Virus record (IMG/VR): IMGVR_UViG_3300038424_000251
Span: 301,300 to 365,299 of that record
Length of the DNA: 64,000 nt
Reading direction: 5' to 3' (one strand)
A program made the position numbers and the translations under genes. Shown here one piece after another: positions 1 through 64,000 of the stretch. Numbering within the stretch: the first letter of the stretch is position 1; each line of letters starts with the position of its first letter. The notes below the pieces were generated by a model, which searched no databases, had not been told where the DNA came from, and saw only the letters and a list, made by a program, of their open reading frames with translations.

Positions 1-1
1 T

Positions 2-778
2 AATAAACAAATATTTACATTAGATGCCATTAACCAAGGTTTGACATCAATGTATTATTATTGGACATTGAATAGCGTCACAGAATCAAATTTTTCAAAT
101 AATCCATTATCAATATTGAGTGGTGTACCTAATTCTTTAACTTCTCTATCATGTTCAAATTGCTCTTTGGCATCGTTTTACACATTCCAATCTTCATCGT
201 TAAGTACTCTAAGTTGTGATGGTAATTTCTTAACATCATTACCAAATTTTCCAACATCCATGTCGTATATAAATTGCTCAAATAACAATTTGACATCTTT
301 AAATTTACCATTAACATTATCATATTTGAATTGTTCTTTAAATCAACTGACTTCACTACCAAGTGTTCTTCCATCAGGGTCATATACATTTTTGGCTGAT
401 AATAATCAGATACAAGTTTTACCATCTGCCCTTCCAGATACCATAGTTACTATGTCAATGAATAATAATACTTCATTATTAAACTTTTCACTAACACCTT
501 TACCTGCTCAATTGGGTTATCTTTCTTTCAATAATTGTCCAAATATAGGTAGTTTACCGAGCATACCGACAGGAGTTTTATATTTATCTTTACAAAGTTG
601 TAGTCTTAATTCGACAGTTTTGGAGAATATTACAGCTAATTTAGCATCTAGTAGCTTATCTGCTAGTATGATTAGCGGAACAGTTGATATAAGAGGAAAT
701 GGCGCACCCGATAGTACAGCATTAAACAATTTACAGACGTTAATAAATAATGGATGGGTGGCATTATACGATATGTAA
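2..778 (+). CDS. C-terminal part of a leucine-rich-repeat protein (probably a virion fibre/adhesin); truncated at the window edge
   Basis: Repeated LxxLxCxxNxLTSLP units (LSTLSCDGNFLTSLP, YINCSNNNLTSL, YLNCSLNQLTSLP). The frame is open from position 2, so the TTG at 41 is probably not the real start. Confidence 0.75.
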   Translation, partial: NKQIFTLDAINQGLTSMYYYWTLNSVTESNFSNNPLSILSGVPNSLTSLSCSNCSLASFYTFQSSSLSTLSCDGNFLTSLPNFPTSMSYINCSNNNLTSLNLPLTLSYLNCSLNQLTSLPSVLPSGSYTFLADNNQIQVLPSALPDTIVTMSMNNNTSLLNFSLTPLPAQLGYLSFNNCPNIGSLPSIPTGVLYLSLQSCSLNSTVLENITANLASSSLSASMISGTVDIRGNGAPDSTALNNLQTLINNGWVALYDM

Positions 779-806
779 TACTTATACTTAAAAGGAATAT
801 AAAAAT

Positions 807-1754
807 ATGTCATTACAAAGCATACCAATCAGTGGTTTAAATCCGGATAGTGTAGTTGTATCAAGTGATTTTATACCAATAGTTCAAAGTTCTTCTTTAA
901 CAACTTTTAGAGTACCATTGTCAGTGTTAGCGAATTGGATATCTTCGTCTGTTGATGCTAGTTCTTCATTTTCATCTGTATCAGCATCATATGCCTACTC
1001 AGGCAGTTGGGCTTTTATGAGTATTAGCTCCAGTTATTTAATTTATCCTAATTTATCTACTGCTTCATATGCAATAAGTTCAAGTTATGCAATAAGTTCA
1101 AGTTATACAATAAGTGCTTCGTGGGCATCATCGCCTGCTAGTTCTTCGTGGGCTTCTCGGTCTATTTGGTCGTTATCATCATCGTTTGCTTCTCGGTCTA
1201 TTTGGTCGTTATCATCATCGTGGGCTTCACAGTCAATAAGTTCATCGTGGAGTCCATTTATTCCATCAGTTAGTGCCTCATATGCTTTTAACTCATTGAG
1301 TTCAAGTTATTCAGCAACAGCAAGTTATACACCACCATCTGCTAATATGATACGTGCTTTTGGTACGATATTAATGGCGCAAGCAAACAAATATGATACT
1401 ATACTTATTTCATCAGCTTCATATAACATAAAATCTGCTGTATATTTAGGTAATAATAATGCAAGTAATATTCTACCAGATAATAATTGGTCTTCACCAT
1501 TAGGTGTAAATACATTACACACTCATTTACCCGGAAATGCCATTTGTATTACGTTTAATAATCCTATGCCAACAAAATATTATACGGTTGTAAATACCTA
1601 TAATGGATACGAACCTTATGGGTATGAGGGTATTAATACATATATCAGTCCAGTAGGTCAAACTATTAATGGATATACTATGTCATTTTCTGGTGGTGAT
1701 AATAGTAGTACTGAAGGAAAATTCTTAACTAATTTCATGGTTTTACATCCGTAA
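807..1754 (+). CDS. Ser-rich tail fibre/adhesin-like protein with a C-terminal beta domain
   Basis: SSSYAI/SASWAS repeats. The C-terminal ICITFNNP..YYTVV segment resembles that of the 24918 protein. AAGGA lies upstream. Confidence 0.6.
   Translation: MSLQSIPISGLNPDSVVVSSDFIPIVQSSSLTTFRVPLSVLANWISSSVDASSSFSSVSASYAYSGSWAFMSISSSYLIYPNLSTASYAISSSYAISSSYTISASWASSPASSSWASRSIWSLSSSFASRSIWSLSSSWASQSISSSWSPFIPSVSASYAFNSLSSSYSATASYTPPSANMIRAFGTILMAQANKYDTILISSASYNIKSAVYLGNNNASNILPDNNWSSPLGVNTLHTHLPGNAICITFNNPMPTKYYTVVNTYNGYEPYGYEGINTYISPVGQTINGYTMSFSGGDNSSTEGKFLTNFMVLHP
1069..1222 (+). repeat. In-frame tandem repeats (18-nt and 36-nt units) in the Ser-rich stalk
   Basis: atgcaataagttcaagtt repeated from 1069; gcttctcggtctatttggtcgttatcatcatcgt at 1152 and 1188. 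Confidence 0.85.
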
Positions 1755-1789
1755 AATAGTTATAATATATTACTACTGATGAATTCATA

Positions 1790-2791
1790 ATGAAAGACAA
1801 AAACTTACTAAAGTCTAAATTTTCATGGATATTAGGATGTTCAGCACTTTTTATAGCATTGTGTGCAGCATTTTTTAGTGTTTATGGTATTTCAACCCTT
1901 TTTGCAGGAGCATTTATTTCCGCTGTAATTATGGCGTCATCTCTTGAAATAGGTAAATTGGTTGGAGTTACATTTCTATATCGTTATTGGACAAAATGTA
2001 GGGGATTTTTAAAAGCATATTTAATAAGTGCTATTTTGGTATTAATGCTTATAACGTCATTAGGTATTTTTGGTTATTTATCGGCTGCTTATCAAAAATC
2101 TTCCTCAGAATTTAATGTGGCACAAGAAAAGATATCAAATGTACAGGACCAAAAAACCTATTACAAAGATAAAATAGATGTGGCTAAAAAGCGTATTGAT
2201 GACCTTACTAAACTTCGGGCTTCTCAAGAAACTACAATAAATAACGTGATAGAAAAGAAAGGTCTTTTTTCTTCAAAGTGGAATCAATCATCACAACAAC
2301 AAACGGTGGATTTAATCTCTGATACTGATAAGAGTATAAAAGAAGAAAATCAAAAAATACAAGAATCTATTGATACTATTCGTGGTATTGACAATCAAAT
2401 TAATCAGTTAAAATCAACAATAGTAGCAAGAAAAGATATTCAGACTTTTAAATTTGTTGCCGATGCATTAAAATTACCATTGGATACTGTAGCTAGATGG
2501 TTTATTTTATGTTTAATTTTTGTATTTGACCCATTGGCAATTTCTTTAGTTTTAGCATACAATGTAGCTGTTTATAGAAAAGAAGATGAATCCGTATATG
2601 ATAGAAATACAAATAATATTCCAGTATTGTTGAAAAGCGAACCAGAACCTTTGCCACCACCCATATCTCAACCAAAAATTGATTCAGAACCTTTGCCTAC
2701 TGTCAAAGAGGAACCAAAAGTAGAGAAAATAGAAGAAAAGAAACCTAAATATAATATGCCATTGTGGTATAAACAAATGTTTAAACTTTAA
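1790..2791 (+). CDS. Membrane protein with N-terminal TM helices, a central coiled coil and a further TM helix
   Basis: Hydrophobic helices at about aa 13-97 and 236-257, heptad-rich middle, Pro/Glu-rich tail. Confidence 0.7.
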   Translation: MKDKNLLKSKFSWILGCSALFIALCAAFFSVYGISTLFAGAFISAVIMASSLEIGKLVGVTFLYRYWTKCRGFLKAYLISAILVLMLITSLGIFGYLSAAYQKSSSEFNVAQEKISNVQDQKTYYKDKIDVAKKRIDDLTKLRASQETTINNVIEKKGLFSSKWNQSSQQQTVDLISDTDKSIKEENQKIQESIDTIRGIDNQINQLKSTIVARKDIQTFKFVADALKLPLDTVARWFILCLIFVFDPLAISLVLAYNVAVYRKEDESVYDRNTNNIPVLLKSEPEPLPPPISQPKIDSEPLPTVKEEPKVEKIEEKKPKYNMPLWYKQMFKL

Positions 2792-2896
2792 TACTTGCCA
2801 AAATGAATAACATATATTAAACTCAATTATATTAAAAATTTTGATATTTAATTAGTTATTCAACTATATATGACGCTGATAATCCTTATGTAATTA

Positions 2897-3034
2897 ATGA
2901 TGAATCAATCTGATATAAATTGTATAGTAGAACTATTAAGTAAAGCCATAAAACAAAATGATTGGGATGCCGTGGCAGAAGCTCTTGAATATATTCAAGA
3001 ATTTCAAGATGACCCCCAATATGAAGAAGAATAA
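2897..3034 (+). CDS. Small acidic hypothetical protein (45 aa, not in ORF track)
   Basis: MMNQSDINCIVELLSKAIKQNDWDAVAEALEYIQEFQDDPQYEEE*; it ends 3 nt before the next ATG. Confidence 0.6.
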   Translation: MMNQSDINCIVELLSKAIKQNDWDAVAEALEYIQEFQDDPQYEEE

Positions 3035-3037
3035 CAT

Positions 3038-3331
3038 ATGTTAATTTCTTTAGTTATATTGTTGTTAATATTATTAATAGTATCTGTTGTTTTCAACTTT
3101 CTCCTTTTAAAAGCAGGTGAACGACAACTTGTAATAAATGAATTGTATATAAGCTGGATATCTGAATGGAGAATACAAGTTCTAAAGACTTGGGCACATA
3201 TGAAAATGCTTGATGATAAGCAAATGTTTGAAAAAGACGATGAAGTTGGCATTGTATTTCAAGATATGAAAGACCTTATACAGAATCTTAATAATAGAAC
3301 TGAAGAAACCATAGAAGAAGAAGGAGAATAA
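3038..3331 (+). CDS. Small protein with an N-terminal membrane anchor
   Basis: About 24 hydrophobic N-terminal residues; tight operon spacing. Confidence 0.65.
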   Translation: MLISLVILLLILLIVSVVFNFLLLKAGERQLVINELYISWISEWRIQVLKTWAHMKMLDDKQMFEKDDEVGIVFQDMKDLIQNLNNRTEETIEEEGE

Positions 3332-3339
3332 AATTTTCT

Positions 3340-4269
3340 ATGAAGAAGAAAAAAACCCTGAAGCATAGTCATGTCCATAAATTCAATAAGAAGAATAGAA
3401 AACTAAGAAAAAAAACTATTCATCGAAAAAAAAGAGTTGTTCGTCATTATAGAAGAAAGGTGATGCGCCGATATCATAAGAAAAGAGTTATAAAAAATCC
3501 TATAATATCATCTGTATCTCCCATTGTAGTAATTACACCACCAAAACGAGGTAAAAGAAGTAGTAACACCTCCATTAGTAAGATGTATTTTACTAAAGAT
3601 ACTGAGGATTCTATTATTAAATATAATAACACAACTGATTCTCAAATTAGAGAAGATATTTACAATACTAAAATTAAACATCCGTTTGAAAAATTAGTTG
3701 AGAATATTTTTAATACATTTAAATTTAGTTATTTTGAAATTGGTCCTTTGGATGTTCAAAAAGAAACTGTCGCTCATTTAGTATCAAACATACATAAATT
3801 TGAAGCTGGAAAGGGTAAAGCTTTTTCTTATTTTTCAATTATAGCAAAACATTATTTAATTGCGTTAAATAACTCAACTTATAAAAGACGTAACCAACAT
3901 GTCGAAATAAGTGAAGAGCATGATGAAAATACAGTTCAGCTTCAAACCGAAGATAAACATTATAAAGATGCAGAAATGCATGAATTCATGGAGTTGATGA
4001 TAAAATTTTGGGAAAATAATGTAGGAAAAATTTTTACCAAACAAAGGGATTTAGATATAGCTAATGCGGTTATTGAATTGTTTAGAAGTTCTGACCGAAT
4101 AGATGCATTCAATAAAAAAGCTTTATATCTCTATATCCGAGAAATTTCGTCTTGTAAAACCCAGCAAATTACTAAAGTAATCAACAAGATGAAACAATAT
4201 CAAAATAACATATCCCGTTCTTATCTTAACCAAGGTTCTATAAATACCGAAAATTACATAAAGGTTTAA
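3340..4269 (+). CDS. Phage late-transcription sigma factor (gp55-like) with a basic N-terminal extension
   Basis: Sigma region 2-like segment HKFEAGKGKAFSYFSIIAKHYL, preceded by MYFTK..IIKYN; located next to late genes. Confidence 0.6.
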   Translation: MKKKKTLKHSHVHKFNKKNRKLRKKTIHRKKRVVRHYRRKVMRRYHKKRVIKNPIISSVSPIVVITPPKRGKRSSNTSISKMYFTKDTEDSIIKYNNTTDSQIREDIYNTKIKHPFEKLVENIFNTFKFSYFEIGPLDVQKETVAHLVSNIHKFEAGKGKAFSYFSIIAKHYLIALNNSTYKRRNQHVEISEEHDENTVQLQTEDKHYKDAEMHEFMELMIKFWENNVGKIFTKQRDLDIANAVIELFRSSDRIDAFNKKALYLYIREISSCKTQQITKVINKMKQYQNNISRSYLNQGSINTENYIKV

Positions 4270-4299
4270 TAAAATACCATACGCCTCTATTTATAGGGT

Positions 4300-4677
4300 A
4301 TGGAAACTGATTTTGAATTATTTGAAGGAAAATCCTTCAGGGATTTATGTAGAGATATTGTTACTAATCAAACTCATCGCAAAGAACAAATCGAAATTTT
4401 TATTGGAGATTTGCGTCCAATGATTAAAACGGTTAACGATGCTATGCAAGTTGTTCCTCTTATAAAACAATATATTGATGCAGGCATTTCTAATGACGAA
4501 CATCTTGTAAAATTGGCTCAAATTTGCCAAAGAATTATGGCTATTCAAGCTAATGTTGAAGCCGGTGGTGGTTCTTTTGGTCTTAGTGAAGAAGAAAAAA
4601 AAGAATTGATGACTACTATTGATGAGATTAAGAAATCAGATTCGGTTATTGTTAAAACTATTTCTCAAAAGGAATAA
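4300..4677 (+). CDS. Hypothetical helical phage protein
   Basis: Clean ORF with TATTTATA 4 nt upstream. Confidence 0.65.
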   Translation: METDFELFEGKSFRDLCRDIVTNQTHRKEQIEIFIGDLRPMIKTVNDAMQVVPLIKQYIDAGISNDEHLVKLAQICQRIMAIQANVEAGGGSFGLSEEEKKELMTTIDEIKKSDSVIVKTISQKE

Positions 4678-4680
4678 GTT

Positions 4681-6297
4681 ATGTCATATTGGAATAGACC
4701 TTTTAGTAACTTTGCTCCTTCGTTAGATACAGTATCTCTTTCTGCTGGTATGCGAAAGGGTAAGACTACTGCTGATGAATTTTATGAAATAGAACCTGCT
4801 ATAGTCTTAGATATAATATTAGACATAAATCATCCTTATTTTAAAGAAAAAAATTATAAATTGATTCCTGACCAATGGCCTGTCTGTATAAATGGAAAAC
4901 CGCCTCTAAATACCGACCAAGATTATACTTGGGTAGGTAGAGCGCAAGTCAGGCTTCTTTATAGTCAACGTAATGTAGCTAAAGAAGATTTGATATGGGC
5001 AATACCTTTGGAATCCAATATATCAGAATATCCTGTATTAAATGAAATTGTTGGTGTAGTATTTTATTTGGGTCAATATTATTATACAAGAAAAATTAAC
5101 ATCTTTAATACTCCTAACGCTGATGCTAATTTTAATATGGAATTAGCGTATGGTGGATTTAGAGATAATCCTCAATCTATAATTCAAGGAAATAGAGAAT
5201 TATTGGTTAATTCTACAGACCCAAAAATTCCGTATATTGGACCACCCTCTAAGTTAAACTCTTTAGGTAGTGTTGGATATGTAGGTGCATTAGGAAGATA
5301 TTTTTTTTATAATAATAGAATACGATGCCTTAAGAGAAGAGAAGGAGATTTGATTTTTGAAAGTCGTTTTGGGCAGTCTATTCGATTTGCTTCTTATGAT
5401 GACAACAGAAATAATGATAAAGGTTATAATTCTGATTTCAGTGGATATGCTGATTATAAAGGTAGTGGTATAACCAATCCATATTCTAAAACAGAAGCAG
5501 GTGGCGGCAATCCTATGCTTCTTATTCGCAATCGTCAACGACCATTAAATTCAACAAGTGATGATGAGAAAAATGTTGGTGGTTACATGCTAGAAGATAT
5601 TAATAATGATGGTTCTTCTATACATCTTACATCAGGTGTTACTTTAAGTGCATTTCAAACAACATGCTTAAAGAAAATGTGGGGAATGGGAGAAGAACAA
5701 TCTAAATTTAACGGTAATACTTTATTTGTATTTCCTAAATTATTAGGTGACCAGATAGTAATAAACAGTGATAGAATTGTTATTTCAGCTAAAAGAAACG
5801 AAATGTTTCAATATTCAAAAAAACGAATGGCATTTGTTACGGATGATGAATTTACAGTTGATGCTCAAAATCAAATAGTTATTAACACAAACAATAAAAC
5901 GGTATTAAATTCCCCGGCTATTTATTTAGGAGAATATAATCAGACTAATGAACCTGTTTTGCTTGGGCAAACATCGGTCAATTGGCTGTATAATTTGTGT
6001 AATTGGTTATTGGAACATACCCATTGGTATAAACACAATCATCCGGATGCACAGGGTGGAACAGTGGGTGGCCCAAATCCGGTTCAAACACAAGCATCGG
6101 TTCAGATAGCATCTTTGATTGTATTAAGAGATACTTTAAATTTATTAATGAGTAGAAGAGTATTTGTAGTGGGTGGCGGGCTAGCACCGGGTGTGAATGG
6201 TGGGACTATTCCAAACGGTGCATCACCTGTAACAATAACCACACCTTCTGGGACTGGAGTTCCGGGCGGATGGGGCGGGTCTAATTATAAAACATAA
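4681..6297 (+). CDS. Baseplate hub/central spike protein (gp5-like, no lysozyme domain seen)
   Basis: OB-like N-terminus (EYPVLNEIVGVV), EGDLIFESRFGQSIRF, beta-repeat region, C-terminal HTH..HNH apex motif; upstream of gp25 and gp6. Confidence 0.65.
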   Translation: MSYWNRPFSNFAPSLDTVSLSAGMRKGKTTADEFYEIEPAIVLDIILDINHPYFKEKNYKLIPDQWPVCINGKPPLNTDQDYTWVGRAQVRLLYSQRNVAKEDLIWAIPLESNISEYPVLNEIVGVVFYLGQYYYTRKINIFNTPNADANFNMELAYGGFRDNPQSIIQGNRELLVNSTDPKIPYIGPPSKLNSLGSVGYVGALGRYFFYNNRIRCLKRREGDLIFESRFGQSIRFASYDDNRNNDKGYNSDFSGYADYKGSGITNPYSKTEAGGGNPMLLIRNRQRPLNSTSDDEKNVGGYMLEDINNDGSSIHLTSGVTLSAFQTTCLKKMWGMGEEQSKFNGNTLFVFPKLLGDQIVINSDRIVISAKRNEMFQYSKKRMAFVTDDEFTVDAQNQIVINTNNKTVLNSPAIYLGEYNQTNEPVLLGQTSVNWLYNLCNWLLEHTHWYKHNHPDAQGGTVGGPNPVQTQASVQIASLIVLRDTLNLLMSRRVFVVGGGLAPGVNGGTIPNGASPVTITTPSGTGVPGGWGGSNYKT

Positions 6298-6305
6298 TAC
6301 ATAAT

Positions 6306-6860
6306 ATGAAAATAGATGAATTAAGAAAAGCTATTCGACACTTGGTAAGACAAGAAGTTAAAAAAACGGTAGCAGAAGAGGTCAGTAAAGCTATGGGTAA
6401 GGTGTTGGTGGAAATGGTAAAGGAAATTAAATCCAATAATCCTTCTAAGATAATTGAAGATGTTGAAGAAGTGCCAGAATCTACTGCTGCTATCATACAA
6501 ACAAAAAATCCAAAACTTAATTCTGTTTTGGCTGAAACTGCTCGTAATTTCAAACCATTACAGAAAACAACTGATGCATCTTTGATAGAATTGATTGGTG
6601 GCGGAATGGCAAAAATAGGTCAAGAGGAAAATATGGAATCAGAACAACCTGCTACTAAAATAGATTTCCTGAAACAAATAGTAGGACAGCCATCAGAAGT
6701 AAGTCAACCATCTGCTTTAGATGGCGGAGCTGAAGTTCCTGCTGCTTTAAAGAAGGTTTTCAAAAAGGACTTTAGAGCTATTATGAAAAGGATAGATGAA
6801 CAGAAAAAGGGAACAGCTAGTGGAGGATATATTGATACTACAAAACTTTTATCTGGATAA
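6306..6860 (+). CDS. Hypothetical virion-associated protein with an N-terminal ELRKAIRHLV amphipathic helix
   Basis: ORF within the structural operon; its N-terminus resembles the MKKSQLKxLIKEIV family. Confidence 0.6.
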   Translation: MKIDELRKAIRHLVRQEVKKTVAEEVSKAMGKVLVEMVKEIKSNNPSKIIEDVEEVPESTAAIIQTKNPKLNSVLAETARNFKPLQKTTDASLIELIGGGMAKIGQEENMESEQPATKIDFLKQIVGQPSEVSQPSALDGGAEVPAALKKVFKKDFRAIMKRIDEQKKGTASGGYIDTTKLLSG

Positions 6861-6862
6861 TT

Positions 6863-7297
6863 ATGGCAACTATAGTCACAAATCCTATATCAGCAGTTCC
6901 AATTGGATTAACTTTACCAATTCAAGATGGTAATAGTGGATATTTTGCACAATCGTTTGATACTTTAACACAAGTTAAAACCAATATTACTAATCTTTTA
7001 AATACTCGTCAGGGAGAAAAAAGATTTCAACCAACATTTGGAACAAGATTATGGAATTTGGTTTTTGAACAAAACGTAGATACGTTGAAAGACCAAGCAA
7101 TTAATATAGTGAGTGAAGATATATCATCATGGATACCAAATGTGACGGTTACTAATGTAACTGCTAATTTATTAACAAGTAATCAAATAATAGCAGAAAC
7201 AGATATTTATATGTTGGAAATTGCTGTGACTTTCATGGTAAATTTAACAAAACAAATTGACACGGTAATAGTAACAATTAATAATGCCTTACAGTAA
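6863..7297 (+). CDS. gp25: Baseplate wedge subunit, gp25/GPW-like
   Basis: QVKTNITNLLNTRQGEKRFQPTFGTRLWNLVFE signature. Confidence 0.85.
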   Translation: MATIVTNPISAVPIGLTLPIQDGNSGYFAQSFDTLTQVKTNITNLLNTRQGEKRFQPTFGTRLWNLVFEQNVDTLKDQAINIVSEDISSWIPNVTVTNVTANLLTSNQIIAETDIYMLEIAVTFMVNLTKQIDTVIVTINNALQ

Positions 7298-7300
7298 TTT

Positions 7301-9289
7301 ATGGCAACAACAACACAAAAAAGCTTTCAGCCAAATAGTAAAGAAGTAAGATATCTCAATAAGGATTTTTCTCAATTTCGCCAAAATCTTATTAATTTTG
7401 CCAAGTATTATTTTCCAAACACTTATGCTGATTTTAATGATGCAGCTCCGGGTATGATGTTTATTGAAATGGCATCTTATGTTGGAGATGTTTTATCTTA
7501 TTATACTGACTATGCTTTCAAAGAGGGTCTTCTTTATAATACAACAGAGAGAAAAAATATTATCGCTCTAGCAAAATATCTTGGTTATACAACTTCGCCG
7601 GCAAAAGGTGCCACCGGACAGATAAATGTATCTCAAATTTGTCCTACTACAGTTGATGAGAATGGAAATTATGTTCCTGATAATAATTATGCATTAAGTA
7701 TTCAGGAAAATATGCAAGTGTCTAATAATGCTGGTGCATATTTTTTGACTTCTGAAACCATAGATTTCACAGTTAATACCAACTTATCTCCGTTGACTTC
7801 ATCAGTTTATCAAAGAGATAATACAGGAGTTCCCACATTTTTCTTATTGCAAAAAACTTCTAATATTCGTTCAGGACAAATTGTAACTAAAACTTTTACA
7901 ATTAGTGCAATGCAACCATTTATAAATCTTTATCTTGATGAGGATAATGTTTTGGAAATCATAAGCGTGGTTGATTCTGATAATAATCAATGGCATCAAG
8001 TTGATTTCTTAGCTCAAGAAATGGTTCTTACTGATGTTCCAAATAATGAAGCATTTGAAGGAACGCTTTCCACTTATCAAGGTACTGTTCCTTATATTCT
8101 TGATTACTTGAAAACATCACGAAGATTTACAGTTAATGTAGATGAAAATAATAAAACATATTTGCAATTTGGAGCTGGAACGAGTGGATTTGCTGATGAA
8201 ATTATTAATTTAAGTTCACAACAAATTGGAGTTGGATTATCTAACATAAGTAATCTTAATTTACCAATAGACCCTTCTAATTTTCTTAATAATGACACTT
8301 ACGGATTAGCACCACAAAATACTACATTGACTGTAACATATACAATTGGTGGTGGTTTTGAGTCAAATTCACCATCAAATTCCATTATCAATGTCGATTC
8401 AGTTACTATAAACAATTCAACAGATGGACTTACACCTGAACAAACGTCACTTCTCAATACCGTTCAAAGTTCTTTAAAAGTTAACAACCCAGATGCTACC
8501 GTGGGCGGTGCTGGACCTGAAAGTAATGACAATATTCGGCAAAATGCTATTGCTGCTTTTGCAGCTCAGAATAGAGTAGTTACACAAAATGATTATTTGG
8601 CAAGAGTATATGCATTACCCCCAAAATATGGTTCAATTGCTAAAGCGCAGGTTATAACTTATAATAGTTTGGATGTATATCAAAATCAAATTTTAACAGG
8701 AACAGTTAGTCAAGACAATATTGCTATTGTTAATAATGCCAATACCCAAACTTATTTTAGGAATGTTGCTTTTGATAGAAGCAATCCTTTTGCTGTTAAC
8801 CTTTATATTTTGTCATTTGATGAAAATGGAAATCTTACTCAATCAAATGAAGCGTTGGTAACTAATTTGTTGACTTATTTGAGACGTTATAGAATGTTGA
8901 CTGATGGCATTAATGTTATTGATGGTTATATAATCAATATAGGAGTCCAATTTACAATCAGTGTTTTCAAAGGTTATAATAAGAAAGATGTATTAACAAA
9001 TGCTATTGCTGCTGTTCAAGCTTTTTTTGATATAGATAAATGGGAATTCTCACAACCTATTAATTTAAGTAGCTTAAGATTGGAAATTGCTAAAGTTGAA
9101 GGTGTTCAGACGGTTGTATCGTTAAATATTATCAATCTTACACCATTAACAACCAATGGTGGAAATTATTCTCCCGTAGCATACGATATTTCAGCTGCTA
9201 CTAAAAATGACATAATTTATCCTTCTTTGGACCCATCCATTTTTGAAGTAAAATATCCAAACAGTGATATACAAGGAACCACAATGTAA
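7301..9289 (+). CDS. gp6: Baseplate wedge subunit gp6 (baseplate J-like)
   Basis: KDFSQFRQNL..YADFN..GMMFIEMASYVGDVLSYY and GGAGPES..QNRVVTQNDY motifs. Confidence 0.85.
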   Translation: MATTTQKSFQPNSKEVRYLNKDFSQFRQNLINFAKYYFPNTYADFNDAAPGMMFIEMASYVGDVLSYYTDYAFKEGLLYNTTERKNIIALAKYLGYTTSPAKGATGQINVSQICPTTVDENGNYVPDNNYALSIQENMQVSNNAGAYFLTSETIDFTVNTNLSPLTSSVYQRDNTGVPTFFLLQKTSNIRSGQIVTKTFTISAMQPFINLYLDEDNVLEIISVVDSDNNQWHQVDFLAQEMVLTDVPNNEAFEGTLSTYQGTVPYILDYLKTSRRFTVNVDENNKTYLQFGAGTSGFADEIINLSSQQIGVGLSNISNLNLPIDPSNFLNNDTYGLAPQNTTLTVTYTIGGGFESNSPSNSIINVDSVTINNSTDGLTPEQTSLLNTVQSSLKVNNPDATVGGAGPESNDNIRQNAIAAFAAQNRVVTQNDYLARVYALPPKYGSIAKAQVITYNSLDVYQNQILTGTVSQDNIAIVNNANTQTYFRNVAFDRSNPFAVNLYILSFDENGNLTQSNEALVTNLLTYLRRYRMLTDGINVIDGYIINIGVQFTISVFKGYNKKDVLTNAIAAVQAFFDIDKWEFSQPINLSSLRLEIAKVEGVQTVVSLNIINLTPLTTNGGNYSPVAYDISAATKNDIIYPSLDPSIFEVKYPNSDIQGTTM

Positions 9290-9309
9290 ATTAGGTAAGA
9301 TTAAACAAT

Positions 9310-11874
9310 ATGCATCATTTCATTTATCCATCACAAGACACATTCATAACCAACACTGTAGGACTTGAAGACCTAAATTTTGGATTGGATGAAATTTTGC
9401 GTGTAGGTACTGAAACGATTACTGTTAAAAGCACATCACCAACTACAACTATTCCTATCTTTGGAACGGTATTAAATTTATGTGTGTCAGGATTTTCAGG
9501 TTCTATTGTTAATTCTTCCATTTATGGGACAGCATCATTTGCATCGGGAGTGATTACAAGTAGTATTGATGCAAATGTAACTGCTTCTAATTTTAATGGA
9601 ATATTGACAGGTAGTTATCTTTCATCTTCTTTATTGAGTGGTTCAGCTTTTACAGGTTCATTGACAAATTTCAGTGGTAGTTTTACAGGTATTTTTAGTG
9701 GAAGTGTTTCTGGTTATCTTTGGACTGATTATTTACAGTACTTTAACGGTAATGTGATTGGGTTTACTGGTCAAATTATTTCAGGAAGTGTTAATGGAGC
9801 TGACATTTTACCACAACAAAATACAACCATTTCTGATATAATTTATGATAATAGAGCATTAGTTCAATTTGACATAACTGCTATTTCTCAGTCCATTGCT
9901 AGTAGGGATATTGTTAATCCAGAATTTAGACTAAAATTAAAGGTAGCAAGGGAATTTGAATTACCTATACAATATCATATTTATGCTTTTCCAATTTCTG
10001 AAAGTTGGGTAATGGGTAATGGATATGTATCTGATAACGGTTCATCACAGGGGGCTAACTGGATATATAGAGATTATGATGGAGGCACACCTTGGGCTAC
10101 TACAGGTTCATCTTATATTTCATCTTTATCTGTTACTCAGTCTTTTAATTATCAGGTTGGTGACATCAATGTGGATGTTACACCCATTGTCAATGCATGG
10201 GTAAGTGGAACAGTTCCTAATAATGGAATTGTTTTAATCAGCGGTGATGAATTTGCACCAACAAGTTCAGGTATGAGTTTGTATTTCTTTAGTAAGGATA
10301 CTAACACTATTTATGAACCTATTTTGGATGTTGGATGGAGTGATTTTTCTTGGTCAACGGGTAGTATAATCACTTCTAGTGCGAATATTTCTACAATTCC
10401 TGCAGGTATTTCTGGAAGTGTTAGTGATAGTGGTTCTATAAGTGGTTTCCTATTTGGTTGTTTCACAGGATTTGGTAATATGTCCTTTTCTTCTAGTATT
10501 GACCCTATTAGTGGCTCTAGTGGTTCTTTTATCACAAATTCTTATGCGAGTGGGATAATTCAAGCAACTGGACTTTCTGGGTTGATAACAAGTATGTCTA
10601 TCAATGGGGATTTTGTTGGTATGGTTAGTAGTTCTACAGTTTGTTTAATTTCTACTTGTAGTTCATGCATACCAAACTTTTATTCCAGAACTGGTGATAG
10701 TTGGGTTATTGATGGTCAATTTCCGTCAATGTATTCTCCATATCCTAATGTGCCGGGGTTTGTACAGGAAGGTCTAGCATATCTTAATCAAGGTCAAAAT
10801 CAATCACAATACGAAGGTCATGACATATATGGTTGGGGTGATAAGTTTAATGAATTTAACCAATATGACTGGACGAGTGACCACGTTTTTCAGGAGGAAT
10901 TTGGACCGGGTTCCATACCGTTTTTTGTAAATAAAGGATGTAATTGCAATCCTACTCAACAAGGAGCGATAGCATATTCCTATTCTAGTAGTCTATATAA
11001 CTGTGCAACTGGCGATCCATGTATTCAATCTGCAATTGATAATACAACATGTCTTGGTCCATGTAATCCTTCTTTATCTATTACAATATCATTAATTATG
11101 GGAACTTTTACAGATGGAATTTTTAGTGGAAGTGTTTTTACTTCAAGTTTCTGTGATGGATATCTTTTGGGTAGAGGGTTTTTGATTGGTAATTGGAATG
11201 AATCAATGATAGATGGTACTATCATAAGTTCATCATATCCATCATCATTTCCTTCTGGAATTGTAGTAACTTTTGATGGTAATTATTTCAGTGGGTCAGC
11301 ATTTGGGTCTGTAACGGAACTTCCATTGACTAATAGTTATTCCACTTCTAGTTATGGTATATTTAGTGGTGTATTTATTAATGGTCTTCTTGCCGGCTAT
11401 AAGATTTATGCGCCGTTTTCTGGAAGTATAATGAGCTCTAGTTACAGTTACACAAGTAGCCTCAATACAACTTCATCGGTTATCAATCCTGTTAATGTTA
11501 AAAGTTCATTTGCTACAGTAATTCAGAATGTTCCATCATCTGTAACTGCTGGTGATATAATTAAGGTAAATGTTTTTGCTAGACCAGAGTTTCCACTTAA
11601 AAATTTTGACAGACAAACCCAATTTACTCAATTTCTTATTCCACAATATTTGCCTACGTCATCATATTATGCAATTAAAGATAATGAAACCGAAGAAATG
11701 ATACTTGATTTTGACCAATATACACAATTAAGTTGTAATCTTAATGGTAATTATTTTATGCTAGATACCACAAGTTTTCCACAGGAAAGATATTTCAAAA
11801 TCTTAGTAAGAGTAGAACAAAGTGGAAGTGTTTATACTCTTGACCATAATAATATTTTTAAAATTGTTAGATAA
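9310..11874 (+). CDS. Tail/baseplate structural protein with a DNRLRE-like domain, Gly/Ser repeats and a Cys-rich insert
   Basis: DTFIT..RALVQFDI..VTPIVNAWVSG..NNGIVL pattern; FSGS repeats. Confidence 0.6.
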   Translation: MHHFIYPSQDTFITNTVGLEDLNFGLDEILRVGTETITVKSTSPTTTIPIFGTVLNLCVSGFSGSIVNSSIYGTASFASGVITSSIDANVTASNFNGILTGSYLSSSLLSGSAFTGSLTNFSGSFTGIFSGSVSGYLWTDYLQYFNGNVIGFTGQIISGSVNGADILPQQNTTISDIIYDNRALVQFDITAISQSIASRDIVNPEFRLKLKVAREFELPIQYHIYAFPISESWVMGNGYVSDNGSSQGANWIYRDYDGGTPWATTGSSYISSLSVTQSFNYQVGDINVDVTPIVNAWVSGTVPNNGIVLISGDEFAPTSSGMSLYFFSKDTNTIYEPILDVGWSDFSWSTGSIITSSANISTIPAGISGSVSDSGSISGFLFGCFTGFGNMSFSSSIDPISGSSGSFITNSYASGIIQATGLSGLITSMSINGDFVGMVSSSTVCLISTCSSCIPNFYSRTGDSWVIDGQFPSMYSPYPNVPGFVQEGLAYLNQGQNQSQYEGHDIYGWGDKFNEFNQYDWTSDHVFQEEFGPGSIPFFVNKGCNCNPTQQGAIAYSYSSSLYNCATGDPCIQSAIDNTTCLGPCNPSLSITISLIMGTFTDGIFSGSVFTSSFCDGYLLGRGFLIGNWNESMIDGTIISSSYPSSFPSGIVVTFDGNYFSGSAFGSVTELPLTNSYSTSSYGIFSGVFINGLLAGYKIYAPFSGSIMSSSYSYTSSLNTTSSVINPVNVKSSFATVIQNVPSSVTAGDIIKVNVFARPEFPLKNFDRQTQFTQFLIPQYLPTSSYYAIKDNETEEMILDFDQYTQLSCNLNGNYFMLDTTSFPQERYFKILVRVEQSGSVYTLDHNNIFKIVR

Positions 11875-11875
11875 T

Positions 11876-12367
11876 ATGACGGATTTCAGTCAACAAATAG
11901 CAAGTTTCATAAATTACGGGACATATAATTATCGATTTGATAGTATAGGTAACGAAATTTTAAATCAGTCTTCGTCTATTTTTCAACAAGTTTATTTTAA
12001 TCTTCCTCTGGGAAATTTTGTTTATAACAATTCTAAAGTATTATCTTTTTATAATCCAACATTTACGGAATTTGTTCCAGCTTCGCCAACAAGTTCAACA
12101 TCTGCATCATTGTCATCATCATTTCCACAAGCTGCTATTGACCAAATTAATGCAATTACATATCAAAATACTCAATTACAAAGCCAATTAAATTCTGTGG
12201 TTGCTAGTAGCTCAATAAATACAAGTTCTGCTGATATACAATCTATAGAAAATACGATTATTAATCTTAGAATTCAATTAGGGCAAGGTTCTGTTCCAAA
12301 TGATTTCCAAGATATATATCCATATCTTCCGATTCCACCAGAACAAAAAAATCCACCATCACAATAA
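11876..12367 (+). CDS. Hypothetical structural protein
   Basis: ATG at 11876 directly follows the previous stop and is preferred to GTG 11822; short coiled coil. Confidence 0.6.
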   Translation: MTDFSQQIASFINYGTYNYRFDSIGNEILNQSSSIFQQVYFNLPLGNFVYNNSKVLSFYNPTFTEFVPASPTSSTSASLSSSFPQAAIDQINAITYQNTQLQSQLNSVVASSSINTSSADIQSIENTIINLRIQLGQGSVPNDFQDIYPYLPIPPEQKNPPSQ

Positions 12368-12369
12368 AT

Positions 12370-15300
12370 ATGTCATTACCATATACAATTTTAGGTGAAT
12401 TCACAGGCAGTATTGAATCTGCTTCGGTTTTGAGTGTACAAGATACATCATTACTTTATGTTTCTCAAAGCTCAGATATTTGGTTCGGTCTTTCTACTAA
12501 TGATGCAATTGAAATAGGTGCATATTCTACAGACGATCAAACTCTTATAGCATGGGGAACTATTGGTCAAGATAAGACATTTCAAACAATTACATTAACA
12601 TATTTGAATAATCTTAACATGCCTGTAAGTTATTCATACAGCCAACTTATTAATCCATTTACACTTTATAAAAATAATTCAATATTATTTCAACCACCAT
12701 TTGATTTAAATGGAATAGGAATTACTAGTGGAAGTTATACTGTGTCTTATAATTTTGTAAGAGAAGTGGCAGGTAATTTATCATCATCTCTTACAATCAA
12801 GGATATTTCTCCATCAAGAACTGAAATAAAACTTATACCATCCAATACATTTGATATTGAATATAGTTCTTTCTGTATTAAAAAGTTTCCAATTAGAGAT
12901 GTGGCTCCTGTTTTGTTGTCAATTATTAAAAATTTTCCTTATGATACAATTTATGAGGAAATGAGTTCTTTAAGTCAATATCAAGATGGTATTTCTTTTT
13001 TGAAATTTGTTTTTTTTCTTACTGATGACGGTTCTGTTATAAATTTGTTAAAAAATTTATACGAAGATTACATAAAATATACTTTTGTAACTCCAACAAC
13101 AAATACTTTACAACAACCTGTAACTATAAAGAGAATTCAGGGTATAAGAACATATTATAGTAATTATTTATTACAAAGTTATAGACATATTGCTGATTTT
13201 AATGATATTAGACAACAGTATATCAATTTTGTAAATGCTCGATTAGATGAAAAATTCAGCCAACTTTTAAATTCACAAGACCAAGGATATAAAGATGCTA
13301 GACAGTTTTGTTATGATTTCTTTGTGACATATTTTTATGACAATGCTGTTAGTCCATTACAATCCAGTTACGAAGACAAATATTTTGGATATTTAAAAAA
13401 CGTACTAAATTTTGGAAATAATAAATATTTCTCAATATTAGATATAGGATATCTTGATGAAAGGACAATTCCTACAGACCCTCTGACTCTTATTGTAAAA
13501 TTATCATCGGCACTTTCTTCTGATATTTCAATAAAGGATACGTGCTGGGTATCTAATTTTGGTATGGTGCCTTATGTGTTTACTGCTATTTTACAAGCAC
13601 CGGTACAATATCAAACTATAACAATTTCTTCCCCAAATTTTGGACCACCGCAAAATCTTATTAATGTAGGGAATTCTAACATTTTATATTCAGCAGATGA
13701 CCTTTCTTATCCATCTACTATAGAAAATAGTATTAGAATTAACAAAAATATTGCTAAATTGAATACGGATTATACTGATTATAATAATTTTGTGGTATTC
13801 TCGTCTGCACAAAACAGGCTTAATATTTTTAAGAATAAGATGATTCAATGGACAGTTTTGAGTGCTTCGATAGTGGAACTTAATAATAGATATAATAGTT
13901 CATTATCATCTTCAATACCTTATCAATATTATTTTAATGAATTATCTAGTTTTAGTACACAAAGTAACCAAATAGTTGATTCATTCGATGGATTTGAGTC
14001 CTATTTATTTAATTCTGGTTTCTACCAATATAATTTGCAGTCTGGTTCATTTTATAGTGCGAGTTATATAAGTGATGCAGACTTTAGTGCAAGTCTATAT
14101 GACACAAATAATAGAGATAGTCTTTCATCAAATGTACCCCAATATATTATTGATGACGACAACTATTCAGAGTATTTGACCTTTTTGAATATGATAGGTC
14201 ATCATTTTGATGATATTTACACATATATTTCTGCTATGCCTATTGAAAGGCAGGTAAAAAATGAATTTACTTCTAGCCTTCCAACCAATACATTAAAAGA
14301 AATGTTGTATTCTTTTGGATGGGATGTCGATGATATTATTGGGTCGCTAGACCTTGACGAAGTATATCTGAACAGTATGAATTCAGCATCTTATAATGCT
14401 TTATCTTCCCAACAGAGACTTCAAATTATATGGAATCGCATTCTCATTAGTTTACCGGGCATCTATAAGACCAAGGGTACAGAACAATGTGTGGATTATT
14501 TGTTGTCATGTTATGGTTTACCTTCATCGATGCTTACGATAAGAGAATATGGTGGGACAGATTATGCTAGCGATATATCTCCTACATATGAACTAGATGA
14601 AAAAATGTATATGCTCCAATTCTCAGGCGTGAGTGATTACATTGAAGGACCAATACCATATTCAGTTATGACAACAGAATTCAAATTTTCCATTGGTTCT
14701 GACCCTAACAATACTTATTACCCAAATTTTAAATTTTTCCCATTATTTACAAGTATTCCATATCCATATTCAAGTTCTTATAATTTTAATTGGGCTTTAG
14801 GATTCTATAGAGTTCCGGGTCAATATACTGGAAAAGTTGTGTTTCAAATGGGTTCTGGTTCTTCAGGTATTAATATAACAAGTAGTGTATTGCCTATTTT
14901 CAATGGTGATATTTTTAGTGTGATGTTGAGAAGAAATTATCCAAATTCTTTATTTGACCCATCTACAGATTTAAATGATATTCCTACTGAATATGATTTA
15001 ACCGTTCAAAGGAATGAAAATGGAAGAAAAATTTTTTATTCTACATCCGATGCAATTTTTTATAATAATGACAATGATGTATTTTCTCAATTTGGTAAAT
15101 TTAGATTAAGTGATGGAACATTTAAAGGGGCATTGGATAAATTATTAATTTGGGATGTTCCTATTGATGATAACGATTTTGAAGAACACGTTGATGATTT
15201 AAATTCATATGGTTTTAGTGGTTCTGTTCCTTATCAACATTTATGGGTAAGATTAAATTGGGATTATCCACAAAACATGTATTATTATAGTGGTTCTGTG

Positions 15301-17232
15301 TGGGTTGATAATGAATCTCCATACTATGCTATTCCAAACTATTACACAGACCAAACTCTTACTACTGTTAATCCTACTTTATATTCTGCATCTTTGAGTA
15401 TTATTGAACAAAATTGGCAATCTTATTATCCGACAGGTTCAGTTGAAATTATTGCTCATAACTTTCCAGAAGCAATTGGAAATGCTTTTTCTGCTTCTTG
15501 GGTTGGTTATCCTACATGTCAATGGTTTTCTCAATCAGTTTATCCATATCAATTTCAAGAATTGACATACCAACAGAATATTGATGCATCTAAATTTGGA
15601 CCTAATAAATATAAAAATGTTAAAATCCGAACATTATCTTATAATCTCGATACTAGACTTGACCCATTTGACAGGTCAACCATTAATCCTGATATAACAG
15701 TTTCAGGTGAGTCTAATCAACTTGGATTTTTTATTGACCCACAGGATTCTAAAAATAAAGATATTTTGAGATATGTTGGTAAAAGCGGCATTATGGGGCT
15801 TATTGGTAATACATCTGACCTTTACAATGACAAATATGCAAATTTAGTTAATAAAAATTATGAATATAATACAAATGGTAATAAAAGAACATATTTTAAT
15901 GAATTATTGACAGTATATAAATTTTATTTTGATAAATCTATTTTTCAAGCTATACGAAATATTATACCAGCTAGAGCTAATTCTTATACAGGTGTGGTAA
16001 TTGAGCCAACACTTCTTGAAAGACCAAAATATCAAAATAGGCCAATAACAGCTAGTCTTGACATTTCATATAAAACTCCAACTGTAATAAAAAATATTTA
16101 TAATTTTGATGAATGTCTTTTTTGGACAGATTTTAATACTGACTGGACATTGGTAAACGGTGGTTTTCCACAATTACAACAGTCTATGGCAAACTCTATG
16201 CCTCCAAGTTATAGTGATATAATAGACTTAACATACATAGATGACCCTACAGAAGTAAAGCCTTCTAATATTGGAAGTGGATATTATACTGATTTCATGG
16301 ATAAAATTCAACATTCCTTCTATCCTGATTTTGAATTATTGCCTAGATTGTGGGAAACATCTTCATCAGGACCATTATCATCTAATTACACCATTCCTAT
16401 TTATGGTTCGGTAACTTCTCAAGATGAAGGTGGTAGATTTATAATTGGACCTGACCACGGTGTTAATTATCCAAATAAATTCTTTTCAGGTTCTAATCAA
16501 GGAAATCATCCAATTCTATACTATATGGTAAAAGTGTGGGATAAATATTATTATTATGCCAAAACAGGGGAATATATTCGTTCTGATAATCCATTAGATA
16601 ACACATATTCATCCTCGTCGCTATATCTTTATAGATACGTTATGCTTGATGAACATTATATGAGAAATCTAATATATTTTACGGATTTAGTATCATTGCC
16701 TGTATATGACTCATCAAGCTATTCTTATACATATGATTTTGTTGCAAATGCATATCTTCATAGAACTAACACGTTTCTTGGAACACCAGATCAAAAAGTA
16801 AGTAATATAAGTGCTTCTGCAAATATATTTACACCTATTACCAAAACCAACTTTAATTTAAATATAAGTCCTTTATCACAATATTTTGAATTGGTTTCTG
16901 GTTATCCAAGAAATCATTATTCTCATAAATTACAACAATTCTCAAAAATAAAATATGGAACCTATGGTAATAGAATTTTTATTAAAGGACAAGAAACATC
17001 AGATTCAACGATTAATAGTAATGGTATTAACGATGGAAGTTCTCCTGTTCAATCAACTAACGTCAGTAATGTTACTGTAATAAATGCTAGTAATGTTATT
17101 CAAACTGTTCCTTCTTCAACTACTGGTCAAATAGTTTTATCTGGTGGAGGTTCGGCTGGGCCAACCAGACGACCTAGTAAGGGTCCTCCCAGTAGGGGCG
17201 GTCCTCCCGGTAGTAGGGGCGGCTCCAGTTAA
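12370..17232 (+). CDS. Large baseplate wedge protein (gp7-like) with a probable LamG-like beta domain
   Basis: 1620 aa; LPGIYKTKGT..LLSCYG wedge motif; FKGALDKLLIWD..EEHV LamG-like ending; position in the baseplate cluster. Confidence 0.55.
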   Translation: MSLPYTILGEFTGSIESASVLSVQDTSLLYVSQSSDIWFGLSTNDAIEIGAYSTDDQTLIAWGTIGQDKTFQTITLTYLNNLNMPVSYSYSQLINPFTLYKNNSILFQPPFDLNGIGITSGSYTVSYNFVREVAGNLSSSLTIKDISPSRTEIKLIPSNTFDIEYSSFCIKKFPIRDVAPVLLSIIKNFPYDTIYEEMSSLSQYQDGISFLKFVFFLTDDGSVINLLKNLYEDYIKYTFVTPTTNTLQQPVTIKRIQGIRTYYSNYLLQSYRHIADFNDIRQQYINFVNARLDEKFSQLLNSQDQGYKDARQFCYDFFVTYFYDNAVSPLQSSYEDKYFGYLKNVLNFGNNKYFSILDIGYLDERTIPTDPLTLIVKLSSALSSDISIKDTCWVSNFGMVPYVFTAILQAPVQYQTITISSPNFGPPQNLINVGNSNILYSADDLSYPSTIENSIRINKNIAKLNTDYTDYNNFVVFSSAQNRLNIFKNKMIQWTVLSASIVELNNRYNSSLSSSIPYQYYFNELSSFSTQSNQIVDSFDGFESYLFNSGFYQYNLQSGSFYSASYISDADFSASLYDTNNRDSLSSNVPQYIIDDDNYSEYLTFLNMIGHHFDDIYTYISAMPIERQVKNEFTSSLPTNTLKEMLYSFGWDVDDIIGSLDLDEVYLNSMNSASYNALSSQQRLQIIWNRILISLPGIYKTKGTEQCVDYLLSCYGLPSSMLTIREYGGTDYASDISPTYELDEKMYMLQFSGVSDYIEGPIPYSVMTTEFKFSIGSDPNNTYYPNFKFFPLFTSIPYPYSSSYNFNWALGFYRVPGQYTGKVVFQMGSGSSGINITSSVLPIFNGDIFSVMLRRNYPNSLFDPSTDLNDIPTEYDLTVQRNENGRKIFYSTSDAIFYNNDNDVFSQFGKFRLSDGTFKGALDKLLIWDVPIDDNDFEEHVDDLNSYGFSGSVPYQHLWVRLNWDYPQNMYYYSGSVWVDNESPYYAIPNYYTDQTLTTVNPTLYSASLSIIEQNWQSYYPTGSVEIIAHNFPEAIGNAFSASWVGYPTCQWFSQSVYPYQFQELTYQQNIDASKFGPNKYKNVKIRTLSYNLDTRLDPFDRSTINPDITVSGESNQLGFFIDPQDSKNKDILRYVGKSGIMGLIGNTSDLYNDKYANLVNKNYEYNTNGNKRTYFNELLTVYKFYFDKSIFQAIRNIIPARANSYTGVVIEPTLLERPKYQNRPITASLDISYKTPTVIKNIYNFDECLFWTDFNTDWTLVNGGFPQLQQSMANSMPPSYSDIIDLTYIDDPTEVKPSNIGSGYYTDFMDKIQHSFYPDFELLPRLWETSSSGPLSSNYTIPIYGSVTSQDEGGRFIIGPDHGVNYPNKFFSGSNQGNHPILYYMVKVWDKYYYYAKTGEYIRSDNPLDNTYSSSSLYLYRYVMLDEHYMRNLIYFTDLVSLPVYDSSSYSYTYDFVANAYLHRTNTFLGTPDQKVSNISASANIFTPITKTNFNLNISPLSQYFELVSGYPRNHYSHKLQQFSKIKYGTYGNRIFIKGQETSDSTINSNGINDGSSPVQSTNVSNVTVINASNVIQTVPSSTTGQIVLSGGGSAGPTRRPSKGPPSRGGPPGSRGGSS

Positions 17233-17295
17233 AATATGGAAAGATGGAAAAAAACACATTTAAGAGAATACTTATAAGAGAAAAGAGAAATTCAT

Positions 17296-17952
17296 ATGGG
17301 ATATATTGACAATCAAACAATAACTGTAGATGCTATTCTTACTAAAAAAGGACGCCAGCTTCTGGCGCAGAATGGAAATCTGAATATTACATCATTTGCT
17401 TTGGCAGACGATGAAATTGACTATACACTTTATCAACCAAATCATCCAAATGGTAGTGCTTTTTATGATATTGCTATAAGAAATACACCTGTTTTTGAAC
17501 CTGTTTCCGATGAAACTCAGGTCATGAAATATAAATTGGTAAGTCTTAATCAAGGCGTTACTTCTATTCCTGTTATCAGTATTGCACAGGATAAAATTTC
17601 GGTTGCTAGTAATTATACTGGTCAGATTACCATTGCTCCTTCAACCAATCCACCTTATAATCTTACTCTTGGTTATACAGCAATTCTTGGAAATAAGAAT
17701 GTTGGTGTTTTGATTGTTTCTCAAGCTAATTCAATTAATTCTGTTTCTAGTACAATACCAGCATTTGCTGGTGATATCAATACATCCAGTTCACAGGTTG
17801 TTGTAGGACAAACTTTTATCTTTCTTCCGAATAGTAGTTTAGGTCAAACAACTTCTACGACATTGACAATTATTGGTAATGAATCTGGAGGTAGTTTGAG
17901 TATTGAAGTTACAGTAACAGTCCCACTGACGACTACTAATATAACAACATAA
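17296..17952 (+). CDS. Conserved virion structural protein (baseplate/tail)
   Basis: MGYIDNQTITVDAILTKKGRQLLA..FALADDEIDY; TACTTATA upstream. Confidence 0.6.
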   Translation: MGYIDNQTITVDAILTKKGRQLLAQNGNLNITSFALADDEIDYTLYQPNHPNGSAFYDIAIRNTPVFEPVSDETQVMKYKLVSLNQGVTSIPVISIAQDKISVASNYTGQITIAPSTNPPYNLTLGYTAILGNKNVGVLIVSQANSINSVSSTIPAFAGDINTSSSQVVVGQTFIFLPNSSLGQTTSTTLTIIGNESGGSLSIEVTVTVPLTTTNITT

Positions 17953-17962
17953 ATATAATTAT

Positions 17963-19147
17963 ATGATATTCAATCAATTTGACCCCACTGATATAGTAGC
18001 TGGTAGAACGAGTACCGTTACAAGTGGATTTTGGCCCGAAGGAGTTACCTTCCTAACTCAAAGTTCTTTTCTTGATGACTTTTTTGCACTAACCCAATCA
18101 GCAACTACACCATCACCTTCGTTCGGAGCATCAATTTATGATATTCGTAGAACCATGTATTATATTAATATATTTCCAGATACCACAACTTATGGTAATA
18201 ATGACCCATATTTTTCAGTAGCTTATGGTAATTATTATGGTGAATTTGGAAGTGGTTCTTTTGATTTAGATACTGGAAGTATTTTAGCGTTTGCACCCAA
18301 AGCTATTTATACGCAATATCAAAATTTATTGTTGGGAGAAGGAGAAACTGGATTGTTTCAATTTTTATCTGGAAGTTCTGCTAATCCTCAAATGATTACT
18401 GGATATGATATATTTGTTATAAATTTTTCCTCTTATAAAATGAAAGACAAAGTTGATGAGGGTCTTTTTGAAATTACATTAACGGGGTCTAATGGTTCTA
18501 TAACTTTACGAGATGATTCACCATTCTTTTCTCAAGCTTCATCAGTTTATAATTTGATAATAGGGTCTATTAATGGTTCAACGACCACTTTGCCTTCATA
18601 TCAGGGTATTGGATTATTCTATCCAGAAGATGGTGTAGTTGTATTTAATGCTAAAATTATTGATCAACTCATAGGATTGAGTAATCTTTCAGGAACAGTT
18701 GGGCCGCCTAGTCCTAGTGGTGCTGGAACAGTATGTATGTCAAATTATAGTACTGGAAGTATTTCTGGTATACCTATTCTCGGCCAATTATCATTAGTCC
18801 CAACTACTGTAAATCATAAAGTATTCTTTTGGGCAATTCAGAATGCAAATAATACAATGAAAGTTCGTAAAACTGAATATGTTCCATCTCAGCATTATTT
18901 TGTGAGAGTTAAAAATCTTGATTTTAATTATTCTAATAATCCGACATATGTTTATGATGGTACAGACGGTATTCATGCTGCCGGAACTATATACAATTCT
19001 GATTTTATTACAAATCCAACAACATATATTACTACGATTGGTTTGTATGATGCTAGCAATGAACTGGTAGCAGTTGGTAAATTAAGTAGACCTGCTATAA
19101 AAACCTTTGACAATGAGCTTTTAATTAAGGTCAGATTGGATTTTTAA
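17963..19147 (+). CDS. Tail/baseplate structural protein
   Basis: C-terminal YITTIGLYD..ELVAVGKLSRP..KVRLDF, shared with the 21327 protein. Confidence 0.6.
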   Translation: MIFNQFDPTDIVAGRTSTVTSGFWPEGVTFLTQSSFLDDFFALTQSATTPSPSFGASIYDIRRTMYYINIFPDTTTYGNNDPYFSVAYGNYYGEFGSGSFDLDTGSILAFAPKAIYTQYQNLLLGEGETGLFQFLSGSSANPQMITGYDIFVINFSSYKMKDKVDEGLFEITLTGSNGSITLRDDSPFFSQASSVYNLIIGSINGSTTTLPSYQGIGLFYPEDGVVVFNAKIIDQLIGLSNLSGTVGPPSPSGAGTVCMSNYSTGSISGIPILGQLSLVPTTVNHKVFFWAIQNANNTMKVRKTEYVPSQHYFVRVKNLDFNYSNNPTYVYDGTDGIHAAGTIYNSDFITNPTTYITTIGLYDASNELVAVGKLSRPAIKTFDNELLIKVRLDF

Positions 19148-19156
19148 AATAATGAA

Positions 19157-20629
19157 ATGCTTAAATCACTTTATAAAGATGATACGCAAACCACACCTTT
19201 TGTTGCTACACAAAATTGGGAAGTATCCAATGTAATAAATGAGGATTTAATTCTCATGGAACATAGTGGAAGTGCTGGTCTACCTGTTGCTCTGGAGTAT
19301 ATTGATAATGAACTTTCTGGTCCTATAACTGCTAGTGCTTGTAATATTGCATTGGAACAACAAGAACTTGACTTAGCTTTGTTTAAAGATGGACTAAAAG
19401 TTACGGGAATTTTTTATCCTAACTCCGACCCTCAAAATCCAGATGGAACTTATCAACGGTGTGTTTATACACAAATTGCTGGTATGTTTTATAACAATTA
19501 TCGTGACCCTACAAAAATTTGGGGATTGGAAAACATTGATTTTGAAAATTCCAAAACAAAAAGATTTATAACTGATAAATTCAAAATGTTTGAAATTCCT
19601 CAAGCAGTTTTTGGAGAAAAAATGTTACCTAATACTATTGTGATGTATGATACTACAACAGATAATAATTATACTATTGTAGATGATGGTAATGGAAATT
19701 TGTTTGCTGGAACTAATTTATTTTCCCGTCAGCAAGAACTTGGTACATATCCAAATAATTTTGTAACTGCTAGTGATAGAGGTTGTGATTGGTATTGGGA
19801 ATCATTAACACCGAAGCCTTCCCTTTCTTTTATATTTGTTCCCCAAGATTGTATAGGAGCATATGGGTTTCGCTGTATAATAGATGTAAATGGTACACTC
19901 TATGGTACCGATGGTAGCAATTTCTTTTCTTCGCCTGATGGATACTATTGGACTTTTATAGGTGATGTCAATGATACAATTGTTAGTTTTATTTATGTAA
20001 ATTCTTTGTTTGTTGGTGTAGGGAATGATGGTGTAATATATACATCCTCAGATGCCATTGTCTGGTATCAACAAGTATCGCCCACACTATCCAATTTACA
20101 ATCAATAATTTATGCAAATGGACAATACGTTGCTGTAGGAACCGGCGGTACTACAATTCTTTCATTGAATGGAACTTTATGGACAAAACATGATTCTCCC
20201 GTAGGAAACGACCTGTATAGCGTAATTTACGCTCAAGGACAGTATGTCGCAGTTGGACGTGGTGGAATTGTTATCACGTCAACAAACGCTACTTTGTGGT
20301 CAGTCCAAATTTCTGGAGTAAGCAGTGAACTTCACCAAGTTATTTATGACGGCAATAACTTTGTTGCTGCAGGTTTTGGGGGTACTATTATAGTATCATC
20401 GAATGGAACTCTATGGAATATTCGAAGCAGCGATATCACAAATGACTTATATACTGTTCTATTTGATAATGGTGTGTATTACGTAGCAGGTTTAAATAAT
20501 ACTTTTTACCAGTCAACCGATACTATTGTATGGACGCCAGTTGTCCATGAACATTTTTCACCGGAAGTACGGGGACTTCTGGCCTATGGAAGTTCCATTA
20601 TAATTGGAAGACAATATACTACTGATTAA
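19157..20629 (+). CDS. Tail protein: conserved N-terminal domain plus a C-terminal beta-propeller (BNR/Ycf48-like repeats)
   Basis: Repeats of L.SVIYA.GQYVAVG..G.I..S.NGTLW; the N-terminal half is paralogous to 20632. Confidence 0.7.
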   Translation: MLKSLYKDDTQTTPFVATQNWEVSNVINEDLILMEHSGSAGLPVALEYIDNELSGPITASACNIALEQQELDLALFKDGLKVTGIFYPNSDPQNPDGTYQRCVYTQIAGMFYNNYRDPTKIWGLENIDFENSKTKRFITDKFKMFEIPQAVFGEKMLPNTIVMYDTTTDNNYTIVDDGNGNLFAGTNLFSRQQELGTYPNNFVTASDRGCDWYWESLTPKPSLSFIFVPQDCIGAYGFRCIIDVNGTLYGTDGSNFFSSPDGYYWTFIGDVNDTIVSFIYVNSLFVGVGNDGVIYTSSDAIVWYQQVSPTLSNLQSIIYANGQYVAVGTGGTTILSLNGTLWTKHDSPVGNDLYSVIYAQGQYVAVGRGGIVITSTNATLWSVQISGVSSELHQVIYDGNNFVAAGFGGTIIVSSNGTLWNIRSSDITNDLYTVLFDNGVYYVAGLNNTFYQSTDTIVWTPVVHEHFSPEVRGLLAYGSSIIIGRQYTTD

Positions 20630-20631
20630 AT

Positions 20632-21291
20632 ATGATAAAATCACTTAAAAAGTATCAAGTTCAATCTACACCTTTTAGTGCAATAAAAGCATGGTCAGTT
20701 AACAACACTGATAATTCCGACTTGCTTTTACTGCCTATGGGTACGCAATCAGTTGTTACTCTTGCATTACAATTTCTTGATTATGGTAATGGAAGTTCTT
20801 CTCCAGTTTTAAATATTTCGTGTAGTTTAGCATTAAATCCGGCACCATATGATTTAGCTACAATAGAACAAGGTTTAAATGTTACAGGTTCATTTTATCC
20901 TGATTCTGACCCTGTGAATTTGGATGGAACATATCAGAGGTCCATTTATTATCAAGTTAAAACAGCGTTTTATAATACTTACTATGACCCAAGTAAAATG
21001 TGGGGTATTGAAAATATTGATTTTGAACTTTCTAAAACCAAACGATTTTTATCAAATGGATTTTGGCTGATTGATATTCCAAGATATTTATATGGAGATA
21101 AAATCTTACCGAATACAATTACGATGTATATTGATACTTATGATAATCCATACACTGTAATGGATGACGGTAATGGAAATTTGTTTGCTGGAACTAATTT
21201 ATTTTCTCACCAACAGGAAATAGGTTATTTTTCAAATACATTTAATGCAAATGCCAGTTCATCTGGATGTAATTGGTATTGGGGAGTATAA
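20632..21291 (+). CDS. Tail protein, paralogue of the N-terminal domain of 19157
   Basis: Shared G.FYP.SDP.N.DGTYQR, WG.ENIDFE.SKTKRF and DDGNGNLFAGTNLFS.QQE motifs. Confidence 0.7.
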   Translation: MIKSLKKYQVQSTPFSAIKAWSVNNTDNSDLLLLPMGTQSVVTLALQFLDYGNGSSSPVLNISCSLALNPAPYDLATIEQGLNVTGSFYPDSDPVNLDGTYQRSIYYQVKTAFYNTYYDPSKMWGIENIDFELSKTKRFLSNGFWLIDIPRYLYGDKILPNTITMYIDTYDNPYTVMDDGNGNLFAGTNLFSHQQEIGYFSNTFNANASSSGCNWYWGV

Positions 21292-21326
21292 TTTGAAAAT
21301 TATTTTTTATATGGATAGTTATAGTT

Positions 21327-24026
21327 ATGATTGCAAATATTTATAACCAAAATTTTGGATGGTCTGTAGCATGCGATGGATATTGGGCAGCAGTGGGAAA
21401 TCCTAGTTTATTTCGTTATGACCCAATGACAAGTAGCCTTACCAGAACAGGTTCCGTAGAAGTTTATAAATATAATATAAATTCAGATATTCATGATTAT
21501 AAAACAACTCTTTTTCGCCCTTTAACTCCATCCGAATTGATTTTGTTAACAACAGAATATAATAATCCTTTTCCAACAGGTCCAACCGATTATATACAAA
21601 CAGAATATACAGGTTCCATCCCTTATACTGCAGACTTGGATTTGTCTGTTGATACGGGATTATATTATACAGCTTCGGAAGATGGATATGGATTATCATT
21701 AGATTTACGTAATACTTTATTAGCAATAGGAAATCCATACTTTACAAGTACATTTACATTTATAACGGAGTCTTTTGTTTTTACAGGGTCGGGATATGTT
21801 GACCTTTTTGATGTTTCAGTATTAGATATAGACCCTTATGCTAAGAGAATACCACCTACAATTACCAGTTATTTCTCTTCATCACTAAATGGGCCTGTGA
21901 CTGTTCAAGCAAATGTTCCATCAGTACAAAATTATTCATTTGTATTACTTCAATCATTGGATTTATTGACTCCGGGAGCTAATTGGATAAACGTGTCAAT
22001 AGCATCAACATCAAATAGTGGTGGTAATGTAAACATACAAACATTTTATACAAATACAGACCTTGTAAATTTAAGTCTAAGAACAGTTGGAATAGTTGGA
22101 ACAAATCCATACTTAACGACAATATATAATCCAAATCCTGTCATAACATCTTCCTTTGGGTATTCTGTTTCATTAAATGATGAATGGTTGGCTGTAGGTT
22201 CACCTCTTGAATCAGGAAGTATGGGAGCAGTATTCATGTTTAGAAAATTGGATGAAAATAATCTGAGTTGGTCGTTTTTTCAAACGTTACCACTACCTTC
22301 CGATATTGATGTAGATGATGATTTTGGTGCTAGTATTGGAATGAATAAAGCATCATCCTCTTTTAGTTGGAGTATGGTTGTTGGAAGTTTGAAATCAAGT
22401 GAATCTAGAGCTTATATTTATGAATTTGATGGAACTGAATGGAATAATACGTTTACTTTGTATCCTGATAGTGGTTCTATTTATCCACTTCCATTTTATC
22501 CTACTTTTCCTATAGTTTTAAATTATCCGAATGTTAATGATTCTTTTGGTCATTCTGTTTCGATGTATGGTAATACAGTAATGGTAGGAGCACCAACTGA
22601 CAGAACTATACAAGAATATGAAAATGACAGTTTATCATATACACAAGGTTCTGTTTATTTCTTTGAAAGATGTGCTAATGCAAACTATGGATATTATTTG
22701 GCTAGAAAATCATATGGTAATGAAAAGATTATCAACAATAATATGTTAGGTTGGTCGGTGAGTGTTTATGATCAATATGCTGTAGCAGGAGTTCCAAAAA
22801 TAAATGCTTTATCTTCTTCAATTTGTTATCTTCGAGGTTCTTTATTCCAAAAATGGTTTTGTGGAGATAGTCCTGATGCTCTTTTAAATGGGCAATTTAT
22901 TTTATATAACAAAAACACAGGTTCTATACCCGACACAACTAATATTGATTGGGATATATCCAATATTTATCAAGTTAAAAAACAGTTTTTGTCACCATAT
23001 CGTGTGTATGGGTGGGATGCAAATATTAGTAATCAATTCATCATAATAGGTTCTCCTATGTTGATATCAGGGTCAAACACTATCATGGATTTGAGTCCTT
23101 TTACGGGAAGCTTTACTGGTAGTGTGGATGTTATTGGCGACCTTAGTGGAAAATCTTACATTTATAATCTTAAAAATCTTCGCCCAAATTTTTATGTTGG
23201 TAATGTTTTTTATAGAAACGGTAAAATGGTTATTATGACTTCTGGTTCAAATTTTGAGGGATTACAACTCAGTAATACTGTTAATGAATATGATTATGAT
23301 ATAGAATTCACATCTTCTCAGACCATATTTGAAAAACAAGTTGTTTGTCCTGTTGATATAGGAGAATTTAACGTTAGTACCAATCCAACAGCAATTATAT
23401 TTCCAAATGCCGAATTTGATATAAATCAAAATGGCAAATTTGATTTTCAAGATGCAGATGTATTACTTAGGTATATGGCCTACAAGAATACTGAAGTAAC
23501 AGGACAACCAAATACTGATTGGAGTTCTTCAATTGTTGATACTACTACAAATGAAGAACCAGCTGTGTTTAAGATGTATTCATCTTTTTGGGTTGGAACA
23601 GATAATTTATTTGCCTCAAGTTATTCCACCATAAATAATACTATGTATGGAGATTTGGATTTTAACAATGATAATAAAATTGATAATAATGACATGTATA
23701 TTTTGTGGAAATACTTTATTTACAGATTAACACAGAAAAATTATAATCTTTATATTACTCCAAATTCACAGAACAAATTTTTGGCTAATATTCTTGATTA
23801 TATGAATAGTAAAACTCTTCGTGGTCAACCACCGATGATTAATCCTACCTTTTTAGAATATGAAAGTTTAGTCAAGCAGGACCCAACGGGTTCATATTTG
23901 GCACCTACAGTAACTTCAATTGGATTATATGATGGATGTGATTTAGTAGCCATAGCAAAATTGGGTTCGCCAATCAAAATTACCCCAGATTTTCCTATTA
24001 ATTTTGTGGTGAAAATAGATTTCTAA
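21327..24026 (+). CDS. Tail protein with FG-GAP-type propeller repeats, dockerin-like Ca-binding loops and the conserved tail C-terminus
   Basis: FGWSVA, FGYSVSL..LAVGSP, FGHSVS..VMVGAP; DINQNGKFDFQD and DFNNDNKIDNND loops; TSIGLYD..AIAKLGSP. Confidence 0.7.
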   Translation: MIANIYNQNFGWSVACDGYWAAVGNPSLFRYDPMTSSLTRTGSVEVYKYNINSDIHDYKTTLFRPLTPSELILLTTEYNNPFPTGPTDYIQTEYTGSIPYTADLDLSVDTGLYYTASEDGYGLSLDLRNTLLAIGNPYFTSTFTFITESFVFTGSGYVDLFDVSVLDIDPYAKRIPPTITSYFSSSLNGPVTVQANVPSVQNYSFVLLQSLDLLTPGANWINVSIASTSNSGGNVNIQTFYTNTDLVNLSLRTVGIVGTNPYLTTIYNPNPVITSSFGYSVSLNDEWLAVGSPLESGSMGAVFMFRKLDENNLSWSFFQTLPLPSDIDVDDDFGASIGMNKASSSFSWSMVVGSLKSSESRAYIYEFDGTEWNNTFTLYPDSGSIYPLPFYPTFPIVLNYPNVNDSFGHSVSMYGNTVMVGAPTDRTIQEYENDSLSYTQGSVYFFERCANANYGYYLARKSYGNEKIINNNMLGWSVSVYDQYAVAGVPKINALSSSICYLRGSLFQKWFCGDSPDALLNGQFILYNKNTGSIPDTTNIDWDISNIYQVKKQFLSPYRVYGWDANISNQFIIIGSPMLISGSNTIMDLSPFTGSFTGSVDVIGDLSGKSYIYNLKNLRPNFYVGNVFYRNGKMVIMTSGSNFEGLQLSNTVNEYDYDIEFTSSQTIFEKQVVCPVDIGEFNVSTNPTAIIFPNAEFDINQNGKFDFQDADVLLRYMAYKNTEVTGQPNTDWSSSIVDTTTNEEPAVFKMYSSFWVGTDNLFASSYSTINNTMYGDLDFNNDNKIDNNDMYILWKYFIYRLTQKNYNLYITPNSQNKFLANILDYMNSKTLRGQPPMINPTFLEYESLVKQDPTGSYLAPTVTSIGLYDGCDLVAIAKLGSPIKITPDFPINFVVKIDF

Positions 24027-24056
24027 CTATATTTATAAACAACGGAGACATATTAT

Positions 24057-24329
24057 ATGCCAACACCAATTACAAGACCATCATTAACAACAACCCTAGC
24101 AGAGAGATATGAAACTCAACCTGTTGGTGGAGCATTTGATGCTAGAGATATTATTGAAAGCGGAGTAGATGCATTATTTGCAAGTATGCAGGGTGCAGAA
24201 TTTCAAGTAAAAAATGGATTTTTAACCAAAGAACAATTGGAAGTTTCTGATTTTATAAATGATGGAAATGGATTATCCATATATGTTCAGGGATTGGATA
24301 CTAAAAAATACGATTCAGCTATTGGTTAA
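24057..24329 (+). CDS. Small hypothetical late protein
   Basis: Clean ORF with TATTTATA at 24030 and GGAG upstream. Confidence 0.6.
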   Translation: MPTPITRPSLTTTLAERYETQPVGGAFDARDIIESGVDALFASMQGAEFQVKNGFLTKEQLEVSDFINDGNGLSIYVQGLDTKKYDSAIG

Positions 24330-24384
24330 ATTTAATTAAAAGTTTTATAAAATCCTATATATTATTGTTATATAGGATTTTATT

Positions 24385-24897
24385 ATGTCCAATATTGTTT
24401 TAGGTCTTGATGCATCAACATCCATAGTTGGGTGGGGATTTGCACAAAGTGGTTCAGTAATGGATGCTGGTTTCCTTAATGTTTCAAAATTTGAAACTAA
24501 CAAGGAAAAAGGAAAATTTGTTATAGATTTTTTGTTAAAACATTCTTTAATCACTTCAGTTGACCATATTAATCTCGAAGCTGCATTGTCAGGATTTGGT
24601 GGTGGCCTTACTTCTCAACAAACTATTATTACTCTTTCAAGATGGAATTCTGTGTTTGAATATATGTTGTCTGAATATTTCAAATTTCCAATTGCTCTTT
24701 GTAATGTTAATACTATGAGAAAAAAAGTATTTGGTAAAGCAAGGATAAAAGGAATCAAACCCAAAGATTATGTTAAACAACAAATCCCTTTGATAGTACC
24801 TAATATATCCAAGTTTGAGAAATTAAATAAACGGGGTAAGTGGGATGCGCATAATAGTGATATGTATGATGCTATAGTTTGTGCTTTATTTGGCTAA
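24385..24897 (+). CDS. ruvC: RuvC-like Holliday junction resolvase
   Basis: VLGLDASTSIVGW (Asp), INLEAAL (Glu) and SDMYDAIVCA (Asp) RNase H-fold catalytic pattern. Confidence 0.8.
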   Translation: MSNIVLGLDASTSIVGWGFAQSGSVMDAGFLNVSKFETNKEKGKFVIDFLLKHSLITSVDHINLEAALSGFGGGLTSQQTIITLSRWNSVFEYMLSEYFKFPIALCNVNTMRKKVFGKARIKGIKPKDYVKQQIPLIVPNISKFEKLNKRGKWDAHNSDMYDAIVCALFG

Positions 24898-24917
24898 TCA
24901 ATATATTTATAAACTAT

Positions 24918-25664
24918 ATGCCAAATTACGACAAATACACTTTAGCAGGCAAACAACCTTGGCAAACATGGACCCAACTCGTTGAGTATGTTACAGAATC
25001 TTCGTCTTTTACGGATGGTTCGGGAAATGTATTGACTCAAAGTATAAATTTAACTGCAAGTAATGCAATTAGTTCTAGTTATACCATTACTTCTTCATTT
25101 GATTTTATATCAGTAATGTCAATTACTTCTTCATTTGCTACTCAGTCTATTAGCGCAAGTTATTTAAGTGGTTCTGCTACTGGTTCATTTACAGGGTCAT
25201 ATACTGGTTCATTTTATGGAACTGCTTCGTGGGTAATTAATGCTATTTCTTCAAGTTATTTGAGTGGTTCATCAACAGGCTCATTTATGGGGTCATTTAC
25301 AGGTTCATGCGTTGGGACTTCTAGTTGGGCAAATAATGCAATCACAGCATCTCAAGGTGCTTTTGCTTGGGCAAGTATGGTAACTTCTTTAACTTCATCT
25401 GCGATAAGCAAATCATATAATTGCTATCTTTCTCGTTCAAGTACTGGAATGTATTGTATTGGTTTTAACAATCCAGCAGCAAGTATTTATTATGCAGCAA
25501 TCTTTAATGGATGGAGTGGTAGTAGTTCTTCATCTGTAACTGCTTCGTTTGGAGTTCCTTTTAATATGAATCCGGAAGGATTTACAATGTCAACAGTTTT
25601 ACTTACCGCTTCAAATGCTATAGCTGATTTTGTTTCTGGAAGTTTAGTAGTGTTTAGTTATTAA
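24918..25664 (+). CDS. Ser-rich fibre/adhesin-like protein
   Basis: TGSFTGS and SSSY repeats; C-terminal STGMYCIGFNNP..YYAAI; start set at ATG 24918, 6 nt after TATTTATA. Confidence 0.6.
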   Translation: MPNYDKYTLAGKQPWQTWTQLVEYVTESSSFTDGSGNVLTQSINLTASNAISSSYTITSSFDFISVMSITSSFATQSISASYLSGSATGSFTGSYTGSFYGTASWVINAISSSYLSGSSTGSFMGSFTGSCVGTSSWANNAITASQGAFAWASMVTSLTSSAISKSYNCYLSRSSTGMYCIGFNNPAASIYYAAIFNGWSGSSSSSVTASFGVPFNMNPEGFTMSTVLLTASNAIADFVSGSLVVFSY

Positions 25665-25670
25665 AAATAT

Positions 25671-25699
25671 TTGACTCTCAACTTTTTATAATTTAGCAT
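25671..25699 (+). promoter_or_regulatory. sigma70-type promoter of the primase gene
   Basis: TTGACT-17 nt-TAGCAT, with the ATG 7 nt downstream. Confidence 0.6.
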
Positions 25700-25706
25700 T
25701 TCTTAG

Positions 25707-26639
25707 ATGCTAAAGGAATCACAATTATTTTCTCTTCTTGATAAGGTATTGAACCAAATTTCTTATATCCGGAAGGGTGAAGAAGCAGTTTATTTCTGTC
25801 CATTTTGTTCACACTATAAAAGAAAATTGGAAGTCAATGTTAGAACTCAAGAATGGCATTGTTGGGTTTGTAACTCTTGTGGCAGGTCCATTAGTTCGCT
25901 TTTTTATAAACTTAAAGTCAAAGAAGCTTATTTTGATGAATTGTATAAAATTGTAGGGAAATCGTGGAAGCGAATTATAACAGAAGTAGAGCGACCAAAA
26001 AATTTATCTTTACCAAACGAATTTATACCTCTTTGGAAACCATCAAAATCGTTTGATTATGGACATGCTATAGAATATCTTGGAGATAGAAGAGTTACAA
26101 TGGATGATATTCTTCGTTATAATATTGGTTATTGTGAAGAGGGTATCTATAAACAAAGAATTCTAGTTCCATCCTATGATAAAGATGGTAATGTAAACTT
26201 TTTTGCAGCTAGAGCTTACCATGAAGGAAATTGGTATAAATATATGTTACCACCTTGGTCCAAAGATATTATTGGATTTGAGTTATTTGTGAATTGGCAT
26301 GAACCCATAACATTAGTGGAAGGCACGTTTGATGCAATGTCAGTTAGAAATAATGCAATACCTCTGTTCGGAACTACATTACCATTTTCCTTAAAACTGG
26401 CAGTTGTATCTAATAAAGTTAAGAGGGTTAATATTGTTTTGGATAATGATGCATTAAAACAAGCAGTGGATATTTTTGACAGAATTGAGGATTTACAAGT
26501 TAATCAAATTGATATTCATTTAATCAGATTGGGAGAAAAAGACCCATCTATTCTTGGATTTGAAGCAGTAAATGAATTGATTGAGAAGTCAAAAGCTTTT
26601 GATTTTTCGGACATAATTAAAGCAAGACTTGATAGATAA
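25707..26639 (+). CDS. DNA primase (Zn-finger + TOPRIM)
   Basis: CPFC..WHCWVC zinc ribbon; LVEGTFDA and LDNDA TOPRIM motifs; KDPS. Confidence 0.85.
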   Translation: MLKESQLFSLLDKVLNQISYIRKGEEAVYFCPFCSHYKRKLEVNVRTQEWHCWVCNSCGRSISSLFYKLKVKEAYFDELYKIVGKSWKRIITEVERPKNLSLPNEFIPLWKPSKSFDYGHAIEYLGDRRVTMDDILRYNIGYCEEGIYKQRILVPSYDKDGNVNFFAARAYHEGNWYKYMLPPWSKDIIGFELFVNWHEPITLVEGTFDAMSVRNNAIPLFGTTLPFSLKLAVVSNKVKRVNIVLDNDALKQAVDIFDRIEDLQVNQIDIHLIRLGEKDPSILGFEAVNELIEKSKAFDFSDIIKARLDR

Positions 26640-26838
26640 AGATTATAGAAAATGTTATAAAATTTATTGATAACAATTTGGTTAAACCGTATATTGAAAT
26701 GAGAATGAATGGGAAATCGTGTAAAGAATTTAGTGAATATATTATGTCTGCTATGAATAAATTTAGTGTAAAAGAACAAGAAACATTACAACTTTTATTT
26801 ATGCTTAGAATTGCTCTTCTTACAATAAAATCATTGAA

Positions 26839-27342
26839 ATGATGAAAAGTTTAGAACTAAATTGGATTCGTAGAAAGGTAGATAAAACCATCCCTTTCCC
26901 AGAAGTGTTGTTTTTTCCATTTACTAGTGGTAGAGCTGGTAGTTATTACAATCCATCCCCGAAGAATGAAATATATGATATTGATGGAAAGCCCCATTCT
27001 CTAAAATATGGTGCAATTGTTGTTAGCAGTAAATATGACAATAAAGTACAGAAAAATATTATTGCACATGAATGGCGTCACCATTGGCAATACTTCAAAG
27101 GTATAGAAAAAGAAACGCCAAAATGTAAAGCTACCCAAATAACAAAAGAAAATTATAATGATATAGCAAGATTGTATTTTACCACATCAAAAACTGAATT
27201 AGATGCTCTTCGATTCTCATATATTCATGCAGGGTTTCTTAGCAACTATGAACCTTGGGAAGAATTATTTTACGATTTAATAAAGGATTTAAGAGTAAAA
27301 CCTATTATAACTTATGGCAATCAAGCACTTAATAACAAATAA
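26839..27342 (+). CDS. HExxH zinc metallopeptidase-like protein
   Basis: IIAHEWRHHWQY with a downstream E.DA third-ligand motif. Confidence 0.6.
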   Translation: MMKSLELNWIRRKVDKTIPFPEVLFFPFTSGRAGSYYNPSPKNEIYDIDGKPHSLKYGAIVVSSKYDNKVQKNIIAHEWRHHWQYFKGIEKETPKCKATQITKENYNDIARLYFTTSKTELDALRFSYIHAGFLSNYEPWEELFYDLIKDLRVKPIITYGNQALNNK

Positions 27343-30300
27343 AAAATTCAGCCATATAGTTCATTTATCGGACATTCATATTCGGCTCACAAAAAGACAT
27401 GAAGAATATAAAGAAGTATTTTCAAGACTGTTTGATAAAATATTAAAAACGCCATTAACAACTGCAATCTTTGTTATTGGTGATGTAGTTAATAGTAAAA
27501 TTGATTTGAGTCCTGAATGTGTGGATTTAGCTGCTGATTTTTTGTTTGAGTTGGCCTCACTACGACCTACTGTTCTTGTTGCAGGTAATCATGATACAAA
27601 TCTGACAAATCGCAATAGAATGGATAGTTTAACTCCTATTGTGGATGCATTAAATCATCCATCTCTTTTCTATCTCAAGAAATCAGGTCTTTATGGATTA
27701 GGTAATATTTGTATAAATAACTATAGTGTATTCGATTCACCTGACAAATACATGGAGAAACGGTATATACCTGATATTTATAAAAACCAATATGAATATT
27801 TCATTGTTACATATCACGGACAAGTTGATGGAGCTAAAACAGACCTTGGGTTCACTCTAACCAATCCTTTAATTACTACTCATACATTTGATGGTCATGA
27901 TATCGTTTTATTGGGTGATATTCACAAAGAACAAACTCTTCAAATATATGACGAAGAAGAATCCAAACCTGCTATAAGATATGTGGGGTCACTTATTCAA
28001 CAAAAACACGATGAACCCATAAAGGGCCACGGTTATTCGTTTTGGAATTTAGGGCAAAGAGATTATATTCATTCAGACATTCCAAATGATTATGGGTTTT
28101 TAAGTGTTCTTCTTAATAATGGCGTCATTTCTACCTCTTTGAATAACCTTCCTAAGAAGGCTAGAGTTCGTTTTCAGCTAAAAAATACAATGCCTACCGA
28201 AGTCAAGGAAGCTCTGACTCACGTTAGGCAACTGACGGAAGTTGTTGAATCATGTTATCAAAAGTTGGATTCAGGAATTTCTTTAGCGAAGATTTCAACA
28301 GCTAATGGCAATGTGATTTTGGGTAATATTAACGATAAAAACTATCAAGTTGACCTTCTAAAAGAATTTCTGAAAACTAAACTTAAAATTATCGACCAAT
28401 CCTTTATTGATGGAATCATCAAGATAAATGATGAAATGAATGATTTGGTAAAGAAAGATGATTTTGCCAGAAATATTCGTTGGATTCCAATCAAATTTGA
28501 ATGGGAAAACATGTTTTCTTACGGTGAAAAGAATATTATTGATTTTACAAAAATGAGGGACCTTGTAGGTTTATTTGCAGCAAATACTTCTGGAAAGTCC
28601 AGTATATTTTCTGCAATGACATTTTGTTTATTTGATAAATGTGAAAGAGAATTTAAAGCAGCCAACATAATGAATGTTCATAAAACCAGTTTTAATTGTA
28701 AATTTGAATTTGAAATTGACGGTAAAAGATACTTCATTAAACGAGAAGGTAAAACTGATAAAAAAGATAAAGTCAAAGTTGATGTTCGTTTTTGGAAAAT
28801 TAAAAATGGCCAAGAAGTGGATTTGAATGGTGAACAAAGAAAAGATACAAATGAAATTATTAGAGAATATTTGGGGTCTTATGATGATTTTGTATTAACT
28901 TCCTTGAGTGTTCAGAGTGGTAAAAACAATGCTTCCATTATTGATATGGGTGATACAGACCGCAAAGATTTGTTTGCTCAGTTTATGGGATTAACAATAT
29001 TTGATAGACTTTACACAGAAGCTAATCAAAAGCTAAAAGAACAAATTGTAACTCTCAAAGCCTATAGAAATGATGATTATACGCAAAAATTGGTGAATTA
29101 TACCAATCTTCTTGGACAGGCTGAAGGTTTATATCATGATGAAACTGAAGTATTGGCTGAACTTGGAAAGATTAAGGAAAGAATTCAACAGAATATTTTA
29201 GACGAAACCCGAAAATTGATTAAAATTGATTATGAAATACCTCTTTTGTCAGCAAGTCAGTCCCATTTGGATAAAGCTAAATTGAATATAACCATTAAAA
29301 AATCGGACATTGTCGGTGTTGAAAAGAAAGTGGAAAAGTTGTCGGGACAACTGATAACAGTTGAAAATGAAATAAAGATATTGGAATTAAAAAAGATAGA
29401 TATCGTGTATGTAACTTATCAAAAACTTGTAGCTAGAAGACAAGACGTTGAGAACGCACGAGCAAGAATAAAATTGAATTATGAACATGACATTCAAATT
29501 TGTAAAAATGCTGAAATGCTTGAATATGACTCTGCTTGCTCATACTGTGTTAAAAATGCAGGTAAAGTAGCAACCGAAGCTGAAGAAGCTAAAAAACGAA
29601 TTGTTAAACTTAAAGAAGATGCAACCAATTTAAAAAAGGAAAATGAACTTATTGATGTACAAATTGGTGAATCTTCATGGGCTCATGGAGCTAATCTAAA
29701 ACATATGGGCCTTCTCAAAAAACGAAATGACTTAAAAGATACAAAGTTACAATTTACTAATCAACTTAATTTATTACATCAATCTTTGGCAAAAATTGAA
29801 GAAGAAGTTAAGCTTCATGAAAAAAATATAGAATTATACAATAAAAGTAGTGAATCAATATTGATTAATGAAAAAATTAACAAACAAATCAATGATTACA
29901 AACGAGTTTTAGAAGAAACAGAATATTCTTACAAAGAAAAAAATAAAAGTGTCATGGATATCAATAGTAAAATTTCTGTATGTAAGAATCAAATTTCAGA
30001 AATCAATCGTAAAATTGACCAAATTAAAATTGTAGAACAAAAATATAAACTTTATGAAGTGTATTGTCAAGCTGTCAGTAGAGATGGAATTCCGTTCGGT
30101 GTAATCACAGCCACCGTTCCAGAAATTCAAAATGAAGTTAATAATATTTTGAGTCAAGTTACTGATTTTACATCGATATTTGAAACTGATGGCAAAAATG
30201 TAGTTCCCTATATTGTTTATAATGACAAAAAATGGTTGATGAGTTTAACTAGTGGGTTTGAAAAATTTGCTTTATCTTTAGCCATCCGCATAGCTTTGAT

Positions 30301-30523
30301 AAATATTTCAAATTTACCAAGACCCAATTTTCTTATTATAGATGAAGGTTTTGGGGTATTGGATGCAGAGAATTTGGCCTCAATGCAAACGTTATTTTCT
30401 TATTTGAAGACTAATTTTGATTTTATCATAATAGTTTCGCATTTAGAATCTCTTCGTGATATAGTGGATAAACACATTGAAATAATTAAAGATAAGGGGT
30501 TTTCTAAAGTCAATTTCATTTAA
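27314..30523 (+). CDS. Fused Mre11/SbcD nuclease - Rad50/SbcC ATPase (gp47+gp46-like recombination endonuclease)
   Basis: SDIH, GD, GNHD and GDIH phosphoesterase motifs; Walker A NTSGKSS; coiled coil with a CSYC hook; TSGFEKF signature; Walker B IIDEGFG.LD; VSH. Confidence 0.9.
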   Translation: MAIKHLITNKKFSHIVHLSDIHIRLTKRHEEYKEVFSRLFDKILKTPLTTAIFVIGDVVNSKIDLSPECVDLAADFLFELASLRPTVLVAGNHDTNLTNRNRMDSLTPIVDALNHPSLFYLKKSGLYGLGNICINNYSVFDSPDKYMEKRYIPDIYKNQYEYFIVTYHGQVDGAKTDLGFTLTNPLITTHTFDGHDIVLLGDIHKEQTLQIYDEEESKPAIRYVGSLIQQKHDEPIKGHGYSFWNLGQRDYIHSDIPNDYGFLSVLLNNGVISTSLNNLPKKARVRFQLKNTMPTEVKEALTHVRQLTEVVESCYQKLDSGISLAKISTANGNVILGNINDKNYQVDLLKEFLKTKLKIIDQSFIDGIIKINDEMNDLVKKDDFARNIRWIPIKFEWENMFSYGEKNIIDFTKMRDLVGLFAANTSGKSSIFSAMTFCLFDKCEREFKAANIMNVHKTSFNCKFEFEIDGKRYFIKREGKTDKKDKVKVDVRFWKIKNGQEVDLNGEQRKDTNEIIREYLGSYDDFVLTSLSVQSGKNNASIIDMGDTDRKDLFAQFMGLTIFDRLYTEANQKLKEQIVTLKAYRNDDYTQKLVNYTNLLGQAEGLYHDETEVLAELGKIKERIQQNILDETRKLIKIDYEIPLLSASQSHLDKAKLNITIKKSDIVGVEKKVEKLSGQLITVENEIKILELKKIDIVYVTYQKLVARRQDVENARARIKLNYEHDIQICKNAEMLEYDSACSYCVKNAGKVATEAEEAKKRIVKLKEDATNLKKENELIDVQIGESSWAHGANLKHMGLLKKRNDLKDTKLQFTNQLNLLHQSLAKIEEEVKLHEKNIELYNKSSESILINEKINKQINDYKRVLEETEYSYKEKNKSVMDINSKISVCKNQISEINRKIDQIKIVEQKYKLYEVYCQAVSRDGIPFGVITATVPEIQNEVNNILSQVTDFTSIFETDGKNVVPYIVYNDKKWLMSLTSGFEKFALSLAIRIALINISNLPRPNFLIIDEGFGVLDAENLASMQTLFSYLKTNFDFIIIVSHLESLRDIVDKHIEIIKDKGFSKVNFI

Positions 30524-30540
30524 TGAGCCTATTTATAGGC

Positions 30541-32757
30541 ATGGCATTAAATTTGTTAAATAGTTTTGGGGTTGGGGGAACGGATTATGGTCTATATACA
30601 ATGCAGGCAGATGTGATTGATACACAATATCTTTCACAGTTTTTTGTTATTTCTGAATTTAATCCACAATTTACCGCTGGTAAAAATTCTTTTTCTTTTA
30701 ATGGATCTACTTATCTTAAATCCGGTAGTCAAATTCTTATAGAATGTTTGGATTCTCAAGGCAATGCCCTTCATATTGAATTGGCACAATCTTCTAATGT
30801 TTCTTCTATAACTTATGCTTATAAGGAAGGAACATCCTATATTTTTTCTATATATGTTTTCGGTGATACATCAGATGGTGTTGGTAAAATAATTTTATAT
30901 GGAACATTAATTGATGGAAGAACGGTAAAATGGATACAAAATATTACCATCAATAAAACTTTAAAAAATATTTCAAGAGTAAGATTTTATCGAACACCTG
31001 TGTTAGAAGTTGCGTCTGCTGAAGTTCCTGTTTTAAATTCTAGTATATCTACGGGGTTGGTGAGTAATGAACTGTTTACAGGAACAGTTCAGGGTTTAGC
31101 AATAAGTCCTCCAAAAGATACTAATTTATCTACAATTAATAAACGCAATACGAATATAGATTATAGATTGACATTGTTATCTCCTATTGTTACGGATACT
31201 ACTCCTGACCCGAATGCTTTTAATTCGCAAATGGTGGGTGCTACCATCAATCTCAATATCAATACTATACAATCACCGTTATCTCAAACTAATATTCCCG
31301 TTTCTGCTACAGCATCTTACACTATTACCAGTGTTATAAACAATAGCACCATCCAAATTTCTACACCTTATTATTATAGTGACCAATATGGTAATAGTAC
31401 GATAACTAATATAGTAAATGCAAACTTTTCAATTCAATATCCATTTATAGCATATAATAATGCTACATCCAGTTATCAAACAACAATTATAGGTGGAATT
31501 CCATACATTGTTCAGCAATCATATGCTGATATAACTTATAGAAATATTAGGACATTTTCAGGTTATGTGGCTCGTCATAAAGTGTATAGAAAAAGTTTAT
31601 TATCTACTGCGGACTTTTCAATAGTTGCAGATGAACCTATTATTGCAAATGAATTACTAGAAGATGATATAACTCAAAATGCGTTTTATGATTTATTGGG
31701 TAAATTTTATAATGATGAACATATAGCTCGTTATTGGTTTACGAGTTCCAATAATATATCATTGATTCATTCTCCAAGTTTTGCTATTGATTCTATGTTT
31801 ATATCTTCTCCATCATATACCAGTTTGTCAGGGAGCGATTATTTCATGGTTAAAAGTGATTCTGTAACAACGGATAAAAATGCTATTTATGTTCCCTTTG
31901 ATATGAATCAGTTTTTGGAGGAATCGGGGTCTTCTTATGATTCAAATTTTATAGCTCTAAAAGCTAATGTTCAATATATTATAGAAGTTTCTGCAGTTGT
32001 AATAAAAAACCCATCAGAAACAACGGCTGGATTATCATTTTATTTTACCAGTTCAATTCCTACAGCTCAACAAGAACCTACTTATAATAATACTTTTGGT
32101 ATCAATATTGCCAATTTAGTGGCTAATATTACTTCTTCACAAGTCAATTTTGACAATGTAATTGCTTTTTATACACCTCAAAATGATTTATTTGGGACAT
32201 TGGTGATTGTACCAAGACTTTGCCAATCATATATTAAAAATATTTCATTTAGGGTTTATGGTGATGATGGATTTTCACCTGATGTGTTTGTTACACAGAT
32301 TCCTTGGCCTATTTCTGTAGCTAATGAATGCTTTGATATTAAAGCTGAACTATTTGATATCAATAATAGTTTAGTTTATTCAGATTTGGAGACATTGCAA
32401 AGTTTTGACCCATCAGGTAGCACATTGATACCATATATACCGGGGGGAGGGGGTTATCAAAATTTAGTTGTTACAGGAAGTTTGTTTGTACCAAACTTAC
32501 CAGCAAGACCCGGTGGTTCTGCTATAAGCCAAAGTAGAGTGTTATCGGTTAGAGCTGATGGTGCTATTGTTTTTGACCCGATTGTTGATATTACTTATGA
32601 TAATACATATTTGTATTTAACTTTAGATAATTCATCTAATAGACTGGATACATTACACATTTCTACAAAAAGGTCATTGGTTTCTGAATATGATTCATTA
32701 GCAGGGAGAAAAATTTATTGGTCAGGTAGTACTAAAATAATTGAAACCAGTCCATAA
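30541..32757 (+). CDS. Virion structural protein (beta-rich)
   Basis: Thr/Ser/Ile-rich; FTAGKNSF..G motif; start set at ATG 30541, 3 nt after TATTTATA. Confidence 0.55.
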   Translation: MALNLLNSFGVGGTDYGLYTMQADVIDTQYLSQFFVISEFNPQFTAGKNSFSFNGSTYLKSGSQILIECLDSQGNALHIELAQSSNVSSITYAYKEGTSYIFSIYVFGDTSDGVGKIILYGTLIDGRTVKWIQNITINKTLKNISRVRFYRTPVLEVASAEVPVLNSSISTGLVSNELFTGTVQGLAISPPKDTNLSTINKRNTNIDYRLTLLSPIVTDTTPDPNAFNSQMVGATINLNINTIQSPLSQTNIPVSATASYTITSVINNSTIQISTPYYYSDQYGNSTITNIVNANFSIQYPFIAYNNATSSYQTTIIGGIPYIVQQSYADITYRNIRTFSGYVARHKVYRKSLLSTADFSIVADEPIIANELLEDDITQNAFYDLLGKFYNDEHIARYWFTSSNNISLIHSPSFAIDSMFISSPSYTSLSGSDYFMVKSDSVTTDKNAIYVPFDMNQFLEESGSSYDSNFIALKANVQYIIEVSAVVIKNPSETTAGLSFYFTSSIPTAQQEPTYNNTFGINIANLVANITSSQVNFDNVIAFYTPQNDLFGTLVIVPRLCQSYIKNISFRVYGDDGFSPDVFVTQIPWPISVANECFDIKAELFDINNSLVYSDLETLQSFDPSGSTLIPYIPGGGGYQNLVVTGSLFVPNLPARPGGSAISQSRVLSVRADGAIVFDPIVDITYDNTYLYLTLDNSSNRLDTLHISTKRSLVSEYDSLAGRKIYWSGSTKIIETSP

Positions 32758-32820
32758 AGACTTTATTTATAAATATTATGAAAATTTTTTGTAAACTATG
32801 TAATATAAAAGGAATATATT

Positions 32821-33435
32821 ATGGCTAGACGAAAATGGAATTATGAAACTATACAGCAAGTATTAGATGGTGAAAATCCATTTATTCAGGTTGGTTATGA
32901 ACCAAATATTTCTCAAAGAAAAGAAGGCGAGATATGGAAAGACTCCAGAGGAAATAAATGGCAAAAAAAGAATGGATATAAAGTTCAATTAAGTTCAACT
33001 GACACCCCAATACTTGACAAACTTAACGAATTATCTCGATGTTCTATTTGTGGCACAAATGTTAGAGCATATGGAGATAGGCTAGACCAGAAAGTATTTC
33101 CAAGAACAGGCAAATGTTATGATTGTCTTCAAATAGAAGAAATGGATTATCGTATCAATGGACAGTGGAAAAATTATGAAAAGATGAAATTGCTTAAGAA
33201 TAAACAAGGTGTGTTAGAAGATTTTAAAGAAAAAGTTATAGACTCAATCAACTTTCTTAAAAATGATTCAGGTAAAATGGGTGATGTTTTATCTAATGGT
33301 GAAATAATGACTTGGACAGGTAAATGTAATCCACAATGGTTGAAAGCCGCAGAGGAAGACTTGATAAAAGTCAACGGAGAATTAGAAAAAATGGAAAAAG
33401 AAATAACTACACTTGAATCTGAATTGAAAAAATAA
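32821..33435 (+). CDS. Zn-finger/coiled-coil protein immediately upstream of the terminase
   Basis: CSIC..CYDC; RKEGEIWKDSRGNKWQKKNG; stop 1 nt before terL. Confidence 0.6.
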   Translation: MARRKWNYETIQQVLDGENPFIQVGYEPNISQRKEGEIWKDSRGNKWQKKNGYKVQLSSTDTPILDKLNELSRCSICGTNVRAYGDRLDQKVFPRTGKCYDCLQIEEMDYRINGQWKNYEKMKLLKNKQGVLEDFKEKVIDSINFLKNDSGKMGDVLSNGEIMTWTGKCNPQWLKAAEEDLIKVNGELEKMEKEITTLESELKK

Positions 33436-33436
33436 T

Positions 33437-35050
33437 ATGGTAAATCAACCTACATTAAGAGATATAATAAAAGAAGAGACAAAGAAGTGCATGGAAGACC
33501 CTGCATATTTCATGCGAAAATATGTAAAAATACAGCATCCAACGAGAGGAACTATACTTTTTGATTTATATCCATTTCAAGAAGACACACTTAAGGAGTT
33601 TGATTTACACCGATATATTCTTATACTTAAATCAAGACAATTGGGTATCACCACTTTAATTGCAGCATATTCTTTATGGATGTCCATTTTTAATAGTGAT
33701 AAAAATATTTTAATTATTTCAATAAAACAGGAAGTTTCAAAGGAAATTATCACCAAAGTTCGTTTTGCTAATGAGCATTTGCCATCGTGGTTAAAAGTAA
33801 AGGAAACCACAAATAATTATATGTCTCTTAGATTTGCAAATGGTTCTCAGGTTGCAGCTACGTCATCAGCTAAGGATGCTGGTCGTTCAAAAGCATTGTC
33901 TCTTTTGATTATTGATGAAGCAGCTTTTATTGAAGAGAGTGAAACTATATGGGCATCATCTTATAATACCTTATCAACCGGTGGTAAAGCTATTGTTCTT
34001 TCAACCCCGAATGGTGTTGGTAATTGGTTTCATAAAATGTGGGTGGATGCCGAAAGGAAGAAAAACGATTTTAAAACATTGAGACTTTCGTGGAATCTTC
34101 ACCCAGAACGTGACCAAAAATGGAGAGATGAGCAAACCAAACAACTTGGTGCTAAACTTGCTAGTCAGGAATGTGATGGAGATTTTCTATCATCAGGAGC
34201 AAACGTTGTAGATTTAATAACACTTAAATGGTACGAAGAAAATCCAGAAATGGTAAGAGATAGGAAAGAAGCAAGAAGTGGAGAAGCTTTATGGATATTT
34301 GAAGAACCAATGCAAGGCAAAGATTATCTTGTATGTGCTGACGTAGCTCGTGGTGATGGGTCTGATTTTTCTGCAGCTCATGTGTTTGATATAGAAACCT
34401 TGGAACAAGTTGTAGAATTTCAAGACCAAATAGGTACAAGAGAATTTGGCAATATGTTAGTGTATCTAGCTACCGAATATAATGATGCACTTCTGATTGT
34501 TGAACGTGAAAATATTGGTTGGGCCGTTCTTCAACAAATTATTGACCGCCAATATAAAAATACATTTTATTCTAATACTAATGACCCGAAGATAGCAGAT
34601 GTCTATCATAATATGTCAAATAGATATAATCGTGATGAAGCTAAATTACTTCCGGGATTTTCTACAACAATTAAAACAAGACCATTATTAGTTTCAAAGA
34701 TAGAGGAATATTTTAGAGAAAAGTTGGTTATTATTCATTCTATCAGATTGATTAATGAATTAAAAACTTTTATTTGGGAAAATGGAAAGGCACAAGCAGC
34801 TCAAAATTATAATGATGATTTAGTTTTGGCATTGGGTATGGGATTGTGGGTAAGAGATACAGCTTTAAGACTTAGAAATGAAAAAATGGTTTTAACAAAA
34901 AATATGTTAGATAAAATACACATCAATAAAAATGAAGATAGAACTCCCATTTATACTGCTAAAGTCCAATCAACAGGTCGTGACCAATGGCAAATGAAAT
35001 TTGGTAAAAGACCGGGTGATGTTGAATCCTTAACTTGGTTATTACGATAA
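33437..35050 (+). CDS. gp17: Terminase large subunit (T4 gp17-like)
   Basis: LYPFQ Q-motif, KSRQLGITT Walker A, LLIIDEAAF Walker B, STPNG, nuclease ADVARG..D and NDDLVLAL. Confidence 0.95.
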   Translation: MVNQPTLRDIIKEETKKCMEDPAYFMRKYVKIQHPTRGTILFDLYPFQEDTLKEFDLHRYILILKSRQLGITTLIAAYSLWMSIFNSDKNILIISIKQEVSKEIITKVRFANEHLPSWLKVKETTNNYMSLRFANGSQVAATSSAKDAGRSKALSLLIIDEAAFIEESETIWASSYNTLSTGGKAIVLSTPNGVGNWFHKMWVDAERKKNDFKTLRLSWNLHPERDQKWRDEQTKQLGAKLASQECDGDFLSSGANVVDLITLKWYEENPEMVRDRKEARSGEALWIFEEPMQGKDYLVCADVARGDGSDFSAAHVFDIETLEQVVEFQDQIGTREFGNMLVYLATEYNDALLIVERENIGWAVLQQIIDRQYKNTFYSNTNDPKIADVYHNMSNRYNRDEAKLLPGFSTTIKTRPLLVSKIEEYFREKLVIIHSIRLINELKTFIWENGKAQAAQNYNDDLVLALGMGLWVRDTALRLRNEKMVLTKNMLDKIHINKNEDRTPIYTAKVQSTGRDQWQMKFGKRPGDVESLTWLLR

Positions 35051-35070
35051 ATTGAACATATTTATGTATT

Positions 35071-35274
35071 ATGACAAAAGATAACACGTTAGTATTGATA
35101 AGCCCATATTCTAAATCTAAAATCACTTTAGAATGTTTGGAAGATATTGAGAAATTTCACGGTAAAGATGCATTAAAAGATTCTTTATATGAATTATATC
35201 AATCTGTGATAAATCCTGAAAAATTTGGGATGACTTTAGAAGTTAAAAAAGAATTAAAAATTACATTGAAATAA
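35071..35274 (+). CDS. Small hypothetical protein
   Basis: ORF between terL and portal; TATTTATG 4 nt upstream. Confidence 0.55.
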   Translation: MTKDNTLVLISPYSKSKITLECLEDIEKFHGKDALKDSLYELYQSVINPEKFGMTLEVKKELKITLK

Positions 35275-35286
35275 TAAAAGGATAAT

Positions 35287-37368
35287 ATGCCTGATTCACC
35301 TCTAAGACCAGAAGTAAGAGTAGATAATGACGAAGTTGACATAAAGCAAAAGTCTTTATTTGCGCGTTTAAAGAAGTTGTTTTCTTCAGGCGTTGTAGTT
35401 CGTAACGTTGGTGGTAAAAAACTTAAAGTAAAGGATACCAGCGATTTGATGTACGCAACTGATAGAAACAGTTTGCGTGACCGTTTTAATCGTGTTCGTT
35501 CTACAGCTTATAATGCTTACACTAGAGATTTTTCTCTAGCTTACCAAGCAGCTCGTATTGACCTTTTTAGAGATTATGATACGATGGATATGGACCCTAT
35601 TATCGCATCAGCTTTGGATATTTACGCAGATGAATCGTTAACTGTTAATGAATTGGGAAAAATTTTAGTTGTTCATGCTGAAGATGAAAATATAAAGGGT
35701 ATTCTTACTAATCTTTTTTATGATGTTCTAAATATTGAACATAATCTTTGGTCTTGGACAAGGAATATGGCTAAATATGGTGATTTTTACATGCGCTTAT
35801 ATATTTCGCCTGAATATGGTGTTTATCAGATTGAACCAATTTCTTCCTATAATGTTGAACGGCTTGAAAATACAGACCCACTTAATAAAAATTATGTAAA
35901 GTTTCAAATAAGACCAACCGATACGTCACAAGTTGAAACATTGGAATTTTTTGAGTGTGCTCATTTTAGATTACTTTCTGATTCAAACTTCCTTCCTTAT
36001 GGTAAAGCTATGATTGAAGGAGCACGCCGTGTTTGGAAGCAATTATCTTTAATGGAAGACGCTATGTTGATTAATCGTATTATGCGTGCTCCAGAAAGAC
36101 GTATTTTCAAGTTGGATGTAGGTAACATTCCTCCACAAGATATTGATTCTTTTATAGAAAAGCAGGTAACTAAGTTAAAGAGAGTTCCATATGTTGACCC
36201 TCAAACAGGAGATTATAATCTCAGATTTAATCTTCAAAATATGACGGAAGACTATATTTTGCCTGTTCGTGGTAGTGATAGTGGAACTTCTATTGAAACT
36301 TTGAGTGGTATAGAATGGACGGGTATTGATGATATTCAATATTTACGTAACAAATTAATGGCAGCATTAAAGATTCCTAAAGCTTTCTTAGGTTATGAAG
36401 AAGAACTTTCAGGTAAAGCTACATTAGCATCAGAAGATGTAAGATTTGCTAGAACTATTCAACGTATTCAAAGAGTTCTTATATCAGAACTTGAAAAAAT
36501 TGCTATTGTTCATTTGTATTCACAAGGATATCGTGATGAAAGTTTGGTAAATTTTAAACTTGAACTTACTAATCCATCAACGATTTTTGAGAAGGAAAAG
36601 ATTGAAGTTTGGGGAAATAAAACGGAATTGGCTAAAAATATGATGGAAGCTAAATTATTTTCTAAGCAATGGATTTACAAAAACGTCTTTAATTTGTCCA
36701 AAGATGATTCAGAAGAATTACTTGACCAGATTGTTGAGGATTCCAAACAGGTGTGGAGATTTAAATCCATTGAAGAAGAGGGTAATGACCCTGCTAAACC
36801 ATTTCAGAAAATTAATCCAAAAGCTGAAGGTCTTCCACCGGGTGGTGGAGGATTGCCTGAATTGGGCGGCGGCGGATTACCTGAACTAGGCGGAGCTGGT
36901 GTCGGTGGATTACCTGAACTGGGACCTCCAGTAGGAGGCGGTGGAGCTGGCGTATTACCACCGTTACAAGAAGCAAAGATTAAAGGAGATACTAATTATG
37001 CTAAATGGAATCAAATGGCTATCAATAATACTGGAAGTATAGAAGAGGAACATGGTGAACATGCTGAAGATTATGAAAGGCCGTCGCAAGAAGGGGAACA
37101 TGATGCTCGCAAACAACACCGTTTTGGAGAAGACCCCCTCGGTGATTTGGAAAATAAAAGAAAACCGAGAAAAAGTAGTAATTCTCTGACACCAAAATGG
37201 GCAAAGAATTCTCCATTCAGTCTTGAAACACTTCAAAGAAGTAGTTTGATTAAGAATCTTAACTCTTATTTGGATAAATCAAAAAGAGAAAAAAAGGAAT
37301 TAATTAAGGAAGCAACGACAACAGGAAGCAAGTCAATGCTTGATGAAGATAACATAATTGATGAATAA
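35287..37368 (+). CDS. gp20: Portal protein (T4 gp20-like) with a long low-complexity C-terminal extension
   Basis: LMEDAMLINRIMRAPERRIFKLDVGNIP, EDYILPVRG, ALKIPKAFL, EDVRFARTIQRIQ. Confidence 0.92.
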   Translation: MPDSPLRPEVRVDNDEVDIKQKSLFARLKKLFSSGVVVRNVGGKKLKVKDTSDLMYATDRNSLRDRFNRVRSTAYNAYTRDFSLAYQAARIDLFRDYDTMDMDPIIASALDIYADESLTVNELGKILVVHAEDENIKGILTNLFYDVLNIEHNLWSWTRNMAKYGDFYMRLYISPEYGVYQIEPISSYNVERLENTDPLNKNYVKFQIRPTDTSQVETLEFFECAHFRLLSDSNFLPYGKAMIEGARRVWKQLSLMEDAMLINRIMRAPERRIFKLDVGNIPPQDIDSFIEKQVTKLKRVPYVDPQTGDYNLRFNLQNMTEDYILPVRGSDSGTSIETLSGIEWTGIDDIQYLRNKLMAALKIPKAFLGYEEELSGKATLASEDVRFARTIQRIQRVLISELEKIAIVHLYSQGYRDESLVNFKLELTNPSTIFEKEKIEVWGNKTELAKNMMEAKLFSKQWIYKNVFNLSKDDSEELLDQIVEDSKQVWRFKSIEEEGNDPAKPFQKINPKAEGLPPGGGGLPELGGGGLPELGGAGVGGLPELGPPVGGGGAGVLPPLQEAKIKGDTNYAKWNQMAINNTGSIEEEHGEHAEDYERPSQEGEHDARKQHRFGEDPLGDLENKRKPRKSSNSLTPKWAKNSPFSLETLQRSSLIKNLNSYLDKSKREKKELIKEATTTGSKSMLDEDNIIDE
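36841..36960 (+). repeat. GGGGLPEL repeats in the portal tail
   Basis: ggatt(g/a)cctgaa(t/c)t repeated three times within a Gly-rich, GC-rich stretch. Confidence 0.8.
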
Positions 37369-37429
37369 TGAAATAATACATTTTCATATGTTCACATCAT
37401 ATTTATAAATAAGTGTAAAGGTTGAATAT

Positions 37430-38302
37430 ATGCCTAAGAAAATGCGCCACTCAAAGTTTAGAAATACAGGTATTTTGTTTGAATTGTTGACACGACAAGT
37501 GACAGCAGATATTATTGCTGGTAAAGATGAGTCGGAAGCTAAAGATTTACTTTTTAAATACTTTAAAGAAAACACCGAATTGGGCCGAGAATGGCGTCTT
37601 TATAATTTTCTTTTGTCTGAAAAAATCAAGGATGAGCACCATGCGGATAGATTTTTGTCGGTTATTGTAGAACAACGAAAAAAACTTAGTAACGCTAAAT
37701 TAGCGAGGGAAAAATACGAATTAATTAAGGAAATTAAGGAACTTTATCCAATTAACGATTTTTTAAAAGCAAATATTAAAAATTATAGGACTTTAGCTTC
37801 CATATTCAAACTATTTGAAGATGATTCTTCCAAAGATTTGAAATTTGATGCAAAAGAAGTTTATCAAGCAAAAACGTGTATTATTGAAAACATTGTTGAT
37901 AGACCGAAGAAATCTGGTGAAGAGGATATTCTTAAGTTTTATGCACAACAAAATGAAGATGTTCGTCTTTTATCTTATCGTATATTGGTCGAAGGTATGA
38001 ATAAGAAATATAAAGATTTAGATGAAAATCAAAAGAATGTTCTTCGTGAATATATTAACAATATTTCCAATACTAATTCGCTTGGTGAATATATTGTAAA
38101 AGAAGTGGATAATGTAAAGAAACAATTGTGTGAATTATCATCAAAAATTAAGGATAATGATGTAATAAGAATAAAAATCAACGAAGTTGTTCGTCAACTG
38201 AATAAAGTAAAACCATTACCAAATAAAATAGTAAAGGATAATCAAGTTATGGTTGTTTTACTTTCTTATGAACTTTTGAAAGAAATTAAAAATCAACTTT
38301 AA
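37430..38302 (+). CDS. Head-module protein (putative prohead core/assembly)
   Basis: HSKFRNTGILFELLTRQ N-terminus, helical, between portal and protease, with its own TATTTATA. Confidence 0.55.
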   Translation: MPKKMRHSKFRNTGILFELLTRQVTADIIAGKDESEAKDLLFKYFKENTELGREWRLYNFLLSEKIKDEHHADRFLSVIVEQRKKLSNAKLAREKYELIKEIKELYPINDFLKANIKNYRTLASIFKLFEDDSSKDLKFDAKEVYQAKTCIIENIVDRPKKSGEEDILKFYAQQNEDVRLLSYRILVEGMNKKYKDLDENQKNVLREYINNISNTNSLGEYIVKEVDNVKKQLCELSSKIKDNDVIRIKINEVVRQLNKVKPLPNKIVKDNQVMVVLLSYELLKEIKNQL

Positions 38303-38307
38303 AAAAA

Positions 38308-40359
38308 GTGAAAAAATCTCAATTCCAATCATTGATTAAAAATGTGGTTGAAGAACAATTAGGACGATGGGTTTCTCCTAGTGAGTTAAATAAACAAACA
38401 CCACAACAGAAGGGAGTTGTGCAATATTTGGAAAAACTTAATTATCGTGTTACATCCACAATGCCTGCAGATACAACAGGTAAAACTGTAATAGTTATTA
38501 TGGATAAATCGGGTGGAAAATATGGCCATGAAGAAGCATTAGTAAATCCTAATGGTTCTGTGACTGGAAAGGCTGCATCTGATATTCCTATGAGCCTTAC
38601 GGGTGGAGGTTTAGATTTTTCTATTGTTGAAAAAAAATTACATCTTAAATTTCGGATTAAAAATATGGTAGAAAAAGCTATATTGAATGAGATACTTGGT
38701 GTTGGTCCAGATATTCATCAAGCTACAATAACTCAGAAACGAGCTATTAACACATTGAAAAAAATAGGATTTATTCTTAGAAATACTTATCCAACATCAG
38801 ATGGCGTAGGTATAATTCTCATAAGACATAAAGGGAAGCTTGGTAGTCCAGTAACAAGAGTTGCAAATATAAAACCAGATGGAAGTATTAATGAGCCACA
38901 TATAAATCTTAGTAAATATCTTAGTTTTGTTGGTGGTGGCGCTGGAGGTTCTGAACGTGGAGTTTCTTTACATGAATTGAGTAAACAAACATCATCACAA
39001 ACAAGAGCAGTTAATCATTTTGAAAGGAGAGGGTATCATATAAAATCTACGTCGCCTATAAGTGACAGAACTATAAATGTTATTATGACTAAATCGGGTG
39101 GTAGATTTGCCAGTGATGAAGTAATAATTGGACCAGATGGTTCTGTAAATGGAAAAGTATCTGCTACTCCTATTATTCATGAAAAAATGACTACGAGAGC
39201 CGACTTAGCAGCTGATGTGGGTCTTGGTGGCACAATGAAAGCTGTGAACGTTGCAGAAGAAAATGAGGAAAGAACATGCGACTGTGGTAGTGGATTACCT
39301 AGTAAATGGGAACGTGATGGTCAGGGTATTCCTTTGGTAAGAGCGTGTGATAAATGTAGAAAGCAGAAACTATCAAAATATCGTCCAGAAATTCTTAGAC
39401 CATATACTCAAGCAGATGTGGATGAACCGATTGAACCAGAAGATTATGAGGAACAAATGGGTGCAGTTGGTGGATATGCTACTCCATATGTGTTTAAAAA
39501 GAAAATAAGAGAAAAAATCGGTCCTGATGGAAAGTATCAAGATGATATGGAAAGTGGTGTTAGGTCAAAAAGAATTTCTGGTCTTTCTGAAATTGGTGTA
39601 GGTTTGACTACGGCTGCCGCAGTAGGGGGTATTGCTTTTATTTATATGTTATTAAACCGTATAATTAACCGTGGTTCTAACATTTACGCTGGTGGTGGTG
39701 AGTGGGAGAAAATAGAGATAACACAAGATAACATAAATATGATGCTTGATTTGATAAAAGCACATAATCCAAGACTAAAAGATGCAGATATTGAATTTGT
39801 TAAAAATCAAATTATGAATGAAATAAAGGGTGGTACAGTAAAAACCGTGGGAGATTTAAAAAAATATTTAAAAGCAAGAGAATTGGAATCGAGAAAAAAA
39901 TTAGAAGAAATACATAGGTCAGGACTCCATAGGTTAGGAATGGATTATTCTATAATTAAAAAAGTAAGAAATGCAGCTTCTAGATTTTTTAAGGTCCCTG
40001 TAGGAAATATTGAAAATATTAAAGTATTATATAAAATTACTCCTACTGATATTGTGTTTGAAATTATTTTGGGGCCACCAAGATGGGAAAGAAAATTTAT
40101 AAGATTTCATGGTATAAATAATCCTTTTGAAGTATGGGATGAAGAGCAAGAGAAATTTGTACCAACTCTTAAAACAGTTAGAAATTTTCCTCCAGAGGAA
40201 GAAGAAAATATTCAGGAAATGACAGCAACGGGTGCTATAGCTGGATATGCTACACCATTTGCATTTTCTAAAAAGAAAAGTGGTAGTCAAAGAGCATTAG
40301 ATGTAACTAAAAAGTTAGGATTTAAAGTAGTAGAAAGTATTTTAGAGAAGGTGAAGTAA
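38308..40359 (+). CDS. Multi-module putative internal head polyprotein
   Basis: MKKSQFQSLIKNVVEE start; three approximately 60-aa repeats; a CDC..CDKC module; a hydrophobic helix; two GYATP(Y/F)xF motifs. Confidence 0.6.
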   Translation: MKKSQFQSLIKNVVEEQLGRWVSPSELNKQTPQQKGVVQYLEKLNYRVTSTMPADTTGKTVIVIMDKSGGKYGHEEALVNPNGSVTGKAASDIPMSLTGGGLDFSIVEKKLHLKFRIKNMVEKAILNEILGVGPDIHQATITQKRAINTLKKIGFILRNTYPTSDGVGIILIRHKGKLGSPVTRVANIKPDGSINEPHINLSKYLSFVGGGAGGSERGVSLHELSKQTSSQTRAVNHFERRGYHIKSTSPISDRTINVIMTKSGGRFASDEVIIGPDGSVNGKVSATPIIHEKMTTRADLAADVGLGGTMKAVNVAEENEERTCDCGSGLPSKWERDGQGIPLVRACDKCRKQKLSKYRPEILRPYTQADVDEPIEPEDYEEQMGAVGGYATPYVFKKKIREKIGPDGKYQDDMESGVRSKRISGLSEIGVGLTTAAAVGGIAFIYMLLNRIINRGSNIYAGGGEWEKIEITQDNINMMLDLIKAHNPRLKDADIEFVKNQIMNEIKGGTVKTVGDLKKYLKARELESRKKLEEIHRSGLHRLGMDYSIIKKVRNAASRFFKVPVGNIENIKVLYKITPTDIVFEIILGPPRWERKFIRFHGINNPFEVWDEEQEKFVPTLKTVRNFPPEEEENIQEMTATGAIAGYATPFAFSKKKSGSQRALDVTKKLGFKVVESILEKVK

Positions 40360-40360
40360 T

Positions 40361-41491
40361 ATGAGTAAGAAAATTAAATTAAGAAATTTGTTGAATTTAA
40401 CTGAACAGGCTCCACAGCCACCAATGGCAAGCCCGGCTACTCCTGTGCCTGCTCCTGTTCTTCCCGCAGGTATGAGCGCAGGCGGTGCTGCGGCAGAAGA
40501 GGTACCACCAACCCCTCCACCTGCAGAAACATCACCTGAACCGGAAGACCCATCGGAATATGATTTCACTCGTGATTTTAGGGCATTTGAGGATAAAAAG
40601 AACAAGGCTGAATCTGATGCTAAGAAGGTTCTTTTGGATAAAATGAACAAAAGACTTTTGAACAAAACTGTTGTTGCTAATGCTTCACGCGGTTATGGAC
40701 AACCAAAAACCGATTACACTATAGAAAATATTAAGAAAATTAGTGTAGAATTTTGGTATAAGGATTATGTGGTGATAGCAACCGACCAAAATGATAAGAA
40801 ATACTTTTTAACTCCGGGTATAAATATTAAAATTGAAAGTGAAGGTTCTCAACCTGCTCCGGGTGCAGAAGAAAAACCAATAGCAGGTCCAGAAGTTCCA
40901 CCACAAGAACAACCAGCGGAACAACCACCAAAAGCTGGTGATGAAGAAGAACCAAATGTAGCATCTCCATCAGCACCCTCACCAGAAGAACAACCACCAC
41001 AGGCTGTTCCAATGGTTCCTACTCAAGAGCCAGCACCAATGGCTCCACAACAAACGGTGCCAAAACAAGCACCAGCTCCAGCAGAGCCATCGCTGGCAGA
41101 ACCAGAACCGGAGATTCCACATCGTAAAAAGAAAAAGAAACTTCCACCTGTAGCTGAATGGATTCAAAAAGATTTAAATATATTTCTTGTAGAATTTATG
41201 TCTGATAGTATAAAAGATGAAAATGGAAAAGTTAATTTTCTTCCTTATATAAAGAAAACATCAAAAATATTAGCTGAAAATGTAAATACTACCAAAATCA
41301 AGTACCAGTTATTGATTCCTGAAAATCATATGATAAATAATATAGATAACAGAGATATAAAATTGGCTGCAATTGATGCTATGAGACGACAAACGTATTA
41401 TGGCCAATATTCGAAAGGTTCGGTTGATATAGTTAAAAATGGTAGATATTATCTCTTGGAATATGTTAAAGAGATAGGATGGAACGTTTAA
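40361..41491 (+). CDS. Pro/Ala/Glu-rich head-module protein
   Basis: IKLRNLLNLTE N-terminus, PAE-rich linkers, directly upstream of the protease. Confidence 0.6.
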   Translation: MSKKIKLRNLLNLTEQAPQPPMASPATPVPAPVLPAGMSAGGAAAEEVPPTPPPAETSPEPEDPSEYDFTRDFRAFEDKKNKAESDAKKVLLDKMNKRLLNKTVVANASRGYGQPKTDYTIENIKKISVEFWYKDYVVIATDQNDKKYFLTPGINIKIESEGSQPAPGAEEKPIAGPEVPPQEQPAEQPPKAGDEEEPNVASPSAPSPEEQPPQAVPMVPTQEPAPMAPQQTVPKQAPAPAEPSLAEPEPEIPHRKKKKKLPPVAEWIQKDLNIFLVEFMSDSIKDENGKVNFLPYIKKTSKILAENVNTTKIKYQLLIPENHMINNIDNRDIKLAAIDAMRRQTYYGQYSKGSVDIVKNGRYYLLEYVKEIGWNV

Positions 41492-41492
41492 T

Positions 41493-42122
41493 ATGAATAC
41501 TAAACAATTATTAGTTGATTGTATAACCTTTGAATTTATCAAAGATAATCTCTTTGAAGAAGCTATTCGTACTGATGGAAGACGATTGGTTGTCAAGGGT
41601 ATTTTACAACGAGCAAATATAAAAAATCAAAACGGTAGGCTATATAAGAAAGATGTACTTTTTCGTGAATCAAAAAAATATGAGGAAAACTTTGTAAAAG
41701 AAAGAAGAGCATTGGGAGAACTTGACCATCCAGAAAGCTCAGTTGTAAACTTACAAAATGTGTCTCATAATGTTGTAGAATTACATTGGGAAGGTGATGA
41801 CCTTATGGGAACTGTTGAAGTTTTACCTACTCCAAATGGAAATATTTTAAAGGAATTATTTAAAGCCAATATTCGACTTGGAATTTCCAGTCGTGGATTG
41901 GGAACAGTCAATAAAAGTATAAATGAAGATGCAGATGTGGTTCAAGATGATTTTGAACTTATAGCGTTTGATTTTGTATCAAATCCTAGTACAAGGGGCG
42001 CCTTCATGTTTCCATCGGGTACTCTTCAGGAAGGTGTTAAAACCACTATTCAAAATCCAATTACCCAAAAATGGGAAAGGGTTGAGAATATTGTAAGAGA
42101 TATTTTAACTGAAATTGAATAA
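41493..42122 (+). CDS. gp21: Prohead core protease (T4 gp21-like)
   Basis: KNQNGRLY, ALGELDHP (His), LGISSRGLG (Ser), FDFVSNPS. Confidence 0.93.
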   Translation: MNTKQLLVDCITFEFIKDNLFEEAIRTDGRRLVVKGILQRANIKNQNGRLYKKDVLFRESKKYEENFVKERRALGELDHPESSVVNLQNVSHNVVELHWEGDDLMGTVEVLPTPNGNILKELFKANIRLGISSRGLGTVNKSINEDADVVQDDFELIAFDFVSNPSTRGAFMFPSGTLQEGVKTTIQNPITQKWERVENIVRDILTEIE

Positions 42123-42126
42123 TTAT

Positions 42127-42417
42127 ATGAAAAATAAAATACATGAAATAATAGCAAAACCAACTAAGTCTAGTACTTCAGCGCCATTAGGATTTAAATC
42201 CACTGTTTCAGTACCGGGGAGAGCTAAAGAAACTATTCAAACTATTTTGGATAACATTGGCTATAATCCACGAACATTGTCACATCAAGATGCTATACGG
42301 TTGCTTGAAAAGATTAAAGTTATTTTACAAGACCTTATAACTACAAAAAACGTTGAAGAAGAATCAAAATATCCTATATTTGAAAATGTTAGTGGAAATA
42401 CTTTCAAATTAAAGTAA
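42127..42417 (+). CDS. Small hypothetical head-module protein
   Basis: ATG 42127 follows the protease stop; MKNKIHE. Confidence 0.55.
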   Translation: MKNKIHEIIAKPTKSSTSAPLGFKSTVSVPGRAKETIQTILDNIGYNPRTLSHQDAIRLLEKIKVILQDLITTKNVEEESKYPIFENVSGNTFKLK

Positions 42418-42423
42418 TAATAG

Positions 42424-43689
42424 ATGAAGAAATCACAATTAAAATTGATAATTTCAGAAATTATAAAGCAGGCAAAATTACTTGAAAATGGGTTATCTCG
42501 TAATTGTACTGCTAATGATATTACATGGAAAGGAAAAAAAGGATATCAATGTTTAAATTGTGGTGCATGGGCTGAACATTCTTGGGATATTAAACATAAA
42601 AAACAAAATCCATTAGAAAAACCAAAATTTTTTGAAAATGATTTGAATGAAGCAATATCTCCAAAAAGTGTTGCTACAATTGAAAAATGGCGAAAAGAAG
42701 TCGGAGATAGACAAACTGGTGTAAAATTAATAGATACCGTTTTAGAAAGAAGACTTGGATTATTATCAGCAGATTTAGCTGATACTGCTATATTTGCAAA
42801 TGGATTGGATGCAATAGAAGAAGTGTTAAAGGAGAATAATTATGAAGCTGCTATTCGTCAAGCTATAGAAACTGCTAGGGAAATGATAGAGGATGAAGGT
42901 GGGGCAGGAATATGGGAAGAATACAGAAAATTACAAGAAGCTCAAGGATGGGCAGGTGCAGATGATAGATGGATTTCACACCCTATAACAAAAAAGGAAC
43001 CAAAATATTATAAAGAATATGGTGTAACATATTGTCATATTGACCTAAAAAAAGAAAAGTGTCCTCCGGGTATGAAAATTTTCCCCTACACAGAAGAACA
43101 TGTTCCTACAAAGAAAAAATTTCCAAGACAAATATGTTGTTATAATGAAAATGATTTTCGCAAATTATTAGGGCATTGGAATACAGCAGTGTGGAAATAC
43201 GAACCAACTAGTTCAATGTTACAAGAGAAAGTAAATAGGTCAGAATTAAAATTTATTATTAAAGAAATTGTCAGAGAAATTTATTCTGAACAATTTCGAC
43301 AAGATGAAATTAGTAATAAATGGAAAGCATTAGCAAGCGCCGCTTTGGTTGGATATGCTGGATTGCATACTCCTTTTGGAACAAAAACCGCTCAACATTG
43401 GAGTCAAACACCTGCTGGACAACAAATTGTAATGACGGCTAGACAAATGTGGAATCAAGTACCACCAGCTCAACGAACAGCAGAAAAGGCTAAACAAATA
43501 TGGGGTCAAATAATAAAACCGGGTCATATTGATATGCCCAATCCAAACGAACCATTACCATCAGAAAAAGGTATGAGTCCTTGGGATTTAGCTGGTAAAT
43601 ATACTGCAAGAAATGTGGACCTTACTCAAAAATTACAACCGTTTGTTAAACGTTATCTACCTCCTGTTAGTTCAAAGAATCCTTCTTAA
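42424..43689 (+). CDS. Multi-module putative internal head polyprotein
   Basis: MKKSQLKLIISEII start and internal RSELKFIIKEIVRE; modules bounded by LLE, LNE, LQE and LQE. Confidence 0.6.
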   Translation: MKKSQLKLIISEIIKQAKLLENGLSRNCTANDITWKGKKGYQCLNCGAWAEHSWDIKHKKQNPLEKPKFFENDLNEAISPKSVATIEKWRKEVGDRQTGVKLIDTVLERRLGLLSADLADTAIFANGLDAIEEVLKENNYEAAIRQAIETAREMIEDEGGAGIWEEYRKLQEAQGWAGADDRWISHPITKKEPKYYKEYGVTYCHIDLKKEKCPPGMKIFPYTEEHVPTKKKFPRQICCYNENDFRKLLGHWNTAVWKYEPTSSMLQEKVNRSELKFIIKEIVREIYSEQFRQDEISNKWKALASAALVGYAGLHTPFGTKTAQHWSQTPAGQQIVMTARQMWNQVPPAQRTAEKAKQIWGQIIKPGHIDMPNPNEPLPSEKGMSPWDLAGKYTARNVDLTQKLQPFVKRYLPPVSSKNPS

Positions 43690-43750
43690 TATATTCAAAA
43701 TATTCAGTTTAACATTAATTGCCGTTAAATGGATAAGATTTATCTTTTCA

Positions 43751-43779
43751 TTGACAATCCGCGAATTTTGTGGTATTAT
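43751..43779 (+). promoter_or_regulatory. sigma70-type promoter with extended -10
   Basis: TTGACA-17 nt-TATTAT with TG immediately upstream of the -10; ATG at 43789. Confidence 0.7.
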
Positions 43780-43788
43780 ATTTTTATT

Positions 43789-44253
43789 ATGAAAATTGAA
43801 TTCTATAGAATAGCAGAACCTTATGGAGATTTTTCCAATTTTTCAAGACATCCAATTGTTTTGAAAGGTAAAGTGTGGCCTACTACAGAGCATTATTTCC
43901 AATCACAGAAATTCGCTGGAACTGAACACGAAGAAGATGTAAGGCTTGCCAAAGGCCCGCGAGCGGCTGCTGAAATAGGACGTGACAGGAATCGTCCTTT
44001 AAGAGTTGATTGGGAACAAGTCAAAGAAAGCATTATGAAAGATGCTTTATTAGCTAAAATTGCACAATATCCTAAAATTAAGGAGCTTTTACTTTCTACT
44101 GGAGATGCAGAAATTGTTGAACATAGTTTCAAGGATAGATATTGGGCTGATGGTGGTGATGGTTCTGGAAAAAACAGATTGGGTATTCTTTGGATGGAAA
44201 TAAGAAAAGAGTTACAAGATGAAAAGAACCGAACGGCTCCGCAAGGAAGCTGA
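43789..44253 (+). CDS. NADAR (YbiA-like) family hydrolase
   Basis: FSNFS..WPTTEHYFQSQKF..DWEQVKESIM..AKIAQ..LLSTGDAEIVEHS..DRYWADGGDGSGKNRLG. Confidence 0.9.
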   Translation: MKIEFYRIAEPYGDFSNFSRHPIVLKGKVWPTTEHYFQSQKFAGTEHEEDVRLAKGPRAAAEIGRDRNRPLRVDWEQVKESIMKDALLAKIAQYPKIKELLLSTGDAEIVEHSFKDRYWADGGDGSGKNRLGILWMEIRKELQDEKNRTAPQGS

Positions 44254-44740
44254 AAAAACGATGGAAAAAATTCGCCTAATTGCGAGACATATTCGCAATG
44301 TGGAAGATAATTGCGTAATATTAGCAGAAAAATTATTGGCTTTGGGTGAAGTGGAATTAGCTAGAAATTTGGTTGCTAATGGAATGGTACACGATGCATC
44401 TAAATTTTTTGGTATAGAGTGGGAATATCTTTCTCTTGGAAATCCTGTAGAAGATGTTGCTAAATTGAAAATGAAATTGGCAATTCATCATCATAATTCT
44501 ACAAATAAACATCACCCCGAAGCTTGGCCGGGTGGCATTAAAGAAATGCCTGATGTATATTTGGCAGAATTTTGCTGTGATATTAAAGCAAGAAGTGAGG
44601 AATTTGGAACCGACTTACGAAATTGGATTGATGAAGTTGCAACCAAAAAATATTGCTTTACTAAAGAGGATGAAGTTTATAAAAAGGTAATGAAATTTGT
44701 TGATATGTTGTGTCCGCCGCCGTTTAAAGAAATTAAATAA
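44219..44740 (+). CDS. HD-domain-like protein (DUF5662-like)
   Basis: H..NV, HDASK, AIHHHNSTNKHHPE.W, MP...LAE..CD. Confidence 0.65.
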   Translation: MKRTERLRKEAEKTMEKIRLIARHIRNVEDNCVILAEKLLALGEVELARNLVANGMVHDASKFFGIEWEYLSLGNPVEDVAKLKMKLAIHHHNSTNKHHPEAWPGGIKEMPDVYLAEFCCDIKARSEEFGTDLRNWIDEVATKKYCFTKEDEVYKKVMKFVDMLCPPPFKEIK

Positions 44741-44769
44741 TTGACTTTTGTAATAAAGTGTGATATTTT
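44741..44769 (+). promoter_or_regulatory. sigma70-type promoter
   Basis: TTGACT-17 nt-TATTTT with extended TG; ATG at 44780. Confidence 0.45.
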
Positions 44770-44779
44770 CTTTATAATT

Positions 44780-45184
44780 ATGACACCAAAATCAATAAAC
44801 ATAGCAGTGGCAGAACAAATTGAAAAATTCGGTTCTGATAAAGTAGTTAATACAGTTGTGGAGAAATTAGTTAATGCTGAAGTAATTAAACGAGCTGATG
44901 CTCTTGCTGCAGCCATTAAGTTATCGGAAGAAACTCTCCGTGAAGCTCGCAAGGCTTCTAAACCAGACCAAGTAGCTATAAACGCTGATGGTAGTAGAAA
45001 TGAAACATTTTCTCCAAAAGCATTTGAAGCCAAGAAGAAATTGGATGAAAAACTAACCAAGATTGAAAACACAGTAGTAAATGCTACTGAAAAAGGTGAA
45101 TGGGGTAAATTGTATGAATTGGTAAAGGGCGGCGCTCAGCCAACAGCAGAAACCAAACCTGATGACGCCTCAACAAATAATTAA
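44780..45184 (+). CDS. Hypothetical helical protein
   Basis: Start placed at ATG 44780 because the TTG at 44741 is the -35 box. Confidence 0.6.
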   Translation: MTPKSINIAVAEQIEKFGSDKVVNTVVEKLVNAEVIKRADALAAAIKLSEETLREARKASKPDQVAINADGSRNETFSPKAFEAKKKLDEKLTKIENTVVNATEKGEWGKLYELVKGGAQPTAETKPDDASTNN

Positions 45185-45506
45185 TAGAATTCAAAAAGAA
45201 GCAGACGCTCGATTGGGTGATACCATCGAGCGTTTGTTTTTAATTTTACGAAATCGCCATACACACCAATGCTGGCGGAAGGAATGTGATTGTGAATATT
45301 GTCGGTTTATCAATGGTAAATATGTTCATGAAAAACTTGTATTACATGCATTGAAAAGACGAATTAGAGAACTTGATGATTATTGGAATGCATCTGATTA
45401 TGAATTACAGTTATTATGGCAATTACAAGCAGACCAATGGAAACAGAAAGCGAAAATTCGTTTATTGAAAAATCATAAAAAGGAATTACACGAAAATATT
45501 GTCTAA
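45162..45506 (+). CDS. Hypothetical protein with a Cys cluster
   Basis: HQC...CDCEYC; overlapping operon arrangement. Confidence 0.5.
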   Translation: MTPQQIINRIQKEADARLGDTIERLFLILRNRHTHQCWRKECDCEYCRFINGKYVHEKLVLHALKRRIRELDDYWNASDYELQLLWQLQADQWKQKAKIRLLKNHKKELHENIV

Positions 45507-45676
45507 TGGAAAAATATAATAAAATTTTTAAGAGAATGTTAAAATATCATTTTCATAGAGGATTGTGTTATCCATTGGATATAAACTGGTATGGAAATGA
45601 TGGTCATTATTTAAAAATAATTTTTTACATAGAACTCTTGGACAATCTTAGGGAAGTGATTCTTAAGAACGCTTGA
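45506..45676 (+). CDS. Small hypothetical protein (56 aa, not in ORF track)
   Basis: TAATG stop/start overlap; MEKYNKIFKRMLKYHF..VILKNA*. Confidence 0.45.
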   Translation: MEKYNKIFKRMLKYHFHRGLCYPLDINWYGNDGHYLKIIFYIELLDNLREVILKNA

Positions 45677-45700
45677 CATTTATGCTTTCTCTGATAAACT
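45673..45700 (+). promoter_or_regulatory. sigma70-type promoter of the nucleotidyltransferase gene
   Basis: TTGACA-16 nt-TAAACT with extended TG; ATG 6 nt downstream. Confidence 0.6.
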
Positions 45701-45706
45701 ATCTAT

Positions 45707-46933
45707 ATGAATTTGAATTGGCTTGTTCCAAATACTATTTACATAACTCTCCACGGTTCACAGGCTTATGGCTTGAATAATGAATTGTCCGATGTTGATG
45801 TAAAAGGTATTGTAATTCCGCCTAAAGAAATAGAAAATAATCTATTTCATCGCTTTGAGCAGGCAGAAAATGATAAATCTATTGAATCATTTTTGGAGCA
45901 TTTGAAAAATCCAAAAAATCCAAAATTTGAGTCCACTCTTTACTCTTTGAAAAAGTTCATGATTTTGGCTGCTAATGTAAATCCCAATATTATTGAACTA
46001 TTGTGGACCGACCCCAGTAACCATTTTGTTTTTAAATCACCAATGGATGAATTGATGGATAGTAGAGATTTATTCTTGTCATCCAAAGCTAAATTTACAT
46101 TTTCGGGATATGCATATAGTCAATTAGCGAAAATTGAACGACACCGCAAATGGATTGTTCGTGGTGAATTGACAGAACCAAAAAGAAAAGATTTTGGTTT
46201 GCCCGAAGAACGCCCAAGACAAATGAGTGAAATCTTTGGTTTAATCAAATCCGAAGTTGAACGATGGAATCTATCACAGTTTCCATTAAGTGAAATGGAA
46301 CGCGACGAATTAAAGTCAACCATTTGGGAATTAATTCTTAATGTTTCAGAAGTGGACGTTAATGAAGGTAATTGGCCTCAAATGTATGAGGCTGGTGTCA
46401 TTGAACGTTTGTCCAAGGAATACAACTTGAAGGAAGAAGTAATTGATATTTTACAGAGAGAACGACTTTACAAAAAGGAAATAGAAGCCTACAATTCTTG
46501 GCTTAATTGGAGAAAGAATCGTAATCCAGCAAGACATGAACTTGAAGTTAAATCGGGTTACGATACCAAACATGCTTCACATCTTGTTAGGTTAATGCGA
46601 ATGGGTTTGGAAATCTTGAATGACCGCAAGGTTATTGTCAAACGTCCTGACCGTGAGGAAATCTTAGCTATTAAAAATGGTTCATGGTCTTATGAACAGG
46701 TTATTGAATTTGCAAATTCCATGCAAGTAAAATTAGATGAAGCTTATAAAACTACAACTCTTCCAAAGACTGTGAATTATGAAAAGATTAATGAACTTTA
46801 TCATAAATTGTATGAGGGGTATCATAATAAAAATTCAAATGTTATTTTTGTTCAACCTTCCTGTAATCCTGAACCTATCGGTGTAGGCAGGATATCAGAT
46901 GGACAACCTCTTGAAAATAAATTTTACATGTGA
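45707..46933 (+). CDS. Pol-beta superfamily nucleotidyltransferase (RlaP/YcgL-like)
   Basis: HGSQAYG..SDVDVKG catalytic motif, NPNIIELLW, GYDTKHASHLVRLMRMG. Confidence 0.85.
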   Translation: MNLNWLVPNTIYITLHGSQAYGLNNELSDVDVKGIVIPPKEIENNLFHRFEQAENDKSIESFLEHLKNPKNPKFESTLYSLKKFMILAANVNPNIIELLWTDPSNHFVFKSPMDELMDSRDLFLSSKAKFTFSGYAYSQLAKIERHRKWIVRGELTEPKRKDFGLPEERPRQMSEIFGLIKSEVERWNLSQFPLSEMERDELKSTIWELILNVSEVDVNEGNWPQMYEAGVIERLSKEYNLKEEVIDILQRERLYKKEIEAYNSWLNWRKNRNPARHELEVKSGYDTKHASHLVRLMRMGLEILNDRKVIVKRPDREEILAIKNGSWSYEQVIEFANSMQVKLDEAYKTTTLPKTVNYEKINELYHKLYEGYHNKNSNVIFVQPSCNPEPIGVGRISDGQPLENKFYM

Positions 46934-46935
46934 TT

Positions 46936-47145
46936 ATGAAAATTACACCAAAACAAAGATTTACATTTCAAATAGCAGCTGAAAAAATTATTATAGATAT
47001 AACTTCTAAGAACGAACCTTGGTCGTCAAGAGTTTTAGCCGATGAAATTGTTAATATGGTTTTGAATACTTTGGAAAGAAAAAGAAAATCACCAAAAGGT
47101 AAAGAACTAAAACCTTGGTTAGCTTTTGGGTTTAAGTCAAAGTAA
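46936..47145 (+). CDS. Small hypothetical protein
   Basis: Operon spacing. Confidence 0.45.
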   Translation: MKITPKQRFTFQIAAEKIIIDITSKNEPWSSRVLADEIVNMVLNTLERKRKSPKGKELKPWLAFGFKSK

Positions 47146-47155
47146 TTATTAAAGT

Positions 47156-47380
47156 ATGGCAATTCCACTTAAAAAATTGATTGAAAATCCACACATATTG
47201 GATGAATTTTATGAAAAACATAGGGATTATTGTGCGTATTGCAAAGTTCCATTACAAGGTTTTATCACCGGTAGAAACAAATGCCCAAAGGGTGTTTGTT
47301 GTGATGATTGCTATTATGAAAAACTGGGAGAAGTTATAGAGCGCTACCCAATTTGTTCACCAAGAATTCGACGTGGATAA
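47156..47380 (+). CDS. Small Zn-finger protein
   Basis: CAYC..CCDDCYY. Confidence 0.55.
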   Translation: MAIPLKKLIENPHILDEFYEKHRDYCAYCKVPLQGFITGRNKCPKGVCCDDCYYEKLGEVIERYPICSPRIRRG

Positions 47381-47383
47381 ACT

Positions 47384-47686
47384 ATGACAAATAAGCGACT
47401 TGTATTACAGTGGGAAAATTTATCCATCAAATTTAAATCTGATAATTCCATGCGACCTTTAAAGGATATGTTTCTTGTCTGCTTGGGAGAACGTGAATGT
47501 AATATTAATGACAGGGGAAAAAAGGAGAGACTTGTGATTTTTGATGAAGGCGGTGGATGTGATGAAGGTGCCCCTATATTTTTTTGTAAATCAGATAATA
47601 AAGATAATTGTTGGATATTTGCATGGAATAGTAAAGAAGAAATTTTTATAAAAAGTAATATAGGAAAGTTTATAAAAAATGAATGA
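47384..47686 (+). CDS. Hypothetical protein
   Basis: Operon spacing. Confidence 0.45.
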   Translation: MTNKRLVLQWENLSIKFKSDNSMRPLKDMFLVCLGERECNINDRGKKERLVIFDEGGGCDEGAPIFFCKSDNKDNCWIFAWNSKEEIFIKSNIGKFIKNE

Positions 47687-48176
47687 TAGATTAAAATTAA
47701 GTCATCATTATCCGGGTGCTTATCATTTACCGAATGATTTGTGGACACCGGAAGAAATTGAAGAAGCGGGGTTTATTTTTGTAGAATATCCAACATTTAT
47801 TCATCAATTTGATGACCCCACCCATCCTATAATGAAATCGTATATTGATGGAACTGTTCCTAATGTATTACCAATGATTTGTAAAACAGCCAGATATTGT
47901 GGTGTAGGATACACAAAAACTTATGACCTTGATGCCGGCAGGTGGAGAGGTATTGAAAGTGTGTTTGATTATTTTAGTAAAAAAGATATTTTTAAACCTA
48001 TGATTTTAAAATGGATGAAAGATCAGAAATATCATTACGTTCATAGAATATCATTGGAAGATTCTCCGTTTATTTGGAAAGGAACCTTTGGAAGTTCAGA
48101 AATGTATTACCACAGACATGCCGTACATGTTAGAGGAACTAAATTGCCTATAAATCACAATTATGAAAAATGTTAA
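47679..48176 (+). CDS. Hypothetical protein
   Basis: Overlaps both neighbours. Confidence 0.5.
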   Translation: MNDRLKLSHHYPGAYHLPNDLWTPEEIEEAGFIFVEYPTFIHQFDDPTHPIMKSYIDGTVPNVLPMICKTARYCGVGYTKTYDLDAGRWRGIESVFDYFSKKDIFKPMILKWMKDQKYHYVHRISLEDSPFIWKGTFGSSEMYYHRHAVHVRGTKLPINHNYEKC

Positions 48177-48429
48177 ATATGTTGATCCCAAAACAGTAAA
48201 ACTTATTGATTTGGTGAGAGATAATAAGGTTGTAAGATTTGTTTATTTCAGGGATAATGAATTTTGGTATCAACACCAAGATGGATTTTTATTTCCAATT
48301 TCTCTTCAAGAAGCCACTACAGGTCGTGCTACATTCCTTGCCGAAGATAAAGCAATCTATTTTATGCGTTGGATGAAACGTTATATTGAAGTGTGTAAAA
48401 CTGAGGATGTAAATAATACTACAAATTAA
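48163..48429 (+). CDS. Small hypothetical phage protein
   Basis: FWYQ..GFLFPI..ATFLAEDKAIYFMRW. Confidence 0.55.
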   Translation: MKNVKYVDPKTVKLIDLVRDNKVVRFVYFRDNEFWYQHQDGFLFPISLQEATTGRATFLAEDKAIYFMRWMKRYIEVCKTEDVNNTTN

Positions 48430-48436
48430 GTAGATA

Positions 48437-49036
48437 TTATCCTTCTTTTGGTTTTTTAACAACCCAAGGTTTTATTATCTTGCTTAGAGGAACTGTTGGA
48501 ACAGGTGCAATTGGTGTAGGGCCTTGGCTAAGTTTAGATACATTATATTCATATTTGTAAGCGTTAAAAATTCTGTATGTAAGACTTTCAGTATAACGCT
48601 GAAGTAATATAAGTTTTTCTTGAGCTGTAAACAGGTCGTCTCCTATTTTATGGGGGTCTGTGGATTTTAATCTCCTTCTTTTTAAATCTACATTATTAAA
48701 TTCCAAGTAATCACCAAAAGTATAATCGTGTATGTTATCAGCGATATCTTTTACTGATTTAACAACTTTCATTTTATCTCTAAAATCATTATAATAGTAT
48801 GATGGAAGAAATTTTCCTTGAGGACCACTAACATTACTAATTGTTTTTGATACTGATACGAATGGAATTCCTCTTAAATGTCTAAAATTTGAGTCAAGAT
48901 ACATTGCGTAATTTTCCTTATTGCCATCTACGAAAACAATAACTGAGGGGGTGGGTAAACTTTCCAACAAATCTACAATATGATTGACATCTAATGGAGT
49001 TCTGCCGCTTCTTGTCGTTTCTCCAACTTCATTTAA
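48437..49036 (-). CDS. Hypothetical protein, probably the -1 frameshift extension of the 49815 gene
   Basis: The frame stays open for 22 codons upstream of the weak TTG start, back to the A9 run, and reads LNEVGETTR; no ATG in this frame. Confidence 0.55.
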   Translation of the reverse strand, partial: LNEVGETTRSGRTPLDVNHIVDLLESLPTPSVIVFVDGNKENYAMYLDSNFRHLRGIPFVSVSKTISNVSGPQGKFLPSYYYNDFRDKMKVVKSVKDIADNIHDYTFGDYLEFNNVDLKRRRLKSTDPHKIGDDLFTAQEKLILLQRYTESLTYRIFNAYKYEYNVSKLSQGPTPIAPVPTVPLSKIIKPWVVKKPKEG

Positions 49037-49815
49037 TTTTTTTTTAAGTGTTGTTCGGTAAGACTTTCTTCTTCATCCGATACTTCACCTATTCTTGGAG
49101 CAGGTGCTGAAATTTCTTGTTGTGGAATTGCAGAAGCAATTTCGTCCAAGGATTGTATTTCAAAATATCTTTCCATTTTTCTACCCATATCTTCGTAAAG
49201 AGCATTTAATTGCTGAAGACCACCGTAACATTCTTTGGCTCGTTTTGAAAAATCTTTGGTAATCTTTTTTACTTCATTAAAATCTCTTTTGACAACTTCG
49301 GCTTGAAAATAATCACCAGATTCGGTCATAGCGTAAGATTCTGCCATTTGACCAATTTCAGAAAGATTTTTTGCCATTTCCATTAAAGCCGTTTCACATC
49401 GTAAAACTTTTCCATATTCGTTGAATTTGCTAACCTTCTCCATCAATTCTTTTTTTTGTTGTGGGGAAAGTTTTTTAACTTCATCACCAAATCTAGCACC
49501 ACCATCTCTGGGAATATTGGATAAATTTTCAACAATTTTCTTTAGACTAAACTCTTGTACTTCTAAATTTTCTTTCATAAGATTTTCGGTTTCTTCTTCT
49601 TTCCCAAACATTTTATCTTGACAGTTTTGGCAAAGACCACTAATTCTAAATTCTTTTCTACTTTGTTCATCACGAAATTTATTCACATCTACAGGTTTAT
49701 GACAGAAAGGACAAATTTTATCGATAATAGCTTTTTTTCTGTCAATGCCCGTTAATCTCTTGATATCAGTATCAAGTTGTGGATCTTTTTCAGCTGGGCT
49801 CCAATCGCCATTCAT
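49033..49815 (-). CDS. Head-associated protein with an N-terminal Zn ribbon and a helical domain
   Basis: CPFC..CQNCQD; LMKE, IVE and LTE sites; start set at ATG 49815, 6 nt after a minus-strand TATTTATA. Confidence 0.6.
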   Translation of the reverse strand: MNGDWSPAEKDPQLDTDIKRLTGIDRKKAIIDKICPFCHKPVDVNKFRDEQSRKEFRISGLCQNCQDKMFGKEEETENLMKENLEVQEFSLKKIVENLSNIPRDGGARFGDEVKKLSPQQKKELMEKVSKFNEYGKVLRCETALMEMAKNLSEIGQMAESYAMTESGDYFQAEVVKRDFNEVKKITKDFSKRAKECYGGLQQLNALYEDMGRKMERYFEIQSLDEIASAIPQQEISAPAPRIGEVSDEEESLTEQHLKKN

Positions 49816-49820
49816 ATGTC

Positions 49821-50123
49821 TTATAAATAGGGCCGGTTTTCCCATTTTTGCTTATAATTAGCAAAATATTCTTCAAGGTCTTTAAATTTTAGGAATGTTC
49901 GTTTTTCTTTTTTTGTTCTATCTTCAATAATAAAACCTGTGCCTTTTTTATGGCTTAATCTCATTTCTGGTCTTTTAAGAGCATAATAAAACATACCATC
50001 ATTTTTAAAACCCATATCTTCAAGATACATAGCATCGGTTGCTTTCCAATTATCAACCGGAGTTAATCCTTTATCACGTTCGTCGCTAACAATATGTTTT
50101 AATAATTCTGTAAGTTTAATCAT
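49821..50123 (-). CDS. Small protein with an MIKLTELL N-terminus
   Basis: Same N-terminal motif as 58046 and 40361. Confidence 0.6.
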   Translation of the reverse strand: MIKLTELLKHIVSDERDKGLTPVDNWKATDAMYLEDMGFKNDGMFYYALKRPEMRLSHKKGTGFIIEDRTKKEKRTFLKFKDLEEYFANYKQKWENRPYL

Positions 50124-50124
50124 A

Positions 50125-50904
50125 TTATAGGTCTAATTTTTTTAGAAATTCTACAAGAATAGCCGCGCCTTTAATATCATCTTTAAATAAAATAGATTTG
50201 GTAACGATGATATCTTCTTTTTCTTCTTCTTTTTCTTGTTGTTCAGGTTCAGCGGCTGGTGGAATTGGAGAACCCGGAGGAACTGCACCTTGAGGAAATG
50301 TTGGTGGTCCACCAAGACCGCCTGCGCTACCTAATCCAGCTTCAGTACCGCCAAGACCAGTAGCCATTTGTTTCTCTTGTTCTTTTTTCTTTTTTTCTTC
50401 GTCAGATATTGGTCTGTCATGTTTTTGAAAAGCTGTAAAAGAAAATTGACCACTATCTTTCATTTTCTTAATAACGGTAACATGACTGGTTCCAAATGGG
50501 TCTGTAGTTTTATACCATATTTCGGTTCTAGCAGTAGTGGTTGGTTTCTTTTCTTTGAAATTGTCCAATGCAGCTAATTCTCTTGGTGAAAAGGGTTGAC
50601 CGATGTAAGGTTTTATATATGTTGCCCATTCTTCTTTTACATGAAATGTGGTTGATACTGGGTCAATTGAAGTAGATTCTTCACCTACTTCATCAAGATA
50701 CATCGGTTCACGAATATCTTTAAGAATTGACAATACTGCTTTTTTGGTTTTTAATTCAGCTAAAGAATTAGCAAAATCATCAATATCAGAGTCACTCATT
50801 GAATTTGCTACTTTTCTAACATATGCACTTCCATAATCAGGGTCATGTTTTGCATGTCTTACTTTTTTAAAAAATTCTTGTTGGTTTAATGATTTGCTGG
50901 GCAT
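50125..50904 (-). CDS. Protein with an N-terminal DUF3008-like segment
   Basis: MPSKSLNQQ..VRKVANSMSDSDIDDFA resembles the MPAKS.AQQ..SMS...DFA pattern; Gly/Pro linker. Confidence 0.5.
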   Translation of the reverse strand: MPSKSLNQQEFFKKVRHAKHDPDYGSAYVRKVANSMSDSDIDDFANSLAELKTKKAVLSILKDIREPMYLDEVGEESTSIDPVSTTFHVKEEWATYIKPYIGQPFSPRELAALDNFKEKKPTTTARTEIWYKTTDPFGTSHVTVIKKMKDSGQFSFTAFQKHDRPISDEEKKKKEQEKQMATGLGGTEAGLGSAGGLGGPPTFPQGAVPPGSPIPPAAEPEQQEKEEEKEDIIVTKSILFKDDIKGAAILVEFLKKLDL

Positions 50905-51026
50905 ACATAAATAAATATTACATAATTTTAGTTAAATATCAGTTTCTTTAAGGTAAGATATAGTTTCATTTCATAATAGAATTTTATTATTTAATAAAAT
51001 TTTTTGTATTTTAGAAAATATAATAC

Positions 51027-51034
51027 TATTTATA
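51027..51034 (+). promoter_or_regulatory. Putative late promoter TATTTATA for the scaffold-capsid operon (representative of about 15 copies)
   Basis: The same octamer lies upstream of genes at 4288, 24030, 24904, 30530, 32764, 37400, 55629, 56299, 56712, 58361 and, on the - strand, 49822-49829. Confidence 0.7.
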
Positions 51035-51131
51035 TTACAGAAATGCAGTAATTTCTATTTGCTGCCACGTATTCAAAAACGTAAACTTCATTGGAGTTCA
51101 AATAACTTCAGAAAACAAAGAAAACAATTTT

Positions 51132-52724
51132 ATGATTAATAGTGAACTATTGAAAGAAGCGATTGCTGATGCTAAGGCAGTAAGAGCCACTGCTCTCGCC
51201 AATGCTAAAGCCGCTCTTGAAGAAGCCTTCGCTCCCCGTTTTGAGGCAATGTTTGCCGACAAATTAAAAGAGGAATCCGAAGAAGAAGAAGACCAAGAAG
51301 AGGGACTACAGGAAGTAGAAGCTCCAAATCAGGTTCATGGAAGTGGTGGAGAAGCTAAGGGACCAGCAACCAAAGCCGTTTCTAAAGGTAATCCCAAAAC
51401 ACCAAAAGGTGGCGCCGGTGATGTGGATTTTAAAGCCGTTCAAGCTGGATTAGGCCCAACAGGCGTTCCTAAACTCGGTAAGAAAGTTAATGAAACTGCC
51501 GAAGAAGAAGAAGAGGAAGATGAAGGTAGGAAGAAAATGGATGAAACTGCCGAAGAGGAAGATGAAGGTAGAAGGGAAGAAGAGGGCGAGGAGGAAGATG
51601 AGGGTAGGGTTGAAGAAGCTGGTCTAACTTCGGAAGATTTAGATGAAATTATTGCAGAGTTGGAAAATGAAGTAGCAGAGGAAGAAGAAGGTAGAACGGA
51701 AGAAGAACCTGCTGCTCCAGAACTAACACCAGCACCAGAAGATAGTGGTGGAGTGTCATCGCCTGTTACTGGTGATGAAAGAGAACCCGTTACTGGTGAC
51801 GAAGAACCTGCTGCCAATATTGAAGCAGAACCGGGTAGTGAAGTTGATATTAATCTTGAACCGGAACCAGAAGCTGAACCGGGAGCTGATACAGTCCCCC
51901 CAACAGCTATGGATGCTGGTGGAGCAAGTAGGCGACCAGTTAGAGAACCTGCTGAAGAACCGGTTGAAGAACCTGTTGGAGCTGCAGAAGATGAAGAAAA
52001 TATCAATCTAGATGAATTACTCGCCGCTCTTAATGAAGAAGGCGAAGAAGAAGAGGAAGAAGAAGGGTATGAAGAAATGGATGAAGCCTTACAAAATCAA
52101 GGTCTTCCAACCAAAGAACTTGCTGGTCAGGACAAAACCGGTGGTGTAAAGGGTTATCCACCCGGTCCAGATGCTAGTAAGAGACAGCTACCGGGTAAAA
52201 ATCATAATATTCAAGGTAAAGGCAACATTGGTAGTGGGTCTGAAACAGGTAAACCAATGGCAGAAGCATCTCAATACAGGGTTGCTTTGAAAGAAGCCTA
52301 TAAAACCATTGAATTCCTCCGTGGACAAATTAATGAGGTCAATCTGTTGAATGCTAAACTACTTTACACGAACAAGTTGTTTAAAGAATTCGCAGGTGTT
52401 TTGGACGATTCATATCGTATGAAAATCGTTGAATCATTTGACCTAACAAAAAGTGTTCGTGAAGTCAAGCTGGCCTACGCCCTATTGGCGGAGTCCTTGA
52501 ATTTCGGTACGCAAATGACAAAAACCCACTCTGTAAAATCGGTTGTAAAACCGGTTTCGCAAAAGGGACAAGTTAAGCAAATTACCGAAGGATTCGCATC
52601 AAAGCCGGTGTCATCAACAAAACCTTCCAAGTTAATTACTGAAGGTAATGAGATGGCTCTTAGATTCAAGAAGCTCGCTGGAATCAAAGATACACCGAAG
52701 ACTACTACTCCTGAAAAGAAGTAA
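51132..52724 (+). CDS. Prohead core scaffolding protein (gp22-like)
   Basis: LLKEAIADAKAVRATALANAKAALEEAF, very acidic middle, INEVNLLNAKLLYTNKLF, ITE..RFKKLAGI; directly upstream of the MCP. Confidence 0.8.
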   Translation: MINSELLKEAIADAKAVRATALANAKAALEEAFAPRFEAMFADKLKEESEEEEDQEEGLQEVEAPNQVHGSGGEAKGPATKAVSKGNPKTPKGGAGDVDFKAVQAGLGPTGVPKLGKKVNETAEEEEEEDEGRKKMDETAEEEDEGRREEEGEEEDEGRVEEAGLTSEDLDEIIAELENEVAEEEEGRTEEEPAAPELTPAPEDSGGVSSPVTGDEREPVTGDEEPAANIEAEPGSEVDINLEPEPEAEPGADTVPPTAMDAGGASRRPVREPAEEPVEEPVGAAEDEENINLDELLAALNEEGEEEEEEEGYEEMDEALQNQGLPTKELAGQDKTGGVKGYPPGPDASKRQLPGKNHNIQGKGNIGSGSETGKPMAEASQYRVALKEAYKTIEFLRGQINEVNLLNAKLLYTNKLFKEFAGVLDDSYRMKIVESFDLTKSVREVKLAYALLAESLNFGTQMTKTHSVKSVVKPVSQKGQVKQITEGFASKPVSSTKPSKLITEGNEMALRFKKLAGIKDTPKTTTPEKK

Positions 52725-52766
52725 TAATCTAGTGAGCAAAAAATAAAAATAGAGAAAAAACAATAT

Positions 52767-54614
52767 ATGGAAAATATTAAATCATTGTTAACAAACACTC
52801 TCAATCCTCAAGCTCGTTTGATGCAGGAAACCCGTGGTCTTGTGACCAAGTGGGATAAAACCGGTCTTCTTGATGGTATTAAGAGTGATATTGAGAAGTC
52901 CAATATGTCGGTCTTGCTCGAAAATCAGGCTAAACAACTGATTGAAGAAGCAACTGCTACTGGTACTTCCGCAAACTCTGAACAGTGGGCTGGCGTAGCT
53001 CTCCCGTTGGTCAGACGTGTATTTGCTGAATTTGCTGCGAAGGAATTCGTATCCGTTCAGCCTATGAACCTCCCATCTGGTCTTGTGTTCTACTTGGATT
53101 TCAAGTATGGCTCACCTCACGGTGGTAATCCTGCCGATACATCAGGTTCATATTATCAATCATTGTTCGGTGGTACTGGTGCTAAACTAGGTTCTACTGA
53201 TACATTCGGCGGTGGTCTATACGGCGCAGGCCGATATGGTTACACCATTAATCAAAAAGCTGCAACTGCAGTAACATTTAGTGCAGCTACATCAACATTG
53301 GAAGATATTGACTGGTTGGCTAATTATTATACTCAATATGCCTCATCTGGTTCAGTACAAGGAATTTTGAATAGTATTTCAGCATCGTTTAATAACAATC
53401 AGCTTATTACTTTTAAAACTTCAAATTTTTATAGTACTACGACTAGTCAAGGTAATCCGTTTGACCCATTAGCTGTTCGTTCATTCATGCCATATAGCAT
53501 TGTTACTGGATCTACAGCAGGGCTAACTGCTTCATTTCAATCAGGTAGTGCTGCCGGCTCCGGTCCTATGTATTTCCCACCATTTACAAAATTTGTAGTG
53601 GGTACTGGTATCGATGCTGGTGGTGCTCAGGTTGGTGAAATCCAGTTTGTCTTATCAGCTTCGGCTGGTGCTACTGGTTCCTTCACTGGTAATATTTATT
53701 ACACAGTTCAACCAAGCCCACAAGACCGTGGTGACTTCGAAGATAATCCAAACAATGCTAATGCTACTGGTACTGATACGGGATTTGTTTATGGAACAGG
53801 TAAGTCAACTACTGATACTGGTCTTAACAAGGATATCGGTATTCCAGAAGTAAACTTGCAACTTAACTCCGAACCAATCGTAGCTAAGACACGTAAGTTG
53901 AAAGCTGTCTGGACTCCTGAACTTGCTCAAGACTTGAATGCTTATCATAGCATTGACGCAGAAGCAGAATTGACTGCTCTGTTGTCTGAATATGTTTCAA
54001 TGGAAATTGACCTTGAAATTCTTGATATGTTGATTAACGCAGTATTACCTATCAATATTGAACGTTGGAGTGCAAGGCTTAATACGGAAATAGTTCCTAC
54101 TGGAACTGGTACTTACCAATTCGTTCAAACAACAACGGCAGGTACTGGTGGTTACTACACCAAGGCAACATGGTACCAAACTCTTGGTAACAAGATTCAA
54201 AAGGTATCCAACAGGATTCACCAATTGACGCTTCGTGGTGGTGCTAACTTCATGGTTATCTCCCCAACAGTGGCAACTGTTCTTGAATCTATTCCGGGAT
54301 TCGTAGTGAATACCGATGGCGACCAAGCAAAGTTTGCTATGGGCGTTTCAAGGGTTGGTTCATTTGCTTCAAGGTTCCAAGTTTACAAGAACCCATATAT
54401 GACTGATAATATCATTCTAATGGGCTTCCGTGGTAATAACTTCTTGGAAACTGGTGCAGTATATGCTCCATACATTCCATTGGTTCAGACACCGTTAGTG
54501 TATGACCCTGTGAACTTCACGCCAAGACGTGGTGTAATGACCCGTTACGCGAAGAAGATTGTTCGTCCTGAATTCTATGGCAAGATTTACATTGCCGATT
54601 TGGACACGGTATAA
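52767..54614 (+). CDS. gp23: Major capsid protein (T4 gp23-like)
   Basis: VSVQPMNLPSGLVFYLDF, AKTRKLKAVWTPELAQDLNAYH..DAEAEL, YAPYIPL, FTPRRGVMTRYA. Confidence 0.96.
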   Translation: MENIKSLLTNTLNPQARLMQETRGLVTKWDKTGLLDGIKSDIEKSNMSVLLENQAKQLIEEATATGTSANSEQWAGVALPLVRRVFAEFAAKEFVSVQPMNLPSGLVFYLDFKYGSPHGGNPADTSGSYYQSLFGGTGAKLGSTDTFGGGLYGAGRYGYTINQKAATAVTFSAATSTLEDIDWLANYYTQYASSGSVQGILNSISASFNNNQLITFKTSNFYSTTTSQGNPFDPLAVRSFMPYSIVTGSTAGLTASFQSGSAAGSGPMYFPPFTKFVVGTGIDAGGAQVGEIQFVLSASAGATGSFTGNIYYTVQPSPQDRGDFEDNPNNANATGTDTGFVYGTGKSTTDTGLNKDIGIPEVNLQLNSEPIVAKTRKLKAVWTPELAQDLNAYHSIDAEAELTALLSEYVSMEIDLEILDMLINAVLPINIERWSARLNTEIVPTGTGTYQFVQTTTAGTGGYYTKATWYQTLGNKIQKVSNRIHQLTLRGGANFMVISPTVATVLESIPGFVVNTDGDQAKFAMGVSRVGSFASRFQVYKNPYMTDNIILMGFRGNNFLETGAVYAPYIPLVQTPLVYDPVNFTPRRGVMTRYAKKIVRPEFYGKIYIADLDTV

Positions 54615-54640
54615 TCTTAACAGATAATCAATTAAACAAA

Positions 54641-54673
54641 AAAGGAGCCGTAGAAATACGGCTCTTTTCTTTT
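54641..54673 (+). terminator. Rho-independent terminator after the MCP
   Basis: GAGCCGTA-GAAA-TACGGCTC stem followed by TTTTCTTTT. Confidence 0.9.
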
Positions 54674-54731
54674 GCATTTATTTAATTTTATTTCATTCTT
54701 GTTTAGATTTTATTGTAGAATTTTGATATCT

Positions 54732-55589
54732 ATGGAATATAAATCAAAAATTATGAAAATAGCGAATGTACATGGTGTAGAATGGAAAATGGACGATAAT
54801 ATTTATGAATGGCATAGACGGTATAAGTGTATTGAAGTGGGACCAGAATCTATCTGGAATTCAAACCCAGAAATAGTTTCTGAAATGACAGCTTTTAAAT
54901 TATATTGTATAGAAAATTCTCCGAGTGTTTTTATTGATATTGGAACATATTGTGGAATAGTTTCTTCGGTATATTGTTCTTTAGTAAAAGACCATCGATG
55001 TTATTCAATAGAACCTATTCGTTCTCATTGTGAGAGATTACAAAATACTGCTAAATTAAATAATTGGAATTTAAGTACACATCCAATTGGGTTAAATAAT
55101 TATGTTGGAAAATGTTATTATCACAATACTAATATGGCACGATTTACAAACGACCCAAACTTTAAAGTGTCTGATGCTGAGATTAATAGTAATCCTGAAA
55201 ATGCTAAAATACATGAAGTTAATATTGATACCTTAGATAATTTTGTTAAATCAAATAATATAAAACCAAATTTAATAAAAATAGATGTAGAGGGATACGA
55301 AGTACCAATACTTGAAAAAGCTCAAGAAACATTATCAAACGATGCTGTAGATTTATTTATTGAAACACATAGAAATGAATGTATAGAACTTGGTTGGAAT
55401 ATAGAAAAATTATGTGATTATATACCTCAAAAGGATTATATTTTTTATACTACAGGTCTTTTGTATGACCAAAATTCTCTTCCAAGTTATATTTTTAGGC
55501 AAAGAATTTTTACTGATTTAAAAGATTATATACTTAATCATAAAAGTACTATGAGATTTGTGGCTATAAATAAAAAAAATTTAGGTTAA
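54732..55589 (+). CDS. FkbM-family SAM-dependent methyltransferase
   Basis: FIDIGTYCG, YSIEP, DTLDNF, LIKIDVEGYE. Confidence 0.85.
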   Translation: MEYKSKIMKIANVHGVEWKMDDNIYEWHRRYKCIEVGPESIWNSNPEIVSEMTAFKLYCIENSPSVFIDIGTYCGIVSSVYCSLVKDHRCYSIEPIRSHCERLQNTAKLNNWNLSTHPIGLNNYVGKCYYHNTNMARFTNDPNFKVSDAEINSNPENAKIHEVNIDTLDNFVKSNNIKPNLIKIDVEGYEVPILEKAQETLSNDAVDLFIETHRNECIELGWNIEKLCDYIPQKDYIFYTTGLLYDQNSLPSYIFRQRIFTDLKDYILNHKSTMRFVAINKKNLG

Positions 55590-55670
55590 AATAAAGAAAG
55601 AAATTTGAAATAATATTTTATTTTTAGATATTTATAGTGCAATAAAGTTATATTTAACAGTTAAAATATT

Positions 55671-56225
55671 ATGACAAATCTATCTATCCATTTATGTGAT
55701 ACTTCAGCATCTTTAGTTTTAACATCTGCTTCATTTGCAGATCAATCAATTAGTTCAAGCTATGCTATAAGCTCATCTTGGACGTTATTAACACAACAAC
55801 AGATTTCATGTTCTTGGGCAAGTTCATCTATGTCATCATCTTGGGCACCACCAACCTCTGTTTTGAGATATACAACTACTGCGTCATTTGCAAGTGGACC
55901 ATATATGTACAATATTTCGTTACCGTTTATTCCTTTTAGAACAGGAGTAGGAATCTTGTGTATTAATAATGATGGGACTAGTGGTTATCAATCAGGGTCA
56001 TTGTTAGATATTAGCACTATTAATGGCGCAGCAACCGTGGGTGGTGCCAGTACTGGTCAAATCTTTTGGAATATTAATGAAAATATTGTTACTGTTAGGA
56101 CTACTAATCGTACTGTTGGTTATGAAGCTAGTTGGGCACTTTGGAAAGCTACTACTTATGGTGATAATCCTATAGGTGGGTTATCATCATGGAATAATTT
56201 TGTAATTCAAGTGAATGCAGAATAA
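55671..56225 (+). CDS. Small Ser-rich fibre-like protein
   Basis: SSSYAISSSW/SWASSS stalk followed by a beta-rich C-terminus; TATTTATA at 55629. Confidence 0.55.
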   Translation: MTNLSIHLCDTSASLVLTSASFADQSISSSYAISSSWTLLTQQQISCSWASSSMSSSWAPPTSVLRYTTTASFASGPYMYNISLPFIPFRTGVGILCINNDGTSGYQSGSLLDISTINGAATVGGASTGQIFWNINENIVTVRTTNRTVGYEASWALWKATTYGDNPIGGLSSWNNFVIQVNAE

Positions 56226-56242
56226 TTTTAATATTTGAATAC

Positions 56243-56275
56243 AAAGGAGCCGAATTTCTTCGGCTCTTTTCTTTT
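56243..56275 (+). terminator. Rho-independent terminator, near-copy of 54641
   Basis: GAGCCGAA-TTTC-TTCGGCTC stem followed by TTTTCTTTT. Confidence 0.9.
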
Positions 56276-56313
56276 GCATTTATTCAATAAAAATTGAATA
56301 TTTATATTAGAAT

Positions 56314-56703
56314 ATGAAGCAAAGTCAACTTAAACAACTTATTAAAGAGATTGTATATTGTATTTTTAAAGAACAGTTTGGTGAACCAACTCCACAAAAG
56401 TTAATACCTGATGATGAAGAAGAACTATGGAAAATAGTACAGAGTTTACCTATTGATTATTCAATTCAATTTTCAATTTTTCATCCAATATCAAAAGGGT
56501 TGTTGATTATACTTCATAGTAGTAAGGGAAATGTATTTGCAGCTACCAGTCTTGGTGGGTTAAAACATGCTGGTCCACCTGATGGAAAATGGCATGTACC
56601 GGGTGAGAAAATTTTAAGAATTTTAGTAAAGGATGTATATGATTATGGTGAAAATAATGATGTATATTATTCCATAGTTAAAACTACTCCAACTAACCTT
56701 TAA
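56314..56703 (+). CDS. Putative internal head protein
   Basis: MKQSQLKQLIKEIV..FKE N-terminus; own TATTTATA. Confidence 0.6.
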   Translation: MKQSQLKQLIKEIVYCIFKEQFGEPTPQKLIPDDEEELWKIVQSLPIDYSIQFSIFHPISKGLLIILHSSKGNVFAATSLGGLKHAGPPDGKWHVPGEKILRILVKDVYDYGENNDVYYSIVKTTPTNL

Positions 56704-56724
56704 AATTTTTATATTTATATCAAT

Positions 56725-58053
56725 ATGACCGATTTTATTTTTAAGGAATCATATCATGATAATATGTCAGATGCTGAAAAAGAAGCATTGGCTCTCTCTT
56801 ATTGGTCAATAGGACAGTCAGATGAAGATGGTGAAGATATTTCGTGGAAAAATTGGTGTTGGATTTATAAAAATGACATATTGCGCTACAAAAAAGGACA
56901 AACGCATGGTATCAACTTTGGTATTGATAGAGAAAATTATTTTAGAGGTTGGTATGATGCTAAAAAGAATACAATATCTGTGGTTTTTCCTGCACATGAA
57001 CTTAGAAAATTTGGTAATAGAAGGCCATCAGAAGATGACATACCACAATTACTTTATCAAAAACTAATTAATACATTTGGCGCTGGGCGTCCAAAATTCA
57101 TTGTATTTGAGAATGCTACACTGATAAAAAGAAGTGAATTAAAATTGCTTCTAAAAGAAATTGTTCAACAAATTCTTCTAAACGAAAGAGAAGAGAATGA
57201 ATATTATTGGTTAGAACCAAATTTACAGTTTCAAAGAGTTCCGTGGGAAGGACATGCAAATTGGGCAAGAAATTATTTAGAGAATATGGGAAAAAAATTA
57301 TCTTATGGTGATTATGATGATGTGGGTGTTTATAATAGAATGTATGAATTGGGATTTGTTAGAGTTGTCAAAGTTGGTTATTTTGATGGTGATATTCTGA
57401 CATATAATTATAAAAAAGGATTTCCGCCTTCTCCACAAAAAATAAAAGCAATGAAGAATTTTGCAATAGAAAAGAATTGTGACACAATTAGAGATGATAC
57501 GAGTGGAAGAATTGAAAATTTGTTACAGGAAGGAATATTTCTTAAAGAAACAATGACTTATAAAGAACTTTTAGCTTTAACAACTCCTGAAAGAAAAGAA
57601 CGTGCAGCAAATGTAAGAGTTCGCTCTATTCCTGTTAGTATTGAAGAGGGATTAGAACAATGGAATTTCAGATATAAATCCAGTCCACAAACCACTGTAA
57701 CTGATGAACCATTTGAAGGTCATATTACATTCTTAAAAGGTAGAGTAGAACGAAGTGATGATGCTATGAATTTAGAGTGTAAAGTTGATTGTAGTTGTCC
57801 TGATTTCATGTATAGATTTGCTTATAATGATACTCAAAAAGGTGCAAGTGATATTGGACCTGACAGTTTAAGCGGTTGTATTAATAGAAAACCAAAACCA
57901 GCTTATGATTATGGTGAAGGCTTATGTAAACACTTGGCAGCATTGCGTAGATATTTACAAACAAAAATATTAGCGACTAGAAGAAGTAATTTATTTGAAG
58001 CAATCGGTGATGTGGCAAAACAAGGACCATTTAATATAACCTATTATGATTAA
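56725..58053 (+). CDS. Multi-module putative internal polyprotein with a C-terminal SWIM-type Zn finger
   Basis: Internal KRSELKLLLKEIVQQILLNE; CSCPDF..GLCKHL. Confidence 0.6.
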   Translation: MTDFIFKESYHDNMSDAEKEALALSYWSIGQSDEDGEDISWKNWCWIYKNDILRYKKGQTHGINFGIDRENYFRGWYDAKKNTISVVFPAHELRKFGNRRPSEDDIPQLLYQKLINTFGAGRPKFIVFENATLIKRSELKLLLKEIVQQILLNEREENEYYWLEPNLQFQRVPWEGHANWARNYLENMGKKLSYGDYDDVGVYNRMYELGFVRVVKVGYFDGDILTYNYKKGFPPSPQKIKAMKNFAIEKNCDTIRDDTSGRIENLLQEGIFLKETMTYKELLALTTPERKERAANVRVRSIPVSIEEGLEQWNFRYKSSPQTTVTDEPFEGHITFLKGRVERSDDAMNLECKVDCSCPDFMYRFAYNDTQKGASDIGPDSLSGCINRKPKPAYDYGEGLCKHLAALRRYLQTKILATRRSNLFEAIGDVAKQGPFNITYYD

Positions 58054-58327
58054 ACTTAAATCATTATTAACTGAATTTCAAGGTGAAAATTTAAAAGTGG
58101 GAGATTTTGTTCTTACAACTGGGAAGGGTCCATTAACAGGACCTAATTCTCCATTGGGGTTTGATAATCTTCCAGCAATAATTGTAGGTAAACGACAAAA
58201 TAAGTATCTTATTATGTTTAGAGGGTCAATCAGTCCATTAGAAGCCACAGATGAACAAATAATAAAAGTATCAAAACCTCATAGATTTCCTCTATCACCT
58301 TGGGTCAAAAAGTATCTTGGAAAATAA
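58046..58327 (+). CDS. Small protein with an MIKLKSLLTE N-terminus and an SH3/KOW-like body
   Basis: LKVGDFV..AIIVG..KYLIMF. Confidence 0.55.
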   Translation: MIKLKSLLTEFQGENLKVGDFVLTTGKGPLTGPNSPLGFDNLPAIIVGKRQNKYLIMFRGSISPLEATDEQIIKVSKPHRFPLSPWVKKYLGK

Positions 58328-58370
58328 TATCTAATTTTAATGTATGATTAACGGATAATATATTTATAAT

Positions 58371-58718
58371 ATGAGCCAGATTTGTTATATATGGGGATTT
58401 ACAGACGTTTTATGGAAAAACGCCAATTGGGAATGGTCAGAATGTTTGTTGGTAGCTGAAATTTTAGCTGGCAATCCACTGGGAGTAGATGCAGCTACAT
58501 TGGTTCAGCCGTGGCTTGAAGAACCTTGGAGTCCGTATAGAGCTGGTGAAGACCAAGAAAAGCAAAATAAAAGAAGGCGGTTGATAAAACTTATTTGTAA
58601 AGTAAAAGGAGTTGAGTATAACGAAGAAAAAATGAAGAAAGATTTTAAGGTGACAGCTAATGATATTAAATTGGTTGTAAAAGCTGTTTCTGATATTGAT
58701 ATTAAATTAAAGGAATAA
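58371..58718 (+). CDS. Hypothetical late protein
   Basis: Trp-rich N-terminus; TATTTATA 2 nt upstream. Confidence 0.55.
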   Translation: MSQICYIWGFTDVLWKNANWEWSECLLVAEILAGNPLGVDAATLVQPWLEEPWSPYRAGEDQEKQNKRRRLIKLICKVKGVEYNEEKMKKDFKVTANDIKLVVKAVSDIDIKLKE

Positions 58719-58721
58719 AAA

Positions 58722-59321
58722 ATGTCATATAAATTATACACTGATAAAAATGAGAACTTTGAGTGTGAGATAGATGTTAAAAATGCCTCATTAAAAAATT
58801 CTATAACACGATTGATTGTGGAATCAACTACTGGACCAAACTTGATATTCAATGGTCAATTAAATGGTGATAAATGTATTATCCCTATTAAACGGTTAAA
58901 AGGAATATTAGATGAAAATACCCGTGGTAATATGCATCTTGAAGTGATTGTGGAAGATACTTATTTCAAGCCTTGGGAATCGGATTTTATAGTTGAAGAA
59001 CACACATCTGTAAAAGTTAAGGTCAATGAACAAAAACAATCTTTTAAACCTCTTGTTAAACTTAAAACACATCCAATTTTAAATTATGTAAAGGGAACCC
59101 CATCTGATATTATCTCACCATCAAAAAGAAAAGGCATTAATGTTTTTATTCCAAAAAAAGAAATAGCAATAATTTGTGAACAGTTTGGTATAAAAAAGAG
59201 AAATTTCCAAAAAAAGCAAAAAGAATTTATTCAAATCTTAAAGGAATATTTCAAGGCTAATCCAGAATATAATTATCATGCTAGGGTGATTTTAAAGGGA
59301 ATAGATAACTTCTTAAGATAA
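58722..59321 (+). CDS. Hypothetical phage protein
   Basis: Clean ORF in the operon; Ig-like beta N-terminus. Confidence 0.55.
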   Translation: MSYKLYTDKNENFECEIDVKNASLKNSITRLIVESTTGPNLIFNGQLNGDKCIIPIKRLKGILDENTRGNMHLEVIVEDTYFKPWESDFIVEEHTSVKVKVNEQKQSFKPLVKLKTHPILNYVKGTPSDIISPSKRKGINVFIPKKEIAIICEQFGIKKRNFQKKQKEFIQILKEYFKANPEYNYHARVILKGIDNFLR

Positions 59322-59334
59322 TTATAGGTTATAT

Positions 59335-62300
59335 ATGCAATTTCCTAGTCGTGATTTTACCAATCAGTATATTTCTAAATCTTACCAAGATGTAGTCCAA
59401 CGATATGCTGATACAGGTTCTACCACTTATTTTTTAGATGGTCTTGGATATGTTATTGCGGGGATTCCGACATCTTCAATTGGTAATATCATTGTTACTC
59501 AAGATCAAACTGCTTCTTATTCTTTCTTTGCAATAACAGCTTCATACGCTGCTACTTCCTCAGTGACATATGTTACTTCTTCAATAACTTCTTCAGTAAC
59601 GTCAGCTATATCTGCATCATGGGCATCATCTTCGATTAGTGCGAGTTATTTTAGTGGTTCAATCGTATCAGCTTCTTTTATTAGTACTCCAAATATAGAT
59701 TCAAGTAACAGTTATCTTTATAGCAGTGGTAAATTTGTAGCAACCATAGAGGGTTCTCATACCGCAGTTTATAGCTTAAATGGTATTAACTGGAACGTTG
59801 TTACAATGCCCGGTGATTTTGGTTGGGATGGTTTAATTTATGGAAATGGTAAATATGTAGCCGTTGCATATTATAATACCAATGGTAGTGCATCAGCTTA
59901 TAGTTATGACGGTATTCATTGGTCATCATCTATCATGCCCGGTGGCTCTTCACTTTATTGGGCTAGTGTAGCTTATGGAAATGGTAAATATGTAGCTGTT
60001 GCAGATAATTTTGTTAATACTGCATCTTATAGTTCAGATGGAATAAATTGGTCAGCCTCTGTAATGCCTGATTCTCTTGAATGGTATTCTGTGTGTTATG
60101 GAAATGATAAATTTGTGGCAGTTACGTATGATGGGTCCAATACATCGAGTTATAGTTATGACGGAATTCATTGGACGGCTTCTGTAATGCCGGGAGTTCC
60201 ACCCATTTATTGGACTAATGTATGTTATGGAAATGGAAAATTTGTAGTAGTTCCAAACACTTCTAATACAGGAGCTTATAGTTATGACGGAATTCATTGG
60301 ACGGCTTCTGTAATGCCCGGAATATATTGTTGGAATAGTGTAATTTATGGGAATGGCAAATTTGTGACAGTTGAAGATAGTGGTGATATTGCAGCATATA
60401 GTTATGATGGAATTACTTGGTACTCTACTCCAATGCCTTTGTCTGGTTCTGGACTTTTCTGGATTGGTGTAGCTTATGGAAATGGAAAATTTGTAGCAAT
60501 TGCAGATACACCAGATACAGCTTATAGTTATGATGGTGTCAATTGGACTGCCTCCGTGATGCCTGTTAATTTGTCTGGTTGGTTTAATGTAGTTTATGGA
60601 AATAATGATGGTAATAACAATAGTAACAATATTTCTATTGATTGGCAAAATCAAATATTATCAGATGGTCTTTGGAAGGGTACAATTTTCAATGCTATAT
60701 CTTCCTCTTATGCAAATATTTCATCATTATCATTAGTTTCTGATGTAGCTTTGATAGCTGATACTGCTTCTTTTGCTGGTTTTACTACTGAACCTGTTAT
60801 ACATCTCTATGCATATCCACAGCCAATGTATTGTGTAGATATGAATGGAACTAGCAGTGGTTTCAAAATTTTTTCCGGTAGTGATTGTTCACCAATGATT
60901 CAAGCCGCTATTAATGACCCTATTAATTTTGCTAATATGGATTTGTTGAGTGGTAGTGTTCCAGTTGGGAGTAAATTAGTATTTGCTCCCGGTACATATA
61001 ATTGTAATAGCCCCATTTCTTTCTCTGTTCCAAATATTACTTTGCCAAATAGCACTAGAGGACCGGGTTATCCTGTTAATTACGTCATTGAAGGTGCTGG
61101 AAAATTTAATACTCAAATAATTTATACAGGTACAAATGCAATTAGTTCTAGTAATCCTAATACTGCTTCTGCTTTTATCACTATTGGAACTACGGGTCAA
61201 AATGATAATGCGTGGGTAAATTTTAGTGCATATGATATCGGATTCTGGTGTTGGGAACAACAATGTGCAGTTGTTTATGCTATTGGTTTTAATCAATGTG
61301 AATTTAATAATTGTGCATTTGGTAATTCTTATTCTTTACAAAATGGTCGTGTAGCTGGTTCTTCTATACAATTGGGTGTACCTGCTAATATTCCACCTTC
61401 TTTAATTTGTTTGTGGGCGGATGCAGGTGGAGATAATGCACTTATTGTGGAAAATCATTGTATTTTTTCAGGAGGTGCAATAGGATTATATTTGAATTGT
61501 GACCATGCTAGAATTGTTAATAGTGATTTTGGTGGATTTGGACAGTATAATACTGGTAGTGGTGGTGATATAGTTGGAACTTCATATTCACCATCAAGCA
61601 GTGTATTCAGTTTGGGTTCAGCAATATTGGATGCAGTTCGTCAAGAAATAGTTATTGAGGGATGCCATATGGTTAGTTGCGCAGGAGGTATTTATGCAAT
61701 TGCAAATCCTCAACGACCATATTATCAAGTTCCCTACCATCAATATTCATATAATTATAATGAATTTTGTAGTGGTTTTGATATTGGTATTCAAAATGAT
61801 TGGTTCTTATCAAGTGTAAAAAAAGCTCAGTTTAATGCTGAGCAAAATATGTTTTATAATCAAAATTATGGTTCCATATCTTCGGGGTCTGGATATTGGA
61901 CTGGTAGTAGTATTTTTCCGAGTTATCTTTCTTTACAATTTACTCAAGTAACCAATGCTGGAAATGGTCCTTCTGCATCTTTAAATCTTTGGGGTCTTAC
62001 TAATATACAAAATGGTGTTATAATAGGTTCTTTGACTGGAACTTCAAGTTGGTCAAACAATTCAACTTCAAGTAGTTATGCTATAACTGCTTCTTGGGCA
62101 CCAACACCAACAAATGTAACAAGTTGTAGTTATATATCTTCTTCAACTATAGATTCTGGTAATGGTTTACTTTGTTTAGCCACTAGTCAATCGATGTTTG
62201 TATCAGTTACAAATAGTACTTTTACATCTTCATATAGTTATGACGGTATAAATTGGACTGCTTCTATAATGCCCGCTCCGCTTATTTGGTCATATGCTGC

Positions 62301-63825
62301 ATATGGAAACAAAAAATTTGTAGCTGTATCAAATAGCAGCTCTACATCTTCATATAGTTATGACGGTATAAATTGGACTGCTTCTGCTATGCCTGCTTCT
62401 CTTCAATGGGATGGAATTACTTATGGAAATGGAACATTCGTAGCAGTTGCGTATAATTCTAATGTAGGAGCTTATAGTTATGATGGAATTAACTGGATAT
62501 CTTCTTCAATGCCTGCTACTCTTAATTGGCAGAGTGTGGCTTACGGAAATGGAGTATTTGTAACAGTCGCTGTAGGTTCTAATACGGGGTCTTATAGTTC
62601 TGATGGTATAAATTGGACTGCTTCTGCTATGCCTGCTTCTCTTAATTGGCAAAATATAACGTATGGAAATGGGAAATTTGTTATAGTTGCATACAATTCT
62701 ATTTCAGGAGCTTACAGTTATGACGGTATCAATTGGACATCTTCTACAATGCCTCTTTCACGTCTCTGGGAAAGTGTTACTTATGGTAATGGAACTTATG
62801 TAGCTGTTGCAAGAAATTCTCTAACTGCCTCTTATAGTTCCGATGGTATTAATTGGACATCTTCCAGAATGCCTGCTTCACTGTTTTGGAGTAGTGTTAC
62901 CTATGGAAATGGAAAATTTGTAGCTGTCACAATCAATACTGCAACCTCATCATATAGCTCAGATGGTATCAATTGGACATCTTCTAAATTGCCGGCTTCA
63001 CTTCAATGGATAAATGTAACGAATGGATTTGGTAAAACTTTCTATGTTCCATCAATAGATTGGCAAAATAATATGTTAGCAGATGGAATTTGGACTGGTA
63101 ATATCACCAATGCAAATCTAGCTACTTCATCAATTTCAAGTTTATTCGCTTCCCAATCTTTAAGTGCATCGTGGGCATCTTCATCTATTTCGTCAAGTTA
63201 TGCAATAACTGCTTCTTGGGCTCCGATGCCCGATGTAAGTAATTCGTCATCTTGGGCTTCTTCTTCTATTAGTTCAAGTTATGCTATAACTGCTTCTTAT
63301 GCTCCATTTACAGATAATCCAAATGCAACATCATCAAGTTGGGCAAGTTCATCTATTAGTTCATCTTGGTCAAATATATCAATTTCCTCAAGTTACGCTC
63401 TAAGTGCTTCGTGGGCTCCGGGTGGTGGTTCATCTGTAAGTGCTTCTTGGGCATCAAGTTCATTGGGAGATGTTCCTGTTGGTTGTGTAGTGGCTTGGTT
63501 GCAAAATTTGAGTGGAACACCTGCTTTACCAAGTAATTTTGTTCAATGTAATGGTCAAACAATTACCGACCCACAAAGTCCTTATAGTGGATCAACAATA
63601 TCAAACTTAAATGGTTCTGGTGCTCAAACCCAAAGATTTTTAAGAGGTTCAACAACTTCGGGTGGAACGGGTGGAAGTGATACCAATACACACTATCATA
63701 ATATAACATTTAATCAGAATGCCGCAGGGTCAAGTCCTTGCAGTGCAAACGGTTCAACAGATAATACAACCATAAGCATACTTCCATCTTATTATGAAGT
63801 TGTCTGGATAATTCGTATAAAATAA
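59335..63825 (+). CDS. Large tail fibre/receptor-binding protein: two beta-propeller blocks, a central beta-helix-like domain, Ser-rich stalks and a C-terminal tail-collar domain
   Basis: About 40-aa SYDGI.WT.S.MP..W..V.YGNGKFVAV repeats in two blocks; MIQAAIN..LVFAPGTY..IEGAG pectate-lyase-like start; VPVGCVVAW..PSNFVQCNGQ..RFLRG collar. Confidence 0.8.
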   Translation: MQFPSRDFTNQYISKSYQDVVQRYADTGSTTYFLDGLGYVIAGIPTSSIGNIIVTQDQTASYSFFAITASYAATSSVTYVTSSITSSVTSAISASWASSSISASYFSGSIVSASFISTPNIDSSNSYLYSSGKFVATIEGSHTAVYSLNGINWNVVTMPGDFGWDGLIYGNGKYVAVAYYNTNGSASAYSYDGIHWSSSIMPGGSSLYWASVAYGNGKYVAVADNFVNTASYSSDGINWSASVMPDSLEWYSVCYGNDKFVAVTYDGSNTSSYSYDGIHWTASVMPGVPPIYWTNVCYGNGKFVVVPNTSNTGAYSYDGIHWTASVMPGIYCWNSVIYGNGKFVTVEDSGDIAAYSYDGITWYSTPMPLSGSGLFWIGVAYGNGKFVAIADTPDTAYSYDGVNWTASVMPVNLSGWFNVVYGNNDGNNNSNNISIDWQNQILSDGLWKGTIFNAISSSYANISSLSLVSDVALIADTASFAGFTTEPVIHLYAYPQPMYCVDMNGTSSGFKIFSGSDCSPMIQAAINDPINFANMDLLSGSVPVGSKLVFAPGTYNCNSPISFSVPNITLPNSTRGPGYPVNYVIEGAGKFNTQIIYTGTNAISSSNPNTASAFITIGTTGQNDNAWVNFSAYDIGFWCWEQQCAVVYAIGFNQCEFNNCAFGNSYSLQNGRVAGSSIQLGVPANIPPSLICLWADAGGDNALIVENHCIFSGGAIGLYLNCDHARIVNSDFGGFGQYNTGSGGDIVGTSYSPSSSVFSLGSAILDAVRQEIVIEGCHMVSCAGGIYAIANPQRPYYQVPYHQYSYNYNEFCSGFDIGIQNDWFLSSVKKAQFNAEQNMFYNQNYGSISSGSGYWTGSSIFPSYLSLQFTQVTNAGNGPSASLNLWGLTNIQNGVIIGSLTGTSSWSNNSTSSSYAITASWAPTPTNVTSCSYISSSTIDSGNGLLCLATSQSMFVSVTNSTFTSSYSYDGINWTASIMPAPLIWSYAAYGNKKFVAVSNSSSTSSYSYDGINWTASAMPASLQWDGITYGNGTFVAVAYNSNVGAYSYDGINWISSSMPATLNWQSVAYGNGVFVTVAVGSNTGSYSSDGINWTASAMPASLNWQNITYGNGKFVIVAYNSISGAYSYDGINWTSSTMPLSRLWESVTYGNGTYVAVARNSLTASYSSDGINWTSSRMPASLFWSSVTYGNGKFVAVTINTATSSYSSDGINWTSSKLPASLQWINVTNGFGKTFYVPSIDWQNNMLADGIWTGNITNANLATSSISSLFASQSLSASWASSSISSSYAITASWAPMPDVSNSSSWASSSISSSYAITASYAPFTDNPNATSSSWASSSISSSWSNISISSSYALSASWAPGGGSSVSASWASSSLGDVPVGCVVAWLQNLSGTPALPSNFVQCNGQTITDPQSPYSGSTISNLNGSGAQTQRFLRGSTTSGGTGGSDTNTHYHNITFNQNAAGSSPCSANGSTDNTTISILPSYYEVVWIIRIK

Positions 63826-63839
63826 AAGGAAATAAATTT

Positions 63840-64000
63840 ATGGCTATAACATTAGATTGGCAAAAAAGAATTTTATCGGGGTCTTGGACAGGTTCAATAT
63901 CCAATGCAATTTCTGCGAGCTATGCAAGTTCATCAATTTCTTCAAGCTATGCTTTGACTTCAAGCTATTGGTCAAGTTCTATTCAGATTTCTAGTTCTTG
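63840..64000 (+). CDS. Start of another Ser-rich fibre gene (truncated)
   Basis: MAITLDWQKRILSGSWTGSISNAISASYASSS; AAGGA upstream. Confidence 0.6.
   Translation, partial: MAITLDWQKRILSGSWTGSISNAISASYASSSISSSYALTSSYWSSSIQISSS

What the first reader, a model, noticed from the sequence alone, without database searches (positions are those of the whole stretch)
4288..58368. TATTTATA late-promoter motif (reverse complement of the T4 TATAAATA) often 2-7 nt from the ATG
Seen: TATTTAT(A/G) lies upstream of genes on the coding strand. Gaps to the ATG are 4 nt (4288), 6 (24904), 3 (30530), 4 (35059), 7 (56299), 5 (56712), 2 (58361) and 6 (49822-49829, minus strand). Longer gaps occur at 24030, 32764, 37400, 51027 and 55629. 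Variants TACTTATA (779, 17269) and TAGTTATA (1757, 21316) also occur. The motif flips with gene orientation. Known: T4 gp55 recognises a -10-only TATAAATA. Inference: the sigma at 3340 reads a different octamer, and many late mRNAs are leaderless or nearly so, leaving no room for a Shine-Dalgarno.
Basis: partly seen in the sequence, partly recalled or inferred. Interest (0 to 1): 0.6.

Follow-up and report, generated by a model that had tools for sequence, protein, structure and literature searches.

The report
Phage late promoter abutting start codons
A giant uncultured phage marks its virion-gene operons with a conserved eight-base promoter box, TATTTATA, apparently read by the phage's own distant T4-gp55-like sigma factor. 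The box sits so close to the ATG that the messages should start at or within a few bases of the start codon.

Summary
The window is the last 64 kb of a 365-kb T4-related jumbo phage.

- **Enrichment:** TATTTATA is the most enriched 8-mer just upstream of gene starts (28 genes against 4.05 ± 2.03 in local dinucleotide shuffles). Its reverse complement is not enriched (7 against 5.0).
- **Spacing:** gaps to the ATG peak at 2-7 nt.
- **Relatives:** the same octamer, orientation and spacing dominate a 296-kb relative and 65 metagenomic relatives. It also precedes terminase, portal, sheath, tube and tape-measure genes in the cultured Flavobacterium phage immuto, there with 10-30 nt leaders.
- **Placement:** sites are conserved at orthologous genes while the flanks diverge.
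- **Sigma:** ORF 3340-4269 is a single-copy sigma70-family protein. Evidence is the fold, remote similarity to T4 gp55, and family members that hit the gp55 PHROG.
- **Polymerase:** no phage RNA polymerase was detected.
- **Early promoters:** they look like TTGACA-N17-TATAAT, lie outside the window, and also end 6 or 9 nt from ATGs. Shine-Dalgarno cores are rare.

Best reading: a -10-only late promoter read by the phage sigma on host RNA polymerase, giving leaderless or nearly leaderless mRNAs. Transcription starts were not mapped, because no RNA run was listed.

The parts
3340..4269 (+). Gene for a 309-aa sigma70-family protein. It has a Lys-rich, low-confidence N-terminal stretch of about 80 aa, a sigma domain 2 at about residues 82-189, and a second helical domain at about 199-300. 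It is a distant relative of the T4 late sigma gp55 and the candidate reader of the octamer.
   Evidence: It holds the only Sigma70_r2 trace in the genome (E 0.03) and is single copy. hhalign against T4 gp55 gives E 3.4e-4. 8 of 79 family members hit phrog_234 'late sigma transcription factor'. Fold matches to sigma factors reach Z about 10 with rmsd 2.2-3.0 A over 84-96 residues. An ESM Atlas viral sigma-factor cluster scores 0.97.
4288..4295 (+). TATTTATA box 4 nt before ATG 4300. It heads the operon that runs into the baseplate-wedge gene (7301-9289).
   Evidence: cTATTTAT(A/G/T) is kept at the orthologous site in 26 of 37 diverged relatives examined, while the flanks diverge. The orthologues in G003 and immuto also carry it.
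4277..4303 (+). Hairpin whose loop holds the box and whose 3' arm holds the start codon (CCATAC/GTATGG plus CC/GG). It would sequester the AUG only in read-through transcripts from upstream.
   Evidence: Folding gives -8.4 kcal/mol. 92% of cells are paired in 10 relatives, but covariation is weak. This is not a genome-wide feature of the sites.
24030..24037 (+). TATTTATA box 19 nt before ATG 24057.
   Evidence: The G003 orthologue also carries the box.
24904..24911 (+). TATTTATA box 6 nt before ATG 24918.
30530..30537 (+). TATTTATA box 3 nt before the in-frame ATG 30541. That ATG is the likely true start of the 744-aa ORF listed from 30523.
32764..32771 (+). TATTTATA box (part of the palindrome TATTTATAAATA) 49 nt before ATG 32821. 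It lies upstream of the large-terminase gene (33437-35050).
35059..35066 (+). TATTTATG variant 4 nt before ATG 35071, a small gene directly ahead of the portal gene (35287-37368).
37400..37407 (+). TATTTATA box (palindrome TATTTATAAATA) 22 nt before ATG 37430.
   Evidence: The orthologues in G003 and immuto both carry the box.
49822..49829 (-). TATTTATA box on the minus strand, 6 nt before ATG 49815.
50906..50917 (-). Overlapping TATTTATT and TATTTATG on the minus strand, 5 and 1 nt before ATG 50904.
51027..51034 (+). TATTTATA box 97 nt before ATG 51132. It heads the operon that holds the major capsid gene (52767-54614). This site has a long leader.
55629..55636 (+). TATTTATA box 34 nt before ATG 55671.
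56299..56306 (+). TATTTATA box 7 nt before ATG 56314.
56712..56719 (+). TATTTATA box 5 nt before ATG 56725.
58361..58368 (+). TATTTATA box 2 nt before ATG 58371.
779..786 (+). TACTTATA, a possible weak variant box, 20 nt before ATG 807. Low confidence.
   Evidence: Position-3 variants are only modestly enriched.
1757..1764 (+). TAGTTATA, a possible weak variant box, 25 nt before ATG 1790. Low confidence.
17269..17276 (+). TACTTATA, a possible weak variant box, 19 nt before ATG 17296. Low confidence.
21316..21323 (+). TAGTTATA, a possible weak variant box, 3 nt before ATG 21327. Low confidence.

Best explanation
(A/C)TATTTATA is the -10-type element of this phage clade's late promoters, and it has no -35 partner. 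After early genes are transcribed from sigma70-type promoters elsewhere in the genome, the phage's single gp55-like sigma (ORF 3340-4269) binds the host core RNA polymerase and directs it to the octamer. The octamer heads the virion-gene operons (baseplate, terminase, portal, capsid, sheath, tube).

In this phage and its close relatives the start codon lies 2-7 nt after the octamer, which is 4-9 nt after the TATTTA hexamer. That is where a sigma70-family holoenzyme normally starts. The late mRNAs of operon-first genes therefore begin at the A of AUG or carry at most a few bases of leader, and they must be translated without a Shine-Dalgarno sequence.

Shown here: enrichment, orientation, spacing, conservation, association with late genes, and the sigma fold and family of the protein.

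Inferred: that the protein reads this box, that the host polymerase is used, the exact transcription start, and the late timing.
For: - **Enrichment and strand specificity:**
- **Sharp octamer, A/C at the preceding base, no -35 information:**
- **Gap distributions:** 2-7 nt in G000. 3-7 nt at 44 sites in relative G003, where the octamer occurs in 47 of 334 upstream windows against 1.6 expected. In 65 distinct sigma-bearing metagenomic loci, 83 of 170 occurrences precede an ATG-ORF against 11 for the reverse orientation.
- **Late-gene association:** in cultured Flavobacterium phage immuto, 25 of 45 occurrences lie in sense orientation upstream of genes (2.3 expected). They precede terminase, portal, tail sheath, tube, baseplate hub, tape measure and tail fibres.
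- **Separation from early promoters:** in G000 the boxes sit in the large-gene modules at 0-60 and 260-365 kb. The sigma70-like promoters sit at 60-260 kb. Only one gene has both.
- **Conserved placement at orthologues:** 9 of 13 against 10 of 72 (p 1e-4) with G003, and 5 of 8 against 5 of 32 (p 0.015) with immuto. At one site the box is kept in 26 of 37 relatives examined while the flanks diverge and the gap varies from 3 to 18 nt.
- **Box directly after strong terminators in relatives:**
- **Sigma identity:**
- **Co-occurrence of sigma and box:** the sigma homologue and the box occur together in all four genomes examined, although their early promoter types differ. G000 uses TTGAC-N16-19-TAnAAT and Mel-JY01 uses TTG-N17-21-TAnnTTTG.
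- **No phage RNA polymerase found:**
- **Leaderless geometry:** the -10 hexamers of the sigma70-like early promoters end 6 nt (8 cases) or 9 nt (9 cases) from the ATG. A Shine-Dalgarno core occurs in only 10% of genes.
- **Method control:** the same pipeline on T4 recovers TATAAATA with gaps of 13-34 nt and a Shine-Dalgarno core in 56% of genes.
Against: - No transcription start or timing data exist. No RNA run was listed for this sequence.
- The sigma-box pairing rests on co-occurrence in four genomes plus 65 loci, not on a binding test.
- Direct scans of ORF 3340 against Pfam, PHROGs and PDB sequences give nothing significant. The hhalign probability against gp55 is only 38%.
- Unlike gp55, the protein has a second C-terminal helical domain that may be sigma4-like, yet no -35 element is seen.
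- Gaps of 2-4 nt are shorter than the T4 geometry, which leaves about 5 nt between box and start. Some starts would then fall inside the ATG unless start-site choice is flexible.
- No gp45 clamp homologue was detected with Pfam PF02916. gp33 was not searched. A T4-style clamp-activated mechanism is therefore unsupported.
- Several sites have long leaders (19-97 nt), so 'leaderless' applies to only about two thirds of the sites.
Confidence: 0.65

Rival explanations
1. The octamer is a real promoter element, but something other than ORF 3340 reads it. Candidates are the host's own sigma, a host alternative sigma, or another phage DNA-binding protein. ORF 3340 would then serve a different promoter class.
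For: No binding data exist. ORF 3340 has a second domain that could read a -35 element, which these promoters lack. Other divergent transcription factors could escape the family scans.
Against: The octamer is the same in phages whose presumed host-type early promoters differ and whose recorded hosts differ. A host factor would not predict that. ORF 3340 is the only sigma-like gene found. Its family occurs together with the box in every genome and in 54 of 65 loci examined.
Confidence: 0.15
2. The octamer is a promoter, but the mRNAs are not truly leaderless. Transcription starts inside or immediately after the box, giving 3-10 nt leaders, or the octamer-proximal ATG is not the start codon that is used.
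For: Gaps of 2-4 nt are too short for the T4-like spacing. The spread of gaps (2-7 nt) is wider than expected for an exact start at the A of the ATG.
Against: The proximal ATG opens the conserved N-terminus of the protein at the orthologous site. Nearly all proximal starts are ATG (26 ATG, 1 GTG, 3 TTG). Canonical sigma70-type promoters in the same genome have their -10 hexamer 6 or 9 nt from the ATG, which predicts leaders of 0 or 3 nt. In either case there is no room for a Shine-Dalgarno sequence.
Confidence: 0.2
3. The octamer acts on RNA, not DNA. It would be a translation-initiation enhancer, or an endonuclease processing site that cuts polycistronic RNA just ahead of start codons.
For: It is AU-rich and close to start codons. 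The genome lacks Shine-Dalgarno sequences, so some other initiation signal must exist.
Against: It is present at only about 7% of genes (operon heads), not at internal genes. The distance to the ATG ranges from 3 to over 60 nt across relatives while the octamer stays invariant. In relatives it follows strong intrinsic terminators directly, so new initiation is needed there. Its architecture matches the 8-bp T4 late box (PMC2988020).
Confidence: 0.06
4. It is a composition artefact of AT-rich intergenic DNA.
For: The genome is 33% G+C, and other A/T-rich words are also enriched upstream of genes.
Against: Local dinucleotide-preserving shuffles give 4.05 +/- 2.03 against 28 observed. The reverse complement, which has identical composition, is not enriched. 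Single-mismatch neighbours sit at background. Placement is conserved across relatives.
Confidence: 0.01

Closest known systems
Bacteriophage T4 late transcription: gp55 sigma and the TATAAATA late promoter
   Same: Both have an 8-bp A/T-only box in the -10 position and no -35 element. The consensus is tightly kept at a few dozen sites (T4: about 50 sites, 32 of them perfect; PMC2988020). The sites head virion-gene operons on either strand. The phage is T4-related in portal, capsid, terminase and baseplate wedge. The candidate reader is a small phage sigma with a sigma2 domain that is remotely similar to gp55.
   Different: The octamer is TATTTATA, not TATAAATA. The two differ at three positions (4, 5 and 6) when read in the same sense. 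T4 boxes lie 13-34 nt from the ATG and are followed by Shine-Dalgarno sequences, whereas here the gap is 2-7 nt and no Shine-Dalgarno sequence is present. The protein core is about 230 aa with a second helical domain, whereas gp55 is 185 aa with no sigma4 (PMC2988020). The gp55 PHROG does not hit this protein directly. No gp45 homologue was found with Pfam PF02916, and gp33 was not searched.
Leaderless mRNAs from -10 boxes placed 6-7 nt before the ATG (lambda cI from PRM; many genes of Actinobacteria and Deinococcus). This comparison rests on my own knowledge plus PMC8244752 for the definition.
   Same: A -10 element sits just ahead of an ATG start, with no Shine-Dalgarno sequence.
   Different: Here the arrangement applies to two promoter classes of one jumbo phage and to a whole uncultured clade. 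The studied jumbo phages phiKZ (no leaderless transcript found; PMC8244752) and AR9 (5' UTRs of 26-491 nt; PMC5312081) do not show it.
T4 gene e / soc style control, where a late promoter lies inside a hairpin that hides the ribosome site in early read-through RNA (my own knowledge)
   Same: At 4277-4303 the box lies in the loop and the start codon lies in the 3' arm of a conserved hairpin.
   Different: It was seen convincingly at this one site only. It is not a general property of the sites, and covariation is weak.

Membership tests
sigma70 family (protein 3340-4269) | Sigma domain 2 fold (core-binding and -10-recognition helices) | tested here: met
   The AlphaFold model has pLDDT 83.6. 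All 50 entries shown by VIA-align are sigma factors. Domain-2 matches reach Z 8.5-10.3 with rmsd 2.2-3.0 A over 84-96 residues, at model residues 82-189. Most of the best Foldseek rows are sigma factors, although their E-values are only 0.03-2.
sigma70 family (protein 3340-4269) | Significant match to the curated Sigma70_r2 or Sigma70_r4 sequence models | tested here: not met
   PF04542 gives E 0.03 and 13 bits, below the 24-bit cut-off. PF08281 gives no match. Pfam and PHROG scans of the protein are empty. A motif resembling region 2 (KGKAFSYF..AK.YLI) is conserved.
T4 gp55 late-sigma family (phrog_234) | Sequence homology to gp55 | tested here: inconclusive
   The family profile against T4 gp55 gives hhalign E 3.4e-4 and probability 38% over 96 columns. 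8 of 79 family members hit phrog_234, best 4.3e-5. The window's own protein does not hit it.
T4 gp55 late-sigma family (phrog_234) | No sigma4 domain, and a C-terminal sliding-clamp-binding motif working with gp33 and gp45 | tested here: inconclusive
   The protein has an extra helical domain at about residues 199-300. It aligns with the C-terminal part of full-length sigmas only at high rmsd. PF02916 (gp45 clamp) was not found. gp33 and the clamp-binding motif were not tested.
T4-type late promoter | A single conserved 8-bp A/T box at -10, no -35 element, tens of near-perfect copies ahead of late genes | tested here: met
   There is no information upstream apart from a weak T-rich patch near -17. 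35 genes have an exact box within 100 nt upstream. The association with late genes is shown. The position relative to the transcription start was not testable.
T4-type late promoter | Consensus TATAAATA on the non-template strand | tested here: not met
   The sense-strand consensus is TATTTATA. TATAAATA in the sense orientation is at background, 7 against 5.0.
Leaderless mRNA | The primary 5' end lies at, or within a few nt of, the start codon | not testable with these tools
   No RNA run was listed. Only the geometry supports it.

The most novel reading that the evidence does not exclude
A large uncultured clade of T4-related phages is involved (about 2,400 homologues of the sigma, in 1,805 clusters at 50% identity). 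It includes jumbo genomes of 300-365 kb. These phages would run both host-sigma early promoters and phage-sigma late promoters so that the first gene of each transcript is translated from a 5'-terminal AUG. That would make it a phage whose operon-first genes are expressed largely without leaders or Shine-Dalgarno sequences. It would be paired with a previously unannotated sigma family that reads TATTTATA.
Probability: 0.45. Interest if true: 0.75.

Novelty: new variant of a known kind. Interest (0 to 1): 0.62.

Why it matters
- **Annotation:** it gives a function (late sigma) to a very common 'hypothetical protein' of environmental phages. It also gives a one-line rule, (A/C)TATTTATA, for finding late operons and correct start codons in thousands of metagenomic contigs, including cultured Flavobacterium phages.
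- **Evolution of specificity:** it shows how far the T4 gp55 solution has drifted. The architecture is the same but the box is different, so it offers a natural pair for studying how a sigma2 domain changes -10 specificity.
- **Translation:** if the geometry reflects real 5' ends, these jumbo phages would be an unusually clean system for leaderless translation. The studied jumbo phages phiKZ and AR9 lack it (PMC8244752, PMC5312081).

Tried and rejected
- **RNA evidence:** The look-up of sequencing runs listed no RNA run for window 51000-56999.
- **Direct family and PDB sequence searches of ORF 3340:** empty. The first AlphaFold model, built from 24 close sequences, was unusable (pLDDT 51.5).
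- **Hairpin as a general feature:** the idea that a hairpin enclosing the box and hiding the ATG is common to the sites was rejected. 8 of 35 sites reach -6 kcal/mol or lower, against 12.7% of control genes (Mann-Whitney p 0.39).
- **A -35 partner:** rejected. There is only a weak T-rich patch near -17.
- **Bacteroidetes-type TAnnTTTG promoters in this genome:** not enriched.
- **T at -1 of the ATG as a mark of promoter-proximal genes:** rejected. It is equally common at all genes.
- **Terminator directly upstream of the box:** absent in this genome, 0 of 35 sites. It is seen only in relatives.
- **Phage-encoded RNA polymerases and gp45 clamp:** not found. The T7-type search had no positive control.
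- **Literature:** full-text searches for the octamer together with promoter, phage or late found nothing relevant.
- **Complex prediction:** not used, because the host polymerase is unknown.

Full report
**Context.** The window is bases 301300-365299 of a 365,299-bp IMG/VR virus record with 33% G+C. PHROG scans identify T4-type proteins:
- baseplate wedge (7301-9289);
- large terminase (33437-35050);
- portal (35287-37368);
- major head protein (52767-54614);
- SbcC-like nuclease, primase and others.

The nearest named relatives by capsid and by the protein at 3340 are Flavobacterium phage vB_FspM_immuto (160 kb), Microcystis phage Mel-JY01 (190 kb) and the uncultured huge phage LR756508.

- TATTTATR occurs 43 times in the window against 24.5 +/- 4.9 in shuffles. 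The excess is about the number of sites that lie in sense orientation upstream of genes (14).
- I laid the whole genome in the script box, called 499 ORFs crudely and asked without prior which words are enriched in -30..-1. TATTTATA is the top 8-mer (25 genes against 1.84 expected).
- Against local dinucleotide-preserving shuffles of each -40..-1 window, the count is 28 against 4.05 +/- 2.03 (maximum 10). The reverse complement, which has the same composition, gives 7 against 5.0.
- Gaps to the ATG peak at 2-7 nt.
- Independently of gene calls, 26 of 117 occurrences are followed within 2-10 nt by an ATG that opens at least 60 codons, against 7 in the other orientation.
- The box is sharp. Single-mismatch neighbours sit at background. 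The preceding base is A or C. Upstream there is only a weak T-rich patch near -17 and no -35 element.
I keep them as low-confidence sites.

**2. It is a clade-wide signal tied to late genes.**

*Conservation at one orthologous site.* The gene after the 4288 box has orthologues in 26 of the 37 diverged contigs I examined, where the upstream protein is 57-87% identical. In those 26 the intergenic flanks have diverged, yet cTATTTAT(A/G/T) is retained. The gap to the conserved ATG varies from 3 to 18 nt. In one subclade the box directly follows a strong hairpin plus T-run.

*Relative G003.* I fetched a complete 295,831-bp relative, G003. There the octamer is again the top word (47 of 334 genes against 1.6 expected), with 44 sites at gaps of 3-7 nt.

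*Metagenomic loci.* In 65 distinct metagenomic loci around the same upstream gene, 83 of 170 occurrences precede an ATG-ORF, mostly at 3-7 nt. The opposite orientation gives 11.

*Cultured Flavobacterium phage immuto.* 25 of its 45 occurrences lie in sense orientation within 80 nt upstream of genes (2.3 expected), with 10-30 nt A-rich leaders. The annotated genes behind them are:
- terminase large subunit;
- portal (gp20);
- tail sheath;
- tail tube;
- baseplate hub;
- tape measure;
- tail fibres.

*Mel-JY01.* It shows 15 against 3.0 expected, with gaps of 12-70 nt.

*Placement at orthologues.* 9 of 13 box-bearing genes of this genome have the box at their G003 orthologue, against 10 of 72 other genes (p 1e-4). 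For immuto the figures are 5 of 8 against 5 of 32 (p 0.015).

*Separation within the genome.* The boxes lie in the large-gene modules (0-60 and 260-365 kb). They are spatially separate from a second promoter class.

An invariant octamer at a lineage-dependent distance from the ATG, found at operon heads only and sometimes right behind terminators, is what a promoter predicts. A ribosome signal or an RNA-processing signal would not predict this.

**3. The protein at 3340-4269.** Ordinary scans are empty. The only Sigma70_r2 trace in the whole genome falls inside this ORF (E 0.03).

- The family is very large and unnamed: 2,361 hits in the word search and 1,805 clusters at 50% identity. Its conserved core covers residues about 80-300.
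- A profile of 79 diverse members aligns with T4 gp55 over residues 85-183 (hhalign E 3.4e-4, probability 38%). The alignment includes a motif resembling sigma region 2 (KGKAFSYF).
- 8 of the 79 members hit the gp55 PHROG 'late sigma transcription factor' and 3 hit another sigma PHROG.
- With that alignment AlphaFold gives a confident model (pLDDT 83.6).
- Most of the best Foldseek rows are sigma factors, with E-values of only 0.03-2.
- VIA-align gives Z 8.5-10.3 for sigma domain 2, at rmsd 2.2-3.0 A over 84-96 residues.
- The ESM Atlas places it next to a viral 'RNA polymerase sigma factor' cluster (0.97).
- It is single copy.
- No beta-like or T7-like RNA polymerase was found (the T7-type search had no positive control). 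A phage sigma acting on host core polymerase is therefore the economical model.

The sigma homologue and the box occur together in all four genomes examined, although the presumed host-type promoters differ:
- this genome has 33 upstream matches to TTGAC-N16-19-TAnAAT (4 expected);
- Mel-JY01 has 17 matches to TTG-N17-21-TAnnTTTG (3.3 expected);
- immuto has neither.

A box that stays constant while the host-type promoters change argues that a phage-encoded factor reads it. This remains an inference.

**4. Leaderless geometry.**

- If TATTTA is taken as the -10 hexamer, the ATG lies 4-9 nt after it here (5-9 nt in G003; mode 6-7 there). That is the normal hexamer-to-start distance.
- The sigma70-like early promoters of the same genome are canonical. 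Their hexamers end 6 nt (8 cases) or 9 nt (9 cases) from the ATG, which predicts leaders of 0 or 3 nt.
- Shine-Dalgarno cores occur in only 10% of genes, against 4.6% in a control window.
- As a control, the same pipeline on T4 recovers TATAAATA as the top word in -60..-1, with gaps of 13-34 nt and Shine-Dalgarno cores in 56% of genes. The T4 late box is described as an 8-bp TATA box about one helical turn upstream of the start, with no -35 element (PMC2988020).
- The studied jumbo phages phiKZ (no leaderless transcript) and AR9 (UTRs of 26-491 nt) differ from this picture (PMC8244752, PMC5312081).
- About one third of the boxes here have longer leaders (19-97 nt), for example the one ahead of the capsid operon at 51027.
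- No RNA run was listed for this sequence, so the starts remain predictions.

**5. Comparison and novelty.** In function this looks like T4 late transcription: a small phage sigma, an 8-bp A/T box, no -35 element and virion genes downstream. It is not a plain member of that system, for four reasons:
- the box differs at three positions (4, 5 and 6) when read in the same sense (that it is the reverse complement is a coincidence of strings);
- gp55 homology is remote;
- the protein has an extra C-terminal domain;
- no clamp homologue was found, and gp33 was not searched.

Full-text searches found no description of this box. The sigma homologues in cultured phages are annotated 'hypothetical protein'. 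I rate it a new variant of a known kind.

**Verdict.** The promoter reading is very likely (about 0.85). The full model, in which the phage sigma reads the box on host polymerase and produces late, leaderless or near-leaderless mRNAs, stands at about 0.65.

Noticed in passing
G000 60-260 kb (outside the window), e.g. genome 126468(-), 175344(+), 233102(+), 241078(-): There is a second promoter class, close to gcTTGACa-N17-(TG)nTATAAT: 33 upstream matches against 4 expected. It sits ahead of small genes, and its -10 hexamer ends 6 or 9 nt from the ATG. None lies in the window.
   Followed up: partly
window 4277-4303: A hairpin (-8.4 kcal/mol) has the TATTTATA box in its loop and the start codon in its 3' arm. 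It is kept in 10 relatives (92% of cells paired), but covariation is weak. It resembles the T4 gene e / soc arrangement, in which early read-through RNA hides the start site.
   Followed up: yes
all gene starts of G000 and G003: The base before the ATG is T in 66% (G000) and 74% (G003) of genes, and the base after the ATG is A in 62%. A is raised at -3, -5/-6, -11 and -13/-14. This holds for promoter-proximal and internal genes alike and is unexplained.
   Followed up: partly
window 32764-32775 and 37400-37411: The box occurs as the 12-nt palindrome TATTTATAAATA. This contains TATTTATA on both strands and also the T4-type TATAAATA.
   Followed up: no
Microcystis phage Mel-JY01 (PP395634; loci L118-L127): Its upstream regions are enriched for TTG-N17-21-TAnnTTTG (17 against 3.3 expected). 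That is the promoter type known from Bacteroidota (my own knowledge), yet the recorded host is a cyanobacterium. About 30% of its genes have a Shine-Dalgarno core, and several share a leader word, AACCTAACAGGA.
   Followed up: no
window 3340-3580 (residues 1-80 of the sigma-like protein): There is a Lys-rich, low-confidence N-terminal extension of about 80 aa. Most family members (about 240-260 aa) lack it.
   Followed up: no
window 21327-24026: An 899-aa protein carries an FG-GAP repeat (E 2e-19) and a weak dockerin-like match. It may be a host-binding or surface-binding virion protein.
   Followed up: no
window 30523/30541 and 49845/49815: The longest-ORF starts (30523; 49845 on the minus strand) lie upstream of a TATTTATA box. 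The in-frame ATGs just after the box (30541; 49815) are the more likely starts. The box can therefore be used to correct start-codon calls.
   Followed up: partly

What the first reader, a model, noticed from the sequence alone, without database searches (positions are those of the whole stretch)
38308..40359. Beads-on-a-string protein: three repeats, Zn module, TM helix and a duplicated GYATP motif
Seen: three copies of an approximately 60-aa domain (Q..(A/V)V..(L/F)E..(G/N)Y....P....V.M.KSGG....V.P.GSV.G), then CDCGSG..ACDKC, then GAVGGYATPYVF, then a hydrophobic helix, then EMTATGAIAGYATPFAF. Module edges coincide with LNE, LHE, IHE, LSE, LEE and IQE. Inference: independent mini-genes have accreted into one precursor between a targeting helix and a conserved terminal GYATP peptide.
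Basis: partly seen in the sequence, partly recalled or inferred. Interest (0 to 1): 0.7.

Follow-up and report, generated by a model that had tools for sequence, protein, structure and literature searches.

The report
Phage head polyprotein with swappable modules
This gene of a 365-kb uncultured peat-wetland phage sits between the capsid portal and capsid protease genes and strings many small swappable protein modules together, separated by the protease's likely cutting sites, so it looks like a natural way to load variable cargo into a virus head.

Summary
ORF 38308-40359 (683 aa) holds three homologous ~65-aa domains, a 4-Cys module, a hydrophobic helix and a duplicated GYATP motif.

Context explains it. 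The gene lies between a T4-type portal and an S77 prohead protease in a 365-kb phage. T4's protease cuts after (L/I)-x-E. Seven of ten such sites here fall in disordered linkers.

Positional orthologues range from 55 to 1031 aa. Flanking genes stay 85-91% identical and collinear, while this gene is a mosaic. All keep an N-terminal leader and the GY peptide.

- Cultured Flavobacterium phage immuto has only leader plus GY peptide (73 aa).
- A 484-kb relative has an array of separate leader-bearing mini-genes at the same place.
- P0001 keeps a fossil internal leader.
- The Zn module exists as free 57-100-aa phage genes.
- The same leader heads at least 10 unrelated proteins of this genome, recalling T4's capsid-targeting sequence.

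Best reading: a leader-targeted head-internal polyprotein, cut by the prohead protease into small proteins. Cleavage, packaging and module functions are inferred, not shown. I rate it a new variant of a known kind.

The parts
38308..38370 (+). N-terminal leader (aa 1-21, MKKSQFQSLIKNVVEE..). It is an amphipathic helix and the proposed capsid-targeting propeptide, ending in V-V-E / V-E-E.
   Evidence: AF2 predicts a helix at aa 3-18. The same leader stands at the N-terminus of at least 10 ORFs of the genome and of nearly all family members.
38371..38631 (+). Module A1 (aa 22-108), first copy of the helix plus three strands domain. It ends in I-V-E108.
   Evidence: Also present in P0006 and P0008.
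38632..38691 (+). Internal fossil leader (aa 109-128, KKLHLKFRIKNMVEKAILNE). It ends in L-N-E128.
   Evidence: Hit by the HMM built from N-terminal leaders. The true N-termini of other members align here. The DNA repeat with the 5' leader is 45 nt at 71%. AF2 predicts a helix at aa 111-128.
38692..38976 (+). Module A2 (aa 129-223), second copy, helix-three strands-helix. It ends in L-H-E223.
   Evidence: The best structural match is HicA at Z 6.0, which is weak.
38977..39183 (+). Module A3 (aa 224-292), third copy. It ends in I-H-E292.
39184..39258 (+). Conserved spacer peptide ending in the family-wide motif (A/F)VN(V/I/L)xE (aa 293-317).
   Evidence: pLDDT is below 50.
39259..39513 (+). Zn1 module (4 Cys, CDCGSG..CDKC, then DVDEPIEPE) followed by internal GYATP motif 1 and KKK-I-R-E402 (aa 318-402). 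Probably one product.
   Evidence: pLDDT is about 95 for the Zn part and below 50 for the GY part. More than 60 stand-alone homologues were found. SEC-C hits are sub-threshold. There is no hydrophobic-x-E between Zn1 and GY.
39514..39591 (+). Conserved PDGxY..DMES..SGLSE spacer peptide (aa 403-428). It ends in L-S-E428.
   Evidence: It is also present in the 124-aa short member P0093.
39592..39909 (+). Gly/Ala-rich hydrophobic helix (aa 429-456) plus helical module H (aa 457-534). The hydrophobic stretch begins directly after the predicted cut.
   Evidence: Hydropathy peak. pLDDT is about 90. The unit is duplicated or triplicated in P0005 and P0002 and absent from P0008 and P0010-P0012.
39910..40218 (+). 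Module K (aa 535-637), a five-strand beta domain. It ends in the invariant I-Q-E637.
   Evidence: No fold match was found.
40219..40359 (+). C-terminal GY peptide (aa 638-683, plus the stop codon). It has net charge +6 and pI 10.1 and is the most conserved part of the family.
   Evidence: A4 alignment invariants. 47 of 48 copies are preceded by hydrophobic-x-E. hhalign against immuto gp072 gives E 1e-13. Charge.
35287..37368 (+). T4-type portal protein (gp20).
   Evidence: PF07230, E 1.8e-67. phrog_213.
37430..38302 (+). Conserved 290-aa helical protein that always stands directly upstream. It is rich in (L/I)xE (14 against 5.6 expected) and is a likely protease-degraded core protein.
40361..41491 (+). 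Conserved 376-aa Pro/Glu/Ala-rich protein between the polyprotein and the protease.
41493..42122 (+). Prohead core serine protease (T4 gp21 type, Peptidase_S77). The motifs GELDHP and SSRGLG match those of T4.
   Evidence: PF03420, E 8.7e-27. phrog_207, E 1.8e-52. Motifs by eye against T4 gp21.
52767..54614 (+). Major capsid protein (gp23 type). A conserved L-I-E-E|A site lies at aa 58-61, placed like the T4 gp23 maturation site.
   Evidence: PF07068. N-terminus and T4 comparison. E61 and L58 are invariant in 42 homologues.

Best explanation
The gene encodes a head-internal polyprotein of a T4-like jumbo phage.

Proposed mechanism:
- The N-terminal amphipathic leader brings the precursor into the assembling prohead core, as the capsid-targeting sequence does for T4 internal proteins.
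- After the shell closes, the adjacent S77 (gp21-type) prohead protease cuts after hydrophobic-x-Glu motifs in the flexible linkers.
- This removes the leaders and releases about 8-10 small products: three A domains, a Zn-module-GY product, short conserved spacer peptides, a hydrophobic-helix/H unit, the K domain and a basic 46-aa GY peptide.

Proposed evolution:
- The ancestral gene is a roughly 73-aa leader plus GY-peptide gene, fixed between the portal and protease genes.
- In this jumbo-phage clade, independent leader-bearing mini-genes and free phage mini-proteins were inserted between leader and GY peptide. Each kept a protease site, so the locus works as a cargo-accreting cassette.

What is shown: architecture, synteny, mosaicism, the shared leader, stand-alone modules, and placement of sites in linkers.

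What is inferred: encapsidation, cleavage, and any later role of the products, such as travelling into the host with the DNA or the hydrophobic unit inserting into membrane.
For: Context:
- Portal PF07230 and protease PF03420 flank the gene.
- Terminase, gp23 and a gp22-like acidic protein are nearby.
- Established knowledge, not tested here: T4 gp21 cuts after Glu in L/I-x-E and degrades core proteins. T4 internal proteins share an N-terminal targeting sequence ending in I-A-E. Papers read give the CTS and the cleavage C-terminal to Glu.

Site placement:
- 7 of 10 (L/I)xE sites lie in pLDDT<50 linkers, P 5.7e-4.
- Homology breakpoints among 12 relatives lie within 3 aa of a site twice as often as random positions: 0.176 against 0.081 +/- 0.012.
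- Nearly every module junction in all 12 relatives is [LIVM]xE.
- The Glu before the C-terminal GY peptide is invariant, and 47 of 48 copies have hydrophobic-x-E there.
- The MCP keeps an L-I-E-E|A site where T4 gp23 is cut.

Leader:
- At least 10 unrelated ORFs of the genome start with it, one of them a serine hydrolase whose domain starts at aa 28.
- All of them carry [LIV]xE at positions 10-12 and/or 14-16 (read).

Evolution:
- The gene order portal, ~290-aa ORF, this gene, ~375-aa ORF, protease is kept while gene length runs from 55 to 1031 aa.
- Neighbours are 85-91% identical in a single HSP. This gene is mosaic.
- Immuto gp072 is leader plus GY peptide only (hhalign E 1e-13).
- LR756508 has separate leader-bearing mini-genes at the locus.
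- P0001 keeps an internal fossil leader.
- Of 50 complete IMG/VR proteins, 14 are minimal, 22 are extended after the GY peptide, 13 have modules inserted before it, and one fits none of these.
- The Zn module exists as a free gene.

Folding: independent domains, low pTM and disordered GY stretches.
Against: - There is no experimental evidence of packaging or cleavage for any member. No virion proteome was found.
- (L/I)xE is not enriched overall in the protein: 10 against 8 expected.
- Three of the ten sites lie inside confident structure (INE196, LHE223, LEE534).
- Many junctions use V or M at P3, which is not documented for T4 gp21.
- The leader has no sequence similarity to the T4 targeting sequence. 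The parallel is one of form only.
- No module has a recognised function. Pfam, PHROGs, PDB, BFVD and the Atlas gave nothing significant.
- The hydrophobic helix could mean a membrane-anchored assembly factor rather than a capsid cargo.
Confidence: 0.65

Rival explanations
1. It is a degradable scaffold or core filler. The protein is a prohead core component like T4 gp22, gp67 or gp68. It is cut to pieces and expelled before DNA packaging. The variable modules would only add bulk or tune core size for a large capsid and would have no function afterwards.
For: - The position matches gp67/gp68 between portal and protease.
- Cleavage motifs are dense in the neighbouring 290-aa protein.
- T4 core proteins are cut to short fragments (paper read).
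- No module has a recognisable activity.
- Module-rich versions occur in the jumbo clade, and minimal ones in phages of about 160 kb.
Against: - Modules are well-folded, distinct domains (pLDDT 80-97) rather than coiled-coil or acidic filler.
- One of them is a free-standing small gene in early or accessory regions of unrelated phages.
- Content differs greatly between phages whose capsid genes are 85-90% identical. That is hard to reconcile with a size-setting role.
- Several predicted products are basic, like T4 internal proteins that stay with the DNA.
- A separate gp22-like acidic scaffold candidate exists at 51132-52724. It was identified by eye only and has no Pfam match.
Confidence: 0.2
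2. It is an unprocessed multidomain, membrane-anchored assembly factor. The hydrophobic helix would tether the protein, and through it the portal-core initiation complex, to the inner membrane, as assembly of T4 proheads starts at the membrane. On this reading the x-E motifs are only linker composition.
For: - The hydrophobic helix spans about 24 residues.
- T4 heads nucleate on the inner membrane (paper read).
- The gene is next to the portal gene.
Against: - The helix module is absent from many orthologues (P0008, P0010-P0012, all minimal forms) and triplicated in P0002. It therefore cannot be the family's core function.
- All Glu residues taken together show no linker preference, but (L/I)xE sites do.
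- The invariant Glu before the GY peptide is not explained.
Confidence: 0.12
3. It is an artefact: neighbouring small genes were fused by assembly or sequencing error, or an ORF was over-called.
For: A related phage has separate mini-genes at the locus.
Against: - The identical open frame is found in contigs of independent peat and wetland runs with no indels or joints, and in several IMG/VR records.
- More than 13 distinct long orthologues are also open.
- The internal leader has no start codon in front of it.
Confidence: 0.02

Closest known systems
T4 internal proteins IPI, IPII, IPIII (and Alt), with their capsid-targeting sequence and processing by gp21
   Same: - Unrelated proteins of one phage share a short N-terminal leader ending in a hydrophobic-x-Glu site.
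- A gp21-type protease is encoded in the head module.
- Several predicted products are small and basic.
- The cargo set is highly variable between related phages.
   Different: - The leader has a different sequence and is longer: about 16-21 aa against 10.
- Many cargo domains are joined in one precursor, with internal sites and fossil leaders, instead of one gene per protein.
- Packaging and cleavage are not shown here.
T4 prohead core proteins gp67 and gp68
   Same: - The genomic position is the same, between portal gene 20 and protease gene 21.
- The minimal family members are similar in size (55-124 aa against 80 and 141 aa).
- They are expected substrates of the protease.
   Different: There is no detectable homology: hhalign probability 0.1-0.2% and no PHROG match. 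T4 has no GY motif and no modular expansion.
Polyvalent proteins of phages and conjugative elements (Iyer, Burroughs, Anand, de Souza, Aravind 2017, PMC5512222)
   Same: - Several disparate domains sit in one polypeptide encoded next to portal and head genes.
- Domains also occur solo.
- The proteins are proposed to be packaged and delivered with the DNA.
- Processing into parts has been suggested.
   Different: - Those proteins are built from recognisable enzymatic and binding domains, often with their own peptidase domain or a MuF/portal fusion.
- Here the modules are 60-100-aa domains of unknown function.
- The delimiters are prohead-protease-type sites.
- Both termini are fixed elements: leader and GY peptide.
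Herpesvirus scaffold protein and assemblin
   Same: - The protease belongs to the fold group that includes assemblin (paper read).
- The substrate has an invariant cut site a few tens of residues from a highly conserved C-terminal tail. In herpesviruses that tail binds the major capsid protein (own knowledge).
   Different: - Binding of the GY peptide to the capsid protein is not supported by anything here. The complex prediction gave no verdict.
- In 22 of the 50 complete IMG/VR proteins analysed, the GY peptide follows the leader and is not C-terminal.
Processed ejection and inner-body proteins of phiKZ-like giant phages (phiKZ, 201phi2-1, SPN3US)
   Same: Giant-phage head proteins have N-terminal propeptides removed, often at several sites, by a gp21-related protease that cuts after Glu (paper read).
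   Different: - Those phages use an S/A/G-x-E motif and an S80 protease.
- Each protein is a separate gene.
- No shuffling polyprotein has been described there.

Membership tests
Substrates of the T4-type prohead protease (Peptidase S77) | A cognate S77 protease is encoded in the same head module | tested here: met
   PF03420, E 8.7e-27. phrog_207, E 1.8e-52. It lies at 41493-42122, 1.1 kb downstream.
Substrates of the T4-type prohead protease (Peptidase S77) | (L/I)-x-E sites lie in accessible positions | tested here: met
   - 7 of 10 sites lie in pLDDT<50 linkers, P 5.7e-4.
- Junction motifs are conserved across the family.
- The overall count is not enriched.
Substrates of the T4-type prohead protease (Peptidase S77) | Cleavage is demonstrated (mature N-termini in virions) | not testable with these tools
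   No proteome of any member was found.
T4 capsid-targeting-sequence (CTS) proteins | A short N-terminal sequence is shared by otherwise unrelated proteins of the phage and ends in a protease site | tested here: met
   At least 10 ORFs of the 365-kb genome share the leader. One is a Ser_hydrolase, PF06821. [LIV]xE stands at positions 10-12 and/or 14-16.
T4 capsid-targeting-sequence (CTS) proteins | Sequence similarity to the T4 CTS (MKTYQEFIAE) | tested here: not met
   By eye only: both start MK and end in hydrophobic-x-E, but they are otherwise unlike. No PHROG or Pfam match links P0001 to T4 internal proteins.
T4 capsid-targeting-sequence (CTS) proteins | The leader is sufficient for encapsidation | not testable with these tools
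   This needs a reporter fusion in an infected host.
T4 gp67 / gp68 prohead core proteins | Homology to gp67 or gp68 | tested here: not met
   hhalign of the GY-peptide profile against gp68 gave probability 0.2%, and against gp67 0.1%.
T4 gp67 / gp68 prohead core proteins | Position between portal and protease genes | tested here: met
Polyvalent proteins (Iyer et al. 2017) | Two to fifteen disparate domains in one polypeptide, with solo versions elsewhere, in a phage head-gene context | tested here: met
   The module map shows at least 7 module types in P0001 and more than 15 in the family. Solo Zn modules exist. Head-gene context.
Polyvalent proteins (Iyer et al. 2017) | Contains the enzymatic or effector domains catalogued for the class (MuF, MPTase, ART, ParB-like and others) | tested here: not met
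   No Pfam domain at E<=0.1 in P0001. The modules searched alone gave only sub-threshold SEC-C hits.
SEC-C-type zinc-binding motif (PF02810), for the Zn module | A match above Pfam's gathering score | tested here: inconclusive
   Solo homologues score 15-16 bits against a cut-off of 20.4. The P0001 module itself gave no SEC-C hit. The four Cys are conserved.
HicA / dsRBD-like fold, for the A modules | Structural match well above background, and the catalytic His of HicA | tested here: inconclusive
   - Best VIA-align match is HicA3 4p78_D at Z 6.0, with 59 of 66 residues aligned. That is below the Z of about 8 that the tool says is needed.
- Foldseek top hit is YpeB/PepSY at E 2.7e-3.
- There is no Pfam HicA hit.
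- The catalytic residues were not examined.

The most novel reading that the evidence does not exclude
The portal-protease interval of this large clade of T4-like phages is an evolvable cargo-loading cassette. A fixed leader and a fixed GY peptide frame a slot into which free phage mini-genes are captured. Each is bounded by a prohead-protease site. One precursor would therefore deliver an equimolar, strain-specific cocktail of small proteins into the capsid and, with the DNA, into the host. Maturation cleavage would also unmask a Gly/Ala-rich hydrophobic N-terminus on the helix-H unit, which could then act as a membrane-inserting ejection protein, in the manner of cleavage-activated penetration peptides of animal viruses.
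Probability: 0.3. Interest if true: 0.8.

Novelty: new variant of a known kind. Interest (0 to 1): 0.68.

Why it matters
Proteins packaged in phage heads are the first phage molecules to meet the host, and in T4 they include anti-restriction factors. How giant phages recruit and diversify such cargo is poorly understood.

This locus offers three things.
- A simple, sequence-readable rule (leader, site-delimited modules, GY peptide) that predicts a whole set of candidate virion-internal proteins in an uncultured clade. IMG/VR alone holds 244 such loci.
- An evolutionary series from a 73-aa gene, through arrays of mini-genes, to 1031-aa polyproteins. It shows gene fusion creating a polyprotein in a tailed dsDNA phage, where polyproteins are unusual.
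- A cultured entry point, Flavobacterium phage immuto gp072, in which the leader and cleavage predictions can be tested directly.

If confirmed, the leader and the site grammar could serve as a natural design for loading several proteins into capsids.

Tried and rejected
- Pfam and PHROGs on the whole protein gave no family. Pfam on single modules gave only sub-threshold SEC-C and Antiterm hits.
- tblastn against 50,697 phage records found only the Zn module, in three records of N4-like Rhizobium phages. With the GY peptide alone it found weak hits that led to immuto gp072 and LR756508.
- Fold searches of both AF2 models against PDB (Foldseek and VIA-align) and BFVD gave nothing significant.
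  - The A domains gave HicA at Z 6.0 and PepSY/YpeB at E 2.7e-3.
  - The helical part gave generic hairpins at Z up to 7.7.
  - Orbivirus VP5, a cyanophage pre-ejectosome chain and pore-forming toxins appear among those generic rows, and I draw nothing from them.
- ESM Atlas feature search gave no usable hit.
- The GY-peptide profile found nothing against PDB sequences.
- Homology of the GY peptide to T4 gp68 or gp67 is rejected.
- A first MAFFT alignment of 117 fragments (A1) was badly misaligned and was discarded.
It was sent again with whole proteins and the tool's own cut.
- Complex prediction of the C-terminal GY peptide with the major capsid protein gave no verdict: score 0.00, controls not run. 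This is no evidence either way.
- I looked for module-skipping variants in public runs. There are no joints or indels in the gene. One contig of a co-occurring relative joins the sequence at 40077.
- I considered whether the gene is a tail or decoration protein. Nothing supports that.
Full report
**What is there.**
- ORF 38308-40359 (+ strand, GTG start) encodes 683 aa, stored as P0001.
- The window is the last 64 kb of a 365,299-bp virus record with 33% G+C.
- That record recurs in peat and wetland metagenomes. Independent runs carry contigs identical to the gene, without indels or joints, so the long frame is not an assembly artefact.

- Three homologous domains lie at aa 22-108, 129-223 and 224-292. 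A1/A3 share 41% identity (E 4e-18, z = 25 against shuffles). A2/A3 give z = 11.8 and A1/A2 z = 6.8.
- A 4-Cys module follows, then GYATP at aa 389 and 646, which is unique in the genome, and a 24-residue hydrophobic stretch from aa 429.
- The duplications are visible in the DNA too: A1/A3 87 nt at 74%, and the GY motifs 54 nt at 72%.

**Context.**
- Upstream lie a large terminase (33437-35050) and a T4-type portal (35287-37368; PF07230, E 1.8e-67).
- Downstream, after one 376-aa gene, lies a prohead core serine protease of the T4 gp21 type (41493-42122; PF03420, E 8.7e-27; phrog_207, E 1.8e-52).
- A gp23-type capsid protein is at 52767-54614. It is preceded by an acidic protein that resembles gp22 by eye.
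- In T4 the interval between gene 20 and gene 21 holds the small core proteins gp67 and gp68.
- From established knowledge, T4 gp21 cuts after Glu in L/I-x-E. [quoted passage not shown] The internal proteins enter the core through a shared N-terminal capsid-targeting sequence. The papers read state the CTS, the substrates and the cleavage C-terminal to Glu.
- The capsid protein here keeps an L-I-E-E|A site (L58 and E61 invariant in 42 homologues) placed like the T4 gp23 maturation site L-T-E|A. It is therefore reasonable to expect the same specificity.

**Is the placement of sites more than chance?**
- The count alone is not: 10 sites against 8 expected.
- Their positions are. AF2 models of aa 1-320 and 293-683 give confident separate domains (pLDDT 80-97) joined by stretches below 50, with pTM 0.34 and 0.44.
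- Seven of the ten (L/I)xE sites lie in those stretches, which hold 18.7% of residues (P = 5.7e-4). For Glu in general the figure is 12 of 52.
- Among 12 relatives, ends of local alignments fall within 3 aa of a site twice as often as random positions: 0.176 against 0.081 +/- 0.012. These breakpoints are not independent.
- Cutting every relative at [LIVM]xE reproduces the module boundaries almost everywhere.
- The Glu in front of the C-terminal GY peptide is invariant, and 47 of 48 copies have hydrophobic-x-E there.
- Exceptions: LEE534 sits in a confident helix, INE196 and LHE223 sit in structure, and Zn1 is joined to the first GY motif by E-E-Q. Zn1 plus GY is therefore probably one product, cut only after KKK-I-R-E402.

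**The family is a mosaic.**
- A word-indexed search found 11 relatives of 394-1031 aa. An exhaustive HMMER search found 446 representatives at E<=0.001.
- A module map shows one constant N-terminal leader and one constant C-terminal peptide of about 45 aa, with different sets, orders and copy numbers of modules between them.
  - The helix-H-K unit is triplicated in P0002.
  - The helix is missing from P0008 and P0010-P0012.
  - At least eight further module types occur that P0001 lacks.
- These are positional orthologues. In every contig with enough flank the order is terminase, portal, ~290-aa ORF, this gene, ~375-aa ORF, protease.
- Against two close relatives, the terminase, portal, 290-aa protein and protease are 85-91% identical in one collinear alignment. 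This gene breaks into 4-5 pieces with a best piece of 32-47%.

**How it grew.**
- The GY-peptide profile detects a 73-aa ORF (gp072) at the same position in the cultured Flavobacterium phage immuto (hhalign probability 98%, E 1e-13). That ORF is nothing but a leader ending V-L-E-E followed by the GY peptide.
- In the 484-kb uncultured phage LR756508, the interval between an intein-bearing portal and an intein-bearing protease holds six separate small genes that each start with a leader of the same kind. One of them carries the GY peptide.
- P0001, P0006 and P0008 contain an internal copy of the leader without a start codon (aa 109-128 in P0001). The true N-termini of most other members align to that internal copy, not to residue 1.
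- A scan of IMG/VR found 244 loci. Fifty complete distinct proteins were analysed:
  - 14 are minimal (55-77 aa);
  - 22 have the GY peptide right after the leader with extra sequence behind it (99-371 aa);
  - 13 have modules inserted between the leader and a C-terminal GY peptide (182-747 aa). These are the members whose portal is closest to the window's;
  - one fits none of these classes.
  
  All of them follow the 290-aa gene directly.
- The Zn module occurs as a complete 57-100-aa gene in more than 60 representatives. These lie among other small phage genes, and one is in the early region of an N4-like Rhizobium phage.

**The leader.**
- An HMM of family N-termini and a pattern search find the same leader (MKKSQLK.LIKEI.. 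and variants) at the start of at least 10 ORFs spread over the genome. Two more lie in the window, at 42424 and 56314.
- One is a serine hydrolase whose Pfam domain begins at residue 28. The others have no family.
- Each leader carries [LIV]xE at positions 10-12 and/or 14-16.
- This is the form of the T4 capsid-targeting sequence, but not its sequence.

**What I think it does.**
- The precursor is brought into the prohead core by its leader.
- The neighbouring protease then cuts it in the linkers into small products:
  - A1, A2 and A3 (about 70-95 aa each);
  - Zn1-GY (85 aa);
  - two conserved spacer peptides (25-26 aa each);
  - the helix-H unit (106 aa), which would start with its Gly/Ala-rich hydrophobic stretch;
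  - K (103 aa);
  - a basic 46-aa GY peptide (net +6).
- A2, A3, the leaders and the GY peptide are basic, as are the T4 internal proteins (own knowledge).
- Which pieces stay in the head, what the GY peptide docks to, and whether any piece acts in the host are all open.
- My confidence is about 0.95 in the mosaic architecture and its origin by fusion, about 0.65-0.7 in processing by the prohead protease, about 0.6 in the leader as a capsid-targeting signal, and lower for delivery into the host.

**Module function.** Nothing significant was found.
- The A domain (helix, three strands, sometimes a second helix) best matches HicA at Z 6.0 and PepSY/YpeB at E 2.7e-3. Both are below what the tools call reliable.
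- The Zn module gives sub-threshold SEC-C hits.
- The H and K modules have no match. The Atlas gave none.
- A prediction of the GY peptide against the capsid protein gave no verdict.

**Comparison with what is known.**
- It works like T4 internal proteins and core proteins, with a targeting leader and gp21-type processing. It resembles in concept the polyvalent proteins of Iyer et al. 2017.
- It is not a sequence member of gp67, gp68 or the IP families, and it contains none of the catalogued polyvalent-protein domains.
- The new points are:
  - a polyprotein built of site-delimited, shuffling small modules in a tailed dsDNA phage;
  - its fixed frame of leader and GY peptide;
  - the visible series from a single small gene to a mini-gene array to a fusion.
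- I rate it a new variant of a known kind.

Noticed in passing
window 42424-43689 (+), 421 aa: This protein starts with the same leader and has a second, internal leader copy at aa 270-285 (..SELKFIIKEIVRE..). About 25 aa later comes a degenerate GY-like motif (LVGYAGLHTPFG). It may be a second fused product of the same kind. A 424-aa ORF sits at the corresponding position in L008.
   Followed up: partly
G000 11297-11734, 29730-30191, 30194-30952, 87067-88428 (-), 88442-89959, 258740-259435, 284162-285112; window 56314-56703: At least 10 ORFs across the 365-kb genome begin with the MKKSQLK.LIKEI-type leader. One (284162-285112) is a serine hydrolase, PF06821. The rest have no Pfam family. Together they form a predicted set of capsid-targeted proteins.
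   Followed up: partly
window 37430-38302 (+), 290 aa: This helical Lys/Glu-rich protein has 14 (L/I)xE motifs against 5.6 expected. It always stands directly upstream of the GY gene, often overlapping its start, from immuto-like phages to the jumbo clade. It has no Pfam or PHROG family.
   Followed up: partly
window 40361-41491 (+), 376 aa: This protein has Pro/Glu/Ala-rich low-complexity stretches around a small globular part and is conserved in position before the protease. The 107-aa ORF on the opposite strand at 40342-40665 mirrors this biased stretch and is probably not a gene.
   Followed up: no
window 51132-52724 (+), 530 aa: This very acidic protein sits just upstream of the capsid gene. 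Its N-terminus and helical C-terminus look like T4 gp22 scaffold by eye, but it has no Pfam match. It coincides with a local rise in G+C to 0.38-0.41.
   Followed up: partly
L021 (LR756508.1) 119-3472 and 10029-11753: In the 484-kb relative, the portal (1117 aa) and the prohead protease (574 aa) ORFs are far longer than their homologues here. They carry inserted segments that look like inteins or homing-endonuclease inserts. A GIY-YIG/NUMOD-type gene also sits in the head module of L011.
   Followed up: no
whole record; MCP homologues P0162-P0280: The capsid protein has thousands of relatives at 65-85% identity. Several are on contigs of 340-372 kb, which points to a large uncultured clade of ~350-kb T4-like phages. 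The nearest cultured capsids are Flavobacterium phage immuto and Microcystis phage Mel-JY01 (about 58-61% over part of the protein), so a Bacteroidota host is plausible but not shown.
   Followed up: partly
window 40077, run X9: A 235-nt contig from a wetland run matches the window only from 40077 onward. Upstream it continues with a different K-module sequence (..DIVFEVVLGE..), as expected from a co-occurring strain with another module variant.
   Followed up: no
window 43729-46933: Between the protease and the capsid genes lie a DUF5662/phrog_1017 protein (43729-44253) and an RlaP-type nucleotidyltransferase (45707-46933). Relatives also carry NADAR and an epimerase there. These are non-structural genes inside the head module.
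   Followed up: no

What the first reader, a model, noticed from the sequence alone, without database searches (positions are those of the whole stretch)
38308..58327. Putative capsid-packaged cargo system: shared targeting helices plus gp21-cleavable polyproteins
Seen: otherwise unrelated proteins around the head genes share two short motifs. Motif A, K(S/R)(Q/E)LKxLI(K/S)EIV, occurs at the N-termini of 38308, 42424 and 56314 (a weaker version at 6306) and internally at about 38638, 43231 and 57121. Motif B, IKLxxLL, occurs at the N-termini of 40361, 50123(-) and 58046. Most copies end in or just before a hydrophobic-X-Glu (LLE, LNE, FKE, LTE). Known: T4 gp21 cleaves after (I/L)-X-E, and T4 internal proteins carry a short N-terminal capsid-targeting sequence removed at such a Glu. 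Inference: these are address tags that load diverse cargo into the prohead, where the gp21 homologue at 41493 releases modules that are then injected with the DNA. Internal tags and multi-module chains go beyond the T4 single-IP model.
Basis: partly seen in the sequence, partly recalled or inferred. Interest (0 to 1): 0.85.

Follow-up and report, generated by a model that had tools for sequence, protein, structure and literature searches.

The report
Shared capsid-address leaders on phage proteins
Many unrelated proteins of this uncultured T4-like giant phage and its relatives start with the same 10-20-residue peptide ending in a protease-type Glu site, probably a tag that loads them into the assembling head, as T4 does on a much smaller scale.

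Summary
The window is the head module of a T4-like jumbo phage (an identical contig is 365 kb). Two N-terminal leaders, A (MKKS-E/Q-LKxLIKEIV...) and B (MIKLKxLLxE), sit on proteins with unrelated bodies around an intact gp21-type (S77) protease.

- A model trained only on relatives finds four of the six window copies of A; shuffles never reach their scores.
Nearly all matches are true N-termini, and many lie beside homologues of this head module. In 596 Gb of cellular genomes there are 13 loci: four matches buried in long ORFs, the best-supported others on phage-like MAG contigs.
- 165 A-bearing proteins have 117 unrelated bodies, including enzymes.
- Leader B has hydrophobic residues at 4, 7 and 8 and Glu at 10, the positions that determine targeting and processing in the T4 capsid targeting sequence.
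- The capsid protein has the same hydrophobic-x-Glu where T4 gp23 is cut.
- All four internal copies correspond to N-termini of separate or shorter genes in relatives, so the "polyproteins" arose by fusion or duplication.

Packaging, cleavage and injection are inferred, not shown. I rate this a new variant of a known kind.

The parts
38308..40359 (+). 683-aa multi-module protein at the gp67 position. It holds a degenerate leader A (aa 1-17), then three repeats of a ~60-70-aa domain (aa ~20-91, 135-195, 217-286). A second leader copy (aa 109-128, nt 38632-38691) precedes repeat 2. After that come a Cys4 segment and a hydrophobic segment (aa 429-449). There are two copies of a GYATP(Y/F)xF-KKK peptide (aa 384-399, nt 39457-39504; aa 638-657, nt 40219-40278). 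The C-terminal ~50 aa are conserved.
   Evidence: repeats: E 5e-19, 3e-9, 1e-5. Orthologues run from 73 to 747 aa and share only the leader and the C-terminal peptide.
40361..41491 (+). 376-aa protein at the gp68 position. It has a B-like leader MSKKIKLRNLLNLTE (nt 40361-40405), Pro/Ala/Glu-rich linkers and two conserved domains.
   Evidence: The leader is conserved in orthologues of 47-76% identity.
41493..42122 (+). Prohead maturation protease of the gp21 type (Peptidase S77), with catalytic His and Ser present.
   Evidence: phrog_207 at 1.8e-52. Pfam PF03420 at 94.3 bits against a cut-off of 27. Aligns to T4 gp21 structure 5JBL at 1.2e-14, with ELDHP and ISSRGLG matching the His and Ser positions that are Ala in that crystal construct but His and Ser in wild-type T4 gp21.
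42424..43689 (+). 421-aa two-module protein. Leader A is at aa 1-21 (nt 42424-42486). A second, internal leader is at aa 271-289 (nt 43234-43290) and heads the C-terminal module.
   Evidence: A standalone 146-aa homologue of the C-terminal module (P0001, 49% identity, 93% coverage) begins with Met plus the leader.
49033..49845 (-). 270-aa protein: an N-terminal Cys-rich domain fused to a module headed by an internal leader-like FSLKKIVENL (aa 99-108, nt 49522-49551).
   Evidence: Homologues in L007, L009 and L021 start just upstream of this point. Those in L031, L032, L176 and L210 start with B-type leaders.
49821..50123 (-). 100-aa protein with the B-variant leader MIKLTELLKHIVSDE (nt 50079-50123). 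The predicted mature part is basic (pI 9.4).
   Evidence: The leader is conserved in orthologues down to 38% identity.
51132..52724 (+). Putative scaffolding protein, assigned by its position directly upstream of the capsid gene. Its N-terminus MINSELLKE has hydrophobic-hydrophobic-x-Glu at residue 9, as in T4 gp22 (MLKEQLIAE).
   Evidence: There is no detectable sequence similarity to T4 gp22 and no PHROG or Pfam hit.
52767..54614 (+). Major capsid protein (gp23 family). The predicted maturation site is after Glu61, in QLIEE|ATATG (nt 52935-52964).
   Evidence: PF07068 at 242.9 bits. In the alignment the T4 gp23 site FLTE65|AE lines up with LIEE|A (window), IVSE|A (immuto), LISE|A (Mel-JY01) and LNE|V (L035, L036).
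56314..56703 (+). 129-aa protein with a canonical leader A (aa 1-20, nt 56314-56373, ending FKE). The body is unique to this phage.
   Evidence: (23.7 bits).
56725..58053 (+). 442-aa protein with an internal leader A (aa 135-154, nt 57127-57186). The codon where Met would be is ATA. The C-terminal domain is SWIM-like.
   Evidence: L047 has a 288-aa relative that begins MKRQELKLLLKEIL and shares the C-terminal domain. L044 has a 584-aa relative with a B leader.
58046..58327 (+). 93-aa protein with a canonical 10-residue leader B, MIKLKSLLTE (nt 58046-58075). The predicted mature part is basic (pI 9.9).
   Evidence: The same 10-mer type heads at least 144 ORFs in IMG/VR.
6306..6860 (+). 184-aa protein in the baseplate module with a weak A-like N-terminus. 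Syntenic genes in relatives carry canonical leader A.

Best explanation
The two motifs are N-terminal propeptides of the same kind as the T4 capsid targeting sequence.

Proposed mechanism:
1. An amphipathic unit, hydrophobic-x-x-hydrophobic-hydrophobic-x-Glu, occurs once in leader B and twice in tandem in leader A. It binds the tagged protein to the scaffolding core while the prohead is built.
2. The gp21-type S77 protease (41493) then cuts after the Glu, as it does in the capsid protein and the core proteins.
3. The mature protein is left inside the head.

Two tagged genes are conserved and sit at the gp67 and gp68 positions (38308, 40361). They are probably core components. The other tagged genes (42424, 49033, 49821, 56314, 56725, 58046, and hundreds in relatives) are variable passengers that acquired the leader.

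Proteins with two leaders arose by fusion or tandem duplication of leader-plus-body units. If the sites still work, these proteins would be cut into their modules.

Shown: the leaders exist, are modular, are specific to this phage clade, end in the expected site, and cluster around an intact protease.
Inferred: targeting, cleavage, retention in the virion, and ejection.
For: 1. Reality and modularity.
- An independent HMM recovers four window copies at 13.6-23.7 bits; the shuffle maximum is 9.8.
- In 434,451 aa of non-redundant ORFs from related loci there are 180 hits. Of these, 146 are at the N-terminus, 21 are at a Met near the start, and 13 are internal. N-terminal placement is partly built in, because many loci were picked with an ATG-led pattern; the short upstream open frames are the independent check.
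- Conservation stops at about residue 20.
- The bodies of 165 leader-A proteins fall into 117 BLAST clusters, 103 of them singletons.
- Pfam domains begin just after the leader: Ser_hydrolase at residue 28, PolyA_pol at 34, AAA_33 at 22-29.
- Codons vary synonymously (Ser TCN/AGY, Leu with six codons), so selection acts on the peptide.

2. Clade specificity.
- About 50 of the A loci (my count from the listing) and 44 of the B loci carry homologues of this window's TerL, portal, 37430, protease, scaffold or capsid genes.
- In 596 Gb of cellular genomes pattern A finds 13 loci. Four matches lie more than 200 codons inside long ORFs. Two others (L296, with five leaders, and L302) sit on MAG contigs with protease homologues; L296 also has scaffold and capsid homologues.

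3. Position.
- In loci fetched through the protease alone, 24 of 37 leader genes lie within -4 to +2 kb of it. Only 1 of 108 genes lies in the -10 to -4 kb interval.

4. Match to T4.
- The T4 CTS is MKTYQEFIAE (PMC8442874). Targeting depends on residues 4 and 7, and processing on residues 8 and 10 (PMC9026906, section 2.6).
- T4 gp24 starts MAKINELLRE and T4 gp21 has LIE-9.
- Leader B has Leu4, Leu7, Leu/Ile8 and Glu10.
- In loci not selected for B, 19 of 19 such N-termini are terminal and 11 of 19 have Glu at position 10, against a Glu frequency of 5.7% in the window proteome.
- gp21 cuts after L/I-x-E (PMC9026906).

5. Protease and substrate.
- The S77 protease has both catalytic residues.
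- The capsid protein has hydrophobic-hydrophobic-x-Glu aligned to T4 gp23 Glu65.
- The residues after the leader in the 38308 family (E|MTATG, E|ATATD, E|ASMTG) resemble the predicted mature N-terminus of the capsid protein (E|ATATG).

6. Internal copies are former N-termini.

7. Predicted mature B cargo is basic, as T4 internal proteins are: median pI 9.35 against 6.79 for other ORFs, p = 3e-9 (PMC8442874).
Against: - There are no proteomic, structural or genetic data for any member. The clade is uncultured. The closest cultured relatives (immuto, Mel-JY01) show the leader clearly only on the gp67-position gene.
- Leaders also occur outside head modules: on a conserved gene in the baseplate module and in arrays beside baseplate genes (L209, L284).
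- Some tagged proteins are enzymes not usually thought of as virion contents: a CCA-adding enzyme, P-loop kinases and an RNase T-like exonuclease.
- TerL, which is not an internal head protein, has a similar N-terminal helix, LRDIIKEE.
- The apparent excess of loci near head genes is partly a detection bias. Only homologues of this structural window could be recognised.
- Glu at the end of the leader was imposed by both DNA patterns. Only the smaller unbiased set tests it.
- The two copies in 38308 fail the independent model.
- A hydrophobic-x-Glu just upstream of internal leaders is seen in 4 of 4 window cases but only 5 of 13 in relatives, against 20% expected.
Confidence: 0.6

Rival explanations
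1. The leaders are a shared N-terminal helix with a function unrelated to the capsid. Possibilities include docking to another phage assembly or chaperone, regulated proteolysis or stability control, or a preferred translation-initiation context that has become fixed in this clade.
For: - Leader-bearing genes include RNA and nucleotide enzymes and lie in baseplate-side arrays as well as head modules.
- TerL has a similar N-terminus.
- A-rich Lys codons directly after ATG are common in AT-rich genomes.
Against: - Synonymous codon variation, together with strict conservation of the hydrophobic register and of Glu, argues against an mRNA-level signal.
- The register equals that of the experimentally mapped T4 CTS (PMC9026906).
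- The same site type occurs at the capsid protein's maturation site.
- Leader genes peak next to the protease in loci chosen without reference to leaders.
Confidence: 0.22
2. The tagged proteins of the window are prohead core or scaffold components that are degraded and expelled (gp67/gp68/gp22 analogues). They would not be cargo that stays in the head and is injected.
For: - 38308 and 40361 occupy the gp67 and gp68 positions between portal and protease.
- The minimal orthologue of 38308 is 73 aa in immuto, close to T4 gp67 at 80 aa.
- Both are conserved across the clade.
- 40361 is acidic and low-complexity.
Against: - There is no sequence similarity to gp67 or gp68.
- This cannot explain more than 100 unrelated and often enzymatic bodies, or the unique small basic proteins 58046 and 49821.
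- It is compatible with the main explanation for two genes only.
Confidence: 0.3
3. The motifs are chance similarities between Lys/Ile/Leu/Glu-rich helices in an AT-rich genome.
For: - The window is 32% G+C.
- Motif B alone is short.
- Enrichment of the unit within the window is only 3.5-fold, p = 0.012.
- Two out-of-frame hits reach 12 bits.
Against: There are hundreds of N-terminal copies in one phage clade. In 596 Gb of cellular genomes there are 13 loci, four of them matches buried inside long ORFs.
Confidence: 0.02
4. 56314 and 56725 form one polyprotein made by reading through the stop codon between them.
For: The two ORFs are in the same frame, separated by TAA plus 21 nt.
Against: - 56725 has its own ATG.
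- At E<1e-5, no 56314 homologue was found in the related loci; two loci gave weak hits at E<1e-3 (L157, L167). The relatives that carry 56725 homologues have none.
- A shared frame is expected one time in three.
- No recoding signal was looked for or found.
Confidence: 0.03

Closest known systems
T4 capsid targeting sequence (CTS) of internal proteins IPI, IPII, IPIII and Alt, and the 10-residue propeptide of gp24
   Same: - A short N-terminal leader of 10-20 aa, shared by otherwise unrelated proteins.
- Hydrophobic residues at positions 4, 7 and 8 and Glu at position 10. Compare leader B MIKLKxLLxE with T4 MKTYQEFIAE and MAKINELLRE.
- It ends in the L/I-x-E site of a gp21-family protease.
- The predicted mature cargo is often basic.
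- The cargo repertoire is hypervariable between relatives.
   Different: - Different sequence. Homology cannot be shown for so short a peptide.
- Leader A is a tandem double unit of about 20 aa.
- The scale is far larger: at least 117 unrelated bodies in the sample, against a handful in T-even phages.
- The cargo includes recognisable enzymes.
- Many tagged genes form arrays inside the head module.
- Two-leader chains occur.
- No experimental evidence exists here.
Propeptides and multiply cleaved head and inner-body proteins of giant phages phiKZ, 201phi2-1 and SPN3US
   Same: A gp21-related protease cuts after Glu at several sites in many head proteins. Paralogues share conserved N-termini (SPN3US gp53 and gp54). 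The propeptides are proposed to target proteins to the prohead (PMC5694885).
   Different: Those propeptides are mostly longer than 100 residues, and the motif is S/A-x-E rather than hydrophobic-x-E. The capsid and portal genes here belong to the T4 (gp23/gp20) Pfam families. The leaders here are short and nearly identical across hundreds of genes.
T4 prohead core proteins gp67 and gp68
   Same: 38308 and 40361 lie between the portal and protease genes, as gp67 and gp68 do. The minimal orthologue of 38308 is 73 aa (gp67 is 80 aa). They contain several hydrophobic-x-Glu sites.
   Different: No detectable sequence similarity. An extra conserved gene (37430) lies between the portal gene and these two. 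The window's 38308 has grown to 683 aa through inserted and duplicated modules.
Phage-head-delivered polymorphic proteins (MuF-fused toxins, P1 Dar proteins)
   Same: A conserved trafficking part is joined to variable payloads that are carried in the capsid.
   Different: Those use large domains or protein-protein dependencies, not a cleavable 10-20-residue leader.

Membership tests
T4-type capsid targeting sequence (CTS) propeptide | Located at the extreme N-terminus and 10-20 residues long | tested here: met
   Of 180 hits, 146 are N-terminal and 21 more are at a likely true start. Conservation ends at residue ~20 for A. In the B set the sequences diverge by eye after residue 10 (Glu10 was fixed by the search pattern).
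T4-type capsid targeting sequence (CTS) propeptide | Shared by proteins whose mature parts are unrelated | tested here: met
   117 BLAST clusters among 165 leader-A proteins. The bodies carry different Pfam families.
T4-type capsid targeting sequence (CTS) propeptide | Hydrophobic determinants at residues 4 and 7 (targeting), and residue 8 plus Glu10 (processing), as mapped in IPIII | tested here: met
   58046 has L4, L7, L8 and E10. In the unbiased set 11 of 19 have Glu10. Leader A has the same spacing shifted by two residues, and repeats it. The T4 positions are from PMC9026906, section 2.6.
T4-type capsid targeting sequence (CTS) propeptide | The genome encodes a gp21-family protease that cuts after hydrophobic-x-Glu | tested here: met
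   The protease family and its catalytic residues are met. Specificity is only inferred, from the capsid protein site aligned to T4 Glu65.
T4-type capsid targeting sequence (CTS) propeptide | The leader is sufficient to incorporate a protein into the prohead and is removed there | not testable with these tools
   Needs virion proteomics or reporter fusions.
T4-type capsid targeting sequence (CTS) propeptide | Sequence homology to the T4 CTS | tested here: inconclusive
   Only the pattern is shared. Ten residues are too few to establish homology.
Peptidase S77 (T4 gp21 prohead protease), for 41493-42122 | Pfam PF03420 above the gathering score, with catalytic His and Ser | tested here: met
   94.3 bits against 27. 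His in ELDHP and Ser in ISSRGLG align with the corresponding T4 gp21 positions.
T4 gp67/gp68 prohead core proteins, for 38308 and 40361 | Sequence similarity to gp67 or gp68 | tested here: not met
   No PHROG or Pfam hit. The T4 sequences read show no obvious similarity.
T4 gp67/gp68 prohead core proteins, for 38308 and 40361 | Gene position between portal and protease | tested here: met
Giant-phage (phiKZ/SPN3US-type) long propeptides | Propeptides longer than 100 residues, cut at S/A-x-E | tested here: not met
   The leaders are 10-20 residues, and P3 is Leu, Ile, Val, Phe or Tyr.
Viral polyprotein | One chain of several functional modules separated by sites that the viral protease cuts | tested here: inconclusive
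   Modules and candidate sites are present in 38308, 42424, 49033 and 56725. At least four further two-leader chains occur in relatives. Cleavage is untested. The upstream hydrophobic-x-Glu is not general: 5 of 13.

The most novel reading that the evidence does not exclude
The leaders define an open protein-delivery system. In this clade of T4-like phages, which includes jumbo phages, any gene that acquires the 10-20-residue leader is loaded into the prohead. The protease trims it, and it is injected with the DNA. The virion would then carry a large and fast-evolving set of pre-made proteins: kinases, a CCA-adding enzyme, an exonuclease, a hydrolase, possible ADP-ribosyltransferases, and many small basic proteins. 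These would act before any phage gene is expressed. Fused multi-leader chains would be processed inside the head like polyproteins.
Probability: 0.3. Interest if true: 0.85.

Novelty: new variant of a known kind. Interest (0 to 1): 0.68.

Why it matters
If the leaders work as proposed, they give a sequence-only way to predict which proteins are carried inside the head in a large group of uncultured aquatic phages. For most phages that set is invisible without proteomics.

It would show that T4's targeting-sequence principle is old, general, and able to serve hundreds of passengers, including enzymes. It would point to many candidate injected counter-defence proteins.

It would also offer new short tags for loading foreign proteins into phage capsids.

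It explains the large multi-module proteins of this head module as fusions of tagged units.

Tried and rejected
- tblastn of a 21-residue consensus leader against GenBank phages found nothing, probably because the query is short and the low-complexity filter is on.
- A conserved leader-bearing 134-aa family also found nothing there. 38308 and 42424 have no useful GenBank phage homologues. So no cultured close relative and no virion proteome was available.
- A full-text search for the leader strings found no paper. A search for the CTS concept in metagenomic T4-like phages found nothing relevant.
- The T4 late-promoter consensus TATAAATA is over-represented in the window (28 against 14.8 expected), but it did not sort leader genes from the others. 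Expression timing therefore stays open.
Foldseek against the PDB gave nothing below E = 1.
It was re-run without those rows.
- 51132 shows no pairwise similarity to T4 gp22.
- The idea that a hydrophobic-x-Glu always precedes internal leaders held in the window (4 of 4) but not in relatives (5 of 13).
- The idea that L008 shows 42424 split into its two halves was dropped. The extra L008 gene is a different leader-bearing gene. The split form of the C-terminal module was found instead in P0001.
- Pfam on an array of B-leader paralogues in huge phage LR756508 gave no significant family.

Full report
**What the window is.** The region holds a T4-type head module. In order it contains:
- large terminase (33437);
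- portal (35287; PF07230);
- a conserved unknown gene (37430);
- 38308 and 40361;
- a gp21-type prohead protease (41493; PF03420, 94 bits; phrog_207);
- 42424;
- an island of accessory genes;
- a putative scaffold (51132);
- the gp23-family capsid protein (52767; PF07068).

This rests. An identical IMG/VR contig is 365 kb long. The nearest GenBank capsid proteins belong to an uncultured 484-kb phage, Flavobacterium phage immuto, Microcystis phage Mel-JY01 and Rhodothermus phage RM378. The protease aligns with the T4 gp21 structure 5JBL and keeps the catalytic His and Ser.

**Checking the observation.** To avoid circularity I trained a profile only on leaders from relatives whose protease is at most 85% identical, then scanned all six frames of the window.
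- It found 56314 (23.7 bits), 42424 (20.2), the internal copy at 57127 (15.8) and the internal copy at 43237 (13.6).
- Twenty shuffles never exceeded 9.8 bits.
- Two out-of-frame hits near 12 bits mark the noise level.
- The two copies in 38308 are degenerate and are not found this way. They qualify only because the good N-terminal leader of the L007 and L008 orthologues aligns with residue 109 of the window protein.
- Motif B is too short to stand on the window alone (3.5-fold N-terminal enrichment of the 7-residue unit, p = 0.012).

**The leaders are a property of a whole phage clade.** I fetched 37 loci through the protease gene alone. In these, genes on both sides of the protease begin with leader A while differing in length and content. 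One locus (L033) has at least eight small genes beginning MKKSELRQIIREEI... between the protease and the scaffold.

A pattern for MIKLKxL(L/I)xE did the same. Nearly all matches have a stop codon a few codons upstream, so they are true N-termini. The ORFs are mostly 50-300 aa with unrelated continuations.

About 50 of the A loci (my count from the listing) and 44 of the B loci carry homologues of this window's terminase, portal, 37430, protease, scaffold or capsid genes.

As a control I ran the A pattern against 596 Gb of bacterial and archaeal genomes. It found 13 loci. Four matches lie more than 200 codons inside long ORFs. Two others (L296, with five leaders, and L302) sit on MAG contigs with protease homologues; L296 also has scaffold and capsid homologues. 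Most of the remaining matches are N-terminal on MAG contigs whose origin I did not test.

**Modularity.**
- Conservation of leader A ends near residue 20. The consensus is MKKSELKQIIKEEIxKVLNE.
- The bodies of 165 leader-A proteins form 117 BLAST clusters, 103 of them singletons.
- Where a Pfam domain is recognisable it starts directly after the leader. Examples are a serine hydrolase, a GP88 family protein, Zeta-toxin/AAA_33 kinases, an RNase T-like exonuclease and a CCA-adding/poly(A) polymerase with an HD domain.
- Codons vary synonymously, for example Ser TCN and AGY, and six Leu codons. The peptide is what is conserved, not the DNA.

**Link to the protease.** In loci chosen without reference to leaders, 24 of 37 leader genes lie within -4 to +2 kb of the protease start. 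Only 1 of 108 genes lies in the -10 to -4 kb interval.

What is known for T4:
- gp21 cuts after L/I-x-E.
- The first 10 residues of IPIII, MKTYQEFIAE, suffice for packaging.
- Residues 4 and 7 matter for targeting, and residues 8 and 10 for processing (PMC9026906 sections 2.5-2.6; PMC8442874).
- T4 gp24 begins MAKINELLRE, gp22 begins MLKEQLIAE, and gp21 has LIE-9.

Leader B (MIKLKxLLxE) puts Leu at 4, 7 and 8 and Glu at 10, which is the same register. Leader A contains the unit hydrophobic-x-x-hydrophobic-hydrophobic-x-Glu twice, ending at E12 and E20.

Both DNA patterns imposed the Glu, so I checked loci that were not selected for B. All 19 N-termini of the MIKLx.LL type are terminal, and 11 of them have Glu at position 10. 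The Glu frequency in the window proteome is 5.7%.

In an alignment with T4 gp23, the known maturation site FLTE65|AE lines up with LIEE|ATATG in the window. It also lines up with IVSE|A, LISE|A and LNE|V in relatives. The residues that follow the leader in the 38308 family (E|MTATG, E|ATATD, E|ASMTG) resemble that predicted capsid junction.

**The "polyproteins".** Each of the four internal copies corresponds to an N-terminus elsewhere.
- 42424: the C-terminal module has a standalone 146-aa homologue, P0001, that begins with Met plus the leader (49% identity, 93% coverage).
- 56725: the internal copy has ATA where ATG would be. L047 has a 288-aa relative that starts with the leader and shares the C-terminal domain.
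- 38308: the window protein has gained an extra leader-plus-repeat unit in front of the ancestral leader. Its three domain repeats are significant (E 5e-19 to 1e-5).
- 49033: homologues in relatives begin at the internal leader or carry a B leader.

At least four more two-leader chains occur in relatives. So these chains are fusions or duplications of tagged units. Whether the internal sites are still cut is unknown.

56314 and 56725 are separate genes that share a frame. No read-through needs to be assumed.

**Core proteins versus passengers.** 38308 and 40361 are conserved and lie where T4 has gp67 and gp68. In phage immuto the 38308 orthologue is only 73 aa: a leader plus a conserved GYxTxxAF peptide and tail. 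In the 484-kb phage LR756508 and in more distant IMG/VR relatives the same minimal architecture recurs. These two are probably core components. There is no sequence similarity to gp67 or gp68.

The other tagged genes are variable. 56314 and 58046 have no homologue at E<1e-5 in any fetched locus; two loci gave weak 56314 hits at E<1e-3. Predicted mature B cargo is markedly basic, with median pI 9.35 against 6.79 for other ORFs (p = 3e-9). In the window 58046 has pI 9.9 and 49821 has pI 9.4. T4 internal proteins are likewise highly basic (PMC8442874).

**Caveats.**
- Nothing here shows packaging, cleavage or ejection.
- Leaders also occur on a conserved gene of the baseplate module, and in arrays beside baseplate genes.
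- Some tagged proteins are enzymes not normally expected in virions.
- TerL has a similar N-terminal helix.
- The count of loci near head genes is inflated, because only homologues of this structural window could be recognised.

**Comparison and verdict.** This works like the T4 capsid targeting sequence and meets every defining feature of it that sequence data can test. It differs in four ways: the sequence itself, the tandem form of leader A, the scale, and the occurrence of multi-leader chains.

Multi-site processing and conserved N-termini on diverged paralogues are already known in phiKZ-like giant phages (PMC5694885). Diverse internal proteins sharing only a CTS are known in T-even phages (PMC3012670). 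I found no description of these particular leaders.

I therefore rate it a new variant of a known kind, with 0.6 confidence in the targeting-and-cleavage mechanism.

Noticed in passing
window 39457-39504 and 40219-40278; also 43351-43386; L169:16415-16636; L170:15497-16033; L305:1456-1968: A third conserved peptide, (A/M)(T/S)xTG..(A/V)GYxTP(Y/F)AF followed by Lys-rich residues and a short C-terminal domain. It is the only part of the 38308 family, besides the leader, that is conserved from Flavobacterium phage immuto to a 484-kb phage. 38308 has two copies, and 42424 has a related GYAGLHTPFGTK. Function unknown. Its start resembles the predicted mature N-terminus of the capsid protein.
   Followed up: partly
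window 37430-38302: A gene of about 290 aa sits directly after the portal gene. At least 88 fetched ORFs are homologous to it. It has no family assignment. The AlphaFold2 model is all-helical (pLDDT 77.5) and has no PDB match below E = 1.
   Followed up: yes
L034:8729-10402, L036:8603-10405, L037:8600-10399, L305:4538-6262; also L034:5-5821 and L033:3536-6466 (portal): In several relatives the prohead protease ORF is 557-600 aa. A block of about 350-390 aa is inserted after residue ~77-80, between the two parts that match the window protease. Portal ORFs are similarly enlarged. The pattern looks intein-like.
   Followed up: no
L210:1945-2169, L176:11574-11825, L305:17771-18010, L170:17188-17415; L210:2452-3084; L210:3062-4120: In relatives the island between protease and scaffold carries other genes. 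One is a ribosomal protein S21-like gene (annotated as RpsU in Mel-JY01). Another looks like a superoxide dismutase with a leader-like N-terminal extension. A third looks actin/ParM-like. These assignments are by eye only.
   Followed up: no
L099:12869-13501(-), L148:8171-8842, L305:39982-41462: Leader-bearing proteins with an LYHxT...NGLxP motif give consistent but sub-threshold hits to ADP-ribosyltransferase-fold families: Tox-ART-HYD1 at 6e-4, Tpt1/KptA at 0.016-0.05, and DarT at 0.015 in a PDB profile search. This is a possible parallel to the packaged T4 Alt enzyme.
   Followed up: partly
L305:25754-31633: Just downstream of the capsid gene of the 484-kb phage LR756508 lies an array of six paralogous ~250-280-aa genes (seven ORFs with B-type leaders in all). 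They share a conserved (Y/F/K/M)R(G/A) motif. No Pfam family was found.
   Followed up: partly
window 33437-33500: The large terminase begins MVNQPTLRDIIKEE, and this is conserved in relatives. It matches the 7-residue leader unit although terminase is not an internal head protein.
   Followed up: partly
window 42115-42417; L007:10632-10886; L010:11575-12135: The C-terminal IFENVSGNTFKLK of the small gene after the protease matches the N-terminus MKKLFENVNGNQFKLVKE of separate genes in relatives. This is another peptide whose position shifts between gene ends.
   Followed up: no
window 56299-56306, 56712-56719, 58361-58368, 37400-37411, 32764-32775: TATTTATA (or the palindrome-like TATTTATAAATA) lies just upstream of the starts of 56314, 56725, 58371, 37430 and 32821. 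It may be a promoter or initiation-region element.
   Followed up: no
L250:188-9822: One relative has a minus-strand cluster of RNA-repair-type genes: a CCA-adding enzyme, and by eye a Thg1-like gene, a possible RNA ligase and a P-loop protein. Several start with B-type leaders.
   Followed up: partly
window 54672-55589, 55671-56225, 59335-63825: An FkbM-type methyltransferase gene follows the capsid gene. There are also Ser-rich proteins with repeated SSxSAS-like runs (184 aa and 1496 aa), presumably fibre-like.
   Followed up: no
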